Positions 1-64,000 of a stretch of 64,000 nucleotides of DNA are shown one piece after another (positions within the stretch are counted from its first letter, which is position 1; each line of letters begins with the position of its first letter). The notes below the pieces were generated by a model, which did no database searches, had not been told where the DNA came from, and was given only the letters and a program-made list of their open reading frames with translations. The stretch is from a virus (taxonomy: Duplodnaviria > Heunggongvirae > Uroviricota > Caudoviricetes). The stretch is from IMG/VR virus record IMGVR_UViG_3300044693_000272; one strand, written 5' to 3'. The position numbers and the translations under genes were made by a program.

Positions 1-171
1 AACCACATATTGTTTGTACACCATGGCGCGAGTGTCATCACTCTCATCAGTTCGTCCGTTGAACTGATTTACACGTTCCGCGAATGCTTCAGCCACTGCT
101 TCGTTATCAAACATGCCATAGCTACGGTCCAGACAATAGTCACGTTCAGCAACGTTGTACAGTGTTTTCAT
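1..171 (-). CDS. hypothetical protein, 5'-complete but 3'-truncated by window edge (MKTLYNVAERDYCLDRSYGMFDNEAV...)
   Basis: ATG at 169-171 with GGAGGG SD 7 nt upstream and a copy of the conserved promoter motif at 185-240; the open frame runs to position 1. Confidence 0.45.
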   Translation of the reverse strand, partial: MKTLYNVAERDYCLDRSYGMFDNEAVAEAFAERVNQFNGRTDESDDTRAMVYKQYVV

Positions 172-184
172 CTAATCGCCCTCC

Positions 185-240
185 ATGTAATCAGTAACCA
201 AATGATAAACTCACCTGAGTCGCGTGTCAAACAATTTCAC
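185..240 (-). promoter_or_regulatory. conserved phage promoter/operator element: -35 TTGACA (225-230), 17-nt spacer, -10 TATCAT (202-207)
   Basis: Matches the repeated consensus; precedes the gene 1-171. Confidence 0.5.
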
Positions 241-565
241 CCTTGAATCGCCACATCATATTGCAAGCATGCATTTCATCTTTGAAGAAGAAAGCAGGTG
301 ACAGCCGGTTTTGGTCTTTCTTTTCGATACCGTGAGCGTAACACCAAAAGTAATCTGTGAATCCACGCATCTTCATCCATTCGAAGACATCGTACAACCA
401 CAATTCAAGCACTGTGTTTTGATCATGTACGGTCGGAAAAACTACAGCATGCCAACCATGGCATACACGACGTTCAAACTTGATTGTCGGTTCATCCTTC
501 TTAGCATCAAGCATATTGTGCTTTTGTTGTTTGGGTTGCTTCTGCTTTTGATCCTGTTCTGCCAT
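227..565 (-). CDS. hypothetical protein (112 aa)
   Basis: ORF track; GAGGT upstream of ATG; same strand and packing as neighbours. Confidence 0.45.
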   Translation of the reverse strand: MAEQDQKQKQPKQQKHNMLDAKKDEPTIKFERRVCHGWHAVVFPTVHDQNTVLELWLYDVFEWMKMRGFTDYFWCYAHGIEKKDQNRLSPAFFFKDEMHACNMMWRFKGEIV

Positions 566-587
566 GGTTACCTCAAGAATGAATGAT

Positions 588-612
588 AGCCAGATGTTAC
601 AACCATCTGGCT
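588..612 (-). terminator. hairpin terminator after gene 631-933
   Basis: agccagatg-ttacaac-catctggct stem-loop with T-rich flanks. Confidence 0.4.
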
Positions 613-630
613 ATTTCATCAATGCTTATC

Positions 631-933
631 TTACTTTTCAACATTCACGCAGAAACCATATATCTGTGATAGTGATGTCCAACCATTTGTCCCGCCACGA
701 TTGTTACCTATCAGCACACGTTTACCATCAACGGCTTTGACGAGGTGTAGATACTGCGCTCCCATCACTTTACAAAGTACAATGTCCCCTTTCTCAGGTA
801 TTCGTGTACCTCTGGGCTCAACTGTAACAAGGTCTCCATCATTTACTAGCCCAGTCATTGAATGACCTCTAGGTCGAAACTGAATAGTCTCACCCTGAAG
901 CAATTTGCCAATGTAAATTGTTGCCCAACCCAT
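631..933 (-). CDS. S24 family peptidase domain protein (LexA/UmuD-like catalytic domain)
   Basis: Motif RGHSMTGLVNDGDLVTVEP ... GDIVL ... K resembles the GDSM...GD...K Ser-Lys dyad region of LexA/UmuD/signal peptidases. Confidence 0.5.
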   Translation of the reverse strand: MGWATIYIGKLLQGETIQFRPRGHSMTGLVNDGDLVTVEPRGTRIPEKGDIVLCKVMGAQYLHLVKAVDGKRVLIGNNRGGTNGWTSLSQIYGFCVNVEK

Positions 934-936
934 GTA

Positions 937-1095
937 TCAACCGTACTTCGAATATAGAAGCCCAATCACATAAGCGATCATACGAAACGGGCCGGTGATA
1001 ACATAATCGAGCCACTTCGGCAGTTGAAAGTTTGAAAGAATCCAAATGAAACCAACGAATAACCATACTACTAAAGCAATTCCAATGTAAATCAT
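937..1095 (-). CDS. small hydrophobic membrane protein (52 aa)
   Basis: Not in the ORF track (<60 aa); ATG at 1093-1095 preceded by AAGGTGA; hydrophobic MIYIGIALVVWLFVGFIWIL...; stop overlaps the start of the next gene. Confidence 0.35.
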   Translation of the reverse strand: MIYIGIALVVWLFVGFIWILSNFQLPKWLDYVITGPFRMIAYVIGLLYSKYG

Positions 1096-1107
1096 TATTT
1101 CACCTTG

Positions 1108-2016
1108 TTATGTGATAGCAGGTTTATCGAGACTTCCGAAGCCGTTCAATGTCGCTTGTTGAATGCGCTTGCCAAGTTCGCGATTACGCCAGCGCATTGC
1201 ACGAAGCGATCCGCGCCCAAACGAGAATAGATCATTGTCGGCAGCGAAACCGTCAACAATGTCATCACTAATCGCTCGCAGCACATCTTCGAGGCTCCAT
1301 TCGTAGTTACCATTTTCTGGGTGCCGTACTTCTGCTGAATGCCCGATATTAGTAAAGAACGATGCTTCATCCTTCAAGTCAACAAAAACCAAAGGCTGGT
1401 TGTTGAAGAATTTATACACATTGCCCCGTTCGACCACCTCCAACTCTGCTTCATTGACGTAAGTTGATCCGTGCCCAGTCTGGCGATATTCGTCGACTAG
1501 ATCAACATGATATGACACATCACGTTCCGAATCGCCGATATTATAATCAATGCGACGAATGCGACCGAATTTATAATGATCACGCCAACGATCAGGCATC
1601 CGATACCGAATATAGTCGAGCTCCCATCCCTTCGTGACAGGTAGATCACCAATTCTCTCGGCATTTTCGTATTTGTCGTCACATGCCGTATAGCCGATCA
1701 GTGCCGTTTCTTCGCGACGTTGTTGTGCTCGCCGTTCGAATTCTTTTCGATTGACCATCTCCAACTTATATGCATTTGGAGTCGTCACTGAGCCGTCATG
1801 ATCCCATTTAACTTGGCATGAACCATCCCTCACCCAGATACCAGGCTCTCTTGATACGAAGCCGTAACGTTCTTCGATTCTGGTCACTCGATTTTTGCCG
1901 ACGACAACACCTTTCGCACGATCCATCGGCGGATCACCTGGAGTCGGATAGTAATCTTGGCCACGCTTGAATATGACAGTGTCATCGATACGGAACAAAC
2001 TTTCGGTGAAAGACAT
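1108..2016 (-). CDS. hypothetical protein (302 aa)
   Basis: Long ORF; AAGGAGAG SD before the ATG. Confidence 0.6.
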   Translation of the reverse strand: MSFTESLFRIDDTVIFKRGQDYYPTPGDPPMDRAKGVVVGKNRVTRIEERYGFVSREPGIWVRDGSCQVKWDHDGSVTTPNAYKLEMVNRKEFERRAQQRREETALIGYTACDDKYENAERIGDLPVTKGWELDYIRYRMPDRWRDHYKFGRIRRIDYNIGDSERDVSYHVDLVDEYRQTGHGSTYVNEAELEVVERGNVYKFFNNQPLVFVDLKDEASFFTNIGHSAEVRHPENGNYEWSLEDVLRAISDDIVDGFAADNDLFSFGRGSLRAMRWRNRELGKRIQQATLNGFGSLDKPAIT

Positions 2017-2027
2017 TTATACTCTCC

Positions 2028-2219
2028 TTATGCAAGGTCGTAAAACGATGGTTCCGTATCGATTGCATGCAAACCTTTGAGACGTGCATCAATTTCAGCA
2101 CAAGCAACATCATATAACGGATGCATCTCGTTGGCCTCGATCTTTGCAAGCTCCAAGTCTGTCATCTTTGCAACCGTTTCGTAGTGCTTGCGGGCCGCCG
2201 TCGTGATCACTTTTGTCAT
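2028..2219 (-). CDS. hypothetical protein (63 aa)
   Basis: Promoter motif copy 2229-2281 immediately upstream; AAGGAG SD. Confidence 0.5.
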   Translation of the reverse strand: MTKVITTAARKHYETVAKMTDLELAKIEANEMHPLYDVACAEIDARLKGLHAIDTEPSFYDLA

Positions 2220-2228
2220 CTCCTTGTT

Positions 2229-2281
2229 TGTTTACCATGTTCAAATGATACGTTCACCTGAGTGAACGTTCAAGCACTTTT
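2229..2281 (-). promoter_or_regulatory. conserved promoter/operator element: -35 TTGAAC (2268-2273), 17 nt, -10 TATCAT (2245-2250)
   Basis: Spacer is a perfect palindrome GTTCAC-TCAG-GTGAAC; followed by TTGAACATGGTAAACA and AAGGAG. Confidence 0.55.
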
Positions 2282-2849
2282 AGTCGTAGAGGCTATAGCT
2301 GTGGATGCGCTTGTGGACGGGGCGCTTTTTCTTCGTTGCGCCCAAGCGCACCAGGAACGCTTCCACCTCGTCAAACGTCCAGCCCATCTCGCCAGTCCAG
2401 CCGTCCGTATTAAAGGAAACCCCAGAGCACCAGTTTCCCCCGTTACGTTCATTCGGTCGCCACGCAAGTTTTTTCGGAGTGCGCTGGTAATACGTGCCGC
2501 CCAGCAAGCCAGTCTGCGGGTCAAAGGTAAACCGCACAGTGCAAATGCTTTCCATCTCCTTCAGCAACTCACGTTCTTTTTCCGTAAGCGAAACTCGGAT
2601 CGCCATCTGCGCTTGATCGATGTACTGGTGATCAGTGAAGCCGAAGTGCTCTTTGAACTTCTTCTCCCACTGGCTGTGCGTGATACGCTCCAGCTTTTTG
2701 TAGTCCTTGTCATTCAGGTAATTCAGGACGGGGATCGACTCGCAGTCGAGATAATCGGCGAGATAGTCGATCAATTCATGCGAGTCTCGCACTTCGTCCA
2801 TCAGGTATTCCAAAACTGTTGCAACGCCTTGTTCGAAAGTGATCTGCAT
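2280..2849 (-). CDS. hypothetical protein (about 189 aa; start trimmed to MQITFEQ)
   Basis: The ORF-track N-terminus MNMVNNGG is read-through of the promoter motif at 2877-2927; ATG at 2849 follows GGCGGAG. Confidence 0.5.
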   Translation of the reverse strand: MQITFEQGVATVLEYLMDEVRDSHELIDYLADYLDCESIPVLNYLNDKDYKKLERITHSQWEKKFKEHFGFTDHQYIDQAQMAIRVSLTEKERELLKEMESICTVRFTFDPQTGLLGGTYYQRTPKKLAWRPNERNGGNWCSGVSFNTDGWTGEMGWTFDEVEAFLVRLGATKKKRPVHKRIHSYSLYD

Positions 2850-2876
2850 GTTTTGCACTCCGCCGTTGTTTACCAT

Positions 2877-2927
2877 GTTCAAATGATAAGTTCACTTGAA
2901 CGTAGCGTCAAGCGTTTTTACAGTTGG
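2877..2927 (-). promoter_or_regulatory. conserved promoter/operator element: -35 TTGACG (2915-2920), -10 TATCAT (2892-2897)
   Basis: Consensus copy upstream of 2280-2849. Confidence 0.5.
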
Positions 2928-3235
2928 GTTTTCATCTTGCGCAACATCTGGGCGATTGAATTGCAACCAGCTTCACGAGCGTTTCGTTCTTGCATACCAA
3001 GTTTGCCACCGCCTCGTTGGCCGCTTCTAAATTCGTGCCCACGCTCTTGAGCAAGCTTTGCTGCTTCTTCGAGCAATAGCTCACTAAACTTACGGAGCTC
3101 ATGTTGAATCATGATGCGTTCTTTCACGCCCTGTTCTTCACCGTTGGCGTCGATGACTTTGTCATTTTTGGATACATCAAAACCGGCTTGCTTCGCCAGT
3201 TCGAAAATATCGATAGATTCTTGTTTCTTAATCAT
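2918..3235 (-). CDS. hypothetical protein (about 105 aa; start MIKKQES)
   Basis: Trimmed promoter-motif artefact; ACGGAG SD upstream of the ATG at 3235. Confidence 0.5.
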   Translation of the reverse strand: MIKKQESIDIFELAKQAGFDVSKNDKVIDANGEEQGVKERIMIQHELRKFSELLLEEAAKLAQERGHEFRSGQRGGGKLGMQERNAREAGCNSIAQMLRKMKTQL

Positions 3236-3290
3236 AATCATCTCCGTAACATTTACCATAAAGATATGGTATGTTCATATGAACATGATG

Positions 3291-3602
3291 TCAAGGCTTC
3301 GGGGCGGGTGGATTAGGATGCGGTGGGGCAGAACTATTCGATGGCCATCGAATAACATATGGTTGATCAAGATCGTATGAGGAAAATATTGTTTCTCGAT
3401 AGCCTTGAGCCCAATCAACGAAACGGTACCACCATACCCAAAACAACGCAGCCAAAGCAAATTGAATGAAGGTGTTGATAGCAGGTTTCTGCAGTAAGTA
3501 CAGAAATGTAGGATATGCGATCAGAAATATAGCGACTGGAGCAAAGCACATCACGTAATATCGACGGCTTCCAATAGTCGGGCGTTGCAACCAAGACATC
3601 AA
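3291..3602 (-). CDS. hypothetical membrane protein with proline-rich C-terminus
   Basis: Hydrophobic segments; ORF track. Confidence 0.45.
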   Translation of the reverse strand: MMSWLQRPTIGSRRYYVMCFAPVAIFLIAYPTFLYLLQKPAINTFIQFALAALFWVWWYRFVDWAQGYRETIFSSYDLDQPYVIRWPSNSSAPPHPNPPAPKP

Positions 3603-3659
3603 TGCCTCTTAATGAATTTACCAAATGTATGGTAAATTCACTAGAAGTATTTGTCAACG

Positions 3660-4559
3660 TTATGGCAAAATTGCATCAAGAATAGCAACACAAGCTTTGG
3701 CAGTGCGAAGGTCGCCAGAATCACGCTCTGGATTATATTCGACCAATTCGAAGCCAATCAACTTGCGTTTGTTCATACTTTCAAATGTCCTTACTACATC
3801 AGATAGCCACAACCCACCATCTTCTGGTGAACCAACTCCTGGTGCATCAATAGGATCCAGACTATCAATGTCAAATGTGATGCCATAACCAACAGTTTCT
3901 TTTGAAACTATTTCAATAGCTTCGTCTAAGCAAACATCGAAACCACGGTCATGCACTTCTTCAATTCGCATAACGCGAACGCCAAGGCTTTCTAGTAGAT
4001 CTTCTTCACCCTTTTCACTGCTCCGTGCTCCGATCACCACTACATTTTGAGGACGTAGCTTTCGAACAACATCGTGTATGGTGGTGAGATTGCGGCTGCC
4101 ATACCCTAGAAGGCAGGCTAGAGGCATACCATGAGGAGCACCGCTTTCAGATGTTTGTGGAGTATGACTGTCAAGATGAGCATCAATCCAGATTAGACCA
4201 ATATCACCCATTGTTCGATAGAAATTAGCTATTGCACTCCAAGTGCCAATTGCACAGGAATGATCACCGCCAATTACGAGAGGGAAACGTTCTTTTGAGA
4301 GTGTAGAATGTACGGCATTGGCAAGTCTTGGCATATATTCTTCGACCACCGCCAATTTACCGTGTTCCAGCAAAGAAGCATCACTGGTTATAAAAGATCC
4401 CCATTGAAGGGGAATAGGAAGCTTTGAAATATGTTCTCGGAGTGCAAGAGGCCCTGATTTGCACTCCATGATCTGGGCGCCTTCGCCGATTGCTGCTAAA
4501 GTAATTTCGATATGTTGCACGACAATCTCCAGAAAATAATTGGCAAATGGCACAGACAT
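3660..4559 (-). CDS. arginase/agmatinase/formiminoglutamase-family ureohydrolase
   Basis: Binuclear-Mn signature motifs of the arginase fold: VIGGDHSCAIG, IWIDAHLDSHTP, SGAPHGMPLA. Confidence 0.7.
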   Translation of the reverse strand: MSVPFANYFLEIVVQHIEITLAAIGEGAQIMECKSGPLALREHISKLPIPLQWGSFITSDASLLEHGKLAVVEEYMPRLANAVHSTLSKERFPLVIGGDHSCAIGTWSAIANFYRTMGDIGLIWIDAHLDSHTPQTSESGAPHGMPLACLLGYGSRNLTTIHDVVRKLRPQNVVVIGARSSEKGEEDLLESLGVRVMRIEEVHDRGFDVCLDEAIEIVSKETVGYGITFDIDSLDPIDAPGVGSPEDGGLWLSDVVRTFESMNKRKLIGFELVEYNPERDSGDLRTAKACVAILDAILP

Positions 4560-4628
4560 CTATTATACAATGCCCGTGCCAATTTTGTTTTGAAATATTT
4601 ATTTCATCTGGGATTGCTTTAACAACGT

Positions 4629-4823
4629 CTAGATTTCCAAAATCATTTTCGCAATCAATGGTAGCCACAATGCGAAGAACCATCCAGACCACACAAGAAA
4701 CAGGAAATTCGTTGGAATCTTATCATAAGCTAGAGCAAGGCCATAAATCACGCACATGATAGGACACCAGATCAGAGTATATAGAATCGTGAATAATTTT
4801 TCTTTGTTCATTATTATAACCAC
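4629..4823 (-). CDS. small membrane protein (64 aa)
   Basis: Two predicted TM helices; ORF track. Confidence 0.35.
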   Translation of the reverse strand: MVIIMNKEKLFTILYTLIWCPIMCVIYGLALAYDKIPTNFLFLVWSGWFFALWLPLIAKMILEI

Positions 4824-4859
4824 ATGAGAGATTTCGTATTATAGCACAATGGTATGGCA

Positions 4860-4882
4860 GAAAGGGCTCATTTAGCCCTTTC
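4860..4882. terminator. hairpin terminator-like structure
   Basis: gaaagggct-cattt-agccctttc. Confidence 0.35.
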
Positions 4883-4902
4883 TATCATAGCTTGTAATCA
4901 GT

Positions 4903-5142
4903 TTAGACTGCGCTATCGATTTCGTTTGAAAGAATATCGAAATGGTACACAATATGTGGCAATTCATAGCGAATGAGAGAAATCAACTTACCTTCGCAAG
5001 CCGTACCGTAATTCTGGTCCGTTGCTTTCATCCATTCAAGCATCTCTGGCTTGTTCAACAACTTCACTGCATCGGTTAGTTTCTTATATGCATCAGCGAA
5101 ATCTTCTGTGAAGTCAATACTACTTTCATATTGAGCAGCCAT
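4903..5142 (-). CDS. hypothetical protein (79 aa)
   Basis: Promoter motif copy 5160-5215 upstream; terminator-like hairpin 4860-4882 downstream. Confidence 0.5.
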   Translation of the reverse strand: MAAQYESSIDFTEDFADAYKKLTDAVKLLNKPEMLEWMKATDQNYGTACEGKLISLIRYELPHIVYHFDILSNEIDSAV

Positions 5143-5242
5143 TTAAACCTCCGTTGTGTTGTTCACCATATATCAAATAATACATTCATTTGGTAACAAG
5201 TCAAGCAATATCATTCGTACTCTATCGTCAATCGTTGTCATA

Positions 5243-5692
5243 TTATTGCTCAATTGTGAAAGTTTCATAATCAACAATTAGATATGTCAGCCGATGATTA
5301 CGATGAAACATGAATAACACTTGTTTGGCGTTACAGTCAATCATGAAGTCGAATATTTCAACACTTGACAATTCACGCATTGATTGTTTGGTTTTTAGTT
5401 GGAAAACCATTCTCTTGTAACCAATTTCATGACAGTCATAGTAATGAAACGCATCTACTTTGAACTTTATCAAGTAATCATTAACAATCCGTCGTGACGA
5501 AAAATCCTTAACGATGGCATCGTGCAATGAAAAGTAATTACCGTTTGCCCCGCCCATAAACGCATCCGTGTCTTTACGTAGGTTGTAATATTGGGACAAG
5601 AATGCGATGTATTCTTCATCGTCTTCGAGACTAGAATCTGTATTCTGATGCCATTTAATGGTTTTGATAGCGTATCGTTCAAGCATATTCAC
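5243..5692 (-). CDS. hypothetical protein (149 aa)
   Basis: ORF track; GAGGTG before ATG. Confidence 0.5.
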   Translation of the reverse strand: MNMLERYAIKTIKWHQNTDSSLEDDEEYIAFLSQYYNLRKDTDAFMGGANGNYFSLHDAIVKDFSSRRIVNDYLIKFKVDAFHYYDCHEIGYKRMVFQLKTKQSMRELSSVEIFDFMIDCNAKQVLFMFHRNHRLTYLIVDYETFTIEQ

Positions 5693-5738
5693 CTCGGATT
5701 GATGATCATATAATCATATGATAGCATGACTGGTATGG

Positions 5739-5762
5739 CAAAAGCCCCTTTCGGGGCTTTTG
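5739..5762. terminator. GC-rich hairpin after the solute-binding protein gene
   Basis: caaaagcccc-tttc-ggggcttttg. Confidence 0.45.
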
Positions 5763-5782
5763 CGTTGTTGAAAACTAACGGT

Positions 5783-6700
5783 TTACTTGAAGTCGTAGTA
5801 TGTCCACAACCCCTTGTTGCCTGCTTCGACCACTTGCCACTTCGGGTGCGTTCCAACAGTGTCCTTCAGATCAGGTAGTGCTTGTACTTCGCACTGGCGG
5901 AATCGCTTCAGACCATCGAGCATCTGAGCCGAACTGTAAACCCGCGAGACCATCAAAGCTTCCGTAGCAACCGTCGGTACACCACGCTGCCCAAGGTTAC
6001 CATAGCTGACACGCGCCGGCTTGTAAACCTTAGCCAGAATACCTTGTTGCTGCGGCGTGATCATGAGCAGCTTGAAGCGTTGATCAAGATTTGCGACGGT
6101 CGAGAGCGGTGCTCCACCGACAGCAATGAACGCGTCGATATTACCAGCTTGTAGCGCTTTCGAGGCTTCGTCGTTTGACGAGAACTTGACGATGTTGTAA
6201 TTGATCTTGGTCAACGCTTTGATCACTTCAGCAGTTAATGCTGATCCGCCGACGGCGCCAACGTTGTGACCATTCAGGTCACCAATGTTGTTGAAGATCA
6301 CTTGCTTGCCACCGATCGAGAAACCACCAAGGCTCACCCCACCTTCATGCACACCATCTGCTCGAGCGACGAAGTGGACTTCTTCGGGATACAAAGTAAA
6401 CAGGGTTCGCACATTGTTCAGATCATCTTCCGATCGCGAACGCCAGAATAGAGCATCAGTTTGCACGATCGCGGCGTTCACTTTGTTCTGTTCGAGCATG
6501 TCGAGGTTTGCATTCGAGCCATTAGAATTCACCTCACGCAGTGAAACACTCTGGCATCGGCCCGATAGTTCCTTGAACATCGTCGAGTATGTTAGCTTAG
6601 GATCGCCCGTTGCAACCACCAGCGACTGCGCTTGTGCAACCGATGAAAAGATGATCAGTGCTGTCAGCGAGCCGACGAGACTAGCGATGAAACGTTTCAT
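5783..6700 (-). CDS. secreted periplasmic solute-binding protein (PhnD/TAXI-like fold)
   Basis: N-terminal signal peptide MKRFIASLVGSLTALIIFSSVAQA; size about 305 aa and alternating beta/alpha pattern typical of type II SBPs; AAGGAG SD. Confidence 0.55.
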   Translation of the reverse strand: MKRFIASLVGSLTALIIFSSVAQAQSLVVATGDPKLTYSTMFKELSGRCQSVSLREVNSNGSNANLDMLEQNKVNAAIVQTDALFWRSRSEDDLNNVRTLFTLYPEEVHFVARADGVHEGGVSLGGFSIGGKQVIFNNIGDLNGHNVGAVGGSALTAEVIKALTKINYNIVKFSSNDEASKALQAGNIDAFIAVGGAPLSTVANLDQRFKLLMITPQQQGILAKVYKPARVSYGNLGQRGVPTVATEALMVSRVYSSAQMLDGLKRFRQCEVQALPDLKDTVGTHPKWQVVEAGNKGLWTYYDFK

Positions 6701-6726
6701 GTAAATCTTCTCCTTGAAGTTGTAAA

Positions 6727-6921
6727 TCAGTTGCGGTTGTTGATCGAAAAATTGCTCATGCCATTATCTTGTGGCGCAGGCGTAGGGGTAGCTTGAGTTT
6801 CAGTCGATGTCTGTGATTGTGCAATCGGAGTCACCGAACTAGAGGAGAGACCGCCTTTCAGCATGAACATACCGACAGCCACGATAATGGCAAGTGCGCT
6901 AAAAATCAAACGAAATTTCAT
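6727..6921 (-). CDS. small membrane-anchored protein with Ser/Thr/Pro-rich tail
   Basis: N-terminal TM/signal segment; AAGGAGTGG SD. Confidence 0.4.
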   Translation of the reverse strand: MKFRLIFSALAIIVAVGMFMLKGGLSSSSVTPIAQSQTSTETQATPTPAPQDNGMSNFSINNRN

Positions 6922-6932
6922 CTCACCACTCC

Positions 6933-7703
6933 TTAAACGGTTGTGCGTTGAACGTTAATCTGGCCAAGCTGATTAAGAACTTGGCTCGGATTATCGGCAA
7001 GTGCCAACATTGTTGGCATATCTTCAACCGTAACGTCAATCGTCTTGTAATCCATCGCGATGGCCGTATCAAGCTGTGCGAATGACTGATTGACTGCATT
7101 TTGCACCGATTGCAATGCCGTTTGCTGCTTCATGAATTCGATTGGATCAAGTTGTTCGAATTCGGCCGTCGCTTCGTTTGCAGCAATAGCCGCTTGTGCC
7201 ATCTCCCACTTGTCGGCAGTGATGCTAATCAAATCACGCAGCGAATCAAGATCTTTTGCCCCCTGTCGCAAGCCCGCCAGCTGTTTGCCCAGCGCATATT
7301 TCATCTGGTTGAGCTGATTGGTGTACATTTGTGCATCTTCTGGGTACTTCTTGATATATCCAGCGACCTTGTCTGCAAAAGTACGAGTTGCCGTGTTGAA
7401 AAGTGTTACCTTTTCGGCGCGCGTTTGAAGCTGTTTATGCTTGTCGATCCACTGGTTTTGAAGGGTTTCGACCGGGTTCTTTTTTGCTTCATGCTTGATT
7501 GCCTTAAGTCCCAAGTTCCTGAACTTCATCTCAACCCACGGTGCGAAGTTCACAATGGCCAAGCCGCCGACAATCGCAACCCCCAGAGCAACCACGCCCT
7601 GAGCGGCGGTGACGAGAACCGGCTCAAACACAGCTACGGCACCGATTGCAAGACCATACTTGAGAGCAGTGGCGAGCTTTGTCGGTTTTGGTTCAGCTGA
7701 CAC
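6933..7703 (-). CDS. membrane-anchored coiled-coil protein (probable GTG start)
   Basis: AGGAGGCAAT precedes an in-frame GTG (VSAEPKPTKL...); TM segments then a long predicted coiled coil. Confidence 0.5.
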   Translation of the reverse strand: MSAEPKPTKLATALKYGLAIGAVAVFEPVLVTAAQGVVALGVAIVGGLAIVNFAPWVEMKFRNLGLKAIKHEAKKNPVETLQNQWIDKHKQLQTRAEKVTLFNTATRTFADKVAGYIKKYPEDAQMYTNQLNQMKYALGKQLAGLRQGAKDLDSLRDLISITADKWEMAQAAIAANEATAEFEQLDPIEFMKQQTALQSVQNAVNQSFAQLDTAIAMDYKTIDVTVEDMPTMLALADNPSQVLNQLGQINVQRTTV

Positions 7704-7813
7704 ATTGCCTCCTAAAAATGTTAACTTTGTAACGCCATGCATGATACACGATGCCAGCCAATTTCAAAGACTGGCAAACCACATACCTGTTGTTGGCACA
7801 CTACAATGAAACT

Positions 7814-8446
7814 TTATTTGATTAATGGCAGTAATGCCGTGAATGCCTTCTTAATCTTGCCATCAGGAATTGCTAACGATGTAAGCGTATCAAAGCATTG
7901 CGAAATTTCTACTGAATCAACCATGTTATATTGTTTCAAGATTGAGTCTTTCAAAATTTGATGTCGTTCGGCAATTTTTGCCGCTTTGCTTACTTTTCGT
8001 GCTTCTTCATTCGCTCTTTTAGATTCAGCAGAATTAAGCTCTTGAATGATATTCTTTTCAAATATCTCCAAGAATGGTGGGAAATCACCTAAATTCTTTA
8101 CTGTGAATCGACGCTGGAGGTTCCAATGAGAAAAGAAACGATCATATTCTGTATAATGGTAGCCACCACGATAACCAGCTCGCGTTGATTTGACTTCAAT
8201 CATACCATTAGCAAATACATTCACGCGTAGGACAACATCAATCGTATCGTCTTCGTGTTTGAATGTATAACGGACATAGCAATCAACACCACGATGTGAT
8301 GGAGACAATCTAAATGAAGCAGAATCACGAATCTTCGCAATTTCAGTTACCACCCATTTCTGATCTTCAGACATGGGTTTACCGGTATTCTTTAATATTG
8401 CAGTAAGCAAGCTCTTTTCAGCTTTTGTCGATTTAGTTGTTATCAT
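7814..8446 (-). CDS. tandem paralog family A, member 1 (210 aa)
   Basis: N-terminus MITTKSTKAEKSLLTAIL and C-terminus ...AFTALLPLIK are shared with the next four genes. Confidence 0.5.
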   Translation of the reverse strand: MITTKSTKAEKSLLTAILKNTGKPMSEDQKWVVTEIAKIRDSASFRLSPSHRGVDCYVRYTFKHEDDTIDVVLRVNVFANGMIEVKSTRAGYRGGYHYTEYDRFFSHWNLQRRFTVKNLGDFPPFLEIFEKNIIQELNSAESKRANEEARKVSKAAKIAERHQILKDSILKQYNMVDSVEISQCFDTLTSLAIPDGKIKKAFTALLPLIK

Positions 8447-8447
8447 C

Positions 8448-9176
8448 TTATTTTGATTCATCCGCTTTGTACGGATCACCTTTCAGCAATTTGGCATATG
8501 TTTCGAATTGCTGTTTAACCACTCGCTTACCATGCCAACCGTATGATCGAAAGATCATATCATATGCCCAGTTCACGATTTCATTTTCAACGAAACCATG
8601 ACTTGCTAGGATGTCTTCTTTCATCTTTCGCAAGCGTTCTTTCTCTTTTTCTTCTCGGATTTTTATATCAACTATTCTTTTTTCAGCATCCTTGATTTCT
8701 CTTGCAACATTGGTGGTTAGTTCTTTAAACAGAGCATCCAAATCGATTTCGTCACGCTTTTCTGATTTGAACGTGTATGACACACTGGTATGTCCGGCGT
8801 AATAACATGAATCTGAGCCTTCGTAGAAATGTTGGCCGTCTTTGAAACCAGCTCGAATTGCTACTATGATTAATTGGCGAAAGTTCGGATTTCTACCAGG
8901 GCCCCAATACGGTTTATTTGATACTCTTACATTTAGAGTAACATTGATTGGAACTTTCTCTTTCTTTTTGCGATCGTAATATGACAGCTTTGTTGTGAAC
9001 GTCAATACTTCACAAATATTATTATTCCAAGGCATGTCCTGATCGGGATTGATGAACTTGAATTTACCAGTATGTTTTTCCGCCAATTGTTGAGCAACAT
9101 ATTTCAAGTCAGCGTCGATTGTGAAAGAAGAAGTAAGTACGGCAGTGAGCAAATCACCTTCAGTTTTTGATGCCAT
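8448..9176 (-). CDS. tandem paralog family A, member 2 (242 aa)
   Basis: MASKTEGDLLTAVL N-terminus; same architecture as neighbours. Confidence 0.5.
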   Translation of the reverse strand: MASKTEGDLLTAVLTSSFTIDADLKYVAQQLAEKHTGKFKFINPDQDMPWNNNICEVLTFTTKLSYYDRKKKEKVPINVTLNVRVSNKPYWGPGRNPNFRQLIIVAIRAGFKDGQHFYEGSDSCYYAGHTSVSYTFKSEKRDEIDLDALFKELTTNVAREIKDAEKRIVDIKIREEKEKERLRKMKEDILASHGFVENEIVNWAYDMIFRSYGWHGKRVVKQQFETYAKLLKGDPYKADESK

Positions 9177-9184
9177 GGTTATTA

Positions 9185-9817
9185 TTAGATTGAGGCTTTT
9201 AGCAAGGTCACAAGCTTCTTAAAGAGCTTTTCCTGCGCGGTTTTTTGTCGTTCGTATTTGGTGGCTATGTCAAATGCTAATTTAAAATCTTCATTATCTT
9301 TCAGATTATATGCCTTAATCCAAGTTTGTTTGCGTTGGATTTCTTCAGCTTCAATCTTGAGAATATAATCAATAAAACGTTTTGTTTTATCCTCAAATTC
9401 ATCAATCATTCCAATATAATTGACATTGGCTATTTCTGAGGCTTCAAGCAAATCATCTAGACAGCCGTAAACTGATCTACTATAACGTACTGGTCGATAT
9501 GATTGTTTACCAATCTTTAGTACATCAAGTATCATTTCAACTTTAGCTTCGTATTCGTCGTAATTGATGGCATGCAATGAACCATTCAATGTGTACTTGG
9601 CATCATTATAATTGAATTGATACTTGAATTTCACTTCTTCAAACCCAGAATTCTGATCGAATCCGTGGAGCGGCGTTTCGTCCCCTTCGGGGGCTATACT
9701 GAATATGAAATCACGATGCTTGATTAGTTCTTTTAGAACTGGGAAGAGATATTGATTGCCTTTTTCGGCACCTGATAGAATCAGTGCCAGCAATGCTGTT
9801 TCATGTTTCTTTGCCAT
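9185..9817 (-). CDS. tandem paralog family A, member 3 (210 aa)
   Basis: MAKKHETALLALIL ... KLVTLLKASI. Confidence 0.5.
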   Translation of the reverse strand: MAKKHETALLALILSGAEKGNQYLFPVLKELIKHRDFIFSIAPEGDETPLHGFDQNSGFEEVKFKYQFNYNDAKYTLNGSLHAINYDEYEAKVEMILDVLKIGKQSYRPVRYSRSVYGCLDDLLEASEIANVNYIGMIDEFEDKTKRFIDYILKIEAEEIQRKQTWIKAYNLKDNEDFKLAFDIATKYERQKTAQEKLFKKLVTLLKASI

Positions 9818-9885
9818 TTTGTATTTTTAAGTTGTCAGGCGTTGTGCGGCAAGTATAACATTTGCTAACACAAAGAAACAGACTT

Positions 9886-10569
9886 CTACTTCAGAAGTGG
9901 TAAGATCTTGCCAAATGCTTCACTGATTTTGTCAAAGGTACCAAGCTTACTAACTGCTTCGTACAAGGTTTCAATATTGGCTGGGGGCCTAGTGATGTGA
10001 ATATTGTACTTCTCGAAGACTTGTTGCTTCAAATTTATTGACTTCAGTGTACGAGCGTTTTTGCGTTGCTCGGTCTTGATTTTACGTGCTTTAGCATTGC
10101 TGCTGGCTACTGCGATCACGTCTTCTATATCATGTTCTTCAGCTAATCGAATTTTATTAAGCATCGTGCTAATAAGCCCTTGATATTCACCCAAAGATGT
10201 ACCAGGAATTATTGATTCCCAAACGTGCAGATGAAAATCGTAATGTGGCAAGCATTCACGGAATGCTTGCCCATCAACATAACCATATCTCTTGATGCTG
10301 AATATTAGACTACCAGAAAATCCTGCTACTTCTGCGGTGATGCGCACTTGTTTACCACTAGGGGTATCAAACGTGTAAGTGAAAGAGAGTTGTGAATCAC
10401 CTTCTTCGACAACCTTTGAAATCGATTTACCACTTCCTTTGATTTTGTGTAATTTGAACGACCCTTGAGGATTACGGGACGCCAACGCTTTACAGAACGC
10501 CTTCTCAAGGTCGTTTAGGTTATAGGAAAGGATTACTTTGACAAGTGAGGCTTCAGCTTTGCTGGCCAT
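9886..10569 (-). CDS. tandem paralog family A, member 4 (227 aa)
   Basis: ATG at 10569 (MASKAEASLVKVIL) after GGGGGT; C-terminus FGKILPLLK. Confidence 0.5.
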   Translation of the reverse strand: MASKAEASLVKVILSYNLNDLEKAFCKALASRNPQGSFKLHKIKGSGKSISKVVEEGDSQLSFTYTFDTPSGKQVRITAEVAGFSGSLIFSIKRYGYVDGQAFRECLPHYDFHLHVWESIIPGTSLGEYQGLISTMLNKIRLAEEHDIEDVIAVASSNAKARKIKTEQRKNARTLKSINLKQQVFEKYNIHITRPPANIETLYEAVSKLGTFDKISEAFGKILPLLK

Positions 10570-11275
10570 TTTTACCCCCAATCAATGGCAATAGCTCACC
10601 GAATGCTTTGCTGATTGCTTTTTCATTATTCAGCCTACTCAACACCTTGAACAGTAGTTCTGTTTCTGGTGTTGATGTGACATTGTGATTCTGAAACACC
10701 AATTGTTTCTTTCGATCTCGTGCAGAACTTCGTTGAACCCGTAAATTAGCACGTTGTTCTTCAGCTTCAGCCTTTTGCTGATCAAGCTTTTCCAAATAAG
10801 CTGGGATTTCATTCTCTGCTTTTTCAAACTTGGTGAAAACCGTTCTTATCGTGTCACCAAGTTTTATGGCATACACGTCATCAGAGCATCCTTCAGCACA
10901 CCAAAACGCGTCAGCACACCAAAATCTAGTGTGTCCTTGACTAATGTTGGTAATTGAAGGTTTGTTGCTTTTGTTGAAGCCACAAAAACTAATGCCCATA
11001 TGTGTGTTGATGTTTTTGGTGCTTTGTGGTGTCGCTACGACAACAACTTCAGCTTTATAGCTTTGACCGTCACGTTCAAATTTATATTTGAAACCGCACC
11101 TTGTACTCATCCTCGAGTTATACTTCCATTGACGGTCAGTGCTCGGATCGTATTCGTAAAACTCACCATCAGGATAACGCCGTGCCAATTCACCAGCCAG
11201 CATCTTCTCCAGACAATTGATGTCGATCGTAAGAGCCAATTTCAATAGGCTCTCTTCAGCTGCGGTAAGAATCAT
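10553..11275 (-). CDS. tandem paralog family A, member 5 (240 aa)
   Basis: MILTAAEESLLKLALT ... FGELLPLIGGK; its ATG overlaps the stop of the upstream gene (ATGA). Confidence 0.5.
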   Translation of the reverse strand: MILTAAEESLLKLALTIDINCLEKMLAGELARRYPDGEFYEYDPSTDRQWKYNSRMSTRCGFKYKFERDGQSYKAEVVVVATPQSTKNINTHMGISFCGFNKSNKPSITNISQGHTRFWCADAFWCAEGCSDDVYAIKLGDTIRTVFTKFEKAENEIPAYLEKLDQQKAEAEEQRANLRVQRSSARDRKKQLVFQNHNVTSTPETELLFKVLSRLNNEKAISKAFGELLPLIGGKNGQQS

Positions 11276-11943
11276 GCTGCAATGCCTTGAGCGTTTACGC
11301 TACGATAAATTCGTAGCTGAGTTGTAAGGTTGAATTTAATGTTTTCGTAAACTGGTTCTTGTTCAGGGAAATTGCGCCGTGCAGCTTTCAAGAACGGGAA
11401 GAAATGTTCTTCCGTTTCATCGCAGTAACTGATTTGCTTTTCCAGCTTGAACACACCAGCCATCGTTCGCATATTATGCACGCGATCGCTGCCTTTCACA
11501 ACAGACACACAGAAATTACCGGCCAGTGGTTCGAAGTATTCATCCGTGGTTTTCTTTTCACCTCGGTATTCTTTTGCAAGCAGACGACAATCAGCTTCGA
11601 TCACTGTGTCTGTTTTCTCACCGATTTCTTCGAAGCTGATTTGGTGACCATAGTCTTCACCGAGATCATGTAGCAGAGCGTCAGCGATTGTGCGTGGAGC
11701 GTCAATCAACAGTTTCTCCATGGTCAGGAGATACAGCGCGATTTCGATCTGATGTTGGAATTCAGGCGTTTTGCCGTCTTTGCGGAAACCTGTGTGGTAC
11801 AAGAGGCCTAGATCGAGTGCCTTGATTGCCACGTACCAAGCAGGATCACGAGAAGCTCGTCCCATCAACTGATAACGAAGAGCCATCTTCAACTTTTCGT
11901 AATGAAGGACTTCAGGTGTTACGAGCTTCTGGTGGGTTGCCAT
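11272..11943 (-). CDS. RelA/SpoT-family HD-domain (p)ppGpp hydrolase (small alarmone hydrolase, Mesh1-like)
   Basis: ALLHDLGEDYG matches the SpoT HD motif ALLHDVIEDT; VKGSDRVHNMRTM matches KLADRLHNMRTL; no synthetase domain. Confidence 0.65.
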   Translation of the reverse strand: MATHQKLVTPEVLHYEKLKMALRYQLMGRASRDPAWYVAIKALDLGLLYHTGFRKDGKTPEFQHQIEIALYLLTMEKLLIDAPRTIADALLHDLGEDYGHQISFEEIGEKTDTVIEADCRLLAKEYRGEKKTTDEYFEPLAGNFCVSVVKGSDRVHNMRTMAGVFKLEKQISYCDETEEHFFPFLKAARRNFPEQEPVYENIKFNLTTQLRIYRSVNAQGIAA

Positions 11944-12021
11944 CGTTGGCTCCTCGAAATCATTCTAGATATGGCGAATGATAGCTTCAAGGTGGCCAAT
12001 TTGCAAGTGAATCTTGCCAGA

Positions 12022-12384
12022 TCAGTTGCGATAAAGTCGAAAACGTGTTGACTTGCTTGACTTGAGCGGTTTGTATTTGATAGTGAATGAATGATTATTA
12101 CCGAGTTTTCCCGTACTGTACATACGCACACTGTAAGGTTTTAATTCAATCGATTCGAACGTTTCCTGTACTTCTTCCAGAGCAGCATCAAGGCTTCTGT
12201 AAGTTGTTTTTAAGGTGTACCATCTATTCGTACGATTGTCACGAATTACGGCATCCCACCATCCGTAAAGATCAAGCCAAAGTTTTATCCGATAATGCTT
12301 ATGTCTACGAATCAGTGTTTTCATAATGAACTCATAATCATTTTCAACAATTATACTTTCATCATATGTCATACGCAAGCTCAT
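12022..12384 (-). CDS. hypothetical protein (120 aa)
   Basis: ORF track. Confidence 0.45.
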   Translation of the reverse strand: MSLRMTYDESIIVENDYEFIMKTLIRRHKHYRIKLWLDLYGWWDAVIRDNRTNRWYTLKTTYRSLDAALEEVQETFESIELKPYSVRMYSTGKLGNNHSFTIKYKPLKSSKSTRFRLYRN

Positions 12385-12412
12385 AAATACCAGACATTTA
12401 TAGTGAGGGTTT

Positions 12413-12931
12413 ATGAAACATCCATTACTTGGCTATTTGGAATACGAAGCAAAGGTAAAACCAGCAATTGCTGAATTAGTTGCCAAAGTAGATTCGATGA
12501 CTGATGAAGAGATTGATGCGGCTGATACCCCATTGCCATGGTTTAAGACTGCATTAAAGATGCTGAAATACGAAAATATCCGTAAGGCTCAAGGTGTTGA
12601 AATGCTTGGTGTAACAATGGGTCACACACCTGATTCAATGGGTCAAGCTGCAATGTGGACAGACGGTGATATCTTCATTCAAGCATCTAGCAAAATGGCG
12701 GTTGAATTGAAAACCAACACCTTGGTCTGGTTTCCGGAAACCGGTGGGGTCTGGATTGAAAGTACATTCTGCAGGACCGTGGATCATCGCCTAGCAGATT
12801 TACCAATTACTGATGTGATGACAAAGAGTCAGTATATGGTTGCGTATAAAGAAGCACTCGCCAAACGTCACGGTGTCGTTATCAAGCAAGAACCGGAATC
12901 ACCAATTAAAGGGGTTAGGATTTATCGTTGA
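12413..12931 (+). CDS. hypothetical protein (172 aa), one of few plus-strand genes
   Basis: GTGAGGG SD before ATG; divergent from the 12022-12384 gene. Confidence 0.5.
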   Translation: MKHPLLGYLEYEAKVKPAIAELVAKVDSMTDEEIDAADTPLPWFKTALKMLKYENIRKAQGVEMLGVTMGHTPDSMGQAAMWTDGDIFIQASSKMAVELKTNTLVWFPETGGVWIESTFCRTVDHRLADLPITDVMTKSQYMVAYKEALAKRHGVVIKQEPESPIKGVRIYR

Positions 12932-13086
12932 AAAAATCACTCAACGCTTGTTTGTATCCTTTTATTCGTCGTTGTACTTGATCCAGTTGAAAAATATCTT
13001 CTGGTGTCATGATTTCCTTATAATAAATCAAGGATCGCTGAAGCATTTGTTCCAGACGAATGGCACTTATTTCAAATACAGTCATT

Positions 13087-13440
13087 TTATGTGCGTTTGG
13101 CGTTCTTTGAATTCAAAAAGCGTTTGGATACTACCGCATTAAATTTGGTCATCCAAAATTGCTCTCGTACTTTCAATACCTCTTCATCAGCAACATATTC
13201 TAGTATAATGCGTTCAAATTGAGTGATGCCATAATGCTCGAATATCTGTTTGAATAATTTACCAGATCCACGATAGTCGTCAGTGACTTTACCTTTGTGG
13301 CTACCAATATAAAATTTGTCTTCAGGAATACATCGCCACATATAAACGAATCCAGCATATTCATCAGGTTTTACTGCGTCCAAATTTTGGATATTTTCTA
13401 GTAGTGGATTTTTATGAGTAATTGAAACAATGGTCTTCAT
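13087..13440 (-). CDS. GIY-YIG domain nuclease-like protein (117 aa)
   Basis: GFVYMW...FYIGSHKG...Y.GSG spacing fits the GIY-(10-11)-YIG motif. Confidence 0.5.
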   Translation of the reverse strand: MKTIVSITHKNPLLENIQNLDAVKPDEYAGFVYMWRCIPEDKFYIGSHKGKVTDDYRGSGKLFKQIFEHYGITQFERIILEYVADEEVLKVREQFWMTKFNAVVSKRFLNSKNAKRT

Positions 13441-13475
13441 TCAACCATGTTACAGTAGCCATGTTTTAGTAGTCA

Positions 13476-13504
13476 AAATGGTGGGCTACTTAGCCCACCA
13501 TTTT
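13476..13504. terminator. hairpin terminator
   Basis: aaatggtgggct-actt-agcccaccattt followed by TTATC. Confidence 0.45.
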
Positions 13505-13515
13505 ATCACTACACC

Positions 13516-13758
13516 TCATCTCGAATTTGATTGTTTGATAATCTTAGAACGCAGATACATCGTTCCCATACCAGTAAGAACGACAATCATGTATATCAAG
13601 CCGAGACCGCCGATGAGCCACCAACCAAAAAGGAAAATTGCAAGGTTCTCGCCATCTTGTAAATATGCGCTTCTACATACTACAGGCATACCACCTGTTG
13701 CGATGAACAGCACTAATGCGATGCTACCGGCAAGTATCCAAAGAATGATGAATAGCAT
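13516..13758 (-). CDS. small membrane protein (80 aa)
   Basis: Two hydrophobic helices; hairpin terminator 13476-13504 downstream. Confidence 0.45.
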   Translation of the reverse strand: MLFIILWILAGSIALVLFIATGGMPVVCRSAYLQDGENLAIFLFGWWLIGGLGLIYMIVVLTGMGTMYLRSKIIKQSNSR

Positions 13759-13791
13759 TACTGCACTCCAGTATATGCTACTAACCTTGGA

Positions 13792-13986
13792 TTATTCATC
13801 ACGTTCCTTTAGCTTGATGCGTTTTGGTGGAGCATCAGAGCTGAGTAGGTAAATGCGAACTTCGCCGTAATTTTTCAAATCACGAGCATAGTTTTGTGCT
13901 TGCTCTTCTTCTGGAAAGAGTCGCATAGGATCAATGTGTAATGCACTGCGCCAAATCGTTGTTACGAAATACATTTGAAATTCCAA
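13792..13986 (-). CDS. hypothetical protein (64 aa)
   Basis: ORF track. Confidence 0.35.
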   Translation of the reverse strand: MEFQMYFVTTIWRSALHIDPMRLFPEEEQAQNYARDLKNYGEVRIYLLSSDAPPKRIKLKERDE

Positions 13987-14040
13987 TAGCGTTGATGCCG
14001 TATGCTAACACATATGGCATCAACATAATCTAAAACTGGC

Positions 14041-14403
14041 TTACTTTTGGCGGCCGCAGAGGGGAACCGTTTCTTTACCCATCGCAATACGTTTCGCATT
14101 CTGTTCTTCAGCAATCTCAGCTAGTTGGCGCCAGTAATGCATGATTCGACCGCGCACCTTCTGCAGATGATAGTCATCAAGCCGACCATTGCGCAACGCA
14201 AACTTGGCAGCCATCGTCATGTACTTTGCATCGTTTGCGCGGAAGCCTACTTCGTTATGGTGCTTCGTTTCTTCGCTGCGTTGCTCATCAGCCGTTTGGC
14301 GCTCGTAAATACGAACGAGAGCACGGACAACAGCACGATCATCCTTTGCGAGCAACGACTGAATCTGCTCTTTCTTCAGCTTCTGCGCTTGCGTCTTGTT
14401 CAT
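14041..14403 (-). CDS. hypothetical protein (about 120 aa; start MNKTQAQ)
   Basis: Promoter-motif artefact MVDKQEST trimmed; CAGGAGAGC SD. Confidence 0.5.
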   Translation of the reverse strand: MNKTQAQKLKKEQIQSLLAKDDRAVVRALVRIYERQTADEQRSEETKHHNEVGFRANDAKYMTMAAKFALRNGRLDDYHLQKVRGRIMHYWRQLAEIAEEQNAKRIAMGKETVPLCGRQK

Positions 14404-14536
14404 TGTGCTCTCCTGTTTGTCTACCATGTTCGTATATTACGTTCATTTGGTATAACAGTCAAGCACTAACTGAACATGGTTACTTCTTGCGTACCGGCTC
14501 GTAAAGGTCCCAACTGATGGTAGCGATGCCATATGC

Positions 14537-14577
14537 TTTAATTGAATGATTGATGGCCTCCATTTGGAGGCCATCAA
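14537..14577. terminator. palindromic hairpin of the ATGATGGCC ... GGCCATCAT family
   Basis: tgaatgattgatggcctcc-attt-ggaggccatcaatcattta. Confidence 0.45.
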
Positions 14578-14590
14578 TCATTTATTACAT

Positions 14591-15103
14591 TCACTTCAAC
14601 AATGTTATTGCGCCCCATTCTGAATTTGAAAATTCAACACGTCGTCCGTTCGAAAATTCAATCACCACATCTTCGGCATCGCAATTGAGTTGATAGCTTT
14701 CTTCATTTTCGAAGACGCTCACTCCTTTCTTTTCACAAGCGGCGACACGAACATAACCAGCTACCGCAATATCACCGAAGATTACTTTTGCAGCTTGGGT
14801 CACAACGTCATTTGACAGAAATATTTGCTGATTCAAATCCTTACCATGTCGAAAACCACCACGTTCAGCAATTCTCTCATCCATTTCACGACTCCTTTCT
14901 GCTTCGAAATATTCAGAGCGTATACCGATAAGAAACCACAATTCCTCGAAACCATCTTCAGTATCGAAGTCACTTTCGATACCAAGATCAATTAGCATCA
15001 TCGATAATTCTTGAAGTTGTGTTTCATTATAAAACCAAACGTCATGCGCTACTTCATCGGCACGCTTACCGTTAAGCAGCATCTGCCCGTATTCAACTTT
15101 CAT
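14591..15103 (-). CDS. hypothetical protein (170 aa)
   Basis: ACAGGAGCG SD; palindromic hairpin 14537-14577 downstream. Confidence 0.55.
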   Translation of the reverse strand: MKVEYGQMLLNGKRADEVAHDVWFYNETQLQELSMMLIDLGIESDFDTEDGFEELWFLIGIRSEYFEAERSREMDERIAERGGFRHGKDLNQQIFLSNDVVTQAAKVIFGDIAVAGYVRVAACEKKGVSVFENEESYQLNCDAEDVVIEFSNGRRVEFSNSEWGAITLLK

Positions 15104-15173
15104 GTTCGCTCCTGTTATTTAACTTAGAACAATAGTAACTTCATATGAATGAAACAGCAAGCGTAGAATGAAC

Positions 15174-15206
15174 GATGGCTCCCAAATTGGGAGCCATCAT
15201 ATTTTC
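15174..15206. terminator. palindromic hairpin of the GATGGC ... GCCATC family
   Basis: gatggctccc-aaatt-gggagccatc then ATATTTTC. Confidence 0.45.
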
Positions 15207-15216
15207 AGATCAAGTA

Positions 15217-15657
15217 TTACTTGAATACAGCAAGTGATGCTTTAACATTCAAGCCAATGTTATTCACTGATCGAACTAGCTCATTGTTCTCAAAGTGAGC
15301 AACATTCAGAACTGTGTAAAAACCCTTTGACGCATGAGTCTGATCATGGAATGCTTCGTAAGTCTTGCCTACTTTGTCATCGCCTTCTTGACCTGAGGAA
15401 TATACAAACAATATGCGCTGGCGACCATTCTCGTCTTTAGCACAAATGTAGATTGTACCGTCACCCCACTCTGACACCGCTTCTTGCAGCGTCACCACAC
15501 GCTTGCCATACAATGCCATAGTAGCTGGAAGGATAATCCAGCCTCGAGACATACGATCCCAATTCGCTTCATCAAGTTCTTTTTCGTTGTCGTTTACGCT
15601 ATTTGGCTGGTATCCGATGTCTTCTTGCAGGATTTTATAAAATTCATCAAAACGCAT
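15217..15657 (-). CDS. hypothetical protein (146 aa)
   Basis: AAAGGAGAA SD; hairpin 15174-15206 downstream. Confidence 0.55.
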   Translation of the reverse strand: MRFDEFYKILQEDIGYQPNSVNDNEKELDEANWDRMSRGWIILPATMALYGKRVVTLQEAVSEWGDGTIYICAKDENGRQRILFVYSSGQEGDDKVGKTYEAFHDQTHASKGFYTVLNVAHFENNELVRSVNNIGLNVKASLAVFK

Positions 15658-15962
15658 TGGAATTCTCCTTTGCGTTTATTTATCCTGAGCTTTAAAACTA
15701 CCGATTCAACATCCCGATAGTTGGCTAATAACACTCGAAGCAATGATATTTCTTGCCACTCGTTTTAATTGATTTTCATATGTGGCACGCAGATTTGCGC
15801 ATTTTGCCGTTGACCAAAGGTGGATTAACTCTACTACATCTTCAGCAGCAAGTGACATCTACGGTCTCCATTAAGTCACGTACTAACAACAAAACGTAGA
15901 TTAAAACTGATTATGCTCCACCGCAAGCACTTTTTACAGAAATTTTTGTAACCAAGTAAATT

Positions 15963-16253
15963 TTACTTAATCGACGGTGTAATGTGGATGAGGATCCCCA
16001 TCACCACAAAAGCAGCAATGGTAAATCCAATAAAAGACCAACCCCATATCGCGCGTTTTTCAGCATCTTTTGGGAGAATCGACCGTTCAAGCTTGACGTC
16101 AATTTCCTCTTCCCATACACCGTCAACAATTCGATTTACAGTAGTGGTGATGATTGTAAATTCTTCCCGAATGTGATATCGGTAATACATAACGTAGCAA
16201 ATGATCATCAATCCAACCATCACATATTGAATAACGACAAGCAGGTTATGCAT
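15963..16253 (-). CDS. small membrane protein (about 96 aa; start MHNLLVV)
   Basis: GGAGG SD 9 nt before the internal ATG; hydrophobic helices. Confidence 0.45.
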   Translation of the reverse strand: MHNLLVVIQYVMVGLMIICYVMYYRYHIREEFTIITTTVNRIVDGVWEEEIDVKLERSILPKDAEKRAIWGWSFIGFTIAAFVVMGILIHITPSIK

Positions 16254-16440
16254 CACCAGCCTCCCTCTTGTATTTGGCAAGAACCTCACACATCTTCAAC
16301 CCAGAAAAGTCTGGATACTCGAAGTTAGGAAACAATACTGACAAGGCAGTCCGAAAGTCAGGATCCTCATCATAGATCTCCCAAACTTCCATGGCAGGGT
16401 GGTACGCATCAACATAATCATATGCTTGTTTGATGTTCAT
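16246..16440 (-). CDS. hypothetical protein (64 aa)
   Basis: AAAGGGGGTGGT SD. Confidence 0.5.
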   Translation of the reverse strand: MNIKQAYDYVDAYHPAMEVWEIYDEDPDFRTALSVLFPNFEYPDFSGLKMCEVLAKYKREAGDA

Positions 16441-16450
16441 ACCACCCCCT

Positions 16451-16711
16451 TTAGATAAGCTGAATGTTATTGCAAATGAACGTATCTACCTGACTAAAAC
16501 CATGTTCCCGTTCTGCTTGAGCAATAAGGTTCTCAACCTCCCTACCCCGCTCCCCCAAAAACATAGACAAACGATTGGCATCCAAAACCAGCTCGACAGC
16601 TTCATCGTTCGAATCACATTCGTCAACATCAGGAGCAATCATACCCCACACTGATTGGATAGGACTACGAATCTTACCCAAAAACTCAGCGTCTAGCTTA
16701 ATAGCCATCAT
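16451..16711 (-). CDS. hypothetical protein (about 86 aa)
   Basis: Trimmed promoter-motif artefact; AGGGAGGTG SD. Confidence 0.5.
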   Translation of the reverse strand: MMAIKLDAEFLGKIRSPIQSVWGMIAPDVDECDSNDEAVELVLDANRLSMFLGERGREVENLIAQAEREHGFSQVDTFICNNIQLI

Positions 16712-16771
16712 CACCTCCCTGGTGTCTACCATGTACCAAATGATACGTTCATTTAACCATAGTAGCAAACA

Positions 16772-17401
16772 CTATTTTGAAGTCACATTTCGTTCGGCAT
16801 CACGCTCAATCATGTTCCAAGCATAGTCGAACAAATAATTGTGCGCGTTACCCTTGAGATTGTAAATCTGTTTCGACAAAGACAACTTAACAAATGTCCG
16901 GTACCCCGCCACGGCTCTTGTGGAGGTTCTGTGAACGATCTTGTTATCAAGTCTTAGTAACGTCTTGGGTAGATAGGTGATAATGTTACCTTCATCAGCT
17001 TGCGCAGTCATGTCAACAATCGACTGATGCTCATCTTCTGAAATATCAAATGCCTGATCGCAGAACTCAGTACTGTTTTCAGGAGCACCATCAGACCAAA
17101 TATAATTGATATCATCCGTCCCAAAACCATCAATATGCCACCCAGGTCGATTACCCAAATTCTCAGGAGTAACATACAAATGCTTGGCTGTGATATAAAT
17201 GTAATACTCATCATTAAAAGAGAAATAAGTCTCCTCAGCATCACGAATGACTCGATCAATCAACGGCTTGAAACACATCAGGTTATCCGGAATACGAAGA
17301 CCACATCCAGGCATTTGAATAGGCATATATTGAATAAACATCATCTCAGACGCATCACATTCAATAACACCCAAATTATGAGGAAGACCTCCTACTATCA
17401 T
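16772..17401 (-). CDS. hypothetical protein, possibly 2OG-Fe(II)/PhyH-like oxygenase
   Basis: AAGGGGGTG SD; PGWHIDG resembles the PhyH W-H-x-D motif, later His residues present. Weak. Confidence 0.4.
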   Translation of the reverse strand: MIVGGLPHNLGVIECDASEMMFIQYMPIQMPGCGLRIPDNLMCFKPLIDRVIRDAEETYFSFNDEYYIYITAKHLYVTPENLGNRPGWHIDGFGTDDINYIWSDGAPENSTEFCDQAFDISEDEHQSIVDMTAQADEGNIITYLPKTLLRLDNKIVHRTSTRAVAGYRTFVKLSLSKQIYNLKGNAHNYLFDYAWNMIERDAERNVTSK

Positions 17402-17560
17402 CACACACCCCCTTGTGGTATACCATATCATTATTTTATGTTCATATGAACCATTCCGCAAACAGATTGTTCATGGACAATTCATGGAGGTTATTAACTT
17501 TAACTAAGGAACTCTGTGATCCTATTAATGAAAGCTATCAAACCCAGGCAGAACTCTGAT

Positions 17561-17594
17561 AATATGATGGCCTCCAACTGGAGGCCATCATATT
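17561..17594. terminator. palindromic hairpin of the ATGATGGCC family
   Basis: aatatgatggcctcc-aact-ggaggccatcatatt. Confidence 0.45.
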
Positions 17595-17606
17595 AAAGAA
17601 ATCTGG

Positions 17607-17963
17607 TTAAAACGACTGCAATACTTGATTGCGATAGTTGTTGATCATGCCATTTACTGCAACCGAGGTTCTGGCACAAGCCAACATCGCTTCTTCCTTC
17701 TGTTCGGAAGTAAGACCATCTTTGAATGGTAACGTACTGTAATAAGCTGCAATCTTACCTTCGAGAATGCATCCTTCCTGCGAAACGGTAATCAGCATTT
17801 CCTGATTGCCATGTTTGCGTGCTTGTAGATAGTTGAACAGATGTCGCCGAATTAGGATCTTTAGATCACAACAAGCATCAACAGATGTTACAACGTTTGT
17901 GGGTGTAAAGGCAAAACGCTCAATGATCAAGTCTGCGTACTTCTCAAAAAACGAGTCAATCAT
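17607..17963 (-). CDS. hypothetical protein (118 aa)
   Basis: AAGGAGGAATAATG start overlapping upstream stop (TAATG). Confidence 0.5.
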   Translation of the reverse strand: MIDSFFEKYADLIIERFAFTPTNVVTSVDACCDLKILIRRHLFNYLQARKHGNQEMLITVSQEGCILEGKIAAYYSTLPFKDGLTSEQKEEAMLACARTSVAVNGMINNYRNQVLQSF

Positions 17964-18139
17964 TATTCCTCCTTATATTGTTTCAACGCATTATAAGTTT
18001 CAGAACAGCAGAAAGAGCAACAGACTGGCGCACCACACAACAGACACCCCATTCGAGGGTATGAATACACTGTGTTGTTACCACAATGCTCGCACTCTTC
18101 GCCAGTGCCCTTCTTGTCATCGTTTGCTGAGTTGATCAT
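17963..18139 (-). CDS. small Cys-rich zinc-ribbon protein (58 aa)
   Basis: Not in ORF track; MINSANDDKKGTGEECEHCGNN...CLLCGAPVCCSFCC; ATG overlaps upstream stop (ATGA); stop overlaps downstream ATG. Confidence 0.45.
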   Translation of the reverse strand: MINSANDDKKGTGEECEHCGNNTVYSYPRMGCLLCGAPVCCSFCCSETYNALKQYKEE

Positions 18140-18330
18140 GCATATTCCTTGAATGTGTAGAAGATGCCAAATTCATTCAACTGTTCGATATACGAACGAG
18201 CATCAAGCGTTGATACTTTGCCCTTGTTTTTCATGATGTGATCGTAAACACGAATATTGTCAGCATCTACCTTGAATTTCGACATTTGCTTCATGTTCAC
18301 CGATAGCAGACCAAACATTTTCACCTCCAC
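18136..18330 (-). CDS. hypothetical protein (64 aa)
   Basis: GGAGGTGAAA SD; promoter motif 18337-18385 upstream. Confidence 0.5.
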   Translation of the reverse strand: MEVKMFGLLSVNMKQMSKFKVDADNIRVYDHIMKNKGKVSTLDARSYIEQLNEFGIFYTFKEYA

Positions 18331-18336
18331 ATTTGC

Positions 18337-18385
18337 TTACCATGTTCAAATGATACATTCATCTGAACATGGTTGCAAGTGTTTT
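18337..18385 (-). promoter_or_regulatory. conserved promoter/operator element: -35 TTGCAA (18373-18378), -10 TATCAT (18350-18355)
   Basis: Near-consensus copy with CATGTTCA/TGAACATG inverted repeat. Confidence 0.55.
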
Positions 18386-18641
18386 ATTCGTCCTCGTCTT
18401 CTTCTTCGCCCTCGTCTCCATCTTCATCGTTTTCGTCACGAACGAGAGCGTTAAGGACGCATTCGTCACCATCGTAGTCAGGTGCTTCAACGCTCACTTC
18501 GAGCAGCGTTCCGTAGATGCCCGAGTCGTCACCCACTCCCGACCGACCTTTCACTTCCATATCCGGTGGAAGCGTCTTGAGGATGGCAAGCGCAGCTTCC
18601 AGTTGAGCGATCAGATCTTTGTTCAGCATTTGCTTTGCCAT
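18384..18641 (-). CDS. hypothetical acidic protein (about 85 aa) with poly-Asp/Glu C-terminus
   Basis: ACAGGAGAAC SD; promoter motif 18655-18706. Confidence 0.5.
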   Translation of the reverse strand: MAKQMLNKDLIAQLEAALAILKTLPPDMEVKGRSGVGDDSGIYGTLLEVSVEAPDYDGDECVLNALVRDENDEDGDEGEEEDEDE

Positions 18642-18654
18642 TGTGTTCTCCTGT

Positions 18655-18706
18655 TGTTTACCAATAGCCAAATGATACATTCACCTGAACATGGTTGCAA
18701 CACTTA
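18655..18706 (-). promoter_or_regulatory. conserved promoter/operator element: -35 TTGCAA (18695-18700), -10 TATCAT (18672-18677)
   Basis: Consensus copy. Confidence 0.5.
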
Positions 18707-19321
18707 TTTGAAGCGATCAGTTACTTCAATTAGACGTCCGTCTTTAATGGTGAATACTTTGAGGTTGTCGACTACCCGAGCAAAACCCCAATCGTATTCA
18801 ACGGGATAACCTAGCACATGTTCGGTCAGCAATTCATAGTAAGCGTTGCCGCGCGATTCCTCATTCATGTTTTGCTCAGGCGTCAGAGCCCACAGTGTCT
18901 TGGTATCAGGCGACAGCTTCTCCAAGTGACGATCAAAGAGATTGCGCATTACTTTTTCATATGCTTTGAAGTCATGCTCTTCGTTACCCATGCCAGGATC
19001 TTGGTGTGAATTTGCGCTGGTGAATATGCTAGTAAGCTCGATATAAAAGTCGAGATCATTCTCGGTGAGATTCCTGAGCACTTTCGTTCTGTAGTGATCA
19101 GCGTCATTTTCCCACGTTTCGATACACAGTTCGAACGTATCAGCCACATCTATGGTACTAAGCGGTGGAATATCACGACAAAAGCTGTCATTACCAGTTC
19201 GATCTCGTACCATCTTAATGATTTGTTCGGCAATATCACCATCCGGATAGCAACCTTCACGCCCTGCAACTTCATTCAGAATAGCTTGAACGATAAGGAA
19301 TTGTTCTTTAATTTCCATCAC
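18704..19321 (-). CDS. hypothetical protein (205 aa)
   Basis: GGGGAG SD. Confidence 0.55.
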   Translation of the reverse strand: MMEIKEQFLIVQAILNEVAGREGCYPDGDIAEQIIKMVRDRTGNDSFCRDIPPLSTIDVADTFELCIETWENDADHYRTKVLRNLTENDLDFYIELTSIFTSANSHQDPGMGNEEHDFKAYEKVMRNLFDRHLEKLSPDTKTLWALTPEQNMNEESRGNAYYELLTEHVLGYPVEYDWGFARVVDNLKVFTIKDGRLIEVTDRFK

Positions 19322-19386
19322 ACACTCCCCAAAAAGAAAACGCCATTTTAACTGAATGGCGTGGTTATGTATGACATAAATGAAAA

Positions 19387-19629
19387 TTATTTGCTATACA
19401 TGATTTCGGTTGCGCGCTTGCTGGATAAATTCTTGATGACCTTATCGAGACGTTCCTTCGCCTCACAGTACTCTTTCCATGCCGGGACCAATGTTATGAT
19501 GTCCGGGTCTGGGTGATTGTCGAATATCGACCAATCGACTGGAGGAACATACAAAACTTGCACTTGCGCATGCAATTTGAGCAAACGAGGAATCGAGACT
19601 TTCATTGATTCTTTAGCATTGCTTGTCAT
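19387..19629 (-). CDS. hypothetical protein (about 80 aa)
   Basis: AAGGGGAAAGTG SD before ATG at 19629. Confidence 0.5.
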   Translation of the reverse strand: MTSNAKESMKVSIPRLLKLHAQVQVLYVPPVDWSIFDNHPDPDIITLVPAWKEYCEAKERLDKVIKNLSSKRATEIMYSK

Positions 19630-19698
19630 CACTTTCCCCTTATTCATTTCATGAGTTTCACAAGTAGATGGTATATTCAGATGATGAATGAAGCAAGC

Positions 19699-19733
19699 GA
19701 AAAAAGAGCCACTAGGCGAGGGTCCTAGTGGCT
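19699..19733 (-). terminator. strong rho-independent terminator (minus orientation)
   Basis: Minus strand: gagccactagg-accctcg-cctagtggctc followed by TTTTTTCGC. Confidence 0.6.
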
Positions 19734-19822
19734 CTAAACGGGGAATTGTGCGAGAGACCAGTCAACGCACAGCCGCCAATACTATAGGATCACCTTTTAT
19801 ACGTCAAGACTTGATTCAAAAT

Positions 19823-19858
19823 GAAAAAAGAGGCCACGACCTGTAAGTCGTGGCCTCT
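19823..19858 (-). terminator. strong rho-independent terminator (minus orientation)
   Basis: Minus strand: agaggccacgac-ttacag-gtcgtggcctct followed by TTTTTTCAT. Confidence 0.6.
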
Positions 19859-19951
19859 AACTAGGGTCTTATGCCGTGTGCCCCGCCAAGACGGAAGCAC
19901 ACATCTATCATCATATTACAAACCGCACCGCATAGCAAGCGCTGGGAGACG

Positions 19952-20434
19952 TTACTCAAATTCCCCTTCAATTTCAATTACTATTTTTTCACCACACGCA
20001 TTTTCGATCCACAATGCAATCATTTTTACTTGAAGTTCGATTTCATATGGGAGGTGATTACAATCCTGCTTCACCTGCTCTAGGTACTCTAATTGAGAGC
20101 CAAGAACCCTGTCCTTGGCTTCTAACCAATTTTCAGGTGTGGCCGCAATTGAATTGCCAGGATGACGCTTATTCCAAGCAATCCGACGGGTCTCTGTATA
20201 TTCCTGTTCAATATAACTGTTCTGTTGCTTGTTCCAAGCTTCTAAAATGCAATCAACTAATGATCTTTCAGATATCGAACTATGCATATGGCCGTCATCA
20301 TACTTTTGCCATACTTCTTCATCATTCACAAATATGGTTGTTCTTTCAGAACTATGACTGCCACAATATTCGCACTCATGCATCGCACCAGTGAAGTTTA
20401 CAATTTTGATTGTTGTCGTCATTATCATTCCCAT
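19952..20434 (-). CDS. hypothetical protein with CxxC pair (160 aa)
   Basis: ORF track; two strong minus-oriented terminators follow at 19699-19858. Confidence 0.5.
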   Translation of the reverse strand: MGMIMTTTIKIVNFTGAMHECEYCGSHSSERTTIFVNDEEVWQKYDDGHMHSSISERSLVDCILEAWNKQQNSYIEQEYTETRRIAWNKRHPGNSIAATPENWLEAKDRVLGSQLEYLEQVKQDCNHLPYEIELQVKMIALWIENACGEKIVIEIEGEFE

Positions 20435-20470
20435 AAAAACAAAATGGCCTCAGTTAAAACTGAGGCCATT
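20435..20470 (-). terminator. rho-independent terminator (minus orientation) between the tRNA cluster and the next gene
   Basis: aatggcctcag-ttttaa-ctgaggccatt then TTTGTTTTTATGG on the minus strand. Confidence 0.5.
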
Positions 20471-20501
20471 ATCTGAAAGCACATAGCTAACAGGATGAAT
20501 T

Positions 20502-20579
20502 TGGTCTCCAGTGCAAGATTCGAACTTGCGTCCCATGGTCCCAAACCACGTATACTAACCAGACTATACTAACCGGAGA
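20502..20579 (-). tRNA. tRNA-Pro (anticodon UGG)
   Basis: Hand-folded cloverleaf on the minus strand: acceptor tctccgg/ctggaga, anticodon stem cgtgg/ccatg, loop tTTGGga, T-arm gcaag-ttcgaat-cttgc, 3' CCA encoded. Confidence 0.6.
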
Positions 20580-20619
20580 ACGGGGGCCAGCTTTCGCCAG
20601 CTGAGCTAATTCCCCAAAA
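20580..20619 (-). pseudogene. tRNA-like 5' fragment (acceptor plus D-arm only)
   Basis: Minus strand reads ggggaattagctcagctggcgaaagctgg..., a canonical tRNA 5' half with no matching 3' half before the next tRNA begins. Confidence 0.25.
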
Positions 20620-20694
20620 TGGTGCGTCTGGAGAGGGTTGAACTCCCGACCTTGGCCTTGTAAGGGCCCTGCTCTTCCACTGAGCTACAGACGC
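20620..20694 (-). tRNA. tRNA-Val (anticodon UAC)
   Basis: Hand-folded: acceptor gcgtctg/cagacgc, D-stem gctc/gagc, anticodon loop cTTACaa, T-arm gggag-ttcaacc-ctctc, CCA encoded. Confidence 0.65.
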
Positions 20695-20796
20695 AAATTC
20701 TTTCCACAACAACGTTTGCTGCTGTTCCGTAAGTGTTTCACATTCTATTTAGTACGGTGCCAATAGTCAACAATAATTTCTACTGGAATAACCACT

Positions 20797-21660
20797 TTAA
20801 AAGTGGATAAGCTTGCCCATACATTGTGTTAGCATGCCATGCACGATCATGTTCAGATCACGCTCAAGGTATGCAAGCTCTTCGCTAAGTTGGCGAGCAG
20901 TATAACGTTCTTGTGACTTCATGTAAAGATTATCAATTACTTGATAATGACTACGCACTAAATGCTGGCGATCCTTAACTGCATTCATGATATCGATGCG
21001 CTGGTCCCAACCTTCGACTGGTAGCAATGAAATCTTGCCAGTTATCACATATTGTGCCAGTAGTTCACCCAAAAAATCCAAATCACTGCTGATATTACAC
21101 ATACGAGCAGACCGCATTGTCATGAGAAGCATCAACAATGCTTCTAGATCCCGACCAAAGCCTTGGATTCGCCCTGATAACACTTTTGCCTTATCACCAG
21201 TCAATCGCTCATAGGCTTCAGCAAGCGTATCGATCAAAGACTGCTCGGATACGTAACCACGTGCTTGGTTGGCATGTGCCATGCGATGCACCATAATCCA
21301 AGCATTCATGGGGATATAGTTGCTGTTAGTAGTAACATTCGTCGTATGACAAACATTTATGGCAGTTGGATCAACCAATTGTTCGCTAGGAATGATTTTG
21401 TTTAATTTGTCAGAGTCAAAAACGGCATGCTTTTGCATGAGGATATTGATGTTGAAATCGAACGTCGTTTTGTCGAACGAGCGATAGATCTTTGCCAAAC
21501 CCTTTTCCGATTTGAGCAAGTCAACATCTTGTTGTTGCCATGAACCAGAACCTTGCTCCAGGCAAGCCATATCACAGTGAATACCAAGATTGCGCAAGCT
21601 CATCTTTTCCTCCGCTCTTGACCATAAACCAAGTTTACGTTCATTTGGTGAAGGAGTCAA
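20797..21660 (-). CDS. hypothetical protein (287 aa)
   Basis: AGCGGAGGAAAAG SD. Confidence 0.55.
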   Translation of the reverse strand: MTPSPNERKLGLWSRAEEKMSLRNLGIHCDMACLEQGSGSWQQQDVDLLKSEKGLAKIYRSFDKTTFDFNINILMQKHAVFDSDKLNKIIPSEQLVDPTAINVCHTTNVTTNSNYIPMNAWIMVHRMAHANQARGYVSEQSLIDTLAEAYERLTGDKAKVLSGRIQGFGRDLEALLMLLMTMRSARMCNISSDLDFLGELLAQYVITGKISLLPVEGWDQRIDIMNAVKDRQHLVRSHYQVIDNLYMKSQERYTARQLSEELAYLERDLNMIVHGMLTQCMGKLIHF

Positions 21661-21672
21661 CAGATGAATACC

Positions 21673-22269
21673 TCAAGGCATCATTTTGGCTAAGAAGTCA
21701 TGGTAGGAAAGTGTTTGATCGCAAGGACTCAATGTGAATATGATACGATCACCTTCGATGCCAGTAACACTATGAATGTCGGTTGCGTCCAATGCCCCCC
21801 AGGCCCCAAGTGGTGTGTCAAAAGTTGCTCTTATGGGAGCGTTGATTTCGTTGAAAAATGTATTGGCAACAGAAGCGGCAGGCTCATGAAAATGTAGTTT
21901 TACATTTTCACCACCACTTTGAAGAAGATAGTTAAGTGCAACACCACGTTTTCTATCAGTATGTGCTGGAAAGATAGCTTTTCTATTTGGCCGAATATTC
22001 CGCATAATAAACAATTGATAGGTGGCCTCAATTGGTAAAGCCGGTTCCATTATTGCTTTCAATTCACACAAATCAATATAGTCACCAATATTGAAACTGA
22101 TGCGTTCGACAATATTGTAATGATCAAGAATTTCAGTAGAGAATGGATATGGACGAGTGGTTATCCACTGACGTTGTAATTCTTCGTCATAAAATAGATC
22201 TTTAGCCAATTTAATTAACTTATCAGTCAACTCTGGTGAAAGCGTAGGTAAAGGAACTACTTGAAACAT
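21673..22269 (-). CDS. cupin/2OG-oxygenase-like protein, paralog 1 (retains HxD...H)
   Basis: PAHTDRKRG ... KLHFHE gives a candidate His-x-Asp...His facial triad; paralogous to 23348-23959. Confidence 0.45.
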   Translation of the reverse strand: MFQVVPLPTLSPELTDKLIKLAKDLFYDEELQRQWITTRPYPFSTEILDHYNIVERISFNIGDYIDLCELKAIMEPALPIEATYQLFIMRNIRPNRKAIFPAHTDRKRGVALNYLLQSGGENVKLHFHEPAASVANTFFNEINAPIRATFDTPLGAWGALDATDIHSVTGIEGDRIIFTLSPCDQTLSYHDFLAKMMP

Positions 22270-22347
22270 ATAATATCCTTGAACGTATTTGCAGGTATTT
22301 AGTTATGAAAATATAGTTAAATACCACTTTAAACCTTATAGAATATC

Positions 22348-23316
22348 ATGAATTCAGGTACACACAACGACCATTATCATTGGGGTTGGGACGACGGTTG
22401 GTATAATTTGCCAACGTCAACCGAGTCAACTTACAAAGTCCAATTTACAAGTGCTGGCACACACGATTCCTTTCATGTAGAAACAATTCGAGCAGCCACA
22501 TTAATGGCAAATGAATGGAAGAAACCATTTATAGTTGGGTTGTCTGCTGGATTAGATTCACAGATCGTTTGTTTGGCATTGAAAGAAATAAAGAAGGACT
22601 TCGAAGCCGTAACTATGGCTTGGTTAGATAACGACGGTAATATCATTAATGCCGATGACGTCAACTATGCAATTGAATTCTGCAAACTTCATAATATCAA
22701 ACATACCTGTGTCAAGTATTCGGTAGAAGCGTTTTTAGCTGGGCGCGGTACATATCTTGCACAAAAATATTGCATACACTTTTATCGTAAAATCGTGCAA
22801 GCTCATTTATTGGATCTTTACAAAGATACTCACACAATTTTAATAGGAGCCGGTAACCCAGTATTTGATATGGTCGGTGGTAAACTTATGATTGAAATCT
22901 CAGCCACTTACCTACAACGTTGTTATGTCAATGAAGGGGTAGAAGGCACATCAATCTTTTTTAAATACACACCCGAGCTCTATATGTCACAAATTGATAA
23001 TGTATTTTGTGATGCATTTTTGGCTGGTGCGTATAAGAGTATGTTTGATGCTTTTAAGGAAGATAGTAAAAATCCATATTGGACATGGCGCATGTTCACT
23101 TCATATTTCAAGCCACTTGTTTGTCAAGCGAATTGGGACGGTTTACTCCATAGAAGTAAACAGCATGGGTTTGAAACATATTCCAAAGATGATTATTGGA
23201 AAAAACAGATAGAATTACAACGTGCCGGTAGGAAGAATATTCTGTATGCGGATGCATTTGAGTTTACTGAATTTTTGAAACAGCCAAAAGGAACTCAACG
23301 ATTGTGGACAATCTAA
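22348..23316 (+). CDS. PP-loop (N-type) ATP pyrophosphatase superfamily protein
   Basis: FIVGLSAGLDSQIVCLA is the SGGxDS PP-loop signature (QueC/TilS/TtcA/asparagine synthetase-like); plus strand between two minus-strand paralogs. Confidence 0.55.
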   Translation: MNSGTHNDHYHWGWDDGWYNLPTSTESTYKVQFTSAGTHDSFHVETIRAATLMANEWKKPFIVGLSAGLDSQIVCLALKEIKKDFEAVTMAWLDNDGNIINADDVNYAIEFCKLHNIKHTCVKYSVEAFLAGRGTYLAQKYCIHFYRKIVQAHLLDLYKDTHTILIGAGNPVFDMVGGKLMIEISATYLQRCYVNEGVEGTSIFFKYTPELYMSQIDNVFCDAFLAGAYKSMFDAFKEDSKNPYWTWRMFTSYFKPLVCQANWDGLLHRSKQHGFETYSKDDYWKKQIELQRAGRKNILYADAFEFTEFLKQPKGTQRLWTI

Positions 23317-23349
23317 AAGGAAAACCCTGCATTTGCAGGGTTTTCCTTT
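23317..23349. terminator. bidirectional terminator between convergent genes (PP-loop ATPase and cupin-like paralog 2)
   Basis: aaaggaaaaccctgc-attt-gcagggttttccttt, a perfect 15-bp stem. Confidence 0.55.
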
Positions 23350-23959
23350 ATGCGTTTGGTGTATATGACGGTCCAAACAAACTAGGATGTTGTTGTAGTA
23401 AATCTGGGAATGTAATTGATGTATCAGTTGGAGCCAAACTGACTACAATACAAGTATCAGTAATCCCAGAAATTGAGCGTACCATGGTAGCATCAAATGC
23501 ATACCAAGAGCCAGCGGTCATAGTATATGACGACGTTGGTGTTAATGTTGGATCATATACGGTATTTGCTTGATTGACGGCTTCGTTAAAGAAGAAATTA
23601 TATAAGGTGCTGCCGCCAAGTTGAAGGTAATAATTGATTGCAACTGAACCAGCCAATCCACGGCTTGGTGGCATAAGGGCAGGAGTACTAGCTGTGGTGT
23701 TCTTCATAATAAAGAATTCATAATCCACAGCAAATGGTAGTGAAGACGAAATAGCTGCTGCCAAATCAGTGGGATCTGGAATCATACACCCCATACGTTC
23801 AACAATATTAGAAGCGGTCATTTGCGCACTTGTATATGGCCAAGGATGACGACTATTGAAGCTTGTAATATTATCAGCTGTGAACATATTTGTTGCTTGA
23901 GTTATCAAGCTTGATGTGAGTGTATCTGACAGCTTTGGCAGAGTTAAATTGTAAATCAT
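23348..23959 (-). CDS. cupin-like protein, paralog 2 (candidate metal ligands lost)
   Basis: Colinear with 21673-22269 (FIMKN..., INYYLQLGGS) but PPSRG and FFFNE replace the His/Asp positions. Confidence 0.45.
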   Translation of the reverse strand: MIYNLTLPKLSDTLTSSLITQATNMFTADNITSFNSRHPWPYTSAQMTASNIVERMGCMIPDPTDLAAAISSSLPFAVDYEFFIMKNTTASTPALMPPSRGLAGSVAINYYLQLGGSTLYNFFFNEAVNQANTVYDPTLTPTSSYTMTAGSWYAFDATMVRSISGITDTCIVVSLAPTDTSITFPDLLQQHPSLFGPSYTPNA

Positions 23960-23963
23960 ATGT

Positions 23964-24173
23964 TTACCGTTGTGGTGTGATCGATAGTTTTATGAGAATA
24001 GCATTCTGTCGCGCATTCTCTAATTCATAGATATCAGACTTGAAATTAAGTTCTGGTGTAGCTTCGCGCATCAAAAATTCGATGCATTCATCAACAAACT
24101 GGTCGATATCCTCAAATGTTACTGATTGGTCGTATGCCATATCACGGATACGATCTAGAATTTTATGCTGCAT
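23964..24173 (-). CDS. hypothetical protein (69 aa)
   Basis: ORF track; overlaps upstream stop. Confidence 0.4.
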   Translation of the reverse strand: MQHKILDRIRDMAYDQSVTFEDIDQFVDECIEFLMREATPELNFKSDIYELENARQNAILIKLSITPQR

Positions 24174-24648
24174 TTGTGAAGTTTTTCAGCTTTGTGGCTA
24201 ATTTAATGTTCGTAACCGTCAAGCCAAATGCTTGCGCAGATTTCGAAAGTTCCCCATATTTATAGCCTGCGAATCTAGTCAAAAGCGTGATCATGACGTG
24301 AACAAAGATACCACCGTGTTCACCACTATCAGTTTCATCTATGAAATTTGTCAAAGTATGAGCTAATTCATGCAAAACAATAATATTGTTTCTTGACCAT
24401 TTGGGGAGGTGAATTTCTTTACAATCACTACGAGCATAAATGCTGCCACGACCATCAATCACTTTTGGTGCTGGACCTTTCATATTGAGTTCCTTCCAGA
24501 CTTCTTTAATCAACTGCTGACATTGTTTCAGAGATAGAATGGTTTCGTTGCGACAGGTGAATCGTGAGAGTTCCCAGCCATAACAGAGTTGAGTTTGACC
24601 AGCAAAAAGACCAGCACTTAGGGAATTTTCGGCGCGCGGATTGCTCAT
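24163..24648 (-). CDS. HExxH zinc metallopeptidase (SprT/WLM/DUF45-like)
   Basis: IIVLHELAHTL motif with a downstream Glu/His region; ACAGGAGCC SD. Confidence 0.5.
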   Translation of the reverse strand: MSNPRAENSLSAGLFAGQTQLCYGWELSRFTCRNETILSLKQCQQLIKEVWKELNMKGPAPKVIDGRGSIYARSDCKEIHLPKWSRNNIIVLHELAHTLTNFIDETDSGEHGGIFVHVMITLLTRFAGYKYGELSKSAQAFGLTVTNIKLATKLKNFTNAA

Positions 24649-24729
24649 ATCACTGGCTCCTGTTATAATTTGGCATGCACCACAAAGTTATTTAGTGGTG
24701 TGTCAAACTAATTAACAGCGCACAAAGAA

Positions 24730-25059
24730 ATGAGCGATAAGAAACCTACGTCAATGTGGGACGCTGTGACTCATGCTATGGCGGCAAAAGATGATCCGCA
24801 CGGATCGAACATGCTACGTCGGTATGGTCCAGTCCAACCAGGAAGTGAAGAATTTGATAGTTTGCTGAAACGAACGGCGCATGCTATGCACAAAGTTGGC
24901 GATGCTGCGTATGGACTTCAGGGAATATATCGCCGAGACCTCACCAACACGCCAGAAGACGTTCTGGCGGCCATCCAGAGTTTAAAAGAAGCCCACAAGC
25001 TTCTTTTGGGCGCAGAGGCTGTATTGCGCTCTGCGCATGTCCGGGCTAAGAAAAAGTGA
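24730..25059 (+). CDS. hypothetical protein (109 aa), plus strand
   Basis: Divergent from the metallopeptidase gene; ORF track. Confidence 0.4.
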   Translation: MSDKKPTSMWDAVTHAMAAKDDPHGSNMLRRYGPVQPGSEEFDSLLKRTAHAMHKVGDAAYGLQGIYRRDLTNTPEDVLAAIQSLKEAHKLLLGAEAVLRSAHVRAKKK

Positions 25060-25174
25060 AAGTTTGGTTAAAGAAATTAGCCCCACAAAAGGCAAGAGAT
25101 TACTTTGGACTGATTGCAGGATGTTTTGCTATTCCTGCAATCTTGCTATTGATTTATGCTGAATTATTTTTGAA

Positions 25175-25399
25175 ATGAAATCTAGAATTGATATTCGTGT
25201 TAGTGGTCCTGGATCAACTATCCATTGCGAGATAGCAGTGATTCACAAAGCATTGAAAGAAGCAGGCTTTAACGTTTGTGTGGTCGATAGTCATCCCTGT
25301 CCGGATGACTATAATCCACTAAACGAAAAAGCGATGGAATTGGCTCGTGAGAATAAGGTGATCTGTATTATCGCAGACCACCAACCATGGGGTGGTTAA
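25175..25399 (+). CDS. hypothetical protein (74 aa), plus strand
   Basis: ORF track. Confidence 0.35.
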   Translation: MKSRIDIRVSGPGSTIHCEIAVIHKALKEAGFNVCVVDSHPCPDDYNPLNEKAMELARENKVICIIADHQPWGG

Positions 25400-25684
25400 T
25401 TACTTAATGGGGAAAGGCATGATGCCGTTGGGCTCACCATCATCAACAACTCCTCCCAAATATTCGGGATATAGAACTTTCATTTCGACCAGTTGTTGGC
25501 CGAGTTGATCATTGGTTAGCCTATGTAATCCTACGCTCTTAGGGTCAGAATGCAATTGCTTACCCAAGAGTGATAGTGCTACTTCCCTTGCGAATACCCA
25601 TTTGTAACCAGCTGGGATACTCATAGGAATAGAGTCAGGATATACTGGTTCGTTTAAAAAATCGGCTCGTCTTTCAACATTCAT
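25400..25684 (-). CDS. small protein, tandem paralog pair B member 1
   Basis: AGYKWVFAREVALSLLG ... GGVVDDGEPNG is paralogous to the next gene. Confidence 0.5.
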   Translation of the reverse strand: MNVERRADFLNEPVYPDSIPMSIPAGYKWVFAREVALSLLGKQLHSDPKSVGLHRLTNDQLGQQLVEMKVLYPEYLGGVVDDGEPNGIMPFPIK

Positions 25685-25692
25685 AGTATCAC

Positions 25693-25965
25693 CTATGTTA
25701 TTTGAACTGCTTGAATGAAACCGTTTGGAGCACCATCAACGACAACTCCACCGAATACACTATCATGTATGGCTCCTGCCGCAAGGAGACATTCACCTAG
25801 TTCTACGTTATCCATTGTGGTGTATTCAAGTTGCTCATCTTCGTCTACATCTTCCTGCAACATATTCAATACAAAGATAGCAACGCTTCGGGCAAACACA
25901 AATCGCCCACCTTTATGCACTTTCACTGGTATTGCGGCTGGATACACTAATTCATAGCTGTCCAA
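25693..25965 (-). CDS. small protein, tandem paralog pair B member 2
   Basis: KGGRFVFARSVAIFVLN ... GGVVVDGAPNG. Confidence 0.5.
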   Translation of the reverse strand: MDSYELVYPAAIPVKVHKGGRFVFARSVAIFVLNMLQEDVDEDEQLEYTTMDNVELGECLLAAGAIHDSVFGGVVVDGAPNGFIQAVQIT

Positions 25966-25985
25966 CTCACCACCTCAATGAAACA

Positions 25986-26014
25986 AAGGCTAACCCCTTT
26001 AAGGGGTTAGCCTT
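25986..26014 (-). terminator. rho-independent terminator after the H1-like protein gene
   Basis: aaggctaacccc-ttta-aggggttagcctt then TTTGTTTCATTG on the minus strand. Confidence 0.55.
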
Positions 26015-26034
26015 GATTATTGCGTAACATTAAC

Positions 26035-26865
26035 TTACGCTTGCGCTTCCTTCTTGTCTTGGCCCTTCTTGGAAGTCGACGCTTTCTTCACGGCAGCGGT
26101 TGTATTTTTTGCTTCGGCTGCCGCAGCGGGTGTCTGGCCTTCGACTTGTGCATCACCAGCCGGTGCATTCGTCGTTTCGCCTGTTGCTTGCTCGCCGTTG
26201 CTTTCAGCGCCGAAGTGCTGCATCAGTGCCTCTGCCGAGCTCGTGTCTTGTGCTTCACCAGCCGTCGCACTGGGTTGCTCTGTCGTTACACCACCCGTCG
26301 CCCCAGCGTTCGTTTCGGGTTGAGCGTTGGTTGGCTCAGTCGGCGCTTCGGGCTGTGCTTCAACTTGCTTCGACTTGCCCTTGCGTTCAGCTTTCGGCTT
26401 GTCAGCTTTTGCTGCCTTGGGTAATTTGTCGGGCTTGGGCAGTTTGTCGGCCTTGGCTTGCTTCGGTTCTTTTGCCGGTTCTTCAGCCTTTGCATCGGAC
26501 AGGGTCGCTGTCTTCATCAACGCGCTGTCCGCAACGATCAAAGTGGGGGTCGATTCGGCTGCATCGTCCGGAAGATCACGCAAGGTGAACCATCCGTAGC
26601 CGTCGTTGTGGAACAGGAATGATGTGCCGAGCTCGGGGCGAGGATACTTGAGGTCTTTGATGAAACTTGCGGGAATTTCAACCAGCGTTGCTCCGCTTTC
26701 AGCTTTTGCCGTGCGCGCTTGCATGTTTTTACCCGAAACGCGGTAGCTGGGGCGCAGGGCCAGGTATTCAACGCCCCCACGCTTCATCGTCTTGACACGA
26801 AGACGGGTGATACCATGGAGCAGCTCGACCGCCGCCCCGTTGAATTGCAGAACCAACGAAGACAT
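26035..26865 (-). CDS. protein with globular N-domain and long Ala/Lys/Pro/Glu-rich, histone H1-like low-complexity C-terminal tail
   Basis: AAAGGAGAA SD; tail PKPDKLPKAAKADKPKAERKGKS...; hairpin terminator 25986-26014 downstream. Confidence 0.55.
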   Translation of the reverse strand: MSSLVLQFNGAAVELLHGITRLRVKTMKRGGVEYLALRPSYRVSGKNMQARTAKAESGATLVEIPASFIKDLKYPRPELGTSFLFHNDGYGWFTLRDLPDDAAESTPTLIVADSALMKTATLSDAKAEEPAKEPKQAKADKLPKPDKLPKAAKADKPKAERKGKSKQVEAQPEAPTEPTNAQPETNAGATGGVTTEQPSATAGEAQDTSSAEALMQHFGAESNGEQATGETTNAPAGDAQVEGQTPAAAAEAKNTTAAVKKASTSKKGQDKKEAQA

Positions 26866-27022
26866 ATGAAATTCTCCTTTACTTCAAGTGAGTTTTTGAT
26901 CTAATCTTTCCACAAAACTGCTTGTGTAAATGAACTCTAACATCACCTGCTCACCTATACAAGCATTTTATGCTTATTCATCTTAAAAGAATACCACGTT
27001 TCATTTAAATCTGGTTTACGCC

Positions 27023-27700
27023 TTATTCTACAATGAACCGCATTTTTGCTTCATTAATCCCGAGAACCTCAATGCCTTCACGGGTCTTGGGAATATTGAA
27101 AATGCCAATTGCGGAGAAGGGGTTTGTATTATCAACTTCTTGCTCAGCATTTTCATCAAAAAGCCACCGCATAGCAAATCGATAATTATGTCCAACTATC
27201 CTGTAATTCATTACCGTAATAGACGGATCATAACCAGACCAAACCATTCTTGCAAACTGTTTGGGTTCAACTAGAGCCACTCTCGTGAATGCTTGTGGCG
27301 ATATTACCCCGCGATATCCGCAAGTGCCCAACACTTTTAGGCTTCCTTCCCAAGAGTATTGATCAGCACGTTCGCGATAAAACATGGTTCGCTTATGCAT
27401 ATCCCAAGCTTTCGGCAGTTTGTCCTGGCCGCGAGTTGCTTGCTCAATCGCGTCTTCATCAGCGACAAACTTATACTGATTCATCTTACTAGTGTCGATT
27501 TCTAGAACGACAAGCTGCTCATCAACTTTGCTTGCTTGAGCTGCAAAGTATAGAGCATACGCATCAGTCAGGTATACTGTTTGAGCATTGCTGGGGATAC
27601 TATGATCCCAGTTACTCATCTCGTTTTGATTGCGCGGCGTCAGACCATCAGCCAGAATTGAAGGTAGGTGCCGACTCGTGGTGCCATGAAAGAGCTTCAT
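27023..27700 (-). CDS. ADP-ribosyltransferase-fold protein with PARP-like catalytic signature
   Basis: MKLFHGTTSRHLPSILADGL parallels the PARP beta1-alpha motif LWHGSR..N...ILSQGL (H-Y-E class). Confidence 0.5.
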   Translation of the reverse strand: MKLFHGTTSRHLPSILADGLTPRNQNEMSNWDHSIPSNAQTVYLTDAYALYFAAQASKVDEQLVVLEIDTSKMNQYKFVADEDAIEQATRGQDKLPKAWDMHKRTMFYRERADQYSWEGSLKVLGTCGYRGVISPQAFTRVALVEPKQFARMVWSGYDPSITVMNYRIVGHNYRFAMRWLFDENAEQEVDNTNPFSAIGIFNIPKTREGIEVLGINEAKMRFIVE

Positions 27701-28035
27701 GCTGCTTGCCTCTTCTCGAATAGTTCAAGAGCCTTAACATCAAGCACGCAGAGATCGCCTTCTGGGAAATCCTGGTTCGCTCGGTTAAGCATCCTCGAGC
27801 AATCGTAGCAGTAATACGCATACGAACCACGGTTCCACCAAACTGCACCAGGTTCCTGGCAGGCGGTACGATTGCAACTTCCCGCCATCTTGCCCTTATC
27901 TGCCTTCAGCACGGGTTCTGTCTGACCACCGTATAGCGTTACCGCCACAGGCGAAGATTCGAAGGGATGGCCCATACGACGAGCACGTCGCTTCATCAAT
28001 ATTCGTTGTTCGATGCTCCCCGGGCGGGCCATCAC
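27697..28035 (-). CDS. Cys-rich zinc-finger protein (112 aa)
   Basis: ACAGGAGAA SD; CNRTAC ... CYDC. Confidence 0.5.
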   Translation of the reverse strand: MMARPGSIEQRILMKRRARRMGHPFESSPVAVTLYGGQTEPVLKADKGKMAGSCNRTACQEPGAVWWNRGSYAYYCYDCSRMLNRANQDFPEGDLCVLDVKALELFEKRQAA

Positions 28036-28103
28036 CTGATTCTCCTGTTCGTTTACCTATCGCAGATAGTATGTTCGCATGAATTTGATGTAAAGCGATG
28101 TTT

Positions 28104-28478
28104 TCACGCGCTTTGTGCCAAGATGATCGCGTACAATTTTGGGCTCACCATACGAAGCTGGTCAGCATCAACCTTCAAGCGGGCAAGAGCACTGACAATA
28201 TTGTTACTCTCCATATCACGAGCCGCCATCACCACAACCGTGTAGTCTTGTAGATCTTCACGATCAAGTTCATCAAGCAAATCGTAATATTGCGTTGACG
28301 TTAGCTTGTAACCTTGCTTCTGAATACGATACAGACACCAGAAATGGTGTCTGTTGATGTCACCGTTGATCTGTGGATCCGAAAGTTTACAAGACGAGCA
28401 GCAATAATAAGGATTATCACCTCCGATCGGTTCATTCGGATAATCGCTATCGTAAACCATATTTCCTCCACTGTTCAT
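28104..28478 (-). CDS. hypothetical protein with CCSSC motif (124 aa)
   Basis: GTGGAGGAAAT SD. Confidence 0.5.
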   Translation of the reverse strand: MNSGGNMVYDSDYPNEPIGGDNPYYCCSSCKLSDPQINGDINRHHFWCLYRIQKQGYKLTSTQYYDLLDELDREDLQDYTVVVMAARDMESNNIVSALARLKVDADQLRMVSPKLYAIILAQSA

Positions 28479-28599
28479 TTAATGCTGGCCCCCAACCAAT
28501 GCCTCTACATGGGATGATACTCAAATGCCCAAACGCACTTCTTACATGGATTCGCCAGTACTAACTGAACTGTTTGAGGGGCTGTCGCCCCTCACCCGC

Positions 28600-28971
28600 T
28601 TACTTCTTCGTCTTGTAGGTCTTGACTTTCTTGCGGCGCGCCGCGATACGAGGACGCTTGACCTTCACGTCGCGAACATCGAACGACAACTTGATCTTCG
28701 CAGCGTCTTCTTCGCTCGACAAGTACACTTTGTCGACGTAGATGATCTGGTTTTCGAATTCCTTCGGCCGACCCTTGACGCGCGTGGAATCCTTGTGCGT
28801 GTAGCACACCACCTTGTAGTAGCCCTTTGCATTTTCACGCAGCCACGTCAACACATCTTCCGGTGTGAGCTGGCTGTTGCCAAACCAGAAACGCACAGGA
28901 AATGCGTAGTAGTGGCTGATGTCACCGAAACGTTCGCTGTGGCGACCGAAATCTTTGATCGTTGTGGACAT
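28600..28971 (-). CDS. hypothetical protein with basic C-terminal tail (123 aa)
   Basis: GAGGAGGGAAAC SD; promoter motif 28993-29040. Confidence 0.5.
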   Translation of the reverse strand: MSTTIKDFGRHSERFGDISHYYAFPVRFWFGNSQLTPEDVLTWLRENAKGYYKVVCYTHKDSTRVKGRPKEFENQIIYVDKVYLSSEEDAAKIKLSFDVRDVKVKRPRIAARRKKVKTYKTKK

Positions 28972-28992
28972 CTCGTTTCCCTCCTCACGTTG

Positions 28993-29040
28993 TTTACCGT
29001 ACGTCAGATGATAAGTTCACCTGAATGTGGCGTCAATTGA
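28993..29040 (-). promoter_or_regulatory. conserved promoter/operator element: -35 TTGACG (29031-29036), -10 TATCAT (29008-29013)
   Basis: Consensus copy. Confidence 0.5.
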
Positions 29041-29043
29041 ATT

Positions 29044-29592
29044 TCATTCCACAAGCTTCAGATACTTTGCATCTACGGCATCAACCAGCCACACATCATT
29101 TGCTGACTTGTAGAAATCAACTTTATCAGCCAGCATAGCTTTAGAGTCAACTTCAATTACTACAGTTTTTCGAAACCGTTTCCGAGCCAGTTCAATGTCA
29201 GCAGTGAGATGAACGTGAGTACGTGTCATCTTATTGAGACCTTTCTTCTTGATGATCTCCCAAGCTTCGCTTGAAGTGCCGTGATACAAGATCACTGGCG
29301 GCACTGCTTTTTGCAACCCAGGATCAACATTAATGGAATGTCCTTGGTTTGCCCGAATTTTGGTGAAGTCTTCATTGAATGAATAACGGCCCTTCTGATC
29401 GTTAGCAACAATTCCTTTCAGGATTTCAAGATCAAATTCATAACCTGCTTTCTTGCCCGCCGCTATCACATCGTCTACTAGGATGAATGCTTGTTTGTCA
29501 ATTTTGACTTTTTGTTCTTTCGCACCATGTCGCAGCAAGTACGACAACCAAATACTATGCTTTTTGTACTTTTTATTGAAGTCTTCATTCAT
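29044..29592 (-). CDS. kptA: RNA 2'-phosphotransferase Tpt1/KptA
   Basis: Start at internal ATG (MNEDF), TAATG-coupled; motifs LSYLLRH, IRANQGHS, LYHGTSS, THVHL match the Tpt1 Arg-His-Arg-Arg and HGT signatures. Confidence 0.8.
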   Translation of the reverse strand: MNEDFNKKYKKHSIWLSYLLRHGAKEQKVKIDKQAFILVDDVIAAGKKAGYEFDLEILKGIVANDQKGRYSFNEDFTKIRANQGHSINVDPGLQKAVPPVILYHGTSSEAWEIIKKKGLNKMTRTHVHLTADIELARKRFRKTVVIEVDSKAMLADKVDFYKSANDVWLVDAVDAKYLKLVE

Positions 29593-29825
29593 TATTTTGG
29601 TATCCCATCTGTATATCCGAACACACCATAGCCACGCACACTCACCAAGTAAGTATCCCAACCAATGCGTTCATCTTTTCCTTGATGAAGGAATGCAATG
29701 TCGTCATGGCAAAAATGTGTCCCCATGCGTTCGTTAATTTCCGTCAACAAGTCTTCCTTCGTTTCGAAATTGAAGACCGTAGCCAGTGATTCGGCCAATC
29801 CACCACGATGTTCACGTGCTCGCAT
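29592..29825 (-). CDS. hypothetical protein (77 aa)
   Basis: GAGGGATATC SD; stop overlaps the Tpt1 start. Confidence 0.45.
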   Translation of the reverse strand: MRAREHRGGLAESLATVFNFETKEDLLTEINERMGTHFCHDDIAFLHQGKDERIGWDTYLVSVRGYGVFGYTDGIPK

Positions 29826-29829
29826 ATTC

Positions 29830-30990
29830 AGATATCCCTCTTGTTCGTTTTCATTGCGCGCTCAACTTCACGCTTGCCCTCACGTTCTTTTTCCGCTGTT
29901 CGCTTGTCATGTTGTTTCTTTCCCTTCGCCTCGCTGGAGCGTTATGCGCTCGTCGTCTTCGTTTCGCCGAACGCGATCGAACGTGCGCTCGGCGCAGTCC
30001 CCGGTTTCGCTTGGCCAGACTCCGTGCCGATCGGCGTGGTCGGGCCGGGCAGCGTGGCCGAACTGGCGCGGCAATGCCGTGCCGCGCCGAGGCATCAGGT
30101 CATCGCGCCCGCGGGGGCCGACGTGGGGAATGCGGCGCATCCTTTGCCGTTGCGTCGACTGGCTGCGCTTCATGAGCGGGCTTCAACGCGGGCTGATGGA
30201 CTGGCATCTCGCTCGCTTCTGGCAAAGCGATTTCGTCATCGACCCGGTGCCGGGAAACCGGAGTAGCCGTCCAGCGAGCAAGCCGATCAGGAAGTATTCC
30301 GCCGCGCGGCGCCGAGAGCGCCAGCGGATCGTATTGCTCCGTCCACCACAGGCCATCGATGTCGGGACAATGACGCTCGACGAAAATCATCAGGGCCATA
30401 TCCGTGCTCTCGGTCTGATTCAAACCGACTCGACCGACGGCCGATTCGAGGGCGGGCGTGCCAACCCATTGGCAGATCGGTTCGATGTACGGTTTCCCGT
30501 CGGGCCCAGGCGCATCGTCGGGCGAATCGAATTCGCCGGTATCGATCTCGCTCCATGCGGCTTCGCGCGAGTCGGCGACGAAGTAGTGCCATTCATCGCT
30601 ATCGGTGTCGAGATACCAGGCGCGGTATTGTTGCTCCGGTCGGAGCAGACCTTCGGACTGCGCCCACGAGCGTAATGCGGCTGTCCGGGTTTCGTCGGCC
30701 AGCAGTGCCAGGACGTCGACGAAGTTCGCATCGTGGTTCGTCAGCTCAAACCACGGCCGACCGCCGATGGTGGCGATCTCCTCCCATGCGTGGGGTGTCG
30801 TGGAGACCGACAGCGCATGTCCTTCGAGGCTTTGCCCGGTACTGTCGCGCGCGGCGGGGTTCATCTCGCCGATGTGAGTGACGCGTTCAATCGCGACGAC
30901 GGGGAGGTATGTAGGGCCGTGAGGCGCGATCGCCGGGCCGTCATCGCGCAGCGCGGGAGGACGCTGCTCAACAAAATGGAATTGTGCGTC
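29830..30990. other. compositional island at about 65% GC, against roughly 45% for the rest of the window
   Basis: By eye the segment is dominated by GC-rich runs (gcgcgccgaggcatcaggtcatcgcgcccgcgggggccgacgtgggg) and produces long open frames on both strands, which is typical of high-GC DNA. Confidence 0.6.
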
Positions 30991-31197
30991 GAGCTCCAGA
31001 AGGCGTGCCGCATAAGCACGACCACGATTGTTGACGACAGGCTCAAGCTTGCCAGTGATTTCGTTAATGTTGGCAACAGGAACATCGCCAAAAGTCTTGA
31101 TAAACGAGAAACGACGGCGAGACTTGGCGCCAGTAAGCGCACGAATGTGAACCTGTTTTTCGATGATGGGAACAGCAATATCCTTCCAAATAACCAT
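30100..31197 (-). CDS. chimeric hypothetical protein: phage-like N-terminus fused to a GC-rich (about 65% GC) body
   Basis: Start trimmed to MVIWKD (AGGAGATAAAAATG) after promoter motif 31214-31262; from about codon 70 the composition switches to high GC. Confidence 0.4.
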   Translation of the reverse strand: MVIWKDIAVPIIEKQVHIRALTGAKSRRRFSFIKTFGDVPVANINEITGKLEPVVNNRGRAYAARLLELDAQFHFVEQRPPALRDDGPAIAPHGPTYLPVVAIERVTHIGEMNPAARDSTGQSLEGHALSVSTTPHAWEEIATIGGRPWFELTNHDANFVDVLALLADETRTAALRSWAQSEGLLRPEQQYRAWYLDTDSDEWHYFVADSREAAWSEIDTGEFDSPDDAPGPDGKPYIEPICQWVGTPALESAVGRVGLNQTESTDMALMIFVERHCPDIDGLWWTEQYDPLALSAPRGGILPDRLARWTATPVSRHRVDDEIALPEASEMPVHQPALKPAHEAQPVDATAKDAPHSPRRPPRAR

Positions 31198-31213
31198 TTT
31201 TATCTCCTGTTCT

Positions 31214-31262
31214 TTACCATGTTCAAATGATACATTCACCTGAACATGGTGTCAACTGTTTT
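31214..31262 (-). promoter_or_regulatory. conserved promoter/operator element: -35 TTGACA (31250-31255), -10 TATCAT (31227-31232)
   Basis: Consensus copy preceding the chimeric GC-rich gene. Confidence 0.55.
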
Positions 31263-31464
31263 ATGGTGTTGCCGGATCCAAGTCACATGCTGCAACTTCG
31301 ATCACATCGATAAAAGGCACTCTACCAATGCGAACTTGGTAATAATCAACACCGTTCTTACGCATGCATTTCATCTTGATAGTACCCGTCCGACCAAGCA
31401 TCAAACCATAGTCTTTCTTCGTGTCTCGAGCAATTTTTACAACAGCATTGTCTGTGAATTGCAT
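31261..31464 (-). CDS. hypothetical protein (67 aa)
   Basis: ACAGGAGAATAG SD. Confidence 0.5.
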   Translation of the reverse strand: MQFTDNAVVKIARDTKKDYGLMLGRTGTIKMKCMRKNGVDYYQVRIGRVPFIDVIEVAACDLDPATP

Positions 31465-31583
31465 GAACTATTCTCCTGTTGTGTCTACCATGTATCGTAT
31501 TCTGCATTCATATGAATGAATTGTCAACGACCAAATGAATGGTTGGGCCTAGGAATCCTAGGCCCAACCACAGGAGAGCAGCG

Positions 31584-32414
31584 TTATTGCTTGGTGCTCA
31601 CATCGACTACTTTTGTGACACCACCAATATTTTCAGCTTGTGTTTGAGCTGCGTTGGCATTGCGCCAAGCGATCACTTCTTCAGGTGTAAGGTGAGCAGC
31701 ATCAGCTGCTGCTCTCAGAGCCTCTGCATCGATCGTAGCTTTCTTGCTTGCAAGTTCTTTGCGTTGCGCAATCAGCGCCAGCTCGGCCTTGTTGCGTTCT
31801 GCCTCGGCATTAAATGCCGCAACTGCGTTCACTTGTTGTTGAATCGAATCGGGCAACTTGAAATGCAACGTGAGGACCGATACCGACTCGAACGCGTTCG
31901 GGTATCGCGCATCAAGCACACGTTTGAATTCAGCGGAAGCTTTTTCGTCATACGCTTTCGTATTCTTCGCAATGGCTACCGGATCATCAGTTTCTGTTGC
32001 GGTTTGCATCACACCAGGGGCCAATTGCTTGATTGCTTCGAGCCCGATCGTGGTGTATTCACGCCCACTGCCGTCTTTGTATGTATCAAGTTCATGCGTG
32101 CTGGTGTAGAACTGTGCCACATACGTGGCGTTGAGCTTGTATGTGACAACGATATCCAAGTCATTTACAGGAACACCGTTGGCATCTTTGGGCGTGAGGT
32201 TGTTCACGGCCACTCTCGTCGGTGTCGTATCCACCTCTGCGAGCAGAGAATCAAAGACCATAGGGTGAAAGCCAGGATCTGCAACTTCAGGGTCAACTTT
32301 GCCGCCCCAGTGCTTGACAATGCCGACATTGCCAGATTCAATGCGCGTGCATCCGCTCATCGTCATCATTGCACCGATAGCCAATGCAACAATAAAGCCA
32401 ATCGTACGTTTCAT
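31584..32414 (-). CDS. SPFH/band-7 domain lipoprotein
   Basis: Signal peptide with lipobox (MMTMSGC); IESGNVGIVKHWGGKV...PGFH matches the SPFH N-terminal core; ACGGAGGGT SD. Confidence 0.6.
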   Translation of the reverse strand: MKRTIGFIVALAIGAMMTMSGCTRIESGNVGIVKHWGGKVDPEVADPGFHPMVFDSLLAEVDTTPTRVAVNNLTPKDANGVPVNDLDIVVTYKLNATYVAQFYTSTHELDTYKDGSGREYTTIGLEAIKQLAPGVMQTATETDDPVAIAKNTKAYDEKASAEFKRVLDARYPNAFESVSVLTLHFKLPDSIQQQVNAVAAFNAEAERNKAELALIAQRKELASKKATIDAEALRAAADAAHLTPEEVIAWRNANAAQTQAENIGGVTKVVDVSTKQ

Positions 32415-32454
32415 TTACCCTCCGTAGGTTGTTTGGTGCGCCAATTATACTATG

Positions 32455-32487
32455 GCAAAAAGAAAGCGGGAGTAAATTCTCCCGCTT
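32455..32487 (-). terminator. rho-independent terminator
   Basis: aagcgggag-aattta-ctcccgctt then TTCTTTTTGCC on the minus strand. Confidence 0.55.
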
Positions 32488-32503
32488 CGTAGCCAGATAT
32501 TAC

Positions 32504-33151
32504 TTACCAGCCAAAGCGATCACGCAGTTCCTTCTTGCGAGCTCGCGTTTCAGCACGCTTTGCACCAACATCCGCAGCTTCGGCCTTGTGCGCGTTGTAG
32601 CAAGCATCCAGCGACACATCGAACGCGTTCTTTTGCTTCAGCTTGACGGTAACGTCAGGATGCTTGTAGTTTGCCCATCCCATGCGAGAACCAACGCGCG
32701 TATACGAGGTTTCGACGTTAAAGCCCTTCAAGCGACCCTTAGCGAAATCGATCTCGCATACTTTAAAGTCGTAGTTTTTATTGGGGGTAGTGATCGTAAC
32801 AATATCACCAGGTTGGATGTTTTGCGTGATAATCACGTCCTTGTATGCAGCATAGTCACGCTCGTTTAGATCGCGTTGCTTGTCGGCGGCTTTTTTCGTC
32901 GTTTCTGCTGTGGCCTTTTTTGCAACGCTGGCATACGTCGCAAGTCGATTGCAAGCGCCATCCAGGTAATCACGGAACTTCCAGTGCCACGTTTTGCCAG
33001 TTGCGACGGATTCGAAGTGGAACGTGGTGTTTGCGCTGCGAGGAGCACGTTCAATGTTGATGATACGTGAACGACCAAATTTCTTTGCTTGACTAGCATC
33101 TTTAAGATCGATTTCCGCACCAACGACGAACAGTTCTACATTCTTCGACAT
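32504..33151 (-). CDS. hypothetical protein (about 215 aa; start MSKNVELF)
   Basis: ACAGGAGAGCAACAAATG; promoter motif upstream; terminator 32455-32487 downstream. Confidence 0.5.
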   Translation of the reverse strand: MSKNVELFVVGAEIDLKDASQAKKFGRSRIINIERAPRSANTTFHFESVATGKTWHWKFRDYLDGACNRLATYASVAKKATAETTKKAADKQRDLNERDYAAYKDVIITQNIQPGDIVTITTPNKNYDFKVCEIDFAKGRLKGFNVETSYTRVGSRMGWANYKHPDVTVKLKQKNAFDVSLDACYNAHKAEAADVGAKRAETRARKKELRDRFGW

Positions 33152-33225
33152 TTGTTGCTCTCCTGTGTTGTCTACCATATTCCTATTCTGCATTCATTTG
33201 GTTAGGAACGCAAGCGCTAAATGAA

Positions 33226-33411
33226 CTAACGCTTCAAAACCAGGTCCTGTCGCTCTGCTATATCGTTACGCCAACCACCACGATCAAGTTCGTGGCCATT
33301 AGCATCGAGAAGAACCCAGTCACCCTCTTCCGGTTTGCGCTCCAGAATGTAGCCATCAGCGGATTCATAACGTTCGTCACGCTTGACTACTTCCATTACC
33401 TTCTTGTTCAT
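33226..33411 (-). CDS. hypothetical protein (about 61 aa)
   Basis: Trimmed motif artefact; ACAGGAGACAGC SD. Confidence 0.45.
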   Translation of the reverse strand: MNKKVMEVVKRDERYESADGYILERKPEEGDWVLLDANGHELDRGGWRNDIAERQDLVLKR

Positions 33412-33528
33412 TGCTGTCTCCTGTTTGTCCACCACGTTCTTATAATAAGTTCATTTGAAAATAATATCAAGCGTTAAATGAACGAAGACCTCACAATTGT
33501 GAGGTCTTCAGTTTACTGCTTTTGTCGC

Positions 33529-33927
33529 TTATTTCAGCAGATCAGCAAGATCGTCGAAATAGTTCGCTACTTCTTGGAATCCAGAGCTATGGCCGTAATC
33601 CCAAGCAAGTTGAAATGCGCGTTCTGCTTTGGGGTGGCCTGTCACTCCATGCTGATCGAACAGATCACGCTTGAATTCAGCTTCGAGCGCAAAACGTGCT
33701 TCATGGTATTTGCGCATTTCAGTATGGTGCGCGTTTTTATCGATGTCTTCTTCGATAGTGTAACCCTTGGTTTGGTAATCGCGCATGTCTTCGTCACTGA
33801 TTTGACTGCGTAGAACACCATTCACGATCGTTTTGCCTTTGCTGTATACAAAGACTTTCTTGAAGTCATTCCGCGCTGGATACGGAACCGAAACAGTCTT
33901 GTAGTAATCGAATGCTTTGAGACCCAT
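33529..33927 (-). CDS. hypothetical protein (132 aa)
   Basis: ACGGAGAG SD. Confidence 0.5.
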   Translation of the reverse strand: MGLKAFDYYKTVSVPYPARNDFKKVFVYSKGKTIVNGVLRSQISDEDMRDYQTKGYTIEEDIDKNAHHTEMRKYHEARFALEAEFKRDLFDQHGVTGHPKAERAFQLAWDYGHSSGFQEVANYFDDLADLLK

Positions 33928-33995
33928 TTAAACTCTCCGTGTGTTTGCTTACCATGCTCAGATGGTAAGTTCACTTGGTAGATGAGTCAACACTT

Positions 33996-34304
33996 TTACA
34001 TGTGATCAAGACGTTCATCTCGTGTTTGGTATTTGTTTGCTTCAGGGTTCCAGCTTGCACCAAGAGCAGTAGCCATCACCCAGCCAAACAGTGTTCGATC
34101 ATCAGTGATCATTTCGATGTCACGTGAAAAACCAAGCACATTGAATGCTGCTTGAATAGCCTCCTGGCATTCAGGCAGAGGAAGTTGATTTAATTCATTT
34201 GCAAACCTTTTGTTGAATTTACCAGATGTTTTGGCATTGTAGTAAAGCACCAATACCTTCTCATGAGGTGCCCACTTCTGTTCTTGAATGTCGCTCATAT
34301 TCAA
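33996..34304 (-). CDS. hypothetical protein (102 aa)
   Basis: GAGGATTGAAT SD. Confidence 0.5.
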   Translation of the reverse strand: MNMSDIQEQKWAPHEKVLVLYYNAKTSGKFNKRFANELNQLPLPECQEAIQAAFNVLGFSRDIEMITDDRTLFGWVMATALGASWNPEANKYQTRDERLDHM

Positions 34305-34537
34305 TCCTCAATAGGAAAATCACGTTGATCTTTGAATTCCGTAGCTGACCAAAACTTTGCGGAACTACCACCGTTGGCATCTCGCTTGCGTTTGTTGATC
34401 AGTTTGCTTGGACGGTTTCGAATAGTCTGAGGATGCGTTACCTTACCAACCCATTCGGTAGGAATCTCAACCAGCTTCCCGCGACGTTTGCGATAAAACT
34501 TACCGTAAATTTCAATCCGTTTGCTCATTATTCTCAC
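34301..34537 (-). CDS. small basic protein (78 aa)
   Basis: ORF track; ATGA-coupled. Confidence 0.45.
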   Translation of the reverse strand: MRIMSKRIEIYGKFYRKRRGKLVEIPTEWVGKVTHPQTIRNRPSKLINKRKRDANGGSSAKFWSATEFKDQRDFPIED

Positions 34538-34964
34538 TCAGTTTTTCTACTAGTTTTTGTTCTTCTAGACCTTTTCTCCAATTACATGGACCACAGCTAG
34601 TTACTGCATTCTCCAAGTCATTTGGAGCCCCACCAAGAGCACGGGCTAGAACATGATCATGCGTGAATAGAACCTCTTCGCCATCAGGACCAATACCCCA
34701 TAGGTTGATATGGTAGGGTCGGCCTTTTTCTTCATCTGCAAGACTGCGCTCAACTGCAAAATATTGGGCTGGCAATTTGCAATACTCACAGATTGTACCT
34801 TTGTTTGCGAAACAACGTAGACGCAAACTAGAAAGCTTGACCATTACACCGCCTAGTTCGACACGCGAATTAGAACGAACTCCTTCCTGCTCTTTAATAG
34901 CAAGAATCACCAAATCAATCGGAAGAGTCGTCAATCGAGCATACTTAGGTGATTTAAAGTTCAT
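34512..34964 (-). CDS. HNH endonuclease
   Basis: FTHDHVLARALGG ... N ... CGPCNWRKG, the His-Asn-His with CxxC zinc knuckle. Confidence 0.6.
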   Translation of the reverse strand: MNFKSPKYARLTTLPIDLVILAIKEQEGVRSNSRVELGGVMVKLSSLRLRCFANKGTICEYCKLPAQYFAVERSLADEEKGRPYHINLWGIGPDGEEVLFTHDHVLARALGGAPNDLENAVTSCGPCNWRKGLEEQKLVEKLSENNEQTD

Positions 34965-35019
34965 TGTCTTCTTATTTCGTTTATAGAAAATGCTATGATG
35001 CGCTCATTTGAATTCACAG

Positions 35020-35292
35020 TCAACTGCTGACTATGTCGGTGAATGTTAGCCTAAACTGCATTGCTACAACATCATCTTTGAAGTGAACGGTTGATGCCAA
35101 CCACACATATTCATCGCTGGTGGCATTGTTCAGCAACCAATCTGTAGCTTCAGCTATGAGCTGCTTTTGCTCAGTTGTATTGCGCATGAGTTTGAACTTG
35201 AACGGAAACAATCGTTTGAGCATCACTTCACTACTATCGGTTGATTTCCTGTCCAACGATTGCAGTAATTCAACCCATTCAATGGCATTCAT
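35020..35292 (-). CDS. C-terminal FKLTWG-motif family member (90 aa)
   Basis: Ends VVAMQFRLTFTDIVSS. Confidence 0.45.
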   Translation of the reverse strand: MNAIEWVELLQSLDRKSTDSSEVMLKRLFPFKFKLMRNTTEQKQLIAEATDWLLNNATSDEYVWLASTVHFKDDVVAMQFRLTFTDIVSS

Positions 35293-35567
35293 CAGTGTTC
35301 ATATCCATACGTTAGTTTGAACTGCAATGCTTCCATCTCATTTTCGAAAAAGTAATACAAACCCGGTGGCACTGGCTGTTCTTCCCACGTATAGGGAGAA
35401 TCTACATTTTCATCCAACCAAGTATATCGCTCGAATACTTCACCAGCCGTTTTGGGCGGACGGCACTGTACTACGAAGTTGATGGGCCATTTGAAATCTT
35501 TAAAATGAAAATGCCAGACCATCCGATCAACATCCGACATTTCAGCAAGCCATGTACTGTATTTCAT
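35292..35567 (-). CDS. C-terminal FKLTWG-motif family member (91 aa)
   Basis: Ends EMEALQFKLTYGYEH. Confidence 0.5.
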   Translation of the reverse strand: MKYSTWLAEMSDVDRMVWHFHFKDFKWPINFVVQCRPPKTAGEVFERYTWLDENVDSPYTWEEQPVPPGLYYFFENEMEALQFKLTYGYEH

Positions 35568-35884
35568 TATTCAACACCGTACATGAGCTTGAACATTGCT
35601 GCATCACCAAGGTCCTCGAAACACCAGATTGCATTTATGCCAGGTGCTGAAGTGACAATAGCACCAAACTGCCCGCTAGTATTATTATCAAGCCATTCAT
35701 CCAAGTCTTTTGTTTTGTAGCCTTTCGAGCGGAAGTTGTCTCGATGAATGTTGGTAAGCACCACGTAGCCATCAGGAACAAACTCGAGATCGTCAACGCC
35801 TCGAATGATTCCTGGCCAAAAGGCGTTCGGGATTTTCGCGTTTTCGAGCACTGCTTCAAGCTTTTGCACTTGACTACGCTTCAT
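35567..35884 (-). CDS. C-terminal FKLTWG-motif family member (105 aa)
   Basis: Ends GDAAMFKLMYGVE. Confidence 0.5.
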   Translation of the reverse strand: MKRSQVQKLEAVLENAKIPNAFWPGIIRGVDDLEFVPDGYVVLTNIHRDNFRSKGYKTKDLDEWLDNNTSGQFGAIVTSAPGINAIWCFEDLGDAAMFKLMYGVE

Positions 35885-35940
35885 GTTAATCTCCTGCTAT
35901 CATCTATCTAACCAAATGATAGCTTCATATGAAGGCAAAA

Positions 35941-36282
35941 TCAAGCACACCAGGTGAGTCTGAAGCCAATAGCGTCGGTTTCTCGTTCAAATCCCCAAAG
36001 GCGACACTTTAAACCGAATAGGATATCAGGATTTGCCACTTCAACGATAGCACCGTAATCATCGGACCAGCGAACGATATCGTGTTTCGAAAAATAGCGT
36101 AAGCCATTTGCCTGGTCAGTTTTCAATTCGTCTGTCATCCGATCATACGCTTCATAGCTTTGAATAACAAAATATTCAACATTTGGTCCCTCAAATGAGT
36201 GAGCAGTTGAATGCTCAACTCTAGTTTTAGTTTCATTGATCGCCCGATCAATTGCCATTTTCATCAATTCATCATATTTCAT
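35941..36282 (-). CDS. C-terminal FKLTWG-motif family member (113 aa)
   Basis: Ends TDAIGFRLTWCA. Confidence 0.5.
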   Translation of the reverse strand: MKYDELMKMAIDRAINETKTRVEHSTAHSFEGPNVEYFVIQSYEAYDRMTDELKTDQANGLRYFSKHDIVRWSDDYGAIVEVANPDILFGLKCRLWGFERETDAIGFRLTWCA

Positions 36283-36283
36283 A

Positions 36284-36634
36284 TCAGCACCAAGTTAGTT
36301 TGAATAAAACAGCATCATGTTCATTCTGGAAACACAGCAACCTTGAAATACCAGAGCCAATCCGTTCTGTTGCTTGCTCGATTCTTAATACTGAAAACCG
36401 ACCACTCATGTTTTGATGAAGCCAATTCATAATTGAGCCATCGAATTTTTTACGTTCAGACATGATTTTTTCAAGATGTTTGAAATTAAAAATAAAAAAT
36501 GCTGTTGGATTATAATCAAACATATTCACTTTTGTTTCAAACAACTTGATAATATGGTCTCGATCGGCTTCTTTCTTTTGGACATCATCCCTAGCATTAT
36601 AATGCTCACTAATAACGTCGTGAAGTGTTTTCAT
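36284..36634 (-). CDS. C-terminal FKLTWG-motif family member (116 aa)
   Basis: Ends HDAVLFKLTWC. Confidence 0.5.
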   Translation of the reverse strand: MKTLHDVISEHYNARDDVQKKEADRDHIIKLFETKVNMFDYNPTAFFIFNFKHLEKIMSERKKFDGSIMNWLHQNMSGRFSVLRIEQATERIGSGISRLLCFQNEHDAVLFKLTWC

Positions 36635-36894
36635 TTTTCTAGCGCCAATTTACAAGCAATTGCATCTGCCATAGATTCAAAATAAATGGCATTACAAAAT
36701 ATTGGTTTAAAATATGCGCCAGCCGTATTTTTAATGAACCACTCTAGGTTCTCGCGCACTAGGGCAGAAGCCGCCACTCCTTTGGTACGCAGCACACAAG
36801 CTGGTGTGAATTTGAGTTTGTTGTAGACGCGACGCCGAACTTCCTGATTTTGCTCAGTAATGAAGTCGTGAACGGTCATGATGATCAATTGCAT
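36631..36894 (-). CDS. divergent C-terminal-motif family member (87 aa)
   Basis: Ends MADAIACKLALEK. Confidence 0.4.
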   Translation of the reverse strand: MQLIIMTVHDFITEQNQEVRRRVYNKLKFTPACVLRTKGVAASALVRENLEWFIKNTAGAYFKPIFCNAIYFESMADAIACKLALEK

Positions 36895-36960
36895 ATGAAA
36901 TAAGGGGAACGCTGTTCCCCTTATTGTAGCACCGTTTGGTGAGTTAGTGCCAATTCTGGC

Positions 36961-37320
36961 TTAGTGATTCGTATTAACCTTGCCCTTTGCAAGATCGCTA
37001 TAGAAGTGCTTCGTGACATCTTGTACGAGACGCGGACACAGCGTCATTTGCATCGTTGCCGAGAGAATCGGCGTGTATACGTCACCACCATCCGTGCGGC
37101 CACCAATCTTTTCGGCCCACTTTTCCATGACCTTACCCATCTCGCTGAGATAACGCGTCTTGAACTTCAGCTTGCCGTTGCGGCGACCCCAGAAGTTGAC
37201 CAACTTACCGTCGATCTTAGCAATTCCCCAGATTTTATCGTTGCTTGCTGCACCGCCTGCGTTGCCACGTGCGCCTTCGTTGTAGAAGTGACCAAACTTG
37301 ATGATTTCGACGTTTGCCAT
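36961..37320 (-). CDS. WGR-domain protein (about 119 aa)
   Basis: Start trimmed to MANVEIIKFGH; KLVNFWGRRNGKLKFKT plus downstream A...F...K..KG pattern fit the WGR domain. Confidence 0.55.
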   Translation of the reverse strand: MANVEIIKFGHFYNEGARGNAGGAASNDKIWGIAKIDGKLVNFWGRRNGKLKFKTRYLSEMGKVMEKWAEKIGGRTDGGDVYTPILSATMQMTLCPRLVQDVTKHFYSDLAKGKVNTNH

Positions 37321-37541
37321 TTCGATCTCCTGTAAAGTTTGTTGCGTTGTCTTCACTGCTTACCATGTATCACATTCTAGGTTCATCTAAAGATGGCGTC
37401 AAGCAAATTTAAGGAGATTTTTAGATAAACTCGATCACGTCGATAGTTACAGTGCAAGCTGAATTGTGTGCCTCAAAGTGATTTATGTAGCCTAATGAAA
37501 GGTGGTGCAAGCAAAACTCGCACCACCTGGTTGCAAGGTTT

Positions 37542-37835
37542 TTAGTAAGGGCCGCTCAAGTCACCAATATCTTCTAGTTCAGTTGAACTAAGATGCTCGA
37601 TACGATCATTGAAAGCCCACAGGGTGGCGCCGTAACGCACGCCTTCGTTGCTAATAGCAGACAAATACAAAGTTTCATGCCTACCTTGCTGCTGCATTCT
37701 GAAATCGTTTCCGAGCCAGTCAATAAGCAGTTTTCGCACATCTTTAGGGTCGATGCTGCTCACTGTACCCACAAAGTCATGAGCGCCGCCAGGGCCCACT
37801 TGCCCGTCCGAAACCTTAATGAATACTAGCACCAT
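37542..37835 (-). CDS. hypothetical protein (97 aa)
   Basis: AGGGAGTTCGT SD. Confidence 0.5.
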   Translation of the reverse strand: MVLVFIKVSDGQVGPGGAHDFVGTVSSIDPKDVRKLLIDWLGNDFRMQQQGRHETLYLSAISNEGVRYGATLWAFNDRIEHLSSTELEDIGDLSGPY

Positions 37836-37899
37836 ACGAACTCCCTATTCATTTACCATATTCTTATGGTAAATTCAAATGAGCAAGAAGTAAAGCGTT

Positions 37900-38028
37900 T
37901 TCAACGGCCGTAAAATTCATGTTCTCTTGAGGCAGGAAACTCATATTTCATGTTTTTCACCATCAAGGGAATTAGCATAAAAACAACAAAACCGATACCG
38001 AACAGTAACCCAATCAACAAATCGTACA
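37900..38028 (-). CDS. very small hydrophobic protein (42 aa)
   Basis: Not in ORF track; GGGGG SD then ATG; MYDLLIGLLFGIGFVVFMLIPLMV. Confidence 0.3.
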
Positions 38029-38080
38029 TATAAACCCCCTATCATTCTATGTACGATTATTTTAAATATGGATCAAATCT

Positions 38081-38398
38081 TCAGCACCATGTTAGTTTGA
38101 ATATGGCTGCGTCTGCTTCATCTTGAAAGCACCACAGCTCATAAATTGGAGACTTGACTTCCGATGTCAAAAACGCAGCAAACGCACCACGCACATTATT
38201 GCCACACCATTCATGTATGCTCTGAACGTAGTCGGAGCGGCGCTTGCGATGTGTCTCGGAAAACACGACGAATGCTTTTGGCTTGAAGGGAAGGTTCTTG
38301 ATGTCTTTGCAGAAATTTTCCTCTTCGTAGTCACGGCTGCTCCACTGTGTAGGTTTGCAGCCATAAAATTCGTTTAATGTTTCACTAAGCGTCTTCAT
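38081..38398 (-). CDS. C-terminal FKLTWG-motif family member (about 105 aa)
   Basis: Start at internal MKTLSETL; ends ADAAIFKLTWC. Confidence 0.45.
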   Translation of the reverse strand: MKTLSETLNEFYGCKPTQWSSRDYEEENFCKDIKNLPFKPKAFVVFSETHRKRRSDYVQSIHEWCGNNVRGAFAAFLTSEVKSPIYELWCFQDEADAAIFKLTWC

Positions 38399-38777
38399 GA
38401 GAAAGCATGCTGCCACCAAACAGATAATGGTAAAAGGCCGCACCACAATCGAGGTTGACATAGTCTGGGCCTTGCATACCCATTTCGGAATAGCTAATCG
38501 CCGCAGCACCGTCAGCCGGAACATAACATTGAGCAATGAGTGCCCGCCGAAATGTTGCTAACCACGTGTCATCAGTGTAGATGCGGCCGTCGTCAATATC
38601 CCAGGTGTTAGGATCAAAGTAAGCGTTCACCGACGCAAACTTGGACTCGTGATCCACATAAGCTACTTCAAGTCGAACGATGTTGACATCACGTGCAACC
38701 TTGGACCAAAGACCTTTCCCATCGGTCTTGGTGTTCATAGGAAAACCGTGTGGGGGTCGAATAGCTAAATTATTCAT
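38385..38777 (-). CDS. hypothetical protein (130 aa)
   Basis: ORF track. Confidence 0.45.
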   Translation of the reverse strand: MNNLAIRPPHGFPMNTKTDGKGLWSKVARDVNIVRLEVAYVDHESKFASVNAYFDPNTWDIDDGRIYTDDTWLATFRRALIAQCYVPADGAAAISYSEMGMQGPDYVNLDCGAAFYHYLFGGSMLSHEDA

Positions 38778-38887
38778 ATTTGCTTCATGATTACAGCACT
38801 TTCGCAGCCATCATTTCGTCAACATGACTTCATGAATGTCGAAACCGACCACATCAATGCGATCAAAACGGCTGATAGTAGGCTTAT

Positions 38888-39097
38888 TCATTCTATCACA
38901 GTCGCATATTTGCAGAACAGTGATTGAAAGACGAGCTTCTCACCACCTTGACTATCCCGCATTAGAACATGCGGTTTGTCATATGCAGTTCCATTCTCAC
39001 GGTGAGTTCTCACTCCCACGAAAGTGACGCGTTTATATGCGCCATATGAAACGGGAGTACCATCCGGAAGTGCTTTTAGTTGTTCTACAGTGATCAT
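38888..39097 (-). CDS. hypothetical protein (69 aa)
   Basis: ACAGGAGCG SD. Confidence 0.5.
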   Translation of the reverse strand: MITVEQLKALPDGTPVSYGAYKRVTFVGVRTHRENGTAYDKPHVLMRDSQGGEKLVFQSLFCKYATVIE

Positions 39098-39166
39098 TTT
39101 CGCTCCTGTCGAATGCCATACTCATATAGTATATTCATATTAGTACGGCATCAACAGGTAAATGAA

Positions 39167-39379
39167 TCAGTCAAGTACTTCGATTGTTACTCGCACACGC
39201 TTACCAATCAAGTTGTCAAAATCCGGATGTTCTCCTTCTTCTGACCAGCTCTGCACTCGAACGAACATACCTTCCTCTGCTCCTGTACCGTCATCATCTA
39301 TGTCAAGAATCTTTGCACAGCCACCGTCTTCCTCTGAAACGTCTCTTGCGGACACCGTTTGTTCAAATACTTTTTTCAT
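39167..39379 (-). CDS. hypothetical acidic protein (70 aa)
   Basis: AAAGAGGTCAC SD. Confidence 0.5.
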   Translation of the reverse strand: MKKVFEQTVSARDVSEEDGGCAKILDIDDDGTGAEEGMFVRVQSWSEEGEHPDFDNLIGKRVRVTIEVLD

Positions 39380-39410
39380 AGTGACCTCTTTGTTGAAACC
39401 GCTAGTTTAA

Positions 39411-39442
39411 AGCAAAAAGGTACCTGTTTGTAGGTACCTTTT
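39411..39442 (-). terminator. rho-independent terminator
   Basis: aaaggtacct-acaaac-aggtaccttt then TTTGCTTTAAA on the minus strand. Confidence 0.5.
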
Positions 39443-39558
39443 ACACGACTAGTCTGTTTATTACTCAGCTGTAAGCTTTGTTACCAGGATTACAGTGCCA
39501 TATTTTAAGAGCGTGACTTTGCTAGAGCACGTTGTTTCCAGTGTTACTGCGTTACTGC

Positions 39559-39960
39559 TTACGCTTCAACTGCCTTCGCCAGTTCCACTTTGAAGTGGGC
39601 TAGTTTCGCTTCATGATCCTTCACACGGAGGCGCGCATATCCAAGTTCACGTTCTTCATTTGCGATCTTCTCGTTCAAGCCCCAGACTGTCGCAGCTTTG
39701 ATGGGGTCTGCTGCGTCGAGCAAGTTTACCGGAAACACATAGTCGCTCGTGTTTTCGCAGCCACGGACCGACCAACTCGTTTCGATACGCACGTTCTCTC
39801 CGTAAAAATCGATCGATTCGACTGTGTCATGCGCAATGCTGCCCAAGCCAGCCGCTTCTATAATCTTATTAAGTCGGTTCTTGGCTTCGTCAATGTTTGG
39901 GTGTTTGTACATCGAAAGGTCCGACGCGGCTTGCGCAACGAGTTCCCGAAGTGTAGACAT
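39559..39960 (-). CDS. hypothetical protein (133 aa)
   Basis: ACAAGGAGAAC SD; promoter motif upstream. Confidence 0.55.
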   Translation of the reverse strand: MSTLRELVAQAASDLSMYKHPNIDEAKNRLNKIIEAAGLGSIAHDTVESIDFYGENVRIETSWSVRGCENTSDYVFPVNLLDAADPIKAATVWGLNEKIANEERELGYARLRVKDHEAKLAHFKVELAKAVEA

Positions 39961-40067
39961 TTTGTTCTCCTTGTTTGTTTACCATGTTCCTATGGAAAGT
40001 TCATTTGAATATGATTACGACAGAAGAATGAAGAGGCCATAAAAGCCTCTTAAATATTCAAAATTGA

Positions 40068-40307
40068 TTAAAAATCAGCTGGATGGATGACTTGGGTACC
40101 CTTACCATCAGCCTGCACATCTTTTTCACACAGAACAACACTAACCATGTGCTGTTTACTTTTGGGCACTTTGAACAATGCAATGGCTTGCTTCTTTGCA
40201 TCAACTAGACTATCAGCATAGATGTCAGATTGCTTACCATTGTAAAATCCTTTATAACCATGCATTATTTTCTCCTTTTCATTACTATATTCGTATATTA
40301 TGTTCAA
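40068..40307 (-). CDS. hypothetical protein (79 aa)
   Basis: AAAAGGAGAAAAT SD. Confidence 0.5.
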   Translation of the reverse strand: MNIIYEYSNEKEKIMHGYKGFYNGKQSDIYADSLVDAKKQAIALFKVPKSKQHMVSVVLCEKDVQADGKGTQVIHPADF

Positions 40308-40377
40308 ATGGATATAAAATCAAGCATCAAATGAATGATGACCGCTTTTGGGCGGTCATCATGTTGTGTGTTATTGC

Positions 40378-40923
40378 TTACGCTTGCACTTCACGACGTG
40401 CTGCAAGCTGCCATGCGTTGCTTGCGTTCACTAGGATCAGGATTGCAAGGCCGCCAAGGCTCAGTGCTTCATGATGCGCAAAAACAAGCGTACCTTCAAG
40501 CAACACTGTGAAGCCCCATGCCTTGATTTGATGACCGCACCATTTATTTGCCCAGCTTGCCACCGACGGGGCCGAGAACATAAGCGCGGCAGCTACCAAA
40601 ATCCAGAGAAGCGGTTGGGATGCGGCTTCTTGATGAGCAATCACAAAGCTTGCAATCGGGAGAAAACCGCTTGCGATTGCAGCAACAAACTGGCCGATCG
40701 TTCGCTTCTGGGCAGCCGACACCTTGATCGGAGCAGCCGTCGGGAGTGCCCGCGGCTTTGCTGCCTTCTTTGCTACCTTCGCTTCGCCTACTTGCGGCGT
40801 TGTCTTTGCATCCTTCAATGCTTGCGTAGCAGCACGACGAGCACGACTACGAACAGCACTGGGTGACATCGAGAGTTGTTTTTCAGACTTTACGATCTCA
40901 ACCACGTTCGTTGCGTTTGCCAT
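40378..40923 (-). CDS. membrane protein with basic N-terminal region and 3-4 TM helices (about 181 aa)
   Basis: Start trimmed to MANATNVV (AAGGAGTTAACAAC ATG). Confidence 0.5.
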   Translation of the reverse strand: MANATNVVEIVKSEKQLSMSPSAVRSRARRAATQALKDAKTTPQVGEAKVAKKAAKPRALPTAAPIKVSAAQKRTIGQFVAAIASGFLPIASFVIAHQEAASQPLLWILVAAALMFSAPSVASWANKWCGHQIKAWGFTVLLEGTLVFAHHEALSLGGLAILILVNASNAWQLAARREVQA

Positions 40924-40942
40924 GTTGTTAACTCCTTTGTTG

Positions 40943-40990
40943 TTTACCATGTATCAAATTATGCATTCATTTGATCTTGGTTGCAAGCGT
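40943..40990 (-). promoter_or_regulatory. conserved promoter/operator element: -35 TTGCAA, -10 CATAAT variant
   Basis: Consensus-like copy upstream of 40378-40923. Confidence 0.45.
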
Positions 40991-41069
40991 TATATGAACA
41001 TTTTATGATTCAACTTCAAAAGAAATGGCCACCTTGGTGGCCATTTTCACTCTTGCTTATTGCCCTTGT

Positions 41070-41441
41070 TTAGTACGCAAGGACAATATCAAAATGCCGT
41101 TTGTGTTGTTCGACTGACTTCACAATCGCCTTCGGAAACTTGAACACACGCACCGTCCATTCGGTGTCACGAACTTTCGTGCTTTTGGTACGAGACTGAA
41201 GGCCGATACCACCATGACGATTGACAATGGTTTTCTTCTGCGCGAATTTTGCTCGTTTCTTTTCGATGTGATATACGAAGATGTGATCATGGTCTCGGCC
41301 TTCGCTCAGGTATGAACCTTTGTTCCCCATCGTATGGGCGAGAACGCCACGATAAGCGTCGTTATAACTGATCTGATGATTGCGTGTCATGCTTGCAACA
41401 CGAAAATCATTCATCTTTGGCTTACGAGAAATGATAGCCAT
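41070..41441 (-). CDS. hypothetical basic protein (about 124 aa; start MAIISRKP)
   Basis: Trimmed MSISFEHGKQ artefact; ACAAGGAGAATAAAG ATG. Confidence 0.5.
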   Translation of the reverse strand: MAIISRKPKMNDFRVASMTRNHQISYNDAYRGVLAHTMGNKGSYLSEGRDHDHIFVYHIEKKRAKFAQKKTIVNRHGGIGLQSRTKSTKVRDTEWTVRVFKFPKAIVKSVEQHKRHFDIVLAY

Positions 41442-41460
41442 CTTTATTCTCCTTGTTTGT

Positions 41461-41510
41461 TTACCATGTTCAAATGATATGCTCATCTGAACATGATTGC
41501 AAGCACTTTT
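41461..41510 (-). promoter_or_regulatory. conserved promoter/operator element: -35 TTGCAA (41497-41502), -10 TATCAT (41474-41479)
   Basis: Consensus copy. Confidence 0.55.
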
Positions 41511-41697
41511 ATTCTTCAAATCGATCAAGGAACGAATCCAAGTTTTCGATGTCAATTGCTTGTACACTGTAATCGTCACTAATATTTTCGACGTGTTTAC
41601 GAACAGTTTCAAGATCTGCGCACTCTCCATCAATCACAGCAAGCAGGGCTTCACTCGGCACGGCGGAAAAATCAGTCACTACATAAACAGTTGTCAT
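41509..41697 (-). CDS. hypothetical acidic protein (about 63 aa; start MTTVYVV)
   Basis: Trimmed MNLSFEHGKQ artefact. Confidence 0.45.
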   Translation of the reverse strand: MTTVYVVTDFSAVPSEALLAVIDGECADLETVRKHVENISDDYSVQAIDIENLDSFLDRFEE

Positions 41698-41716
41698 CTT
41701 TATTCTCCTTGTTTGT

Positions 41717-41765
41717 TTACCATGTTCAAATGATAAATTCACCTAACCACCTTCGCAAGCACTTT
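41717..41765 (-). promoter_or_regulatory. conserved promoter/operator element: -35 TTGCGA (41753-41758), -10 TATCAT (41730-41735)
   Basis: Consensus copy. Confidence 0.5.
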
Positions 41766-41786
41766 TTGAATGTGGTTATCATTCTT

Positions 41787-42506
41787 TTACATGACAAGCA
41801 ACATCTTCTTTATGATCGTAATCAGCTGCTTTTCCGTATAGTCATCGATCTTGTAGAGATGCTTAGATGCGTGCCGAATATTGCATGCAATTTCAAAGAT
41901 CATCTCACGCTTGCGGTGTCGCGTCAGGCCAGTCTTCTCGAAAATGCGCTGTTTGACTTGTTCATTGAAAGCCACGCGTTCTCGGTTTTGCTGTTCTTTT
42001 TCCTGCTTTGCCTTTTCAGCTCGTTCTTCGTCAGTGCCATGTTCAGCAATAAACTTTGTTCGAGCATTTTCATTGTTGATAACAACTCGAGTAGCATATG
42101 TTTCCCAATCCGCAAGGCGCTCGATTAGCTTTGTTTCGAACGTATTCCATTCGCTTTCACCAATGGCGAGTTTGAAACGCTTGGGGTTGTGTGATGGCGA
42201 GATCATGTTTTGACTAATCGAGTCGGGATCAACACCATTAAATCCAACCAACTCAATGCGAAAGATGTTTTCAGCAGCCCGAAGCCCGCCCCCATAAACC
42301 TTGTAATATACTTTCAGGTTGATCTTACGGCCCTTGTTTTCAAATTCATAATTCGCCCTAGTGTACGGTACATAAATCGACTTATCAATTTCAAACATTG
42401 CTCCTTTCGCAAGCAATATATTGGCAGCAGTTGTTTCAACGCTAGAATACGTATAACCAAGTTCAATCAAGCGTGCCATAATCTCTGCGGTCGTTTGCAA
42501 GATCAT
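41787..42506 (-). CDS. hypothetical protein (about 239 aa)
   Basis: AAGGAG ATG ATC start. Confidence 0.5.
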   Translation of the reverse strand: MILQTTAEIMARLIELGYTYSSVETTAANILLAKGAMFEIDKSIYVPYTRANYEFENKGRKINLKVYYKVYGGGLRAAENIFRIELVGFNGVDPDSISQNMISPSHNPKRFKLAIGESEWNTFETKLIERLADWETYATRVVINNENARTKFIAEHGTDEERAEKAKQEKEQQNRERVAFNEQVKQRIFEKTGLTRHRKREMIFEIACNIRHASKHLYKIDDYTEKQLITIIKKMLLVM

Positions 42507-42640
42507 CTCCTTGTCATTTACCATATATCAAATTATACATTCATTTGGCTACAGTGCAAGCATTATTTGATATGGTTATTCCTTCCTCCATAAACAAAAA
42601 GCCACCTCCACGTGGCTTTTTGTTTATTTGCGTTTTTGCT

Positions 42641-42916
42641 TTAGCTCAAATAAAAAGTGTACATGTTGCCAGTCATTTCATCGAAGCAATATGCATGATC
42701 ACCATCAATACTAACTGTCACTTCATCTTCTTCAAGCTCATCGGCTAGTTCGTGCTCAGCAAGATCAACTTCCAGCACTTCGATCATGAACTTCACGATC
42801 ATGTCAAAGCACTCTTCTTCCTGCATCGTATCGCAGTCGGGACCAACAACGTGTTTGATTTTACCGTCAAAGCGGTGATTGACATCGCGAATAACAGCAA
42901 TCATGTTCAATTTCAT
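42641..42916 (-). CDS. hypothetical protein (about 92 aa; start MKLNMIAV)
   Basis: ACGGAGAGAACA ATG. Confidence 0.45.
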   Translation of the reverse strand: MKLNMIAVIRDVNHRFDGKIKHVVGPDCDTMQEEECFDMIVKFMIEVLEVDLAEHELADELEEDEVTVSIDGDHAYCFDEMTGNMYTFYLS

Positions 42917-42932
42917 TGTTCTCTCCGTTTGT

Positions 42933-43184
42933 TTACAAAAGGTTGTTGACGTTGATCCCGCTTTGAACCATTTGCTCATTCAATATCGAGTTAAATCGCT
43001 CGCTTGCATCGATAAAGAGCTTCCATTCAGTTAGGAATTTCACCACTTCGGGATCGTTCATATCGAAGTGCTCTGCAATGTATTGATCCCAGTTCTGGGC
43101 ATCGCTTGCACCAGGATAACTACCATTAAGAACGCCGCCGATGATGTGAGCACGGAGCAATTGTTGCATCGTAGTCTTTGCCAT
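42933..43184 (-). CDS. hypothetical protein (about 83 aa; start MAKTTMQQ)
   Basis: ACAAGGAGTTGAAA ATG. Confidence 0.5.
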   Translation of the reverse strand: MAKTTMQQLLRAHIIGGVLNGSYPGASDAQNWDQYIAEHFDMNDPEVVKFLTEWKLFIDASERFNSILNEQMVQSGINVNNLL

Positions 43185-43275
43185 TTTCAACTCCTTGTGT
43201 TTGTTTACCATGTATCAAATAATACATTCATTTGGTTAAAGTATCAAATGAATAATGATTTTTTCATGAAGTGGA

Positions 43276-43315
43276 AATGATGATGGCCAGGGCAGATGCC
43301 CTGGCCATCATCATT
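43276..43315. terminator. perfect extended palindrome of the ATGATGGCC family after the WGR gene 43324-43875
   Basis: aaatgatgatggccagggc-agat-gccctggccatcatcatt. Confidence 0.5.
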
Positions 43316-43323
43316 GAGAGTTA

Positions 43324-43875
43324 TTACTCTTGTGTGCTGGAGGGAATAGTGGTCGTTGGGTACGGCCAGCTAAAAGGAGCCGTGTTGGTTGGCGCAGTCT
43401 GAGCCGGTGGCGTTTCGGGAGCCTTTGATTCGGCCTTGGGTTTTCCCTTAGCTTTACCAGCTGCTTTCGGATCCTCAGCCTTCGGCTCCGCAACTTCGCC
43501 ATCAGCTTCGTCATCGACCTTCGCAATGCGGTAGTCGATCTTGCCTTCAGCAAGCGCTGCTTCATACTTTTCGCAAAGCTCTTGCGAGAAGTTGGTCCCA
43601 AGCAGCTCAGCCTGCTTGTCGGCATCGAGATCATCGTGCTTCAGCTTCTTTGCATCAGTGCCATCTAGCTTCTGCTGGTACAGCTTGAGCGCTGCTTCGA
43701 GCTCGCTGATCGGTTCTTGTTTGAACCTAATCGATCCGCCGCGCCGCCCGAAGAACTTGATGACTGCCTCATCAGTGCGCATCAGCCCCCAGAGAGAATC
43801 CTTTTTCGGCTTGTCGTTAGCAAACTTACCCTTGATGAAGGCATGACCAACTTTAAGAATGACCAAGTTACTCAA
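43324..43875 (-). CDS. WGR-domain protein with Lys/Ala/Pro-rich H1-like tail (183 aa)
   Basis: MSNLVILKVGHAFIKGK ... VIKFFGRRGGSIRFKQE ... then AEPKAEDPKAAGKAKGKPKAESK tail. Confidence 0.55.
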   Translation of the reverse strand: MSNLVILKVGHAFIKGKFANDKPKKDSLWGLMRTDEAVIKFFGRRGGSIRFKQEPISELEAALKLYQQKLDGTDAKKLKHDDLDADKQAELLGTNFSQELCEKYEAALAEGKIDYRIAKVDDEADGEVAEPKAEDPKAAGKAKGKPKAESKAPETPPAQTAPTNTAPFSWPYPTTTIPSSTQE

Positions 43876-43941
43876 TTCCGTTCTCCTGTTGTTGTTTACC
43901 GTATGCTTATTGTGTGCTCATCTGAATTTGGTGTCAAGACC

Positions 43942-44106
43942 AATCAGTTACTATTTGAACCTAGCGATCATGTATTCAATCAAGCAGCTATGATCGTCGT
44001 GCCCTGCATCAAACGCTTGCAAAATCGTGTGCTTACCAAGCACACGACGCCCACAACCCCATGGACCGTTGAGATACATTGTCTTGTAGCAGAGCCGCCG
44101 AACTCG
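43942..44106 (-). CDS. small Cys-containing protein (54 aa)
   Basis: Not in ORF track; ATG overlaps the upstream stop (ATGA). Confidence 0.3.
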
Positions 44107-44111
44107 AACCT

Positions 44112-44426
44112 TCATTGCGAATCCATCAACTTTAACGCTTCAAGCGTACCGTCAGCCTTACGACGTCGAACTTCACTCTTGGAGATGCCATACTTCGCAG
44201 CAATTTCAGCAACAGTTCCCATCTCGTGAGGTTGTTGATTCTTGCGCATCTGATTCAGCATTTCTTGGTGCCGAGTCTGATCTGCTTGTCGATCTGCTTC
44301 ATCAGCCGTGCGAAATATTTCTTGTACAACACCACGGAAGTGATTTTTGATTCGCTCGAGCCCTGCAAGTACCTCAGGAGTTTCGAGATCAGCTTCAGTT
44401 GCAGGTGATTGAAATTTGTCTTTCAT
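44112..44426 (-). CDS. small HTH DNA-binding protein (104 aa)
   Basis: MGTVAEIAAKYGISKSEVRRRKADGTL is a helix-turn-helix (sigma region 4 / excisionase-like). Confidence 0.5.
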   Translation of the reverse strand: MKDKFQSPATEADLETPEVLAGLERIKNHFRGVVQEIFRTADEADRQADQTRHQEMLNQMRKNQQPHEMGTVAEIAAKYGISKSEVRRRKADGTLEALKLMDSQ

Positions 44427-44605
44427 GCCAAAGACTGCACATTTGATCTGGAGATCAAAATGACCGGCAACGATAAGTGCAACAGTTTGAATGGTCTGTC
44501 GCGCCGATCACCGACAAACCAGTCAATGCTTTGCTTGCATAACCTTCCATCCTGTCCTCTCAAGTAGTTGCCATATTCATATTGTATCTTCAAATGAATA
44601 TGGAG

Positions 44606-44821
44606 TCAACCAAAAAGCATCACAAAAAACATAATGACGAGAACAACAGCGGAAATCATTGCAATAATTACAATCACCCAAGCACAAATATCAACGCCAT
44701 TAATGCTATGACCCTCAGCAGAGGCATGGCCACCGCCACCATGACCTCCACCTCCGCCACCCCCTCGTGCGAAGGCAACAGTAGCAAACAGCTTCAAAAG
44801 CACAGCAAGAAATCGTTTCAT
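44606..44821 (-). CDS. small Gly/His-rich membrane protein with signal peptide (71 aa)
   Basis: N-terminal signal peptide, GGGGGGGHGGGGH tract, C-terminal TM helix. Confidence 0.45.
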   Translation of the reverse strand: MKRFLAVLLKLFATVAFARGGGGGGGHGGGGHASAEGHSINGVDICAWVIVIIAMISAVVLVIMFFVMLFG

Positions 44822-44882
44822 GAATATTCTTTAAAAAGATCGAAAAGCCATATGGTACGGCTTTTTCTTCACAACCACAAGG

Positions 44883-45173
44883 TTATTTGGTTACTTCGTT
44901 TAAAATCACGTCGAGTGCTTTGAGAAATTCGTCCGAAAGCATTTGATCAGAGCCACGCATCAGTTTCACTGTGATGATGGCATCTTCGAGAGGAGAGTTT
45001 TTGTATTCGACACCGTTCCAATTTGCAGCAGCACCAATCTGAGTTTCGTGAGGAGCCGCTTGATGCCCGCAATAATGGCACTTGGCAAAGAATTTGCCAA
45101 TTTGATGTATATGAATCGTTTGGGTATTCTTGCAGTTGGGGCAAGCATTGAGATTGAGGGACACGTTTTTCAC
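44883..45173 (-). CDS. zinc-ribbon protein (96 aa), apparent GTG start
   Basis: CPNCKN ... CHYCGH. Confidence 0.4.
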   Translation of the reverse strand: MKNVSLNLNACPNCKNTQTIHIHQIGKFFAKCHYCGHQAAPHETQIGAAANWNGVEYKNSPLEDAIITVKLMRGSDQMLSDEFLKALDVILNEVTK

Positions 45174-45285
45174 CTAAGGAATTGCCATGTCCCTCATAAT
45201 AGTACTTGCCAATTTTGGCATCAAGTGTTACTTGATGTATTTGGCAATAAGTTGCATCAACTTTTCACGTGCTCATTGCTTCTCC

Positions 45286-45498
45286 TTATGCAGTTATACG
45301 ATTGTAGGCGTCACGTGCTTCTGCTTCAGTCTTGAAAACTCCGTAATCGTCACCCTTCTTGTTGCTCACCCTGAACCACATTACTAGGCTAGTATTGGTG
45401 TAAGGAGTGCATGAACGCAGTAGATAAGCCTTATCACATTCTTCAAGAATAGCAGTTGTGTCTTCGGTCACAATTTCATAACCATCTATTGTCTTCAT
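45286..45498 (-). CDS. hypothetical protein (about 70 aa; start MKTIDGY)
   Basis: GAAGGGAGATTGTG ATG. Confidence 0.5.
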   Translation of the reverse strand: MKTIDGYEIVTEDTTAILEECDKAYLLRSCTPYTNTSLVMWFRVSNKKGDDYGVFKTEAEARDAYNRITA

Positions 45499-45610
45499 CA
45501 CAATCTCCCTTCGTTTGTCATGTTCATATGGTATACTCAAATACATCAACAGTAAAGGACCAAATGAGCAACGGCCACCTTTCGGTGGCCGTGTACGTTC
45601 CGTTAAATGC

Positions 45611-45943
45611 TCACTTAAAGACCCAGACGGGTGCTTTAGAGCTAAGGTACAGATGATTTTCTTTGTTGATTACCTGGCCGTTTTCTACGTCGATGATGTT
45701 GACGATCTCGTAATAACCATAGCTGGCACCAGTTTGATCATGCTGAATACGGTGATTTGTGCCAACCTTGAATTTATTACTAAGGCGCCCAGAGCTTACG
45801 AAAAACACAACCTTGTCTTGATCGTTCCGGCCAACGTATACGGTGTTCTTGTACCACACTTCATTGAGGCGAGACAGCGGAATCTTGTTTGCATTGAACA
45901 GGCAGCTCGTAGCGGGAAGCAGAGCAACACCATTGCGACTCAT
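45611..45943 (-). CDS. hypothetical protein (about 110 aa; start MSRNGVAL)
   Basis: ACAAGGAGATAAAG ATG. Confidence 0.5.
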   Translation of the reverse strand: MSRNGVALLPATSCLFNANKIPLSRLNEVWYKNTVYVGRNDQDKVVFFVSSGRLSNKFKVGTNHRIQHDQTGASYGYYEIVNIIDVENGQVINKENHLYLSSKAPVWVFK

Positions 45944-46009
45944 CTTTATCTCCTTGTGGTTGTTTACCATGTTAAAATGAATGTATCAGTTGAACATGAT
46001 TGCGAGAGT

Positions 46010-46495
46010 TTATTTACTGCGTGAAGTGCGCGCATTCGAACTGCGAGCGCACATACCTTCCCACTTGTAAAGCTGGGCAACAACTTCACTTTCCAAATTG
46101 GTGTCACCAAATTGAGTAACAATGTGTTCCCGACATTCATACGGCTTTTTCTGGAAGGATTGCTGATGGCCGACTTTACCGTATTCTTTCAATTCAAGTG
46201 AGATACCTGCATTTTGGCTGTAACGGGGCGACCATGATTCATGAAAAAATCGAAATTCTATTATCATCCAGTATTTGGTAGCATTGTAAATGTACTCATA
46301 TCGATAATGAAAGATAGGTGCAGCCTCATAACTTCCGCCGTAAACGTTGTCAGAACGTTTACCAGCAGTAACCGTGAATTCTCCTCTCTTAGGTAACAAT
46401 AAAGAAATCACTTTCAGCTCTTCTTTGTTGGCCGGAAGCCCAAGCGTTGCCAATTGTTCTAGAACAGATCTACTCACAACGTTCTCCTTTGTCAT
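46010..46495 (-). CDS. hypothetical protein (about 155-161 aa; true start may be GTG at 46477)
   Basis: AAGGAG lies inside the annotated N-terminus followed by GTG 6 nt later. Confidence 0.45.
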   Translation of the reverse strand: MTKENVVSRSVLEQLATLGLPANKEELKVISLLLPKRGEFTVTAGKRSDNVYGGSYEAAPIFHYRYEYIYNATKYWMIIEFRFFHESWSPRYSQNAGISLELKEYGKVGHQQSFQKKPYECREHIVTQFGDTNLESEVVAQLYKWEGMCARSSNARTSRSK

Positions 46496-46545
46496 TTACC
46501 ATATTCAAATATTATATTCATTTGAATATAGCCGCAAGCTTTTTA
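46494..46545 (-). promoter_or_regulatory. conserved promoter/operator element: -35 TTGCGG (46532-46537), -10 TAATAT (46509-46514)
   Basis: Consensus-like copy. Confidence 0.45.
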
Positions 46546-46773
46546 GATCGTTTTGAGCTTACGTGTGAGGTCGATGCCAACTTTGGTATGATGTAAGGTG
46601 ATACTGGCGGAGAATGCCTTGCTCATACGCCGAGCCATGACTTTTTGTTTGTGGGAACCATGGCGCAATATGCTGTTGAGCTTTCGCAATGCCAACGCTT
46701 CACGCGGTTTGATAACATTTTCCTCTTCCCACGATATTTCTTCAGGTAGCAGGAATTGTTCTGCAGTCATCAA
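46543..46773 (-). CDS. hypothetical protein (76 aa)
   Basis: TAGGAGCGATTG ATG. Confidence 0.5.
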   Translation of the reverse strand: MMTAEQFLLPEEISWEEENVIKPREALALRKLNSILRHGSHKQKVMARRMSKAFSASITLHHTKVGIDLTRKLKTI

Positions 46774-46831
46774 TCGCTCCTAATGTTTACCATGTCCTTA
46801 TGGTAAATTCACTTGAATAGAACGTCAAGAC

Positions 46832-47941
46832 TCATTCACTTGGAGTGACTATCAAACTTTTCTGATTGAACTTTGAATCAACCCAAGAATTGATTCGTTT
46901 ACGTATTGGTGTCTCTACTCGCATATTGAGAATATGTGCTGAGACAATTGATAATGTAATATACAACACAGCAGCAATTACACGTTCAATAGTACCTGTT
47001 GTTATGGCAATAAACGTCGCAAAAGCCATAACTATGGCGGCATGGCTCAAATATAATGAATAAGAAATTCTACCCAAATATTGAGCAAAGCGACTATTGA
47101 GTAAAAGTGTCACTGGTCCGTTATTCATAGTTAGTGTCGCTATGAATAATGCAAACAATAATGGCGCAACACATGCTAAGCCTGGAATGCTATCAGCGAT
47201 TAGAATAAAGAGTAATGTACCGGTAAATATCGCTAATTGTATATTTGGTTTACAAAGACTGATCACAAATCGATGATTGCGATATTCGGCAAGCAGAGCA
47301 CCAATGAAGAAGCCAACTAGACCGCGTCCCCATCCAAAGTAATAGGTTTGTTCAAAACATCCGCCCTTAGTCAAACATGAACTAACAATTATCGACTGCC
47401 ATAAAGCAATCGAATAACCAAAAAGAGCAAATGCGATAAACGCAGCCGTTCTAATTTTTCCATGTAGGGAAATACAGAGTAGTGCGAATATACAGTAGAT
47501 CCAAAATTCAACACTGGCACTCCAACTTACTGCAATACCAATTACATTCGTGATAGCCAAACCTTGAAGAAACGTCGCAACACCTAATAGTTGAATAATG
47601 CTTGGTAATCGATATTCATGAAAGCTTGCGAGATATTGTAAGAAAAAATAAATGAAATTCGCAATCATGAATGCTGGCCACAATCTCCCAATTCGACGCA
47701 ATATAAAAGCACCAAAATCAGAATTATTTCTCAGCTTCGCTTTATATGAATCATATATTACGAAACCACTCAATACGAAGAACAAATCAACAGCCAAATA
47801 ACCGTTCTTTGAAAAAGAAAAGAAACTTGCGGCAGCACGAGAATTCGGTACAGCTTGCAATGACATATAAACATGAAGGAAGACAACAATTAAAGCGGCA
47901 AACCCGCGCAAGCCTTCAAGGCTATGAAGTCGGCCGCCCAT
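46832..47941 (-). CDS. acyltransferase family 3 integral membrane protein (OafA/YrhL-like)
   Basis: LEGLRGFAALIVVFLHV ... FFVLSGFVI plus about 10 TM helices; GAGGAGATGACAT ATG. Confidence 0.65.
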   Translation of the reverse strand: MGGRLHSLEGLRGFAALIVVFLHVYMSLQAVPNSRAAASFFSFSKNGYLAVDLFFVLSGFVIYDSYKAKLRNNSDFGAFILRRIGRLWPAFMIANFIYFFLQYLASFHEYRLPSIIQLLGVATFLQGLAITNVIGIAVSWSASVEFWIYCIFALLCISLHGKIRTAAFIAFALFGYSIALWQSIIVSSCLTKGGCFEQTYYFGWGRGLVGFFIGALLAEYRNHRFVISLCKPNIQLAIFTGTLLFILIADSIPGLACVAPLLFALFIATLTMNNGPVTLLLNSRFAQYLGRISYSLYLSHAAIVMAFATFIAITTGTIERVIAAVLYITLSIVSAHILNMRVETPIRKRINSWVDSKFNQKSLIVTPSE

Positions 47942-47944
47942 ATG

Positions 47945-48199
47945 TCATCTCCTCAAGATTTGTAGATGGTTGAACGCTGCTCGATCGAATGATCGATCAT
48001 CAGCCTTGCATTGTTTGGCATGATTGAATCTAACGAGTAAGCATACATACTCGATCTCTTTTGCCGTCAGCTTGAGGCGCGATCCATCGTATGCCAACCC
48101 TGCTATTCTTAGCAGTCGGAGCAGTTCATCATCGGTGAATGTATGGTTGGTCCTGATGTTACGTACTTCGATCGAACCAACGAATTGGTAATCGTTCAT
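47945..48199 (-). CDS. hypothetical protein (84 aa)
   Basis: ORF track. Confidence 0.45.
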   Translation of the reverse strand: MNDYQFVGSIEVRNIRTNHTFTDDELLRLLRIAGLAYDGSRLKLTAKEIEYVCLLVRFNHAKQCKADDRSFDRAAFNHLQILRR

Positions 48200-48411
48200 T
48201 TCCGATTGTGACGCATTAACGCATTACGGAATGCGTCACCCATGTTGGTAACTGCAAATCGATCACCACGGCGCTCGATTTCGCGTCTGGAGCGTTCTCG
48301 TTCTGCTGCATCGGCTTTATAAGCCTCGATTTCGTCATCCATGGCACGAAAATCATCCTCATCTAGTTGATGATCGTTGAACATGTATAGTGTGGGATCT
48401 TCGTAGAACAT
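48196..48411 (-). CDS. hypothetical protein (71 aa)
   Basis: AAGGAGAGGAAATG start. Confidence 0.45.
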   Translation of the reverse strand: MFYEDPTLYMFNDHQLDEDDFRAMDDEIEAYKADAAERERSRREIERRGDRFAVTNMGDAFRNALMRHNRK

Positions 48412-48527
48412 TTCCTCTCCTTGTTGTCTTCACATTCATATTGTTCGTTCGTATGAACTTGAAGTCAAGCAGCCATTCAGCAAAAGAGCGGGGGATCGCT
48501 CACCCCGCCTTTTGCGCCAATCATGGC

Positions 48528-48923
48528 TTATGCTTCAGCTTCAGCAGCCTTGCGGGCGCCCTTCGTCGAACGCGTGTTCACCTTGCCTTCACGCACAGCC
48601 GCGTAGTAGCCCTTGCTTACATCTTCGACGATCGACGGGCACGTTTCCTTGATCCCCTTCGCGCTCGACACGTCGACGTACTTGATGCCCTTCACGTCCT
48701 TGCCGGCCAGCTTTTCTTCGAACAGTGCCAGCGCTTCGTCGAGTGCGGCCTTCTTTTCCGTCTTGAAGCGCAGCTTGCCACCACGACGGCCGTAGAACTT
48801 GACGAGTGCGTTGCCGACGTATGCGATACCCCAGACGCTGTCCTTCGACGGCTTGCCACCCTTTTCGCCGCGTTCGCCTTCGATCAGTGCGTGACCCAGC
48901 TTGATGATTTCGACCTTTGCCAT
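48528..48923 (-). CDS. WGR-domain protein (131 aa)
   Basis: MAKVEIIKLGH ... LVKFYGRRGGKLRFKTEKKAALDEALALFEEKLAGKDVKGIKY reproduces the WGR core and C-terminal KGY. Confidence 0.6.
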   Translation of the reverse strand: MAKVEIIKLGHALIEGERGEKGGKPSKDSVWGIAYVGNALVKFYGRRGGKLRFKTEKKAALDEALALFEEKLAGKDVKGIKYVDVSSAKGIKETCPSIVEDVSKGYYAAVREGKVNTRSTKGARKAAEAEA

Positions 48924-49073
48924 GTGTTTCTCCTTGAAAAGTTACTACGTTGCGTTGTCTGTCAGTTACTGCTCACCACATGTCAAATGATAGGATCACT
49001 TAAATGTGGCGTCAACAGTTTTTCTAACTTTTTGAACGTGAGTAGCTAGGAATCAGAACTGGTGAAGGTATGG

Positions 49074-49334
49074 TTAATTGTACGTAAAGTCGAACAGGAG
49101 AGCATCTCGCACCTCTTCAAAAACCACAACTAACATATTGTCAGTAGGAATGTGATGAGTCCAAAACTTACCTACACACTGCTCAACTAGATTGGCTCTG
49201 AGCTCTTCAATAGTCTGATTGCCCATCAAGACCATAAAATTGCATTCATCTAACGACAAGTTACCAATTGTTGTGGCCATATAGGCTGCACGTTTTGCTA
49301 TTTTGTCTGTTGTATTTTTGCAACTGTATATCAT
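49074..49334 (-). CDS. C-terminal-motif family member (86 aa)
   Basis: Ends VRDALLFDFTYN. Confidence 0.45.
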   Translation of the reverse strand: MIYSCKNTTDKIAKRAAYMATTIGNLSLDECNFMVLMGNQTIEELRANLVEQCVGKFWTHHIPTDNMLVVVFEEVRDALLFDFTYN

Positions 49335-49335
49335 T

Positions 49336-49635
49336 TTATTGGCCGAATGTTAGATAGAACGCCAAAGCATCGTTGTATTTTTCATACATAGTGACAACGA
49401 CCATACCGAACTGTCGCCAGTTCAATTTGATTTTTTGTTCCTTGTGCCAAAGCCTTACAGCCTGATCTCGCTCAGACTTAACGAGACCGTCAGACATGAC
49501 TATATACCCTGACGGTAGTTTGTTAACTTCTTCGAAGTCCGCCCTTAATGACTGGCGAATCACATATTCGACAGCACTGTGCAATTCATCATCTTTCATG
49601 GCGAACCATCTTTCCATTTCACGAATAATAGCCAT
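49336..49635 (-). CDS. C-terminal-motif family member (99 aa)
   Basis: Ends NDALAFYLTFGQ. Confidence 0.5.
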   Translation of the reverse strand: MAIIREMERWFAMKDDELHSAVEYVIRQSLRADFEEVNKLPSGYIVMSDGLVKSERDQAVRLWHKEQKIKLNWRQFGMVVVTMYEKYNDALAFYLTFGQ

Positions 49636-49638
49636 CCC

Positions 49639-49929
49639 TTAACCCCAAGTCAGGAAATAGTTCAGCGCGTCTTGGTAGTTCGAGAATAAACCAAGTACGG
49701 TTGTTTTGAGCAGTATTATTGAATAATCATACTCAATATTGAGCTTTGCCCAACGGCGAGATGCCATTATATTACTATTGGTAATGGCAATGTCTACAGC
49801 ATATAGATACATATGGAATTCAATGGCTTCGCGATCATCAACTATGCGTTGACGAAACAGTTCATGTGAGCCACTTATATGCTCCTCACTGCCATTCTTG
49901 ATCCAATCTTGAACTGTTCGAAGTGGCAT
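49639..49929 (-). CDS. C-terminal-motif family member (about 96 aa)
   Basis: Start at internal MPLRTV; ends QDALNYFLTWG. Confidence 0.45.
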   Translation of the reverse strand: MPLRTVQDWIKNGSEEHISGSHELFRQRIVDDREAIEFHMYLYAVDIAITNSNIMASRRWAKLNIEYDYSIILLKTTVLGLFSNYQDALNYFLTWG

Positions 49930-49930
49930 A

Positions 49931-50203
49931 TCAGCACCACGTAAGGTAGAATGCCAAAGCATTTTTGTAGTCAGTGAAGAAACACATCATCACATTTAGC
50001 TTGCCATCGAGCGTGAAACAACCGTCATATTCATTTTTGACGGTATCGATTATATGTGTAAAGCTGTTTGGCAAATCAAATGTAACAACATATGGATGGT
50101 TCTTCTTTGAAGAGCGATAGTGTTCTATTAATAGATTGGCACGCTTGCCCTGTTCGGGCCCTTCAATATCCAACCATTCTTTTGTTGTTTGTAATTTAGC
50201 CAT
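49931..50203 (-). CDS. C-terminal-motif family member (90 aa)
   Basis: Ends KNALAFYLTWC. Confidence 0.5.
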   Translation of the reverse strand: MAKLQTTKEWLDIEGPEQGKRANLLIEHYRSSKKNHPYVVTFDLPNSFTHIIDTVKNEYDGCFTLDGKLNVMMCFFTDYKNALAFYLTWC

Positions 50204-50213
50204 GCTGACACCA

Positions 50214-50537
50214 TCACACTTTGTCGCCGTGTGTCATGTAAAACTTGATTGCGTCAATTTCGCGTTCGAAAAACACGGCCATAACGCCGCTACCGTTCTT
50301 CGTACGCATTATTGGAAGTTGGTCTCCCTCGCACTCGGATTCAAGCCATTCGCATAGCTCGATCCATGTCCAACGACGTTTGGAATCGAACATGATGATC
50401 ATTGCACACGCGATGTGAAATTCAGCTGATTCGATACCATTCTTGAACCAGCTACCGGCCTCGTGTAAGTCACCGTATAGCTTATCGAGCTTACTCAGCT
50501 CGTTGAAGACGTGTGGTTTGAATATTTGTGCATTCAT
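50214..50537 (-). CDS. C-terminal-motif family member (107 aa)
   Basis: Ends IDAIKFYMTHGDKV. Confidence 0.5.
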   Translation of the reverse strand: MNAQIFKPHVFNELSKLDKLYGDLHEAGSWFKNGIESAEFHIACAMIIMFDSKRRWTWIELCEWLESECEGDQLPIMRTKNGSGVMAVFFEREIDAIKFYMTHGDKV

Positions 50538-50731
50538 TTTGCTGGATATGGGCTAAACCATAACCCCTCATGTTGTTTGTTTAACTTACCAGCCCTGTAC
50601 AATGCTCCCTGTTCGCTATATCCGATGAATGCTTCCTCCGAATTTGGGCTGAGCCATTTTTCACCTGCCTTACCTGTGTAATACAGAGTTTCGCCCTTCT
50701 GATTCTGGACCATAATGCCATGCGTGCTCAT
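50534..50731 (-). CDS. hypothetical protein (65 aa)
   Basis: ATGA-coupled to downstream gene. Confidence 0.45.
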   Translation of the reverse strand: MSTHGIMVQNQKGETLYYTGKAGEKWLSPNSEEAFIGYSEQGALYRAGKLNKQHEGLWFSPYPAK

Positions 50732-50790
50732 GTGATTCTCCGACTTTCGTAGTACAAGAACTCACATGATACGTTCATATGAACCGTAAG

Positions 50791-51066
50791 TCAACCCCAA
50801 GCCAGCAACCAGGCAACCGCATCAGTTTCATGCTGAAAATAAATTGCTGGTGGTATGAAATCTACTGCTGGGTTGAAACCGATCTTCCCCTTCACATTTT
50901 CAGTGCGCCAATCAGGATCCACTTCATAGAAGTGATCGTGTTTATCAGATAGTAATACTGAGCCAGGAAGGAAACGAACATTTCCCATTGTTCGAGACAT
51001 CCAGTTTCGAACTCGATCTTCGCCATATCTGGCTTGGAAGGCTGCGAATGAGAGTAACTGCATCAA
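50791..51066 (-). CDS. C-terminal-motif family member (91 aa)
   Basis: Ends TDAVAWLLAWG. Confidence 0.45.
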   Translation of the reverse strand: MMQLLSFAAFQARYGEDRVRNWMSRTMGNVRFLPGSVLLSDKHDHFYEVDPDWRTENVKGKIGFNPAVDFIPPAIYFQHETDAVAWLLAWG

Positions 51067-51305
51067 TCACCTTTCTTACCAAGTCGTATGACAAAGCGAT
51101 CACCAAACTTTTCAATCTCGAAAGTTTCTCCCTGAAAATAACTTATGTAGTCGGCGGGAACTTCAAGCTTCATTTCGGTTTCATAGACCGAGGTGTACGG
51201 TTGATAACCGTACCGATCATTTTCGGCTGTTGTAATTACTTCGATCTGGGTGTCTTCAGGAAATTGATCCAACCAGCGTTGCAATTCGACTCGAGTAGTC
51301 ATCAT
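51063..51305 (-). CDS. hypothetical protein (80 aa)
   Basis: ATGA-coupled. Confidence 0.45.
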   Translation of the reverse strand: MMTTRVELQRWLDQFPEDTQIEVITTAENDRYGYQPYTSVYETEMKLEVPADYISYFQGETFEIEKFGDRFVIRLGKKGD

Positions 51306-51362
51306 AATCTCCTGAAGTAATCATGCTCATATGGTACGTTCATATGAGCATGATATCAAGAG

Positions 51363-51641
51363 CTATGCGACCAAATGAACCGTAAGATAATCTATAAAGC
51401 TTTTGAAATACACTTGATATGGTCTTCTATCATTAGATCGCTCACAGATCACATCGCCGCGCAATCCTCGATATAAAAGGTGAAAAGCATGGTTATCGAA
51501 CCTAAAACCTTCGCTGAAAGTCAAACGAACAATGACTTCAGGTTTGAAACCATGCTCTAGTTCAAAGTCATGAATCTTCTGTTGACGACCCAGAAAGGCA
51601 AGTGTGGGATCGAGATATTCTTCAAGAGTCCAAGCAATCAT
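51363..51641 (-). CDS. divergent C-terminal-motif family member (92 aa)
   Basis: Ends FIDYLTVHLVA. Confidence 0.4.
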   Translation of the reverse strand: MIAWTLEEYLDPTLAFLGRQQKIHDFELEHGFKPEVIVRLTFSEGFRFDNHAFHLLYRGLRGDVICERSNDRRPYQVYFKSFIDYLTVHLVA

Positions 51642-52150
51642 ACATTCGCCCGATCTGCTAACGCCTGAAGAACAAATGGGTGAATGTATTTTGCCACTTT
51701 TTCTTCCCAGTTGTTAATTCCGACAAACCCTCGCACAGCTGATGAGCTGATACGCGTGATATCTTCGGGAGGAATTACAAAGACATGGTCGATGCTATTT
51801 TCAATATCTGCGTTGAAACCCTGAATATCTTTCTCGTAACCAAAGTCAACAGCATTGCGAATGCCACGCATGATGGTGGTAACACCTAGATGCTTCGCCA
51901 CGCTGACCGTGAATTCATTTTCAATCACTACAAACTTCAACTTTTCGAACAGCTCAGATGTGAGTGAGTCAGCCAACACTCGCCGTGCCAGTTCCTCACG
52001 TTCGATCGAATTGAACATTCCCTTCTTTGCTGGATTGTAAGCAATCGCAAAGTAGACTTCATCGAATGTGCGACAAGCACGCTCGACCATCCATTCATGC
52101 CCTCGTGTGATTGGATCGAACGACCCAGTAACCATACCGATCGTATACAT
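51638..52150 (-). CDS. CoaD-like nucleotidyltransferase (phosphopantetheine adenylyltransferase family)
   Basis: GSFDPITRGHEWMV matches the (H/T)xGH motif GTFDPITNGH; RGIRNAVDFGYE matches RGLRAVADFEYE; start chosen at the ATG that TAATG-overlaps the upstream stop. Confidence 0.6.
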   Translation of the reverse strand: MYTIGMVTGSFDPITRGHEWMVERACRTFDEVYFAIAYNPAKKGMFNSIEREELARRVLADSLTSELFEKLKFVVIENEFTVSVAKHLGVTTIMRGIRNAVDFGYEKDIQGFNADIENSIDHVFVIPPEDITRISSSAVRGFVGINNWEEKVAKYIHPFVLQALADRANV

Positions 52151-53385
52151 TAGACCCAACGCTCCCATTTCTTGATAAGTGTGTCCAAGTTTGCACGTGC
52201 ATTATCTTCGAGATGTGCAAAGTGCGATGATTGAAAAACTTTTGGTCGACGCAAAAATGTCTTCAATACAGAAACCCGGCCTCTAGCAAATGTTCGAATT
52301 TCATACTCATTTTTGAACTCCTGATATACTGCGTCATCAAATGCTTCAGCCTCCTCGGGAGTTCCACCCAACATCATCAAGTCCACATCAAGAAACAATT
52401 CACAATCGTTTTTCAACTTAGGATTGGCTTTCAAGAAATGCGAAGAAGCCGAATGCGTTTTCGTACTCATGATGTATTCAGCAGCAACTGCGAGTGATGG
52501 GATACCATCTTCAATTTCAAATCGCAATGCTTCTGGCATAATTGCTTTGAATTGATCAATCATGAACTTAACGCTTTGAGATTCATTATGTGGATACAGA
52601 GTCTTATACGTACTGTATACCACATCATGATAGATAATCGCAATACCGGCAATGCTAGGATAGTTGAATTTGTCAAGATTCGACATAAACCATCGATACA
52701 TAGCAAGTGGGTGATCTGCATTATGCCAGTGCCGATCAAAACCGTGATATTGTTTCATCGCATTGTCGAACAATTCACCAGCTTCCTTTTCTTTTTTGTA
52801 AAAAGCGCTTTGGAAGAATAAACGTAGATCTTTTCGAGCAATGTTACCAGCAATGCGTTTAGCTTCAGTTTCAAGCTCTTCAAGCGAAACATTAGTGTCA
52901 ATTGTTTCATCCGACATTGCCGACTTCACAATAGTACTGAGTTGCGCACCACGAATCTTTGCGATTTTTTCGGCAGTGAAGCCATCACGTGCAATCACAC
53001 GTTTTTCTTGCGTCTCATCGTCGCACATACACGTGATGATGAAATCGTATTTGTCATTATTGCACATTTCAAACAACAGAGGAAATTCAACTACGATGTG
53101 ATTCTGACTGTCGATTTTTATCATTCGCAACCGCATGTGCGTTTTCACCAAATCTTCAAGCCATTTACGTTGCTCTGGGTCGTTGAATACGATATCCGAT
53201 ATTTGCTTGCGATCATCCGTTCCGAATTGTTCCTTCAGTTCTTTAGCAAATTCGGTGTTCTTATAAAGCTCGTGAACCATCTCATCGATGCTTGCTTGAG
53301 TGTAATTTGGTGTAAGATGTTTCACCAATAGTTTCGTGAATGTGGATTTTCCACAGCCAATGTTACCGGTAATCGCGATCCGCAT
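52150..53385 (-). CDS. two-domain protein: N-terminal CoaE-like P-loop kinase and C-terminal HD-domain phosphohydrolase
   Basis: MRIAITGNIGCGKSTF is a Walker A as in dephospho-CoA kinase (LTGGIGSGKST); C-terminal RHWHNADH ... IIYHDVVYS ... DVDLMMLG carries the HD-domain His/Asp pattern. Confidence 0.55.
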   Translation of the reverse strand: MRIAITGNIGCGKSTFTKLLVKHLTPNYTQASIDEMVHELYKNTEFAKELKEQFGTDDRKQISDIVFNDPEQRKWLEDLVKTHMRLRMIKIDSQNHIVVEFPLLFEMCNNDKYDFIITCMCDDETQEKRVIARDGFTAEKIAKIRGAQLSTIVKSAMSDETIDTNVSLEELETEAKRIAGNIARKDLRLFFQSAFYKKEKEAGELFDNAMKQYHGFDRHWHNADHPLAMYRWFMSNLDKFNYPSIAGIAIIYHDVVYSTYKTLYPHNESQSVKFMIDQFKAIMPEALRFEIEDGIPSLAVAAEYIMSTKTHSASSHFLKANPKLKNDCELFLDVDLMMLGGTPEEAEAFDDAVYQEFKNEYEIRTFARGRVSVLKTFLRRPKVFQSSHFAHLEDNARANLDTLIKKWERWV

Positions 53386-53483
53386 TGATGCTCCTTTATT
53401 CGTTTTTGATGATCAAGCTACCATAAGCCATTCATTTATTCATTGTATGACAAATCATACCAAATGTAAAGCCGCCAAATGGC

Positions 53484-53510
53484 AGATGGCCCCATATGGG
53501 GCCATCTTTT
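53484..53510. terminator. hairpin of the GATGGCC family after the ligase-like gene
   Basis: agatggcccc-atat-ggggccatct then TTTTAC. Confidence 0.45.
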
Positions 53511-53515
53511 ACAGC

Positions 53516-54085
53516 TTAGTACGGAAAGTCAGCTTTCTTGATTTTCACAAGGCGACCATCTTCGTGATGCCAAACAATGCCTTCGATAGGCTTGTCTCGC
53601 AACCATTCTTTGATGCCATCAAACGTGCGCGGGCAATCTTCTAAGATATCCTTACCGTGAGGAACAAGAATGTGTTCGGTCAAACCTTCAGGATTAGCAC
53701 CGTGACGTGTCCCAATTTTGGGACCACACGCTTCATATGTGCCATCAGGGATTCCACCGGCAAACTTGTTCTTCTGCGCCCATTCGACAGCTTCTCGAAT
53801 GTACTTCGATTCCGGGCCTTCAGCGGGAACCCAACCAGGCCAGTGCCCGCTTTTCGGATCAGGGTTAGGTTGGGCAGGAATGAAGTCAACGGGAGGTGTT
53901 CTCCCAGTCTTAGCGTCGTAACGCTTAAAGACTTGACCATCCTTTACCAACACAGCCACGCCATCCCATTTACGAGTAGCGTAACCTTCACCCTGAACAA
54001 CCCATTCAGCACCCGGAGTAACTTCGTCACGAACCTTACGATCCCCTTCGTAGTTACGTTGAAACAACGACATGATTTTCTTCAT
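53516..54085 (-). CDS. minimal covalent nucleotidyltransferase (ATP-dependent RNA/DNA ligase-like)
   Basis: Start trimmed to MKKIMSLFQ (AAGGAGCAGTTC ATG); ATRKWDGVAVLVKDG is motif I (KxDG), EGIVWHHEDGRLVKIKK resembles motifs IV/V. Confidence 0.55.
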   Translation of the reverse strand: MKKIMSLFQRNYEGDRKVRDEVTPGAEWVVQGEGYATRKWDGVAVLVKDGQVFKRYDAKTGRTPPVDFIPAQPNPDPKSGHWPGWVPAEGPESKYIREAVEWAQKNKFAGGIPDGTYEACGPKIGTRHGANPEGLTEHILVPHGKDILEDCPRTFDGIKEWLRDKPIEGIVWHHEDGRLVKIKKADFPY

Positions 54086-54136
54086 GAACTGCTCCTTAAA
54101 AGTGATGAGATAGTTTTCGAGTCCCATCAACGCCAC

Positions 54137-54200
54137 CTTAAGGTTTACTGCAACTACTAAGCCATATTGTATTGCAAGTACACTATGGCGTCAAACACTT
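54137..54200 (-). promoter_or_regulatory. sigma70-like promoter variant: -35 TTGACG, 17 nt, -10 TACAAT, upstream of the ligase-like gene
   Basis: Reverse complement of 54140-54185 reads TTGACGccatagtgtacttgcaaTACAAT. Confidence 0.4.
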
Positions 54201-54206
54201 TTGCGC

Positions 54207-54524
54207 TTATTCTCCTGCCTTCTTAACAGACCAGAGGTTCTTCGAATTTCCCCTTACCCACATACGGTTACCATCTGTGCAATCGATCACCACTTCATAC
54301 GCGTAATCATGCGTATGGTGAGCCCTGACAAAAGCAACCACCCCTTCTTTGACGACCTTATTGGAAGCCTTATATCGCACTGTGCAGCCAGCAGAATAAC
54401 CGGAAAGCTCGGCGTGTCCTTGGGCGTAAGCTTCACGCAGTTCACCGCGCCGTTGCTCCAGATCTCGGATCTGTTGGTTAACTGCATTCAGTTCATCATC
54501 AATTGCGCCAAGTTCTTGCCGGTT
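54207..54524 (-). CDS. hypothetical protein (about 105 aa; start MNRQELG)
   Basis: Promoter-motif artefact trimmed; probable coiled coil. Confidence 0.5.
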   Translation of the reverse strand, partial: NRQELGAIDDELNAVNQQIRDLEQRRGELREAYAQGHAELSGYSAGCTVRYKASNKVVKEGVVAFVRAHHTHDYAYEVVIDCTDGNRMWVRGNSKNLWSVKKAGE

Positions 54525-54546
54525 CATACTAGACTCCGTGTTTGTT

Positions 54547-54598
54547 TTACCATGTTCAGATGGTACATTCACCTGAACATGGTTACAAGCACTTTTTA
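54547..54598 (-). promoter_or_regulatory. conserved promoter/operator element: -35 TTGTAA (54583-54588), -10 TACCAT (54560-54565)
   Basis: 10-bp inverted repeat CCATGTTCAG ... CTGAACATGG brackets the -10 hexamer. Confidence 0.5.
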
Positions 54599-55066
54599 GC
54601 ACTTGACCTCGAATGATGCACCGTACTGCACAACCACAAACGTGACACGAACAGAAGTGCGCGTTTCTGCCTCCTTCTCCGTTTCCGCATCGCCGATGAA
54701 GTCGATAGCAACGTTCACACCAATTCCCGCGAGACGTTTGATTGCCGAGAAATTGATGTCGAAATCATCGAAGCCATGCACTTGCGATTGTGGCACGATG
54801 TATTGGCGCATACGCAGCAGAAGTTCGTCGATTTCTTCTTTGCTGTAGAGCTTTCCGAACGCCTTTTCGGAATCCAGGAAAACATGGTTGAACATCGAAC
54901 AAAAAGGAGCGTCAGGCAAGACTTCCTTGTATGCTTGGCAAAGCTGGCGAATGAGCTCGTCGTTCTCGGACAAATAGCTGAGCACCGTGCAGAGATTATC
55001 GAAAGTCTCGATACCCAGTGCGGCTTCGAACTGATCTTTGGTTGCGTTGATGTCGGCGATACGCAT
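54596..55066 (-). CDS. hypothetical protein (about 156 aa; start MRIADINA)
   Basis: CAGGAGCAAACAA ATG. Confidence 0.5.
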   Translation of the reverse strand: MRIADINATKDQFEAALGIETFDNLCTVLSYLSENDELIRQLCQAYKEVLPDAPFCSMFNHVFLDSEKAFGKLYSKEEIDELLLRMRQYIVPQSQVHGFDDFDINFSAIKRLAGIGVNVAIDFIGDAETEKEAETRTSVRVTFVVVQYGASFEVKC

Positions 55067-55181
55067 TTGTTTGCTCCTGTTGTTAACCATAATCATATGG
55101 TAAGTTCAAATGAACAAAACATCAACACCAGAAATGACGATGGCTAGGGTAAAACCTAGCCATTGTATTACGCGTTACTGC

Positions 55182-55679
55182 TTACGCAGCAGCCTTATCG
55201 GCCTTTGCCGCCTTCTTGGCTGCCTTTTCGGCTGCCGCAGCGGCAGCCGCCACCGAAGCTTGCGTCGGGAACGCGAACACCTTCTTCGGGTTCGGTGCCT
55301 TGTACTTCGGAGCTTGCGGCTTCGTCGAACGCGTGTTCAGCTTGCCGTTGCCCATCGCCTTGTAGAACATCTTGCCGAGGTTTGCTTCAAAATCGGCACC
55401 GAGCGTTTCGACCTGAGCCGCAGCATCGAGATCCTTATACGCAAAACCCTTGTCCTTGCCCGTCAGCTTTTTCGCGTAAAATGCGAGTACGCTTTCGAGT
55501 GCATCTTTCTTGTATGTCTTGAAACGCAGCATGCCACCACGGCGGCCACCGAACGTCACGAGGTTGCCTTGTACCTTTGCCACACCGAACACGCTGTCCT
55601 TCGACGGAGCACCACCGTTATCACCACGCTTGCCAGCGATCAGTGCATGACCAACACGCAGAATTTCGACCTTTGCCAT
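55182..55679 (-). CDS. WGR-domain protein with Ala/Lys-rich tail (165 aa)
   Basis: MAKVEILRVGH ... LVTFGGRRGGMLRFKTYKKDALESVLAFYAKKLTGKDKGFAY; tail AAAAAAEKAAKKAAKADKAAA; AGAGGAGATTACAA ATG. Confidence 0.6.
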   Translation of the reverse strand: MAKVEILRVGHALIAGKRGDNGGAPSKDSVFGVAKVQGNLVTFGGRRGGMLRFKTYKKDALESVLAFYAKKLTGKDKGFAYKDLDAAAQVETLGADFEANLGKMFYKAMGNGKLNTRSTKPQAPKYKAPNPKKVFAFPTQASVAAAAAAAEKAAKKAAKADKAAA

Positions 55680-55896
55680 TTGTAATCTCCTTTAAAGTTT
55701 TTACCATTTTGCAGTGCTTTCTTTGCACTGCGCGTCTACCATGTATCACATTCTGTGTTCATTTGATACTTGAGTCAACAGCTAAATGAACAAATTTTTC
55801 AACTTTTTGATTCGTTGCTTTGATGCAACATGGCGGAAAACCACTTTGACAAGAGATTGTCAGTGTAAAATGGCAACCTATTATGTGAGGATCGAT

Positions 55897-56163
55897 ATGA
55901 TCGGATTTTTGATTTTGTTTCTTGTGATTACGCTTGCGGCCGTATGCGTCGCATACTTACCGATTTGGCTCGGTGTGCTTATCGTTGTGCTGTACGTATT
56001 TGGTATTGGTGCAACGTTTGGAGTGTTCCGACACTTAGTGACTGGGGATGGTACTCTCAGCGGGGATGATGAGCTTGATTTTTGCTTGATTATGTTGTGG
56101 CCGTTGACCTTGTTTGTTACGATTGCCTATCGATGTGGTTTACTGATAGCCAAGCTGTTTTAA
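55897..56163 (+). CDS. small membrane protein (about 88 aa), plus strand
   Basis: GAGGA SD before the internal ATG; three hydrophobic helices. The ORF-track start at 55786 is less likely. Confidence 0.35.
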   Translation: MIGFLILFLVITLAAVCVAYLPIWLGVLIVVLYVFGIGATFGVFRHLVTGDGTLSGDDELDFCLIMLWPLTLFVTIAYRCGLLIAKLF

Positions 56164-56165
56164 TT

Positions 56166-56492
56166 CTATTCATATTCGTTACCAAACCTGAAGTAGAATG
56201 CAAGTGCGTCTGAATGATGTTTGAAGAAGTAATAGCCCATAGCACTCACCGCAGTATATCCTAAGCGTGCATGGGGATATTGCTTTACCACTTTATGCTG
56301 AACATTGTCTAGCAGCCACTCGAACATGGTATAAACCGCAGCGTTCTTTGTCACATCGTTGCCCGTGATAGACACCAGATAAAAGGGGACTTCGTCAAGG
56401 GTATTGATGCGCTGGCGTACTGCTTTCTTGATGTCTTTGTCGAACTGGTTCAAAAACGCTTCGACATCAGTTATTTCGACAATGCTAGACAA
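56166..56492 (-). CDS. C-terminal-motif family member (108 aa)
   Basis: Ends SDALAFYFRFGNEYE. Confidence 0.5.
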   Translation of the reverse strand: MSSIVEITDVEAFLNQFDKDIKKAVRQRINTLDEVPFYLVSITGNDVTKNAAVYTMFEWLLDNVQHKVVKQYPHARLGYTAVSAMGYYFFKHHSDALAFYFRFGNEYE

Positions 56493-56775
56493 AGCGATCT
56501 CCCCACGTTAGGTAAAACTGCATAGCATCGACGTGGCTTTGAAAGAAAAACATGCCAACGGCAATGTCGGAAACATAGTCGTCCTTTGTATTTTCTTTCA
56601 ACCAAGATATTACTTCATCTTGATTGCTTGTCGTCCAATTTCTTATATCCAGATCAACAAGATATATTGGTTTCTTAAACGAACGCAAGCTTGCTTTGAT
56701 GACTCCCCTTTCAACATAAAATGTTGAAAGGAATGTATTTAGCGAACCTTCGTCGAGCTCTTCAATAACACTCAT
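56485..56775 (-). CDS. C-terminal-motif family member (96 aa)
   Basis: Ends VDAMQFYLTWGDRFV. Confidence 0.5.
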   Translation of the reverse strand: MSVIEELDEGSLNTFLSTFYVERGVIKASLRSFKKPIYLVDLDIRNWTTSNQDEVISWLKENTKDDYVSDIAVGMFFFQSHVDAMQFYLTWGDRFV

Positions 56776-56990
56776 GAGATTGCTTTTTGTAAGGCCACGA
56801 TCATCATCTGAACGCGTTCTTTAGATTGGTAACGTGCAAGAAGAGCAGCAGCTTGTTCCATGTGAATCTTTGCCGTTTGCTCACTGGTTTCGAAGATCTC
56901 GAAACCATATTCTTGAAATTCAAGGAGAGCACGTTCAGTTTCAACACGACGTTCTTGTTGACGTGCCTTGTAACGTTCTGCGCTGTTCAT
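56772..56990 (-). CDS. hypothetical coiled-coil protein (about 72 aa; start MNSAERY)
   Basis: Promoter-motif artefact trimmed; GGAGAAGGAG ATG. Confidence 0.45.
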   Translation of the reverse strand: MNSAERYKARQQERRVETERALLEFQEYGFEIFETSEQTAKIHMEQAAALLARYQSKERVQMMIVALQKAIS

Positions 56991-57007
56991 CTCCTTCTCC
57001 TGTCTGT

Positions 57008-57055
57008 CTACCATGTTTCGCATGATATGTTCAGATGAACATGGTATCAAGTGTT
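57008..57055 (-). promoter_or_regulatory. conserved promoter/operator element: -35 TTGATA, -10 TATCAT (57023-57028)
   Basis: Consensus-like copy with GAACATGG repeat. Confidence 0.45.
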
Positions 57056-57151
57056 TTTCACTCGACGTAGTATTCTTTCCACACGTCATTGTCCCACTTC
57101 GCGCTCGTTGGCATCGAGCAATTCAATCTTGATGACTTTCACGTGAACACC

Positions 57152-57451
57152 TTAGGAGCAGTCGGTTGCCTTCAGAATGTCTTCTTCGAAGGACACGCCC
57201 ATACGACGCAGCATGACCGGCAAAGCATTGTAGACAGAATATGCATCTTCTTCGCTGATCTCCCACGAGATGAAGCCACCTTCACCGTCGCGGTCACGAT
57301 CGGACTTGTCTGCGCCACCCCAGCAGCACACCAGATCCAGGAACTTCTTGAAGGTCTGGAAACGATCGTACAGCTTTTCCAGTTCAACGTCGCGGGCGCG
57401 AACATAAATGCGTTGTGTCCTATATGCCGTCTTCGTCATGCCGATGTACAT
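57152..57451 (-). CDS. hypothetical protein (99 aa)
   Basis: AAGGAGTTCACG ATG. Confidence 0.5.
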   Translation of the reverse strand: MYIGMTKTAYRTQRIYVRARDVELEKLYDRFQTFKKFLDLVCCWGGADKSDRDRDGEGGFISWEISEEDAYSVYNALPVMLRRMGVSFEEDILKATDCS

Positions 57452-57520
57452 CGTGAACTCCTTGCAGTTGTTTAACCATGTTCAGATGGTAAGTTCATAT
57501 GAAACATGAATCAAGAGATT

Positions 57521-57751
57521 CTAGTCACAATCGCTGAAATCGACGTCAGCGACACTGAAGCCCAGCGCCTTACGGACAGCCTTCTCGGGCACTTCATCGA
57601 CCCGAATCGCAAAGCCATACCCACAGTGCCGCCCATTCTCGCCTTCCATCACAAGTGCTTGCTTGATGAGCTGCATGAGGTTGTGAAATTCGCGCGAATC
57701 GTCGCACCACACTTCCATTTCCAGCTTGATCTTCTTGACAATAGCAGTCAT
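57521..57751 (-). CDS. hypothetical protein (76 aa)
   Basis: ACGGGAGCAGAAC ATG. Confidence 0.5.
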   Translation of the reverse strand: MTAIVKKIKLEMEVWCDDSREFHNLMQLIKQALVMEGENGRHCGYGFAIRVDEVPEKAVRKALGFSVADVDFSDCD

Positions 57752-57767
57752 GTTCTGCTCCCGTTAA

Positions 57768-57974
57768 TTAAAGCTGTTGCATCTGCTTGACAACACCGTG
57801 CAGCACATTCAGCGTGTTGTGTGCCTTTTCGACATCTTCGAACGTAACAAAGCGCTGTTCCGTTTGCAGCGGATGGAAATTGCGCTGCGGGTTCATGTGC
57901 GGATAGCCTTTGTGGTCTACCACTTCACCTTCAGTGTTGACAACTTTAATTTCAACGACCACCGTGTAGCTCAT
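57768..57974 (-). CDS. hypothetical protein (68 aa)
   Basis: AAAGGAGATTCAA ATG. Confidence 0.5.
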   Translation of the reverse strand: MSYTVVVEIKVVNTEGEVVDHKGYPHMNPQRNFHPLQTEQRFVTFEDVEKAHNTLNVLHGVVKQMQQL

Positions 57975-58030
57975 TTGAATCTCCTTTGCTGTTCACCATA
58001 CAAAGATGATACGTTCATATGAACCAAGTA

Positions 58031-58447
58031 TCAAGCGTTTTTGTCTTTTGCTGCTCTACGTTTGGCTGCGCGTTCAGTTGCTTCATGGGAAGTTTTGGCA
58101 GTATGACATGGTTCGCATAGCGTCTGCAAGTTTGGTAGTCGCCAGTAGTCCAAGTTTCCTTGAGCTTCCACGAGTGGTTTGATGTGATCCATGTGCCAAG
58201 GATTCTGGTAACGGTCGCACTTGGCACCACATTGATTACACTTTGCTCGATCGCGTTTGTACACTGCGCGACGGGTAGTGGCGGGCCAGAACAACAGTTT
58301 GTATTCAGCTAGACAGGCAGGATGCCAGCGTGATTTGCTTTGCTTGCCCTTAGGCGTTAGACCAACTTCTTGATTGCACCAACGACAAGTGCCTTCTGGC
58401 ACTGTATCGAAATATGGTGGCTTTGGAGGTGTACGGTGAGCACCCAT
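58031..58447 (-). CDS. HNH endonuclease
   Basis: CRWC ... HMDHIKP ... NLQTLCEPCHTAKT. Confidence 0.6.
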   Translation of the reverse strand: MGAHRTPPKPPYFDTVPEGTCRWCNQEVGLTPKGKQSKSRWHPACLAEYKLLFWPATTRRAVYKRDRAKCNQCGAKCDRYQNPWHMDHIKPLVEAQGNLDYWRLPNLQTLCEPCHTAKTSHEATERAAKRRAAKDKNA

Positions 58448-58494
58448 GAAAAATCCCCTAACTAGTAGGGGATATTTATTGTGGCGGCGAAGAA

Positions 58495-58863
58495 TTAGCC
58501 TGCGTGACGTGTAACGAAATTAATTCGAGTACGTTGTGGAGCAAAATACTTGTTAACCATGTCGATCACTGTTTGCTGATCATATTCTCGACAGGAAAAT
58601 ACGTCGAAGTAAGCAGTGCCATCGAGGTCCATAAAATGCCCGCAAATGTTGGAGGTCGTGATGAGCTGCATCAGGCTATAGCCCTGCTTTGGATCGCCTG
58701 GCAACAGATATTCGATGATAGGCTCGCCGTGCGCTTCCATATCGATAGCGACGACTAGTTCCTTGATGAAGTTGTAGATTGCTTCCTTGCTACCAATGCC
58801 ACCGTCAACTTTACAACCTGCACAGTCCAGCATGAGGTGATAACCCCAGAATTTGTTATCCAT
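58495..58863 (-). CDS. S-adenosylmethionine decarboxylase-like protein (SpeH/SpeD class 1 fold)
   Basis: WGYHLMLDCAGC ... EAHGEPII ... LITTSNICGHFMD ... YFDVFSC parallels bacterial AdoMetDC (G.HL..ELYGC ... LLAESHITIHTWPE ... IDIFTCG); the Glu-Ser cleavage pair is Thr-Ser here. Confidence 0.5.
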   Translation of the reverse strand: MDNKFWGYHLMLDCAGCKVDGGIGSKEAIYNFIKELVVAIDMEAHGEPIIEYLLPGDPKQGYSLMQLITTSNICGHFMDLDGTAYFDVFSCREYDQQTVIDMVNKYFAPQRTRINFVTRHAG

Positions 58864-58916
58864 AATAATCCCGTCCGAGTTAAGGAATGTGTTAATACCG
58901 TTCGGAACTATTTATG

Positions 58917-58950
58917 AAAAGATTAAGGGGCCATTTAGCCCCTTAATCTT
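58917..58950. terminator. hairpin terminator
   Basis: aaaagattaagggg-ccattta-gccccttaatcttt. Confidence 0.45.
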
Positions 58951-59198
58951 TAGTCGAGTTCTGGGGACCAATCGTAGCGCTTCACTTCAACTTTTACATC
59001 ACGGAAGCTTGCACCATTTTCACGTGCTTTGCGTTTAAGATAATTCAATTTTTCAGGTTTCGCTTCACCAATCCATATGATGTGATCGTAAGTGTGAGTA
59101 CCAATAATCGGGCGAGGTTCGGTTACAATAACTCGATAAAACTCACGCACTACTTCTTCACCCAGAACTTCGATGTTATGCTCAAGTTTTGTGGCCAT
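58950..59198 (-). CDS. hypothetical protein (about 82 aa; start MATKLEHN)
   Basis: ACGGAGCGTTCGAAA ATG. Confidence 0.5.
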   Translation of the reverse strand: MATKLEHNIEVLGEEVVREFYRVIVTEPRPIIGTHTYDHIIWIGEAKPEKLNYLKRKARENGASFRDVKVEVKRYDWSPELD

Positions 59199-59256
59199 TT
59201 TCGAACGCTCCGTGTTGTTCATCATATTCAAATGATAGTTTCACTTGAACATGATG

Positions 59257-59448
59257 TCAACACCTATTTGCTTTGACGTGCGTAGCAAGAGTGTCCGCGA
59301 TTGATTGCAAATCACTAACACGAATCAACTTAGTGTTTGCAACAATTTGTCGCATGATTTGCTCAAGATGAGATTCGCATTCAAAATGAATGTCTTTGAA
59401 TTCAGGCGCACGGTCATTCGGAAAGAGATAAATTTTTGTCGTTACCAT
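59257..59448 (-). CDS. hypothetical protein (about 63 aa)
   Basis: AAGGAGTAGCGATATG start. Confidence 0.45.
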   Translation of the reverse strand: MVTTKIYLFPNDRAPEFKDIHFECESHLEQIMRQIVANTKLIRVSDLQSIADTLATHVKANRC

Positions 59449-59506
59449 ATCGCTACTCCTTATGCTGTTTTCATGTTTCAAATGATACGGCCAGTTGAAC
59501 GAGGAG

Positions 59507-60271
59507 TCAATGCTGGCGATACGTAAGGTTATTGTAAATCTCGTTATCGCAGATGTCTTCGCCTACATTGCGAAACACATAGACATTTCTACCCGAAAAG
59601 AACATTTCCATAGCTATGTCATCTACACGTGGATGTACGATAGCACCGTTAGGCGTGAGGAATGGGTTAAGAATGAAGTCCCAATCATTATGTCCCCAAT
59701 GCTTAAGGTGGGTAATATCGCCAGGAGTATCATTCAATCCTTCACGCAATACATAGTTGATTCTAATTTTGGAGAACGATGCGTAATGCATGGATACGGA
59801 TTCCAAAATCCGATAAATCGGATCAGATTTTGGAATCATCTTATCACGAATCGACTGATTAAAAGTGTGCATCGACACCTGTAACTCAGCAGGGAAAGTG
59901 GTAGTATCAAGAAAACGTATCCGGCGGGATGCAACCCCACTTATCGAATAACGAACTGATGTGATCGGTATGCTAAGAGTGTAGAGGGTTGATAAAGCAT
60001 TGCTCACATTCTCGGTGTTAAAGAGAACATCACCCTCGCCAGTAAATGAAAGAACAAATGGGTGATTTGGTGCATTTTTGACCACCAAATCAACAATCTC
60101 ATCAGCAGTGAGATTACGAACAAATTTATTGGTAGTTGATACGCAAAATGAACAACCGACCGGACAACCAATCTGCGTTGGAACACTTAGGACATTTTTA
60201 TTACCAGCACTGACATTCAGTACTGGCACGCTGATGTCTTTGATTGGTATGTGCCGAAGATAAACGCTCAC
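59507..60271 (-). CDS. radical SAM domain protein (254 aa), GTG start
   Basis: GCPVGCSFC is the CxxxCxxC cluster motif; SFTGEGDVLF is a glycine-rich SAM-binding segment; the start is GTG 3 nt after the upstream stop. Confidence 0.55.
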   Translation of the reverse strand: MSVYLRHIPIKDISVPVLNVSAGNKNVLSVPTQIGCPVGCSFCVSTTNKFVRNLTADEIVDLVVKNAPNHPFVLSFTGEGDVLFNTENVSNALSTLYTLSIPITSVRYSISGVASRRIRFLDTTTFPAELQVSMHTFNQSIRDKMIPKSDPIYRILESVSMHYASFSKIRINYVLREGLNDTPGDITHLKHWGHNDWDFILNPFLTPNGAIVHPRVDDIAMEMFFSGRNVYVFRNVGEDICDNEIYNNLTYRQH

Positions 60272-60274
60272 TTA

Positions 60275-60448
60275 TTACGGTTTCCCATCGATTTTTGCTA
60301 GAGCATCTTCTTGATTGTGAACACCAAGATGCTTGTAAATGGCATGAAGGTTACGGTGATTGCTACCAAACCACTTGTCGAATTTCATACCAACGTAGAT
60401 ACCGAGAGCCAGAATTGCGATACCGCCTAGATCGAGAAGGAAAAACAT
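60275..60448 (-). CDS. small membrane protein (57 aa)
   Basis: Not in ORF track; MFFLLDLGGIAILALGIYVGMKF...; fills the gap between 60451-60855 and the radical SAM gene. Confidence 0.4.
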   Translation of the reverse strand: MFFLLDLGGIAILALGIYVGMKFDKWFGSNHRNLHAIYKHLGVHNQEDALAKIDGKP

Positions 60449-60450
60449 AA

Positions 60451-60855
60451 TCAGACCTTTTTGTTGAGTTGGTTTTGTAGTTGATCAAATGATTCTAGGT
60501 CAAGACGCACATTACGCTCGTCAAGATCAGTATCAAGCATCTGATCTAGTTCAATAGCCGTTCTAATTGCACCAGCACCATAGAATGCGTCAAATGCAAT
60601 ATCACCATTATCGTGTTCTAGATAGTAACGTATCAATTGATACCGTTGTGAATTTTCCAAATGTGGTTGCATGGCATTACGCAATGCCAAATCGGCTTTA
60701 TTACGTTCAGTTACTGCGTCAGCCAATTTATCCAGCTCAGGCTCGATTTCATCTTGAGCGTAGTCGTATCCGACTTGACGACCAACCACATATCCAAAAA
60801 TCATCCCAAGAATTGTAAGCGCTATTATAATGCTGGCAATCAAATAGAAATCCAT
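60451..60855 (-). CDS. membrane-anchored protein (134 aa)
   Basis: N-terminal TM helix. Confidence 0.5.
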   Translation of the reverse strand: MDFYLIASIIIALTILGMIFGYVVGRQVGYDYAQDEIEPELDKLADAVTERNKADLALRNAMQPHLENSQRYQLIRYYLEHDNGDIAFDAFYGAGAIRTAIELDQMLDTDLDERNVRLDLESFDQLQNQLNKKV

Positions 60856-60866
60856 GTTTATTCTTC

Positions 60867-61235
60867 TTATTCAAAAAGTAAAATCGTCTGAGTTGCCACC
60901 AACATAGCAGCAAGTAATGGGTGGTGCGCGCAAAACAACATCAAATATGTTTCCACTAATGTGAAAGCTAAATGGAATAAAAAATCAATTGGTGTGGCCG
61001 GAGCAAAAGAAATATCAGGCTGTTCACCATTACTTGCTGCCCAACGCAAATAGTAATTACGAGCAATGACACCAATAATCGTAATGCCCAGCATAGTTAT
61101 TACCAGCCAAACCCATACTACCTCGGCCCAGGCGATATCCAAGCCCAACCACATAATTGGAAGTGCAATGTGCGCAGTCCATATGATCCTGGTCAATGCG
61201 GTAGTTTTTTCGTTGATTTCAGACATTGAATACAT
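60867..61235 (-). CDS. integral membrane protein (122 aa)
   Basis: Four hydrophobic helices. Confidence 0.5.
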   Translation of the reverse strand: MYSMSEINEKTTALTRIIWTAHIALPIMWLGLDIAWAEVVWVWLVITMLGITIIGVIARNYYLRWAASNGEQPDISFAPATPIDFLFHLAFTLVETYLMLFCAHHPLLAAMLVATQTILLFE

Positions 61236-61662
61236 ACTCCATTTTACCAGGTCGGTATAAACCTTTTTCCACCTTACTCAAGATGAAGTCGAAATGATTA
61301 ATGAATGCTCGACTATACATATGAAACATTTCTTCGGCAACAGTACAACTTGGTTTGTCATTATCAAGTAGCTTCAACATCCGCTCAATCAAATGCAATC
61401 CTGTTCCTTTATTTTGATATTCAGGTAAAACTCGAACACACCGCAGCTTTGTTTCTTCAGCTGTCTGCTTGCCTAGAGCAACACCAATCACCCTACCATT
61501 ATCCTTTGATAACAACATAATGTCATTGCCTGTAACCAGGCCTGGCATCATCTGGTTGATATACCAGTATTCAAAGTCAGGGTAAAGTTGATCCAATCCT
61601 TTCAACAACGGAAGCACACTAAATGCTTCAACAAAGGACTTTGAATTGTGATACTCAATCAT
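61219..61662 (-). CDS. GNAT family N-acetyltransferase
   Basis: VRVLPEYQNKGTGLHLIERM matches GNAT motif A (V.P.YQ.KGIG..L). Confidence 0.5.
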   Translation of the reverse strand: MIEYHNSKSFVEAFSVLPLLKGLDQLYPDFEYWYINQMMPGLVTGNDIMLLSKDNGRVIGVALGKQTAEETKLRCVRVLPEYQNKGTGLHLIERMLKLLDNDKPSCTVAEEMFHMYSRAFINHFDFILSKVEKGLYRPGKMEYVFNV

Positions 61663-61963
61663 TTTCGGCAGGGTTGATTTCGATCGGTCGGTTTGGTTGA
61701 CGCGTTGTCAAGAAGTCGACTATATTTGTCGCATCACTTGGTTGCATGACAAAGGGTACTATTTCCCATTCATCACCAATAACGTATACAGCATGAACGT
61801 TGTTACCAACCACTCGCTGTTCAGTATACAGTGCTAGATGTGACATGAGAGCAGCCATTGAGGTGAACATTTTTCCGTTCTTTGACCATTTTGTATGACT
61901 CGTAGCGAGCTTATACAGTCCTGTTCGCTTGTTCCGGATTTTGTAGTGAACGCACTCAGCCAT
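61655..61963 (-). CDS. hypothetical protein (about 103 aa; start MAECVHYK). The ORF-track GTG start at 61999 lies inside a terminator hairpin
   Basis: Hairpin 61978-62004 overlaps the annotated start; the first in-frame ATG is at 61963. Confidence 0.4.
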   Translation of the reverse strand: MAECVHYKIRNKRTGLYKLATSHTKWSKNGKMFTSMAALMSHLALYTEQRVVGNNVHAVYVIGDEWEIVPFVMQPSDATNIVDFLTTRQPNRPIEINPAEND

Positions 61964-61977
61964 GATGGGCTCAAAAT

Positions 61978-62004
61978 AAAAGGTGCCATATTGTGGCACC
62001 TTTT
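61978..62004. terminator. hairpin terminator after 62024-62212
   Basis: aaaaggtgcca-tatt-gtggcacctttt. Confidence 0.45.
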
Positions 62005-62023
62005 ATTACTGGCAACAAGTTCG

Positions 62024-62212
62024 CTATGCCACGTTCCGCAGCTTGATGGGTTCGCGCACTTCAGTTTGAGCAATTGATACTGCTTCCGAAGTCAACTGTT
62101 GTACTGCGATTTCACGGAAGAATCCTTCCAGGTCTTGGCGGCGCATCGCCTCGTAGTATTTGTTACGAATCTCTTTGATTCGAGCAAGAACTGCGGTGTG
62201 ACTGACGGTCAT
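62024..62212 (-). CDS. hypothetical protein (62 aa)
   Basis: ORF track; GGGGAAATAAC ATG. Confidence 0.45.
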   Translation of the reverse strand: MTVSHTAVLARIKEIRNKYYEAMRRQDLEGFFREIAVQQLTSEAVSIAQTEVREPIKLRNVA

Positions 62213-62321
62213 GTTATTTCCCCTTGGAAAGTTGACACAACCCTATTATACAATCACATGAAAGCCCCTCGTTCATATGTGCCAAATAGCAACAAAACGA
62301 GGGGCTAAAGAAAGCAATCTA

Positions 62322-62528
62322 TTACGTCAACGATCGTTTTTGGAAAGATTGGTGGTCTTCTAGTTTACAGAGCTTACCAAATTGGACCTGTTGGTCCGGC
62401 AAACCCTCAGTTATCTGTCGAACGCGACATTTGATATACATCATGCAGGTAGTCCAACCTGCTTCACCGACTTCCTCAACCGCCTGACGAAAAGCAATAA
62501 GCTCTGTTCGTTCATCCTTAGTCAACAT
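62322..62528 (-). CDS. hypothetical protein (68 aa)
   Basis: AGAGGGAGACGACCTG ATG. Confidence 0.45.
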   Translation of the reverse strand: MLTKDERTELIAFRQAVEEVGEAGWTTCMMYIKCRVRQITEGLPDQQVQFGKLCKLEDHQSFQKRSLT

Positions 62529-62915
62529 CAGGTCGTCTCCCTCTTGTGAGACCGCGCTTGCGGCAGTTACGAGTGTAAATGTAAACCATTACAAGTGCTT
62601 GATTCATCAAAAATATATTTGCTTCCAGCAACAATTTGTTTCGTCAGGATGTCCTCATATGCTAATTGCTAATACCACCACGTTCAGCCGTGATGAACCA
62701 TTCATCCCTGGTTCGGGATAACACTAATAGTGGACAGTCAGATTAGATGCTCGGGTATATTTCCGAGCTTTGGATAGAATTGGTAGTCAATTCAAATTTG
62801 AGGACTTCTGCCTGGGTTTGATGTCGTCCATGAAGGGCTAAAGCCCTGACACGATTCTTCATCCCCATGAATTGTCCGTGAACAATGATCATTACGAGCT
62901 CTCAGTTAGGTGGTG

Positions 62916-63167
62916 TTATTCTTTAGTTGAAAGACTTGTGAAGATATTGCTAATTGTTTCTAGTATGTCTGGTGTGAAGGACGAATCTATTATTGTTAGT
63001 GGTTTAAACTGTGTATTGTAAGTTAATGTTTTAAGGGTATGAGTTTTTATATCGATGGTTAAAAAGTTGCGTGAATCCCACAATGCTACGGACGCCCATA
63101 TGCCTTGTGTGTTTGAGCCTTCTCCGTAGTACCACGCATTCTTTTTAAGGTCATCGAGTTTAATCAT
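62916..63167 (-). CDS. hypothetical protein (83 aa) in AT-rich segment
   Basis: ORF track; ATGA-coupled. Confidence 0.4.
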   Translation of the reverse strand: MIKLDDLKKNAWYYGEGSNTQGIWASVALWDSRNFLTIDIKTHTLKTLTYNTQFKPLTIIDSSFTPDILETISNIFTSLSTKE

Positions 63168-63625
63168 GCTGTATTCGTGATTCGTTGTTTGTTCATTTCA
63201 GTATCTAACCAGTGTTTGAATTTCACTATATCGAATTCTTTTGGATCGCCGAATTCGAGTTTCACTACTGCGAGCGCTTGTAGATCCAGGTAACCGCCAT
63301 TTCGTTTCAGGAAGTGTTGAAGTAGGAAAGTAAGGCGATTGTGATCTTGGAGGCATTCTTTTGCGAATAGTTCTTGAGCAGCGTGTTGAGCTTCTGCTGT
63401 TCTAATTCGTTCCAGAGTGATCCGTTGATCGAGATCTTCTGCGTCCCATCCTTCATACCACATTTCCTTTGCGAAATCAGCATAGGATTTCTTGCTGTAC
63501 TTAGTGTAAAACAGGCGCTGGATGAATGTGAGCTTTATTCCTGTTTTGTAAGGGTTGGTGTTACGGTTTTGATCTTTCTTGCGAGCCTCAATGCCTTCGG
63601 TGAAGAATTTGTTCACTACTATCAT
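63164..63625 (-). CDS. hypothetical protein (153 aa)
   Basis: ORF track. Confidence 0.45.
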   Translation of the reverse strand: MIVVNKFFTEGIEARKKDQNRNTNPYKTGIKLTFIQRLFYTKYSKKSYADFAKEMWYEGWDAEDLDQRITLERIRTAEAQHAAQELFAKECLQDHNRLTFLLQHFLKRNGGYLDLQALAVVKLEFGDPKEFDIVKFKHWLDTEMNKQRITNTA

Positions 63626-63629
63626 TTTG

Positions 63630-63956
63630 TTATCCTTGTGTGTAGCCTCTGGAGATTAACCATTCTTCAACTTGATGACGATGGAAGATCGGTCCTGATC
63701 TAAGGTCAGCCACGGGTTTCGGGAACTTCAAGTCTCTCGCTCTCCAGTTGCTTACCGCTTGTCGTGAGGTATTACAAAAATCAGCTATCTCTGCAATTCC
63801 CACGAGATTCAACTGACCGATTTCGTCGTCTAAGCGTTCTTCAAGTTTTCGATATTCCGTATACTCGACATAGTCACCTAGTCGGCTTTCATCCATTTCA
63901 AATGGGCGGTACATTGATGGAGCGTAGCGTTTAACCATACTTCCCCTTAGCGTCAT
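63630..63956 (-). CDS. HTH DNA-binding protein (108 aa)
   Basis: GIAEIADFCNTSRQAVSNWRAR is a helix-turn-helix (AlpA/excisionase/MerR-like). Confidence 0.5.
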   Translation of the reverse strand: MTLRGSMVKRYAPSMYRPFEMDESRLGDYVEYTEYRKLEERLDDEIGQLNLVGIAEIADFCNTSRQAVSNWRARDLKFPKPVADLRSGPIFHRHQVEEWLISRGYTQG

Positions 63957-64000
63957 TATATGACGGCGTGGTGCTTACCATAAGCGACCAGACATTCCGT

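What the first reader, a model, noticed from the sequence alone, without database searches (positions are those of the whole stretch)
29830..31197. Approximately 1.15-kb GC-rich island creating a chimeric gene
Composition jumps from roughly 45% to about 65% GC inside the minus-strand gene 30100-31197. Its first roughly 70 codons and its promoter and RBS are phage-typical, while the remainder is GC-rich. Long ORFs appear on both strands (29698-30675 plus; 30100-31239 minus), as expected for high-GC DNA. This looks like recent in-frame capture of foreign, possibly host-derived, DNA by a phage gene, or a cargo moron lacking its own signals. The source DNA also hints that the host is a high-GC bacterium.
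Basis: seen in the sequence. Interest (0 to 1): 0.6.

Follow-up and report, generated by a model that had tools for sequence, protein, structure and literature searches.

The report
Host DNA patch fused into megaphage gene
A roughly 520-kb bacteriophage recently picked up about 1.08 kb of foreign high-GC DNA, which welded a toxin-like enzyme gene in frame onto one of its own small genes, destroyed its smpB gene, and left a fragment of a Trinickia housekeeping gene (hemD) that points to the phage's likely host.

Summary
Window 29925-31002 is about 65% GC in a 43.7% GC genome, about 6 SD above any other equal-sized stretch, and the change-points match homology breakpoints.

The insert has two parts.
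- 30222-31002 (minus strand) is a nearly complete gene of an unannotated ~230-aa family with an ADP-ribosyltransferase/RES-toxin-like fold. The family is otherwise found on megaplasmids, jumbo phages and large high-GC contigs. Here it is fused in frame after codon 65 of a small conserved megaphage gene and driven by that gene's promoter and RBS.
- 29925-30221 (plus strand) is an internal, dead fragment of hemD/hemX that nests inside the genus Trinickia (Burkholderiaceae). Read antisense, it supplies the last 40 codons and the stop of the chimera.

The insertion deleted the tail of the small gene and the first ~118 codons of the phage's smpB; a 33-codon remnant remains. The left junction shows 5-nt microhomology. 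Relatives L011, L012 and L098 lack the insert. Four independent assemblies carry it. The hemD piece shows no amelioration, so the capture is recent. Enzymatic function is inferred from fold only.

The parts
31227..31255 (-). Sigma-70-type promoter of the chimeric gene: TTGACA-N17-TATCAT with a palindromic spacer GTTCA-N3-TGAAC.
   Evidence: It matches 11 of 12 consensus positions. It is one of 12 such sites in the window, all on the minus strand, against 0.72 expected by chance.
31204..31208 (-). Ribosome-binding site AGGAG, 6 nt upstream of ATG 31197.
   Evidence: Read directly from the sequence.
31003..31197 (-). Codons 1-65 of a small conserved megaphage gene (77-82 aa in relatives). This is the recipient part of the chimera. 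It is 48% GC.
   Evidence: tblastn of the L011 and L012 small proteins matches exactly 31197-31003 at 85% and 51% identity. See also alignment A2, and blastn homology to L011 ends at 31004. The region has low model confidence, pLDDT below 50.
30906..31002 (-). The 32 foreign codons (66-97) upstream of the conserved core. They contain no in-frame ATG, GTG or TTG, so translation of the domain depends on the phage start codon.
   Evidence: Sequence. Homolog alignments start at 30906-30918. This stretch is 64.5% GC.
30222..30905 (-). Conserved core (residues 98-325) of an unannotated ~230-aa family with an ART/RES-toxin-like fold. It is 63% GC with GC3 of 0.72.
29925..30221 (+). Internal, non-functional fragment of the fused uroporphyrinogen-III synthase gene hemD/hemX (about residues 53-146 of 660) of Trinickia type. 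It is 68.7% GC. Its part 30103-30221, read antisense, forms codons 326-365 of the chimera.
   Evidence: NF005411 match at E 8.8e-24, profile positions 53-146; PF02602 match. Best genomes are all Trinickia, 71-86% aa identity and up to 82-83% nt identity. It nests inside the genus in an NJ tree. GC3 is 0.80 and there is no decay.
30100..30102 (-). TGA stop codon of the chimeric ORF, lying inside the antisense hemD fragment.
30065..30088 (-). Perfect 9-bp GC hairpin with a 6-nt loop, 12 nt after the stop. There is no T-run, so it is not a canonical terminator. The loop is inverted between the two haplotypes.
   Evidence: No terminator was called here.
29828..29929 (-). Remnant of the phage smpB gene: the last 33 codons plus the stop. 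The first ~118 codons were deleted by the insertion.
   Evidence: tblastn of L011 SmpB residues 119-150 matches 29929-29834 at 72% identity, E 6e-10, and there is no other SmpB in the window. L098 nucleotide homology starts at exactly 29929 and continues into the next gene. L011 SmpB matches PF01668 at 4e-57.
29925..29929 (.). Left junction: 5-nt microhomology TTCGC shared by the end of smpB homology and the start of Trinickia hemD homology.
   Evidence: Base-level comparison with five Trinickia loci and with L011 smpB.

Best explanation
SHOWN. Window 29925-31002 is a ~1.08-kb patch of foreign high-GC DNA that replaced part of a megaphage genome. It removed the last 12-17 codons of a small conserved gene and the first ~118 codons of the phage's smpB. 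The patch is a mosaic of two unrelated pieces joined head-to-tail. Piece 1 (30222-31002, minus strand) is a nearly complete gene of an unannotated ~230-aa family with an ADP-ribosyltransferase (ART)/RES-toxin-like fold. The family normally occurs as a free-standing gene on megaplasmids, jumbo phages and other large high-GC replicons. Piece 1 landed in frame after codon 65 of the phage gene and has no start codon of its own. It can therefore only be made as a fusion protein from the phage gene's early-type sigma-70 promoter, RBS and ATG. Piece 2 (29925-30221, plus strand) is a dead internal fragment of the housekeeping gene hemD/hemX, and it falls phylogenetically inside the genus Trinickia. 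Read backwards, it supplies 40 meaningless codons and the stop codon of the fusion.

INFERRED.
1. The mechanism was illegitimate (microhomology-mediated, end-joining-type) recombination during replication in a cell containing Trinickia DNA. That makes Trinickia or a very close relative the likely host.
2. The event was recent, because the hemD fragment shows no compositional amelioration or decay.
3. If the fusion protein is functional, it acts as an NAD+-using enzyme (ADP-ribosyltransferase, NADase or NAD+ phosphorylase) expressed early in infection to modify or deplete a host or defence target. Phage ARTs such as T4 Alt/Mod and AcrF11 act in this way.

I put about 0.85 on the origin and architecture account and about 0.4 on the enzymatic role.
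For: - Composition: the island is 65% GC against 43.7% (sd 3.4%) elsewhere, with change-points at 29922 and 30967.
- Recipient gene: L011 (524 kb) and L012 (360 kb) have 82- and 77-aa genes identical in register to window codons 1-65, after which they diverge and stop.
- smpB remnant: found at 29929-29828, and L098 and L011 place the breakpoint at smpB codon 119.
- hemD fragment: NF005411 E 8.8e-24. The best-matching reference genomes are almost all Trinickia. Its 83% nt identity to the nearest Trinickia MAG is within the genus range of 72-93% and above the between-genus range of 60-71%, and it nests in the genus in the tree.
- Microhomology TTCGC at the left junction.
- No amelioration: GC3 is 0.80 against 0.82-0.88 in Trinickia. 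There are 10 lineage-specific changes against 8-13 in real orthologs, with 3 S>W and 3 W>S.
- Domain family: homologs cover only residues ~98-325. They sit in 53-66% GC contigs with matching GC. There are 1,374 representatives, mostly 205-260 aa.
- Domain integrity: all family-invariant residues are retained.
- Real sequence, not an artefact: the same junctions appear in the JGI 523-kb contig, in a protein recorded on a 218-kb contig, and in two Logan assemblies. There are two haplotypes, each seen at least twice.
- Phage signals: the promoter and RBS are of phage type.
- Host class: the phage clade's SmpB is betaproteobacterial at 70-75% identity.
Against: - No donor sequence closer than 82-83% nt identity (hemD) or 55% aa identity (domain) is available, so the donor species is unsampled and the R and M junctions cannot be checked for microhomology.
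- A 43.7% GC phage on a ~67% GC host is a large mismatch. From my own knowledge, precedents exist such as phiKZ on P. aeruginosa.
- The N-terminal 97 and C-terminal 40 residues are predicted to be disordered.
- Because the capture is recent, an intact ORF is not evidence of selection. The two haplotypes differ by only one non-synonymous and one synonymous change in the domain.
- The event destroyed two phage genes and could simply be a tolerated accident.
Confidence: 0.85

Rival explanations
1. The capture is real, but the chimeric ORF is a non-functional by-product. On this view it is a recent, tolerated or mildly deleterious scar of illegitimate recombination that happens to be open because stop codons are rare in high-GC DNA.
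For: The event is recent, so intactness need not reflect selection. The chance of correct orientation plus frame is about 1 in 6, which is not small. The flanking 97 N-terminal and 40 C-terminal residues are low-confidence or disordered. The tail is antisense hemD. Two phage genes were damaged. Only two near-identical haplotypes are known.
Against: The complete conserved core with every family-invariant residue is present. It sits behind a strong phage promoter and RBS. The lineage carrying it was recovered in several assemblies and as two haplotypes, so it persisted long enough to diversify slightly.
Confidence: 0.35
2. The two foreign pieces were not taken directly from the host chromosome. 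They were already joined on an intermediate mobile element (a megaplasmid or another phage of a Burkholderiaceae bacterium) that had earlier picked up the hemD fragment. The megaphage then acquired the pre-made block in one two-ended event.
For: The ART-like family lives on megaplasmids and jumbo phages, not near hemD. All 14 plasmid hits are on replicons of 0.53-1.3 Mb, there is one jumbo phage hit, and none of 80 hemD loci has the gene within 3 kb. The domain's GC and GC3 (63%, 0.72) are lower than those of Trinickia chromosomal DNA (67-68%, 0.80-0.88), as is usual for mobile elements. One event with two junctions is more parsimonious than one with three.
Against: No such element has been found. 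The nearest homologs are only 54-55% identical and show no hemD fragment. Simultaneous ligation of several DNA fragments is also a known outcome of end-joining (my own knowledge).
Confidence: 0.3
3. The island is a metagenome assembly chimera that joins phage and Burkholderiaceae reads.
For: The contigs are metagenomic, and the island has abrupt boundaries.
Against: The same three junctions occur in two JGI contigs (523 kb and, by its protein, 218 kb). They also occur in two Logan contigs from different sequencing runs, which were made with a different assembler. Two haplotypes differing at 6 sites are each seen at least twice. A chimera would have to enter and leave foreign DNA twice within 1.1 kb, stay in frame, and delete smpB.
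Confidence: 0.02
4. The GC-rich segment is an old, native phage gene whose composition is intrinsically high, so there was no transfer.
For: Some phage genes in the window have raised GC3, for example the 123-aa gene 28600-28971 with GC3 0.73.
Against: Relatives L011, L012 and L098 lack the segment and have other genes in its place. The segment contains a fragment of a bacterial housekeeping gene on the opposite strand. It also interrupts smpB.
Confidence: 0.02

Closest known systems
RES-domain toxins of toxin-antitoxin systems (MbcT NAD+ phosphorylase, ParT, NatT, Xre-RES)
   Different: There is no sequence relationship: no Pfam RES hit in any of 40 members and about 8% identity. The domain is about 237 aa against 140-180 aa, with roughly 115 extra residues. 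No conserved Xre or antitoxin partner is seen in the neighbourhoods examined. The invariant residues are H, S-x-S, E, W, DG-WW and SAPRGG, not the R-E-S pattern.
Phage-encoded ADP-ribosyltransferases (T4 Alt/ModA/ModB; anti-CRISPR AcrF11)
   Different: There is no sequence similarity and no significant match in the viral structure library (best E 0.13). Activity and target are unknown. Here the gene is a fresh acquisition fused to another protein's N-terminus.
Phage 'morons' and host-gene capture by illegitimate recombination
   Same: Foreign DNA of atypical composition is inserted between conserved phage genes and is absent from relatives. There is microhomology at a junction.
   Different: A classical moron brings its own promoter and terminator. 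This piece has neither and is expressed only as an in-frame fusion. It replaced phage genes instead of being added, and it carries a non-functional passenger fragment of a host housekeeping gene.
Translation-related genes of huge phages (SmpB, tmRNA)
   Same: Relatives of this phage encode a full SmpB, as reported for huge phages in PMC7162821.
   Different: In this lineage smpB has been truncated to its last 33 codons by the insertion. I could not check whether a second copy exists elsewhere in the ~520-kb genome.

Membership tests
ADP-ribosyltransferase (ART) superfamily | The ART core fold, a split beta-sheet NAD+-binding core. | tested here: met
ADP-ribosyltransferase (ART) superfamily | A catalytic motif set (H-Y-E or R-S-E) placed on strands beta1, beta2 and beta5. 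| tested here: inconclusive
   The family has an invariant H (HxG on a strand), an S-V-S on the next strand and conserved E residues. I could not superpose coordinates to show that they occupy the catalytic positions.
ADP-ribosyltransferase (ART) superfamily | NAD+ binding and ADP-ribosyl transfer or NAD+ cleavage. | not testable with these tools
   This needs biochemistry.
RES domain toxins (Pfam RES; Xre-RES / MbcTA / ParST) | A match to the RES sequence profile. | tested here: not met
   No Pfam family matched the window protein or any of 40 family members. There was no PDB sequence match for the profile.
RES domain toxins (Pfam RES; Xre-RES / MbcTA / ParST) | An adjacent cognate antitoxin gene (Xre, MbcA or ParS) in a two-gene operon. 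| tested here: not met
   Eight neighbourhoods were inspected and show no conserved partner. One locus (L001) has an HTH_3 gene downstream. In the window the neighbours are phage genes.
Fused HemD/HemX, NCBIfam NF005411 | A full-length match above the curated cut-off, with start and stop codons. | tested here: not met
   Only profile positions 53-146 of 660 are present, scoring 83.8 bits against a cut-off of 414. The fragment has no start codon, is truncated at both ends and runs antisense to local transcription. It is a gene fragment, not a gene.
Fused HemD/HemX, NCBIfam NF005411 | Sequence homology of the fragment to Burkholderiaceae hemD. | tested here: met
   E 8.8e-24. Identity to Trinickia is 71-86% aa and 72-83% nt.
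SmpB (PF01668) | An intact ~150-aa SmpB ORF. | tested here: not met
   Only the C-terminal 33 codons remain (29929-29828). Of these, 32 align to L011 SmpB at 72% identity. The full genes in L011 and L098 serve as references.
Phage moron (autonomous cargo cassette) | Its own promoter and terminator flanking the foreign ORF. | tested here: not met
   There is no promoter-like or terminator-like site inside the island. The only promoter is the phage one upstream of ATG 31197. There is no in-frame start codon in the foreign part.

The most novel reading that the evidence does not exclude
The captured protein represents an undescribed clade of NAD+-targeting ART/RES-like enzymes that is a hallmark of giant extrachromosomal replicons (megaplasmids of at least 0.5 Mb and jumbo or megaphages), used for host takeover or counter-defence. 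On this reading the window catches domain shuffling in progress. The 65-residue N-terminus of a conserved megaphage protein would be re-used as a targeting or partner-binding module, for example for packaging into the virion or localisation within the infected cell, for a newly acquired enzyme. The cost to the phage was the loss of its own smpB.
Probability: 0.15. Interest if true: 0.7.

Novelty: new member of a known kind. Interest (0 to 1): 0.5.

Why it matters
1. Host assignment is the main bottleneck for uncultivated huge phages. Here a dead fragment of a housekeeping gene, still compositionally and phylogenetically Trinickia, gives a specific and testable host hypothesis for a ~520-kb phage whose own GC content (44%) gives no such clue.
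2. It is an unusually clean natural snapshot of how phage genes are created by illegitimate recombination. All three junctions, the pre-insertion state in relatives, the microhomology, the collateral gene loss (smpB) and the unameliorated donor DNA are all visible.
3. It draws attention to a large family (more than 1,300 clusters) of ART/RES-like proteins with no Pfam model that appears to be enriched on very large replicons.

Tried and rejected
- Nucleotide searches of the island and its surroundings against 50,697 cultured-phage records found nothing in either near or distant mode.
- Pfam and NCBIfam on the chimeric protein gave only a sub-threshold DUF6630 hit (E 0.017), which I discarded.
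- PHROGs, PADLOC, Pfam and the PDB sequence profile on 40 family members gave nothing usable.
- Foldseek against the viral structure library BFVD gave no significant hit.
- The afdb50 fold library was unavailable.
- Look-up of P0034, the protein recorded on the 218-kb contig, returned no record, so that contig could not be read.
- The 325-aa plus-strand ORF 29698-30675 has no family hits and was rejected as a gene.
- I looked for the ART-like gene next to hemD in 80 Burkholderiaceae loci and found none.
- I looked for a second copy of the small recipient gene or of smpB in the window and found none.
- A literature search for the sample and run identifiers gave no papers, so the environment is unknown.
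- I considered an out-of-frame ATG in the foreign linker as the donor's original start. I rejected it because that frame is not homologous to the family and stops early (read by eye).
- The hairpin after the stop was considered as a terminator and rejected because it has no T-run.
Full report
1. OBSERVATION

The compositional island is real and extreme for this window. The 1-kb bin 30001-31000 is 64.7% GC, whereas all 63 other bins lie between 36% and 53%. In 200-bp windows GC rises from 0.45-0.48 at 29600-29900 to 0.67-0.72 at 29900-30200. It stays at 0.62-0.65 to 31000 and falls back to 0.43-0.48 by 31000-31300. A two-boundary maximum-likelihood fit puts the change-points at 29922 (2-lnL support 29916-29946) and 30967 (support 30957-31058). 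No other 1066-bp stretch of the window exceeds 54.2% GC (mean 43.7%, sd 3.4%), so the island is about 6 sd out.

2. GENOME CONTEXT

- The exact 379-aa JGI gene call for this ORF (P0001) lies on a 523,572-bp contig.
- The window is about 99.7% identical to that contig, apart from a hypervariable block at 31.5-34 kb.
- Relatives in IMG/VR are viral contigs of 523,836 bp (L011) and 360,227 bp (L012). A further relative (L098, 307 kb) is recorded in 160 blocks of the contig collection.
- The window consists of short minus-strand ORFs, most of the 46 genes called in the 21 kb around the island having no Pfam hit, with a few PHROG matches, two tRNAs and a repeated promoter type.
- I conclude that it is an accessory-gene region of a megaphage. 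It has no nucleotide match among cultured phages.

3. THE RECIPIENT GENE

- Upstream of ATG 31197 lie a TTGACA-N17-TATCAT promoter (31255-31227, 11 of 12 consensus positions) and an AGGAG RBS. The GTG at 31239 used in the JGI call lies inside that promoter, so 31197 is the start; the Logan gene calls agree at 365 aa.
- The promoter belongs to a family of 12 sites in the window, all on the minus strand, against 0.72 expected by chance. They share a palindromic spacer, GTTCA-N3-TGAAC.
- In L011 and L012 the homologous gene is short, at 82 and 77 aa. It matches window residues 1-65 in register, through the invariant motif VVNNRGRAYAAR, and then ends in a short basic tail.
- tblastn places the match at exactly 31197-31003, and blastn homology to L011 stops at 31004.
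- The chimeric gene therefore keeps 65 codons of a conserved small megaphage gene. No second copy of that gene exists in the window.

4. FOREIGN PIECE 1: AN ART/RES-LIKE GENE

Homologs and composition
- A search of 5.8 billion proteins found 12 homolog clusters besides the gene's own cluster. All align only to residues ~98-330, the GC-rich part. On the DNA they map to 30906/30918 down to ~30220.
- A profile search without a word index shows that the family is large. It has 1,374 cluster representatives at E up to 1e-3 and 849 at E up to 1e-30, mostly free-standing proteins of 205-260 aa.
- In their own contigs the homologs match the local composition. Gene GC is 63-67% in loci of 58-66% GC (L001, L006, L010), GC3 across five homologs is 0.64-0.82, and locus GC across the five is 53-66%. 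In the window the core is 63% GC with GC3 of 0.72, inside a genome whose genes mostly have GC3 of 0.30-0.50.
- The 32 foreign codons upstream of the core contain no in-frame ATG, GTG or TTG. The domain can therefore be translated only from the phage start codon.
- All residues invariant across the family are present in the window copy.

Where the family occurs
- No Pfam, PADLOC or PDB-sequence match exists for any of 40 members. PHROGs gave a single sub-threshold hit in one member.
- All 14 tblastn hits in PLSDB are on megaplasmids of 0.53-1.32 Mb, including pMPPla107, Variovorax, Bosea and Rhizobium.
- The single hit among cultured phages is the 209-kb Dolichospermum jumbo phage Dfl-JY45.
- Neighbourhoods are runs of hypothetical genes without a conserved partner.

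Structure
- The full-length model is confident only for residues ~90-335. The phage N-terminus and the C-terminal tail are below pLDDT 50.
- A domain-only model built from 40 sequences reaches pLDDT 94.7 and pTM 0.90.
- About 110-120 of the 237 residues align at about 8% identity. I take this as a fold-level assignment to the ART superfamily, nearest the RES branch. It is not membership of any named family.
- The viral structure library gave nothing.

5. FOREIGN PIECE 2: A TRINICKIA hemD FRAGMENT

- The GC-rich DNA continues 175 bp past the stop codon.
- On the plus strand, 29925-30221 matches the fused HemD/HemX equivalog NF005411 at profile positions 53-146 of 660 (E 8.8e-24), and Pfam HEM4.
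- Protein hits are Burkholderia and Paraburkholderia HemD at up to 83% identity. All start abruptly at 29925.
- Among one genome per species (GTDB), nine of the eleven best loci are titled Trinickia. The other two are an uncultured betaproteobacterium MAG and an uncultured Burkholderiaceae MAG. These eleven are 71-86% identical at protein level. Mycoavidus, Paraburkholderia and Caballeronia are at most 68%.
- At nucleotide level the fragment is 83% identical to Trinickia bin104. That lies inside the within-genus range (72-93%, median 77%) and above the Trinickia-versus-other-genera range (60-71%). In an NJ tree it nests within Trinickia as sister to bin104.
- The fragment has no start or stop codon, is truncated at both ends, and runs antisense to local transcription, so it is a fossil.
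- Its 3' part, read backwards, forms codons 326-365 and the TGA of the chimeric ORF.
- hemD would continue past residue 146 exactly where the ART-like gene ends (~30222-30233), and none of 80 hemD loci has the ART-like gene nearby. The two pieces are therefore joined by a third novel junction.

6. WHAT WAS LOST

- The 99 bp between the island and the next gene encode AKGKKQHDKRTAEKEREGKREVERAMKTNKRDI*.
- tblastn with the SmpB of L011 (PF01668, E 4e-57) matches window 29929-29834 to SmpB residues 119-150 at 72% identity (E 6e-10). There is no other SmpB in the window.
- In L098, nucleotide homology to the window begins at exactly 29929 (smpB codon 119). It runs through the smpB stop into the 77-aa gene, with the same tight gene junction as in the window.
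- The insertion therefore removed the first ~118 codons of smpB.
- In L011 the interval between the small gene and the 77-aa gene holds the end of the small gene, a 70-aa gene, smpB and a 122-aa gene (1,162 bp), where the window has 1,178 bp.
- SmpB in huge phages has been reported before (PMC7162821).

7. JUNCTIONS, MECHANISM AND AGE

- At the left junction, smpB homology extends to 29929 and Trinickia hemD homology begins at 29925. The shared TTCGC is a 5-nt microhomology, the signature of illegitimate, end-joining-type recombination (established knowledge).
- The right junction (31002/31003) and the middle junction (~30222-30233) cannot be assessed without the donor sequence.
- In the hemD reading frame the fragment keeps GC3 of 0.80, against 0.82-0.88 in Trinickia.
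- At sites at least 80% conserved in the Trinickia clade, the fragment has 10 private changes (3 S>W, 3 W>S, 4 S>S). Genuine Trinickia orthologs have 8-13, and there is no GC-to-AT excess.
- There is therefore no detectable decay or amelioration. The capture is recent, and the ~17% divergence from references reflects an unsampled donor species.

8. NOT AN ARTEFACT

- The 90%-identity cluster of the chimeric protein has four full-length members, from two JGI contigs (523 kb and 218 kb) and two Logan contigs.
- The Logan contigs L004 (SRR23978794) and L005 (SRR23978796) span 31242-30044 and 31242-30021. L004 is 100% identical to the window, and L005 has 6 mismatches.
- Those 6 differences are the same ones that separate the window from the 523-kb contig.
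- There are therefore two haplotypes, each seen at least twice and with different assemblers.

9. HOST INFERENCE

- Recombination must take place in a cell where the phage replicates. The hemD fossil therefore points to Trinickia or a close relative as host. Alternatively, it points to a mobile element resident in such a host that already carried the fragment.
- Independently, the intact SmpB of sister phage L011 is 70-75% identical to betaproteobacterial SmpBs from Rhodocyclaceae, Vogesella, Crenobacter and Nitrosomonadales. This is consistent at class level.
- The 23-point GC gap between phage and putative host is large. From my own knowledge it is not unprecedented for jumbo phages (phiKZ on P. 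aeruginosa).

10. FUNCTION (INFERRED)

- If the fusion is made, it comes from an early-type sigma-70 promoter and carries a complete ART/RES-like core.
- By analogy with RES toxins (NAD+ phosphorylase, NADase, ADP-ribosylation of Prs) and phage ARTs (T4 Alt/Mod, AcrF11), the most likely activity is NAD+-dependent modification or NAD+ depletion directed at a host or defence component.
- This rests on fold similarity alone. I could not place the catalytic residues or test expression. Because the capture is recent, an intact ORF does not prove selection. I put about 0.4 on an enzymatic role and 0.35 on the ORF being a tolerated scar.

11. VERDICT

- The phenomenon, capture of foreign or host DNA by a phage through illegitimate recombination with creation of a fusion gene, is a known kind of event. 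This is a particularly complete new example.
- Its added value is a host-identifying gene fossil in an uncultivated megaphage, collateral loss of smpB, and a large unannotated ART/RES-like family enriched on giant replicons.
- Interest is 0.5.

Noticed in passing
window 31501-34050 (also 37000-37500): The window and the 523-kb JGI contig are about 99.7% identical, except for a ~2.5-kb block that is about 20% divergent. The block contains the Band_7/lipoprotein gene (31584-32414, phrog_200) and the genes after it. This looks like a recombinational replacement between strains.
   Followed up: partly
window 30065-30088 (loop 30074-30079): A perfect 9-bp GC hairpin lies just after the stop codon, inside the hemD fragment. 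Its 6-nt loop is CGGCAT in the window and in L004, but the exact reverse complement ATGCCG in the 523-kb contig and in L005. This loop-inversion polymorphism is typical of template switching at palindromes.
   Followed up: yes
window 202-230, 2883-2911, 3266-3294, 3629-3657, 29008-29036, 31227-31255, 48987-49015, 50766-50794, 57022-57050, 58006-58034, 59232-59260, 59482-59510 (all minus strand): There is a family of 12 sigma-70-like promoters of the form TTGACA-N4-GTTCA-N3-TGAAC-N2-TATCAT. The conserved palindrome in the spacer could be an operator for a phage or host regulator. Only 0.72 sites are expected by chance. Similar ~50-nt upstream elements recur in L011 and L098.
   Followed up: partly
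window 29044-29661 (minus strand): This is a Tpt1/KptA RNA 2'-phosphotransferase gene (PF01885 at 7e-43; phrog_5470), itself an ART-fold enzyme, two genes downstream of the island. At the same position L011 has no such gene and L098 has a 57-aa gene instead, so this neighbourhood is a hot spot of gene turnover.
   Followed up: partly
window 31239 vs 31197: The JGI gene call (379 aa, GTG 31239) starts inside the promoter. The Logan call (365 aa, ATG 31197, preceded by AGGAG) is the plausible start.
   Followed up: yes
PLSDB hits H1-H14; phage PP438435.1 8414-9005: Every plasmid carrying a member of the ART/RES-like family is a megaplasmid of 0.53-1.32 Mb, and the only cultured phage with one is a 209-kb jumbo phage. 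The family may be specific to very large replicons. I did not test this statistically against the size distribution of PLSDB.
   Followed up: partly
window 28600-28971 (minus strand): This 123-aa gene is conserved in L011 and L098. It has GC3 of 0.73, far above neighbouring phage genes (0.30-0.50), although its overall GC is ordinary.
   Followed up: no
window 20502-20578 and 20620-20694 (minus strand): Two adjacent tRNA genes: tRNA-Pro(TGG) and tRNA-Val(TAC).
   Followed up: no
window 26001-27000: This is the second-highest GC bin of the window (53.2%), with a strong negative AT skew (-0.28). I did not examine it.
   Followed up: no
L006-L009 (contigs of 143-208 kb): The 546-aa family member P0013 lies next to a type I CRISPR-Cas module (Cas3, Cas_GSU0053/0054) and to Phage_lysozyme2, RadC, RF-1 and PcfJ-like genes on ~65% GC contigs. 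These contigs are probably a large plasmid or huge phage that carries CRISPR-Cas.
   Followed up: no

What the first reader, a model, noticed from the sequence alone, without database searches (positions are those of the whole stretch)
36961..55679. Four WGR-domain proteins, three with histone H1-like tails
Four paralogs (36961-37320, 43324-43875, 48528-48923, 55182-55679) start M-[AS]-[KN]-V-E-I-[IL]-K-[LVF]-G-H. They contain [FWY]-G-R-R-[GN]-G-x-L-[KR]-F-K-T followed by A-L-[DE]...F...K-L...K...KG-[FIY], which matches the WGR domain of PARP1-3 and MolR/YehF (central W-G-R-x-G and C-terminal KGY). The 43324 copy continues into a Lys/Ala/Pro-rich low-complexity tail reminiscent of histone H1/AlgP, and the 48528 and 55182 copies end in shorter A/K-rich tails. 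WGR is a nucleic-acid-break sensing module. Four stand-alone copies with polycationic tails in a phage, alongside a PARP-like catalytic domain encoded separately at 27023-27700, looks like a split, phage-encoded PARP-type nucleic-acid sensing and ADP-ribosylation system or a phage chromatin protein set.
Basis: partly seen in the sequence, partly recalled or inferred. Interest (0 to 1): 0.85.

Follow-up and report, generated by a model that had tools for sequence, protein, structure and literature searches.

The report
Divergent WGR-fold proteins, huge phage
A roughly 520-kb phage carries four old paralogs of a small basic protein whose core is a very divergent WGR domain (the DNA-break-binding module of PARP enzymes); they are most likely abundant non-enzymatic nucleic-acid-binding proteins, and nothing links them to a PARP-like enzyme.

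The parts
36961..37320 (-). c1: 119-aa WGR-like protein with no tail (pI 9.75). It keeps the W of W-G-R (FWGRRNG). Ortholog of Sinorhizobium phage Phosso XYS97513.1 (60% identity over 100% of its length).
43324..43875 (-). c2: 183-aa WGR-like protein with a TTG start and FFGRRGG motif. It is the most divergent, long-branch copy (whole-protein pI 6.2). The core is residues 1-116.
43327..43527 (-). c2 low-complexity tail: 67 residues, P/E/A/K-rich, net acidic (pI 4.85), ending in ...APFSWPYPTTTIPSSTQE.
48528..48923 (-). c3: 131-aa WGR-like protein (FYGRRGG, pI 9.6) with the highest GC3 of 97 ORFs in the window. WGR-like core is about residues 1-75 (48699-48923), the two-helix extension about residues 76-118, and the tail is 13 residues.
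55182..55679 (-). c4: 165-aa WGR-like protein. The W position is G (FGGRRGG). pI 10.1. The AF2 model has pLDDT 91.
55185..55328 (-). c4 basic A/K-rich tail: 48 residues, pI 10.2. It has a KKVFAFPTQAS linker motif followed by an A/K stretch predicted as one long helix (residues 140-164).
37374..37402 (-). Promoter of c1: TTGACG-N17-TAGAAT, a member of the abundant minus-strand promoter class.
43909..43937 (-). Promoter of c2: TTGACA-N17-CACAAT.
48987..49015 (-). Promoter of c3: TTGACG-N17-TATCAT, with the inverted repeat GCCACAT/ATGTGGT flanking the -10 box.
55750..55778 (-). Promoter of c4: TTGACT-N17-CAGAAT.
36905..36920 (-). Terminator-like hairpin directly downstream of the c1 stop codon.
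48486..48501 (-). Terminator-like hairpin plus T-run directly downstream of the c3 stop codon.
55140..55163 (-). Terminator-like hairpin (9-bp stem) directly downstream of the c4 stop codon.
27023..27700 (-). This 225-aa protein has an N-terminal LFHGT..LPSIL.DGL.P motif shared with the NAD-binding lobe of Tpt1/KptA and with DarT. All hits are sub-threshold and there is no PARP catalytic-domain hit.

Best explanation
The four genes encode a divergent, huge-phage-specific subfamily of stand-alone WGR-fold proteins. Each has an N-terminal WGR-like core of about 75 residues (four antiparallel strands carrying DK[IV]WG and [W/F/Y]GRR, then a helix ending K..G..Y). This is followed by a family-specific two-helix extension of about 45 residues (Y82, P-x-L, GK[VL]N) and, in some members, a variable low-complexity tail. 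They have no catalytic domain. Most likely they are abundant, early-expressed, non-enzymatic nucleic-acid-binding proteins. On this reading the conserved basic and aromatic hairpin (x-G-R-R, F-K) contacts DNA or RNA backbone or termini as the WGR of PARP1-3 does. The K/A-rich tails, where present, add non-specific polyanion affinity. The old paralogs have diverged in target preference, giving an architectural, end/nick-binding or nucleoid-type role on the >500-kb genome or on host DNA. Shown here: paralogy, fold, WGR homology, restriction to huge phages, multi-copy conservation, single-gene transcription units, basic cores, codon bias. Inferred: high abundance, nucleic-acid binding, architectural or end-binding role.
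Confidence: 0.6

Rival explanations
1. Sequence-specific transcription regulators (MolR-like WGR transcription factors, as Iyer et al. proposed for jumbo-phage WGR proteins). The paralogs would bind operator-like repeats in the phage's own abundant promoter class and time early gene expression.
For: Iyer et al. 2021 list WGR among the DNA-binding domains of jumbo-phage-specific transcription factors. The window has a highly stereotyped promoter class (20 strict matches on the minus strand, 0 on the plus strand; 32 repeat copies). It carries a GTTCA-N2-TGAAC palindrome in the spacer and a third TGAAC after the -10 box. The arms flanking the -10 box co-vary modestly (mean longest inverted repeat 5.1 vs 4.28±0.26 with shuffled partners). 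Several old paralogs could match operator variants.
Against: No link between these proteins and the repeats was tested or is testable here. Regulators are usually expressed at low levels, whereas these genes show the strongest codon bias among their neighbours. Low-complexity K/A/P tails are more typical of non-specific binders. Specific DNA recognition by a WGR domain has never been demonstrated, to my knowledge.
Confidence: 0.15
2. Protein-binding modules or anti-defence decoys. On this reading the WGR-like fold is a scaffold that binds a host or phage protein (for example a host WGR-containing defence or repair factor, or a nuclease), with tail motifs such as VFAFPT or VPAGYG acting as docking peptides, and nucleic acid is not the ligand.
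Against: The invariant residues (G-R-R, F-K, K71) are basic and sit in the canonical WGR nucleic-acid-contact hairpin. Three of the four cores are strongly basic. There is no significant match to any known anti-defence family.
Confidence: 0.12
3. One reading: a split PARP-type system in which the stand-alone WGR proteins sense nucleic-acid breaks and activate or target the separately encoded ADP-ribosyltransferase at 27023-27700.
For: The proteins are WGR-like (see above). ORF 27023-27700 has an ART-superfamily N-terminal motif (LFHGT..LPSIL.DGL.P), with weak hits to DarT (E=0.016), Tpt1 (Pfam E=0.052; NCBIfam E=8.8e-4) and PHROG RNA 2'-phosphotransferase (E=0.006).
Against: There is no hit to the PARP catalytic or PARP regulatory domains. 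All ART matches are sub-threshold and limited to about 28 residues. The ORF is 9.3 kb from c1 and 28 kb from c4, with many intervening genes. Each WGR-like gene has its own promoter. The ±10-kb neighbourhoods of family members in two other huge phages show no ART-family domain. No GenBank phage, including Phosso with at least two family members, has a detectable homolog of the ORF. In context the ORF fits an RNA-repair theme better (RLIG1-like ligase at 53516-54136 and two tRNAs).
Confidence: 0.05
4. No homology: a small alpha+beta fold that resembles WGR by convergence, with a chance 'GRR' motif.
Confidence: 0.07

Closest known systems
Bacterial MolR/YehF-type WGR domain (Pfam PF05406, COG3831; solved example 2ra8_A residues 3-71 from Bacteroides fragilis)
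   Different: Sequence identity is about 19-28% and scores are below Pfam's cutoff. The motif is x-G-R-R-G-G instead of W-G-K/R-V/I-G-T-x-G-Q. The phage proteins are stand-alone rather than the N-terminal module of a large multidomain protein. They carry an extra conserved two-helix C-terminal extension and, in the close clade, a conserved RGEKGGAPSKDS loop insertion.
WGR domain of eukaryotic PARP1, PARP2 and PARP3
   Different: There is no fused or adjacent PARP regulatory or catalytic domain and no zinc fingers. The DNA-stacking Trp is kept only in c1 and in distant relatives. No allosteric partner is evident.
Stand-alone WGR proteins already annotated in jumbo phages (Agrobacterium phage Atu_ph07 A0A2L0UZX9; QAY00573.1 cited by Iyer et al. 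2021 as a MolR-like transcription factor)
   Same: Small, stand-alone WGR-fold proteins encoded by very large phages. The Atu_ph07 protein is the best structural match in BFVD (E=1.3e-5).
   Different: Those proteins are recognised by standard annotation, whereas this family is not. tblastn with c1, c3, c4 and the distant member P0068 finds only Phosso among 50,697 phage records. This family has the C-terminal extension and tails and is kept as 2-4 paralogs per genome.
AlgP / histone H1-like K/A/P-repeat tails of bacterial nucleoid-associated proteins
   Same: c4's tail and the tails of relatives such as P0023 (KAEAAPKVKADKPAAKPKAEAKVKAAPKAKAKAKAEPKAK) are basic A/K/P low-complexity sequences of the same compositional type.
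   Different: The tails are short, not conserved in sequence, absent from c1, trivial in c3 and net acidic in c2, so the tail is not a defining feature of the family.
Tpt1/KptA RNA 2'-phosphotransferase and DarT (for ORF 27023-27700 only)
   Same: They share the N-terminal [LF]-[FY]-H-G-T..LPSIL..GL.P motif that opens the NAD-binding ART lobe.
   Different: All matches are below threshold. The ORF lacks the N-terminal RNA-binding lobe of Tpt1, and the rest of the protein matches nothing named (PHROG 13493, unknown function, E=9.5e-6).

Membership tests
WGR domain (Pfam PF05406) | Score at or above Pfam's curated gathering threshold (22 bits) against the WGR HMM | tested here: not met
   c3 scores 16.2 bits (E=0.011) and c1, c2 and c4 give no hit. 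The best of about 70 family members scanned is P0068 at 21.3 bits, E=3e-4. The positive control YehF scores 61 bits.
WGR domain (Pfam PF05406) | WGR fold: antiparallel beta-sheet packed by one helix, superposable on solved WGR domains | tested here: met
WGR domain (Pfam PF05406) | Signature motifs in order: aromatic K-F-W-type strand, central W-G-R, C-terminal K-x-G-Y after the helix | tested here: met
   The family consensus is DK[IV]WG ... F-W-G-R-R ... L-F-K ... K71 ... G74 ... Y82. G45 and R46 are invariant. W is present in c1 and most distant members, and is F, Y and G in c2, c3 and c4. hhalign aligns these motifs to authentic WGR in register at P=4.6e-5, with a clean shuffled null.
WGR domain (Pfam PF05406) | Binding to nucleic acid (DNA breaks / 5' termini in PARPs) | not testable with these tools
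   This needs EMSA or anisotropy. The only support here is indirect: basic cores and conserved R46, R47 and K54.
PARP-type (WGR + regulatory + catalytic) ADP-ribosylation system | A PARP catalytic domain (PF00644, H-Y-E) in the same protein or locus | tested here: not met
   Against Pfam, ORF 27023-27700 hits only DarT (15.4 bits, cutoff 22.5) and Tpt1 (14 bits, cutoff 26), and no PARP family. NCBIfam, PHROGs, PADLOC and PDB agree, matching the N-terminal ~28 residues only.
PARP-type (WGR + regulatory + catalytic) ADP-ribosylation system | Physical or genetic coupling of WGR to the catalytic module (fusion, operon or conserved neighbourhood) | tested here: not met
   The separation is 9.3-28 kb. 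Every WGR-like gene has its own promoter, and c1, c3 and c4 have terminator-like hairpins. There is no ART-family domain within ±10 kb of family members in L003 or L005. No homolog of the ORF exists in Phosso or any GenBank phage.
Histone H1 / AlgP-like polycationic tail proteins | A long, strongly basic K/A/P-rich low-complexity tail | tested here: inconclusive
   Met by c4 (48 residues, pI 10.2) and by some relatives such as P0023. Not met by c2 (net acidic, pI 4.85), c3 (13 residues) or c1 (none).
MolR-like WGR transcription factors (sensu Iyer et al. 2021) | Sequence-specific operator binding and transcriptional regulation | not testable with these tools
   Candidate operators exist (TGAAC palindromes in the promoter class), but no link to these proteins can be computed.

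The most novel reading that the evidence does not exclude
Huge phages use a dedicated set of WGR-fold proteins as their own abundant 'chromatin' or DNA-end/nick-coating proteins. This would be a new class of nucleoid-associated protein built on the PARP break-sensing module, with old paralogs specialised for different nucleic-acid structures and K/A-rich tails playing an H1-like condensing role.
Probability: 0.2. Interest if true: 0.7.

Novelty: new variant of a known kind. Interest (0 to 1): 0.42.

Why it matters
WGR is known almost entirely as the DNA-break-sensing, allosteric module of eukaryotic PARPs. Its bacterial and viral stand-alone forms have no demonstrated function. This family shows that the fold has been kept, expanded to 2-4 old paralogs and apparently tuned for high expression in phages with 0.1-0.5 Mb genomes, with no enzymatic partner. 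That suggests the WGR module has an autonomous nucleic-acid-binding role. Current domain libraries miss the family. A cultured phage, Sinorhizobium phage Phosso, carries an ortholog with 60% identity to c1, so the function can be tested directly. The result also removes a tempting but unsupported 'phage PARP system' annotation.

Tried and rejected
1. Megablast of 13 kb of the region against 50,697 phage records found nothing. tblastn with the CoaE-HD neighbour gave only distant dephospho-CoA kinase hits, so the phage cannot be placed next to a cultured one beyond Phosso sharing c1.
2. Profiles of the family (A2, A4) against PDB sequences gave no WGR or PARP hit and only noise.
3. PHROGs, NCBIfam and PADLOC gave nothing significant for the four proteins.
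4. The first hhalign, against a narrow E. coli-dominated WGR alignment, was weak (P=0.042). It became significant only after Bacteroidales and Parachryseolinea WGR domains were added.
5. The afdb50 fold library was unavailable.
The single-protein scan for the ART-like ORF in IMG/VR found no relative, but that method detects only close relatives, so the result is inconclusive for the sister 524-kb phage.
7. Literature searches for 2RA8+WGR and for Phosso returned nothing. Two 'WGR + jumbo phage' hits were false positives for 'wGRR'.
9. I considered that the high GC of the four genes marks recent horizontal transfer. I rejected this as the main explanation because the GC3 excess recurs for orthologs in three other phages.
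Full report
OBSERVATION. The four ORFs exist at exactly the stated coordinates, but all are on the minus strand. They are c1 36961-37320 (119 aa), c2 43324-43875 (183 aa, TTG start), c3 48528-48923 (131 aa) and c4 55182-55679 (165 aa). For c1, the family alignment and an AGGAG box 7 nt upstream support the ATG at 37320 over the longer GTG ORF. They are true paralogs, with 25-49% identity over about 118 aligned residues and 18 invariant columns, including G45-R46-R47, F53-K54 and K71. c3 retrieves c4 at E=1.9e-28 from 5.8 billion sequences. An HMM of the family finds exactly four copies in the 64-kb window.

SOURCE AND DISTRIBUTION. c3 and c4 occur verbatim on a 523,572-bp JGI metagenomic contig, and relatives sit on contigs of 523,837 and 458,071 bp. 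In IMG/VR the family is found only on contigs of 87-524 kb, usually with at least two copies each. An exhaustive HMMER profile search of 1.84 billion cluster representatives returns just 54 clusters. Among 50,697 GenBank phages only the 469-kb Sinorhizobium phage Phosso has it. Phosso carries a c1 ortholog (60% identity, full length, annotated hypothetical) and a second, distant member. Syntenic loci from two other huge phages each hold three copies within 20 kb. A neighbour-joining tree puts c1, c3 and c4 in separate clades, each with orthologs in other phages, while c2 is a long-branch copy. The multi-copy state is therefore old and maintained.

IS IT WGR? By curated profile, no. Pfam WGR (PF05406, cutoff 22 bits) gives 16.2 bits for c3 and nothing for c1, c2 or c4, and the best of about 70 relatives scanned reaches 21.3 bits (E=3e-4). 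WGR is nonetheless the only family that recurs, always over the same segment (profile positions ~29-76). PADLOC's WGR_XIII model weakly hits the same segment, and JGI named one member 'predicted DNA-binding WGR domain protein'.

By profile-profile comparison, yes. The family was compared with 12 authentic bacterial WGR domains (Escherichia, Klebsiella, Bacteroidales, Parachryseolinea, 2ra8). This gave P=4.6e-5 for the distant subset (61 columns, probability 68%) and P=9.3e-4 for all 61 members. The motifs align in register: DKIWG to KSxKFW, FWGRR to SWGKVG, and K..G.Y to EKTKKGY. Column-shuffled WGR profiles score 10.0±2.2 (max 19.1 of 60) against 29.8 observed, and the reversed profile gives P=0.17. 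As calibration, an authentic bacterial WGR profile detects PARP3's WGR only at E=0.004 and misses PARP1 and PARP2, so weak sequence signals are normal between true WGR branches. I put WGR homology at about 0.9. The family is a divergent branch with its own conserved two-helix C-terminal extension (Y82, P-x-L, GK[VL]N). The close clade also has a conserved RGEKGGAPSKDS loop.

TAILS. Only c4 has a basic A/K-rich tail (48 residues, pI 10.2). AF2 predicts residues 140-164 as one helix, preceded by a less confident linker (pLDDT ~74) that holds KKVFAFPTQAS. c2's 67-residue tail is P/E/A/K-rich but net acidic (pI 4.85), c3's tail is 13 residues and c1 has none. Some relatives have true KAAP/KPAA AlgP-like tails, for example P0023. 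A short [VF]F[AV]FPT.AS motif recurs in otherwise unrelated tails. The tail is therefore a variable accessory, not a family feature.

EXPRESSION SIGNALS. Each gene has its own copy of a stereotyped sigma70-type promoter (TTGAC-N17-TAnnAT...CATGGTAAAC) and an AGGAG RBS. c1, c3 and c4 are followed directly by terminator-like hairpins, and the next genes have their own promoters, so these are single-gene units. Their GC3 is 0.59-0.74 against 0.45±0.10 for 97 ORFs in the window. c3 ranks first and all four are in the top ten. The same excess appears for family members in Phosso and in two other huge phages (ranks 2-5 of ~36 for six of the seven genes; the seventh ranks 15 of 36). This argues for family-wide codon selection, which is consistent with high expression, rather than one recent transfer. 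The cores of c1, c3 and c4 are basic (pI 9.6-9.95).

THE 'SPLIT PARP' IDEA. ORF 27023-27700 (225 aa) begins LFHGTTSRHLPSILADGLTPRN, the motif that opens the NAD-binding lobe of Tpt1/KptA and of DarT. All matches are sub-threshold and cover only about 28 residues: Pfam DarT 15.4 bits (cutoff 22.5), Pfam Tpt1 14 bits (cutoff 26), NCBIfam Tpt1 E=8.8e-4, PDB Tpt1 E=0.36, PHROG RNA 2'-phosphotransferase E=0.006. No PARP catalytic or regulatory family is hit. The ORF is 9.3 kb from c1 and 28 kb from c4, in separate transcription units. The ±10-kb neighbourhoods of family members in two other huge phages show no ART-family domain. No GenBank phage, including Phosso with at least two family members, has a detectable homolog. 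The ORF may be an ART-fold enzyme, and in context it fits an RNA-repair theme (RLIG1-like ligase at 53516-54136 and two tRNAs). Nothing ties it to the WGR-like genes.

MECHANISM. The most likely reading (0.6) is that these are non-enzymatic, abundant, early nucleic-acid-binding proteins. In PARP1 the W of W-G-R stacks on the 5'-terminal ribose of broken DNA (PMC6135609). Here G-R-R and the following F-K strand are invariant, and the aromatic is kept in c1 and in most distant members. Basic cores and K/A tails fit non-specific polyanion binding, and the old paralogs suggest different substrates. Shown: fold, homology, distribution, gene organisation, composition. Inferred: abundance, ligand, role.

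The rivals are as follows. First, MolR-like transcription factors acting on the TGAAC-palindrome promoter class (0.15; Iyer et al. 2021, PMC7824862). Second, protein-binding or anti-defence decoys (0.12). Third, the split-PARP system (0.05). Fourth, fold convergence without homology (0.07).

NOVELTY AND VERDICT. WGR is a known domain. Stand-alone WGR proteins in jumbo phages have been noted once in passing (PMC7824862) and are annotated in Atu_ph07. This family is a divergent branch that curated libraries miss. It has a specific C-terminal extension, a conserved multi-paralog organisation and signs of high expression. I found no functional study of any stand-alone phage WGR protein. I rate it a new variant of a known kind with moderate interest (0.42). 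The WGR reading is supported, the PARP-system reading is not, and the 'phage chromatin' reading remains open and can be tested in Phosso.

Noticed in passing
window, minus strand, e.g. 2866-2918, 18333-18385, 31210-31262, 41457-41509, 54543-54595 (32 copies; list): A highly stereotyped promoter class: TTGAC-n-CCATGTTCA(A/T)(A/G)TGAAC-n-TATCAT-TTGAACATGGTAAACAA, followed by AGGAG. The strict TTGACN-N16/17-TANNNT pattern has 20 matches on the minus strand and 0 on the plus strand. It contains a GTTCA-N2-TGAAC palindrome in the spacer and a third TGAAC after the -10 box. The arms flanking the -10 box co-vary modestly (5.1 vs 4.28±0.26 with shuffled partners). This looks like an operator-like element for an unidentified regulator.
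   Followed up: partly
window 35292-35570, 35941-36294, 36284-36649, 38081-38557, 49074-50552 (five tandem ORFs), 50791-51066, 56166-56820 (two ORFs), all minus strand: Twelve small ORFs (about 90-160 aa) share a C-terminal motif...F...DA..F.LTWG/C. This is a large paralog family of unknown function interleaved with the WGR-like genes.
   Followed up: partly
window 52150-53385 and 51638-52168 (minus strand): A 411-aa protein begins with a dephospho-CoA kinase (CoaE) P-loop and has a long C-terminal extension. The next gene is a PPAT-type nucleotidyltransferase (GSFDPITRGH). The pair is conserved in the sister 524-kb phage, where Pfam assigns CoaE and CTP_transf_like. These appear to be phage-encoded late CoA-biosynthesis steps.
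   Followed up: no
window 53516-54136 (-), 27023-27700 (-), 20502-20694 (-): An RLIG1-like RNA ligase (Pfam E=1.4e-10), a Tpt1/DarT-like ART-motif ORF, and tRNA-Pro(TGG) and tRNA-Val(TAC) lie in the same region. Relatives also encode SmpB nearby. Together they hint at an RNA-repair or translation-maintenance theme.
   Followed up: partly
window 3660-4559 (-); L003 1366-1731: An arginase/agmatinase-family enzyme is encoded in the window (Pfam E=2e-56), and an AdoMet decarboxylase is encoded in the sister phage locus. This points to possible phage-encoded polyamine metabolism.
   Followed up: no
window 26035-26865 (-) and 40378-40950 (-): Other proteins in the region also carry long A/K/P/E low-complexity stretches, e.g. 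...AKADKLPKPDKLPKAAKADKPKAERKGK... in the 276-aa protein. The 190-aa protein combines such a stretch with predicted membrane segments. These tails are therefore a general habit of this phage and are not specific to the WGR-like family.
   Followed up: no
window 28600-28971 (-) and 30100-31239 (-): Two further ORFs share the unusually high GC3 (0.73 and 0.66) of the WGR-like genes. The first is a small, very basic protein ending ...KRPRIAARRKKVKTYKTKK. They may belong to the same highly expressed class.
   Followed up: no
window 59507-60271 (-) and 46832-47941 (-): A radical SAM protein (Pfam E=7.5e-8) and a 369-aa multi-pass membrane protein that looks like an acyltransferase (by eye only) are further accessory genes in the region.
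   Followed up: no
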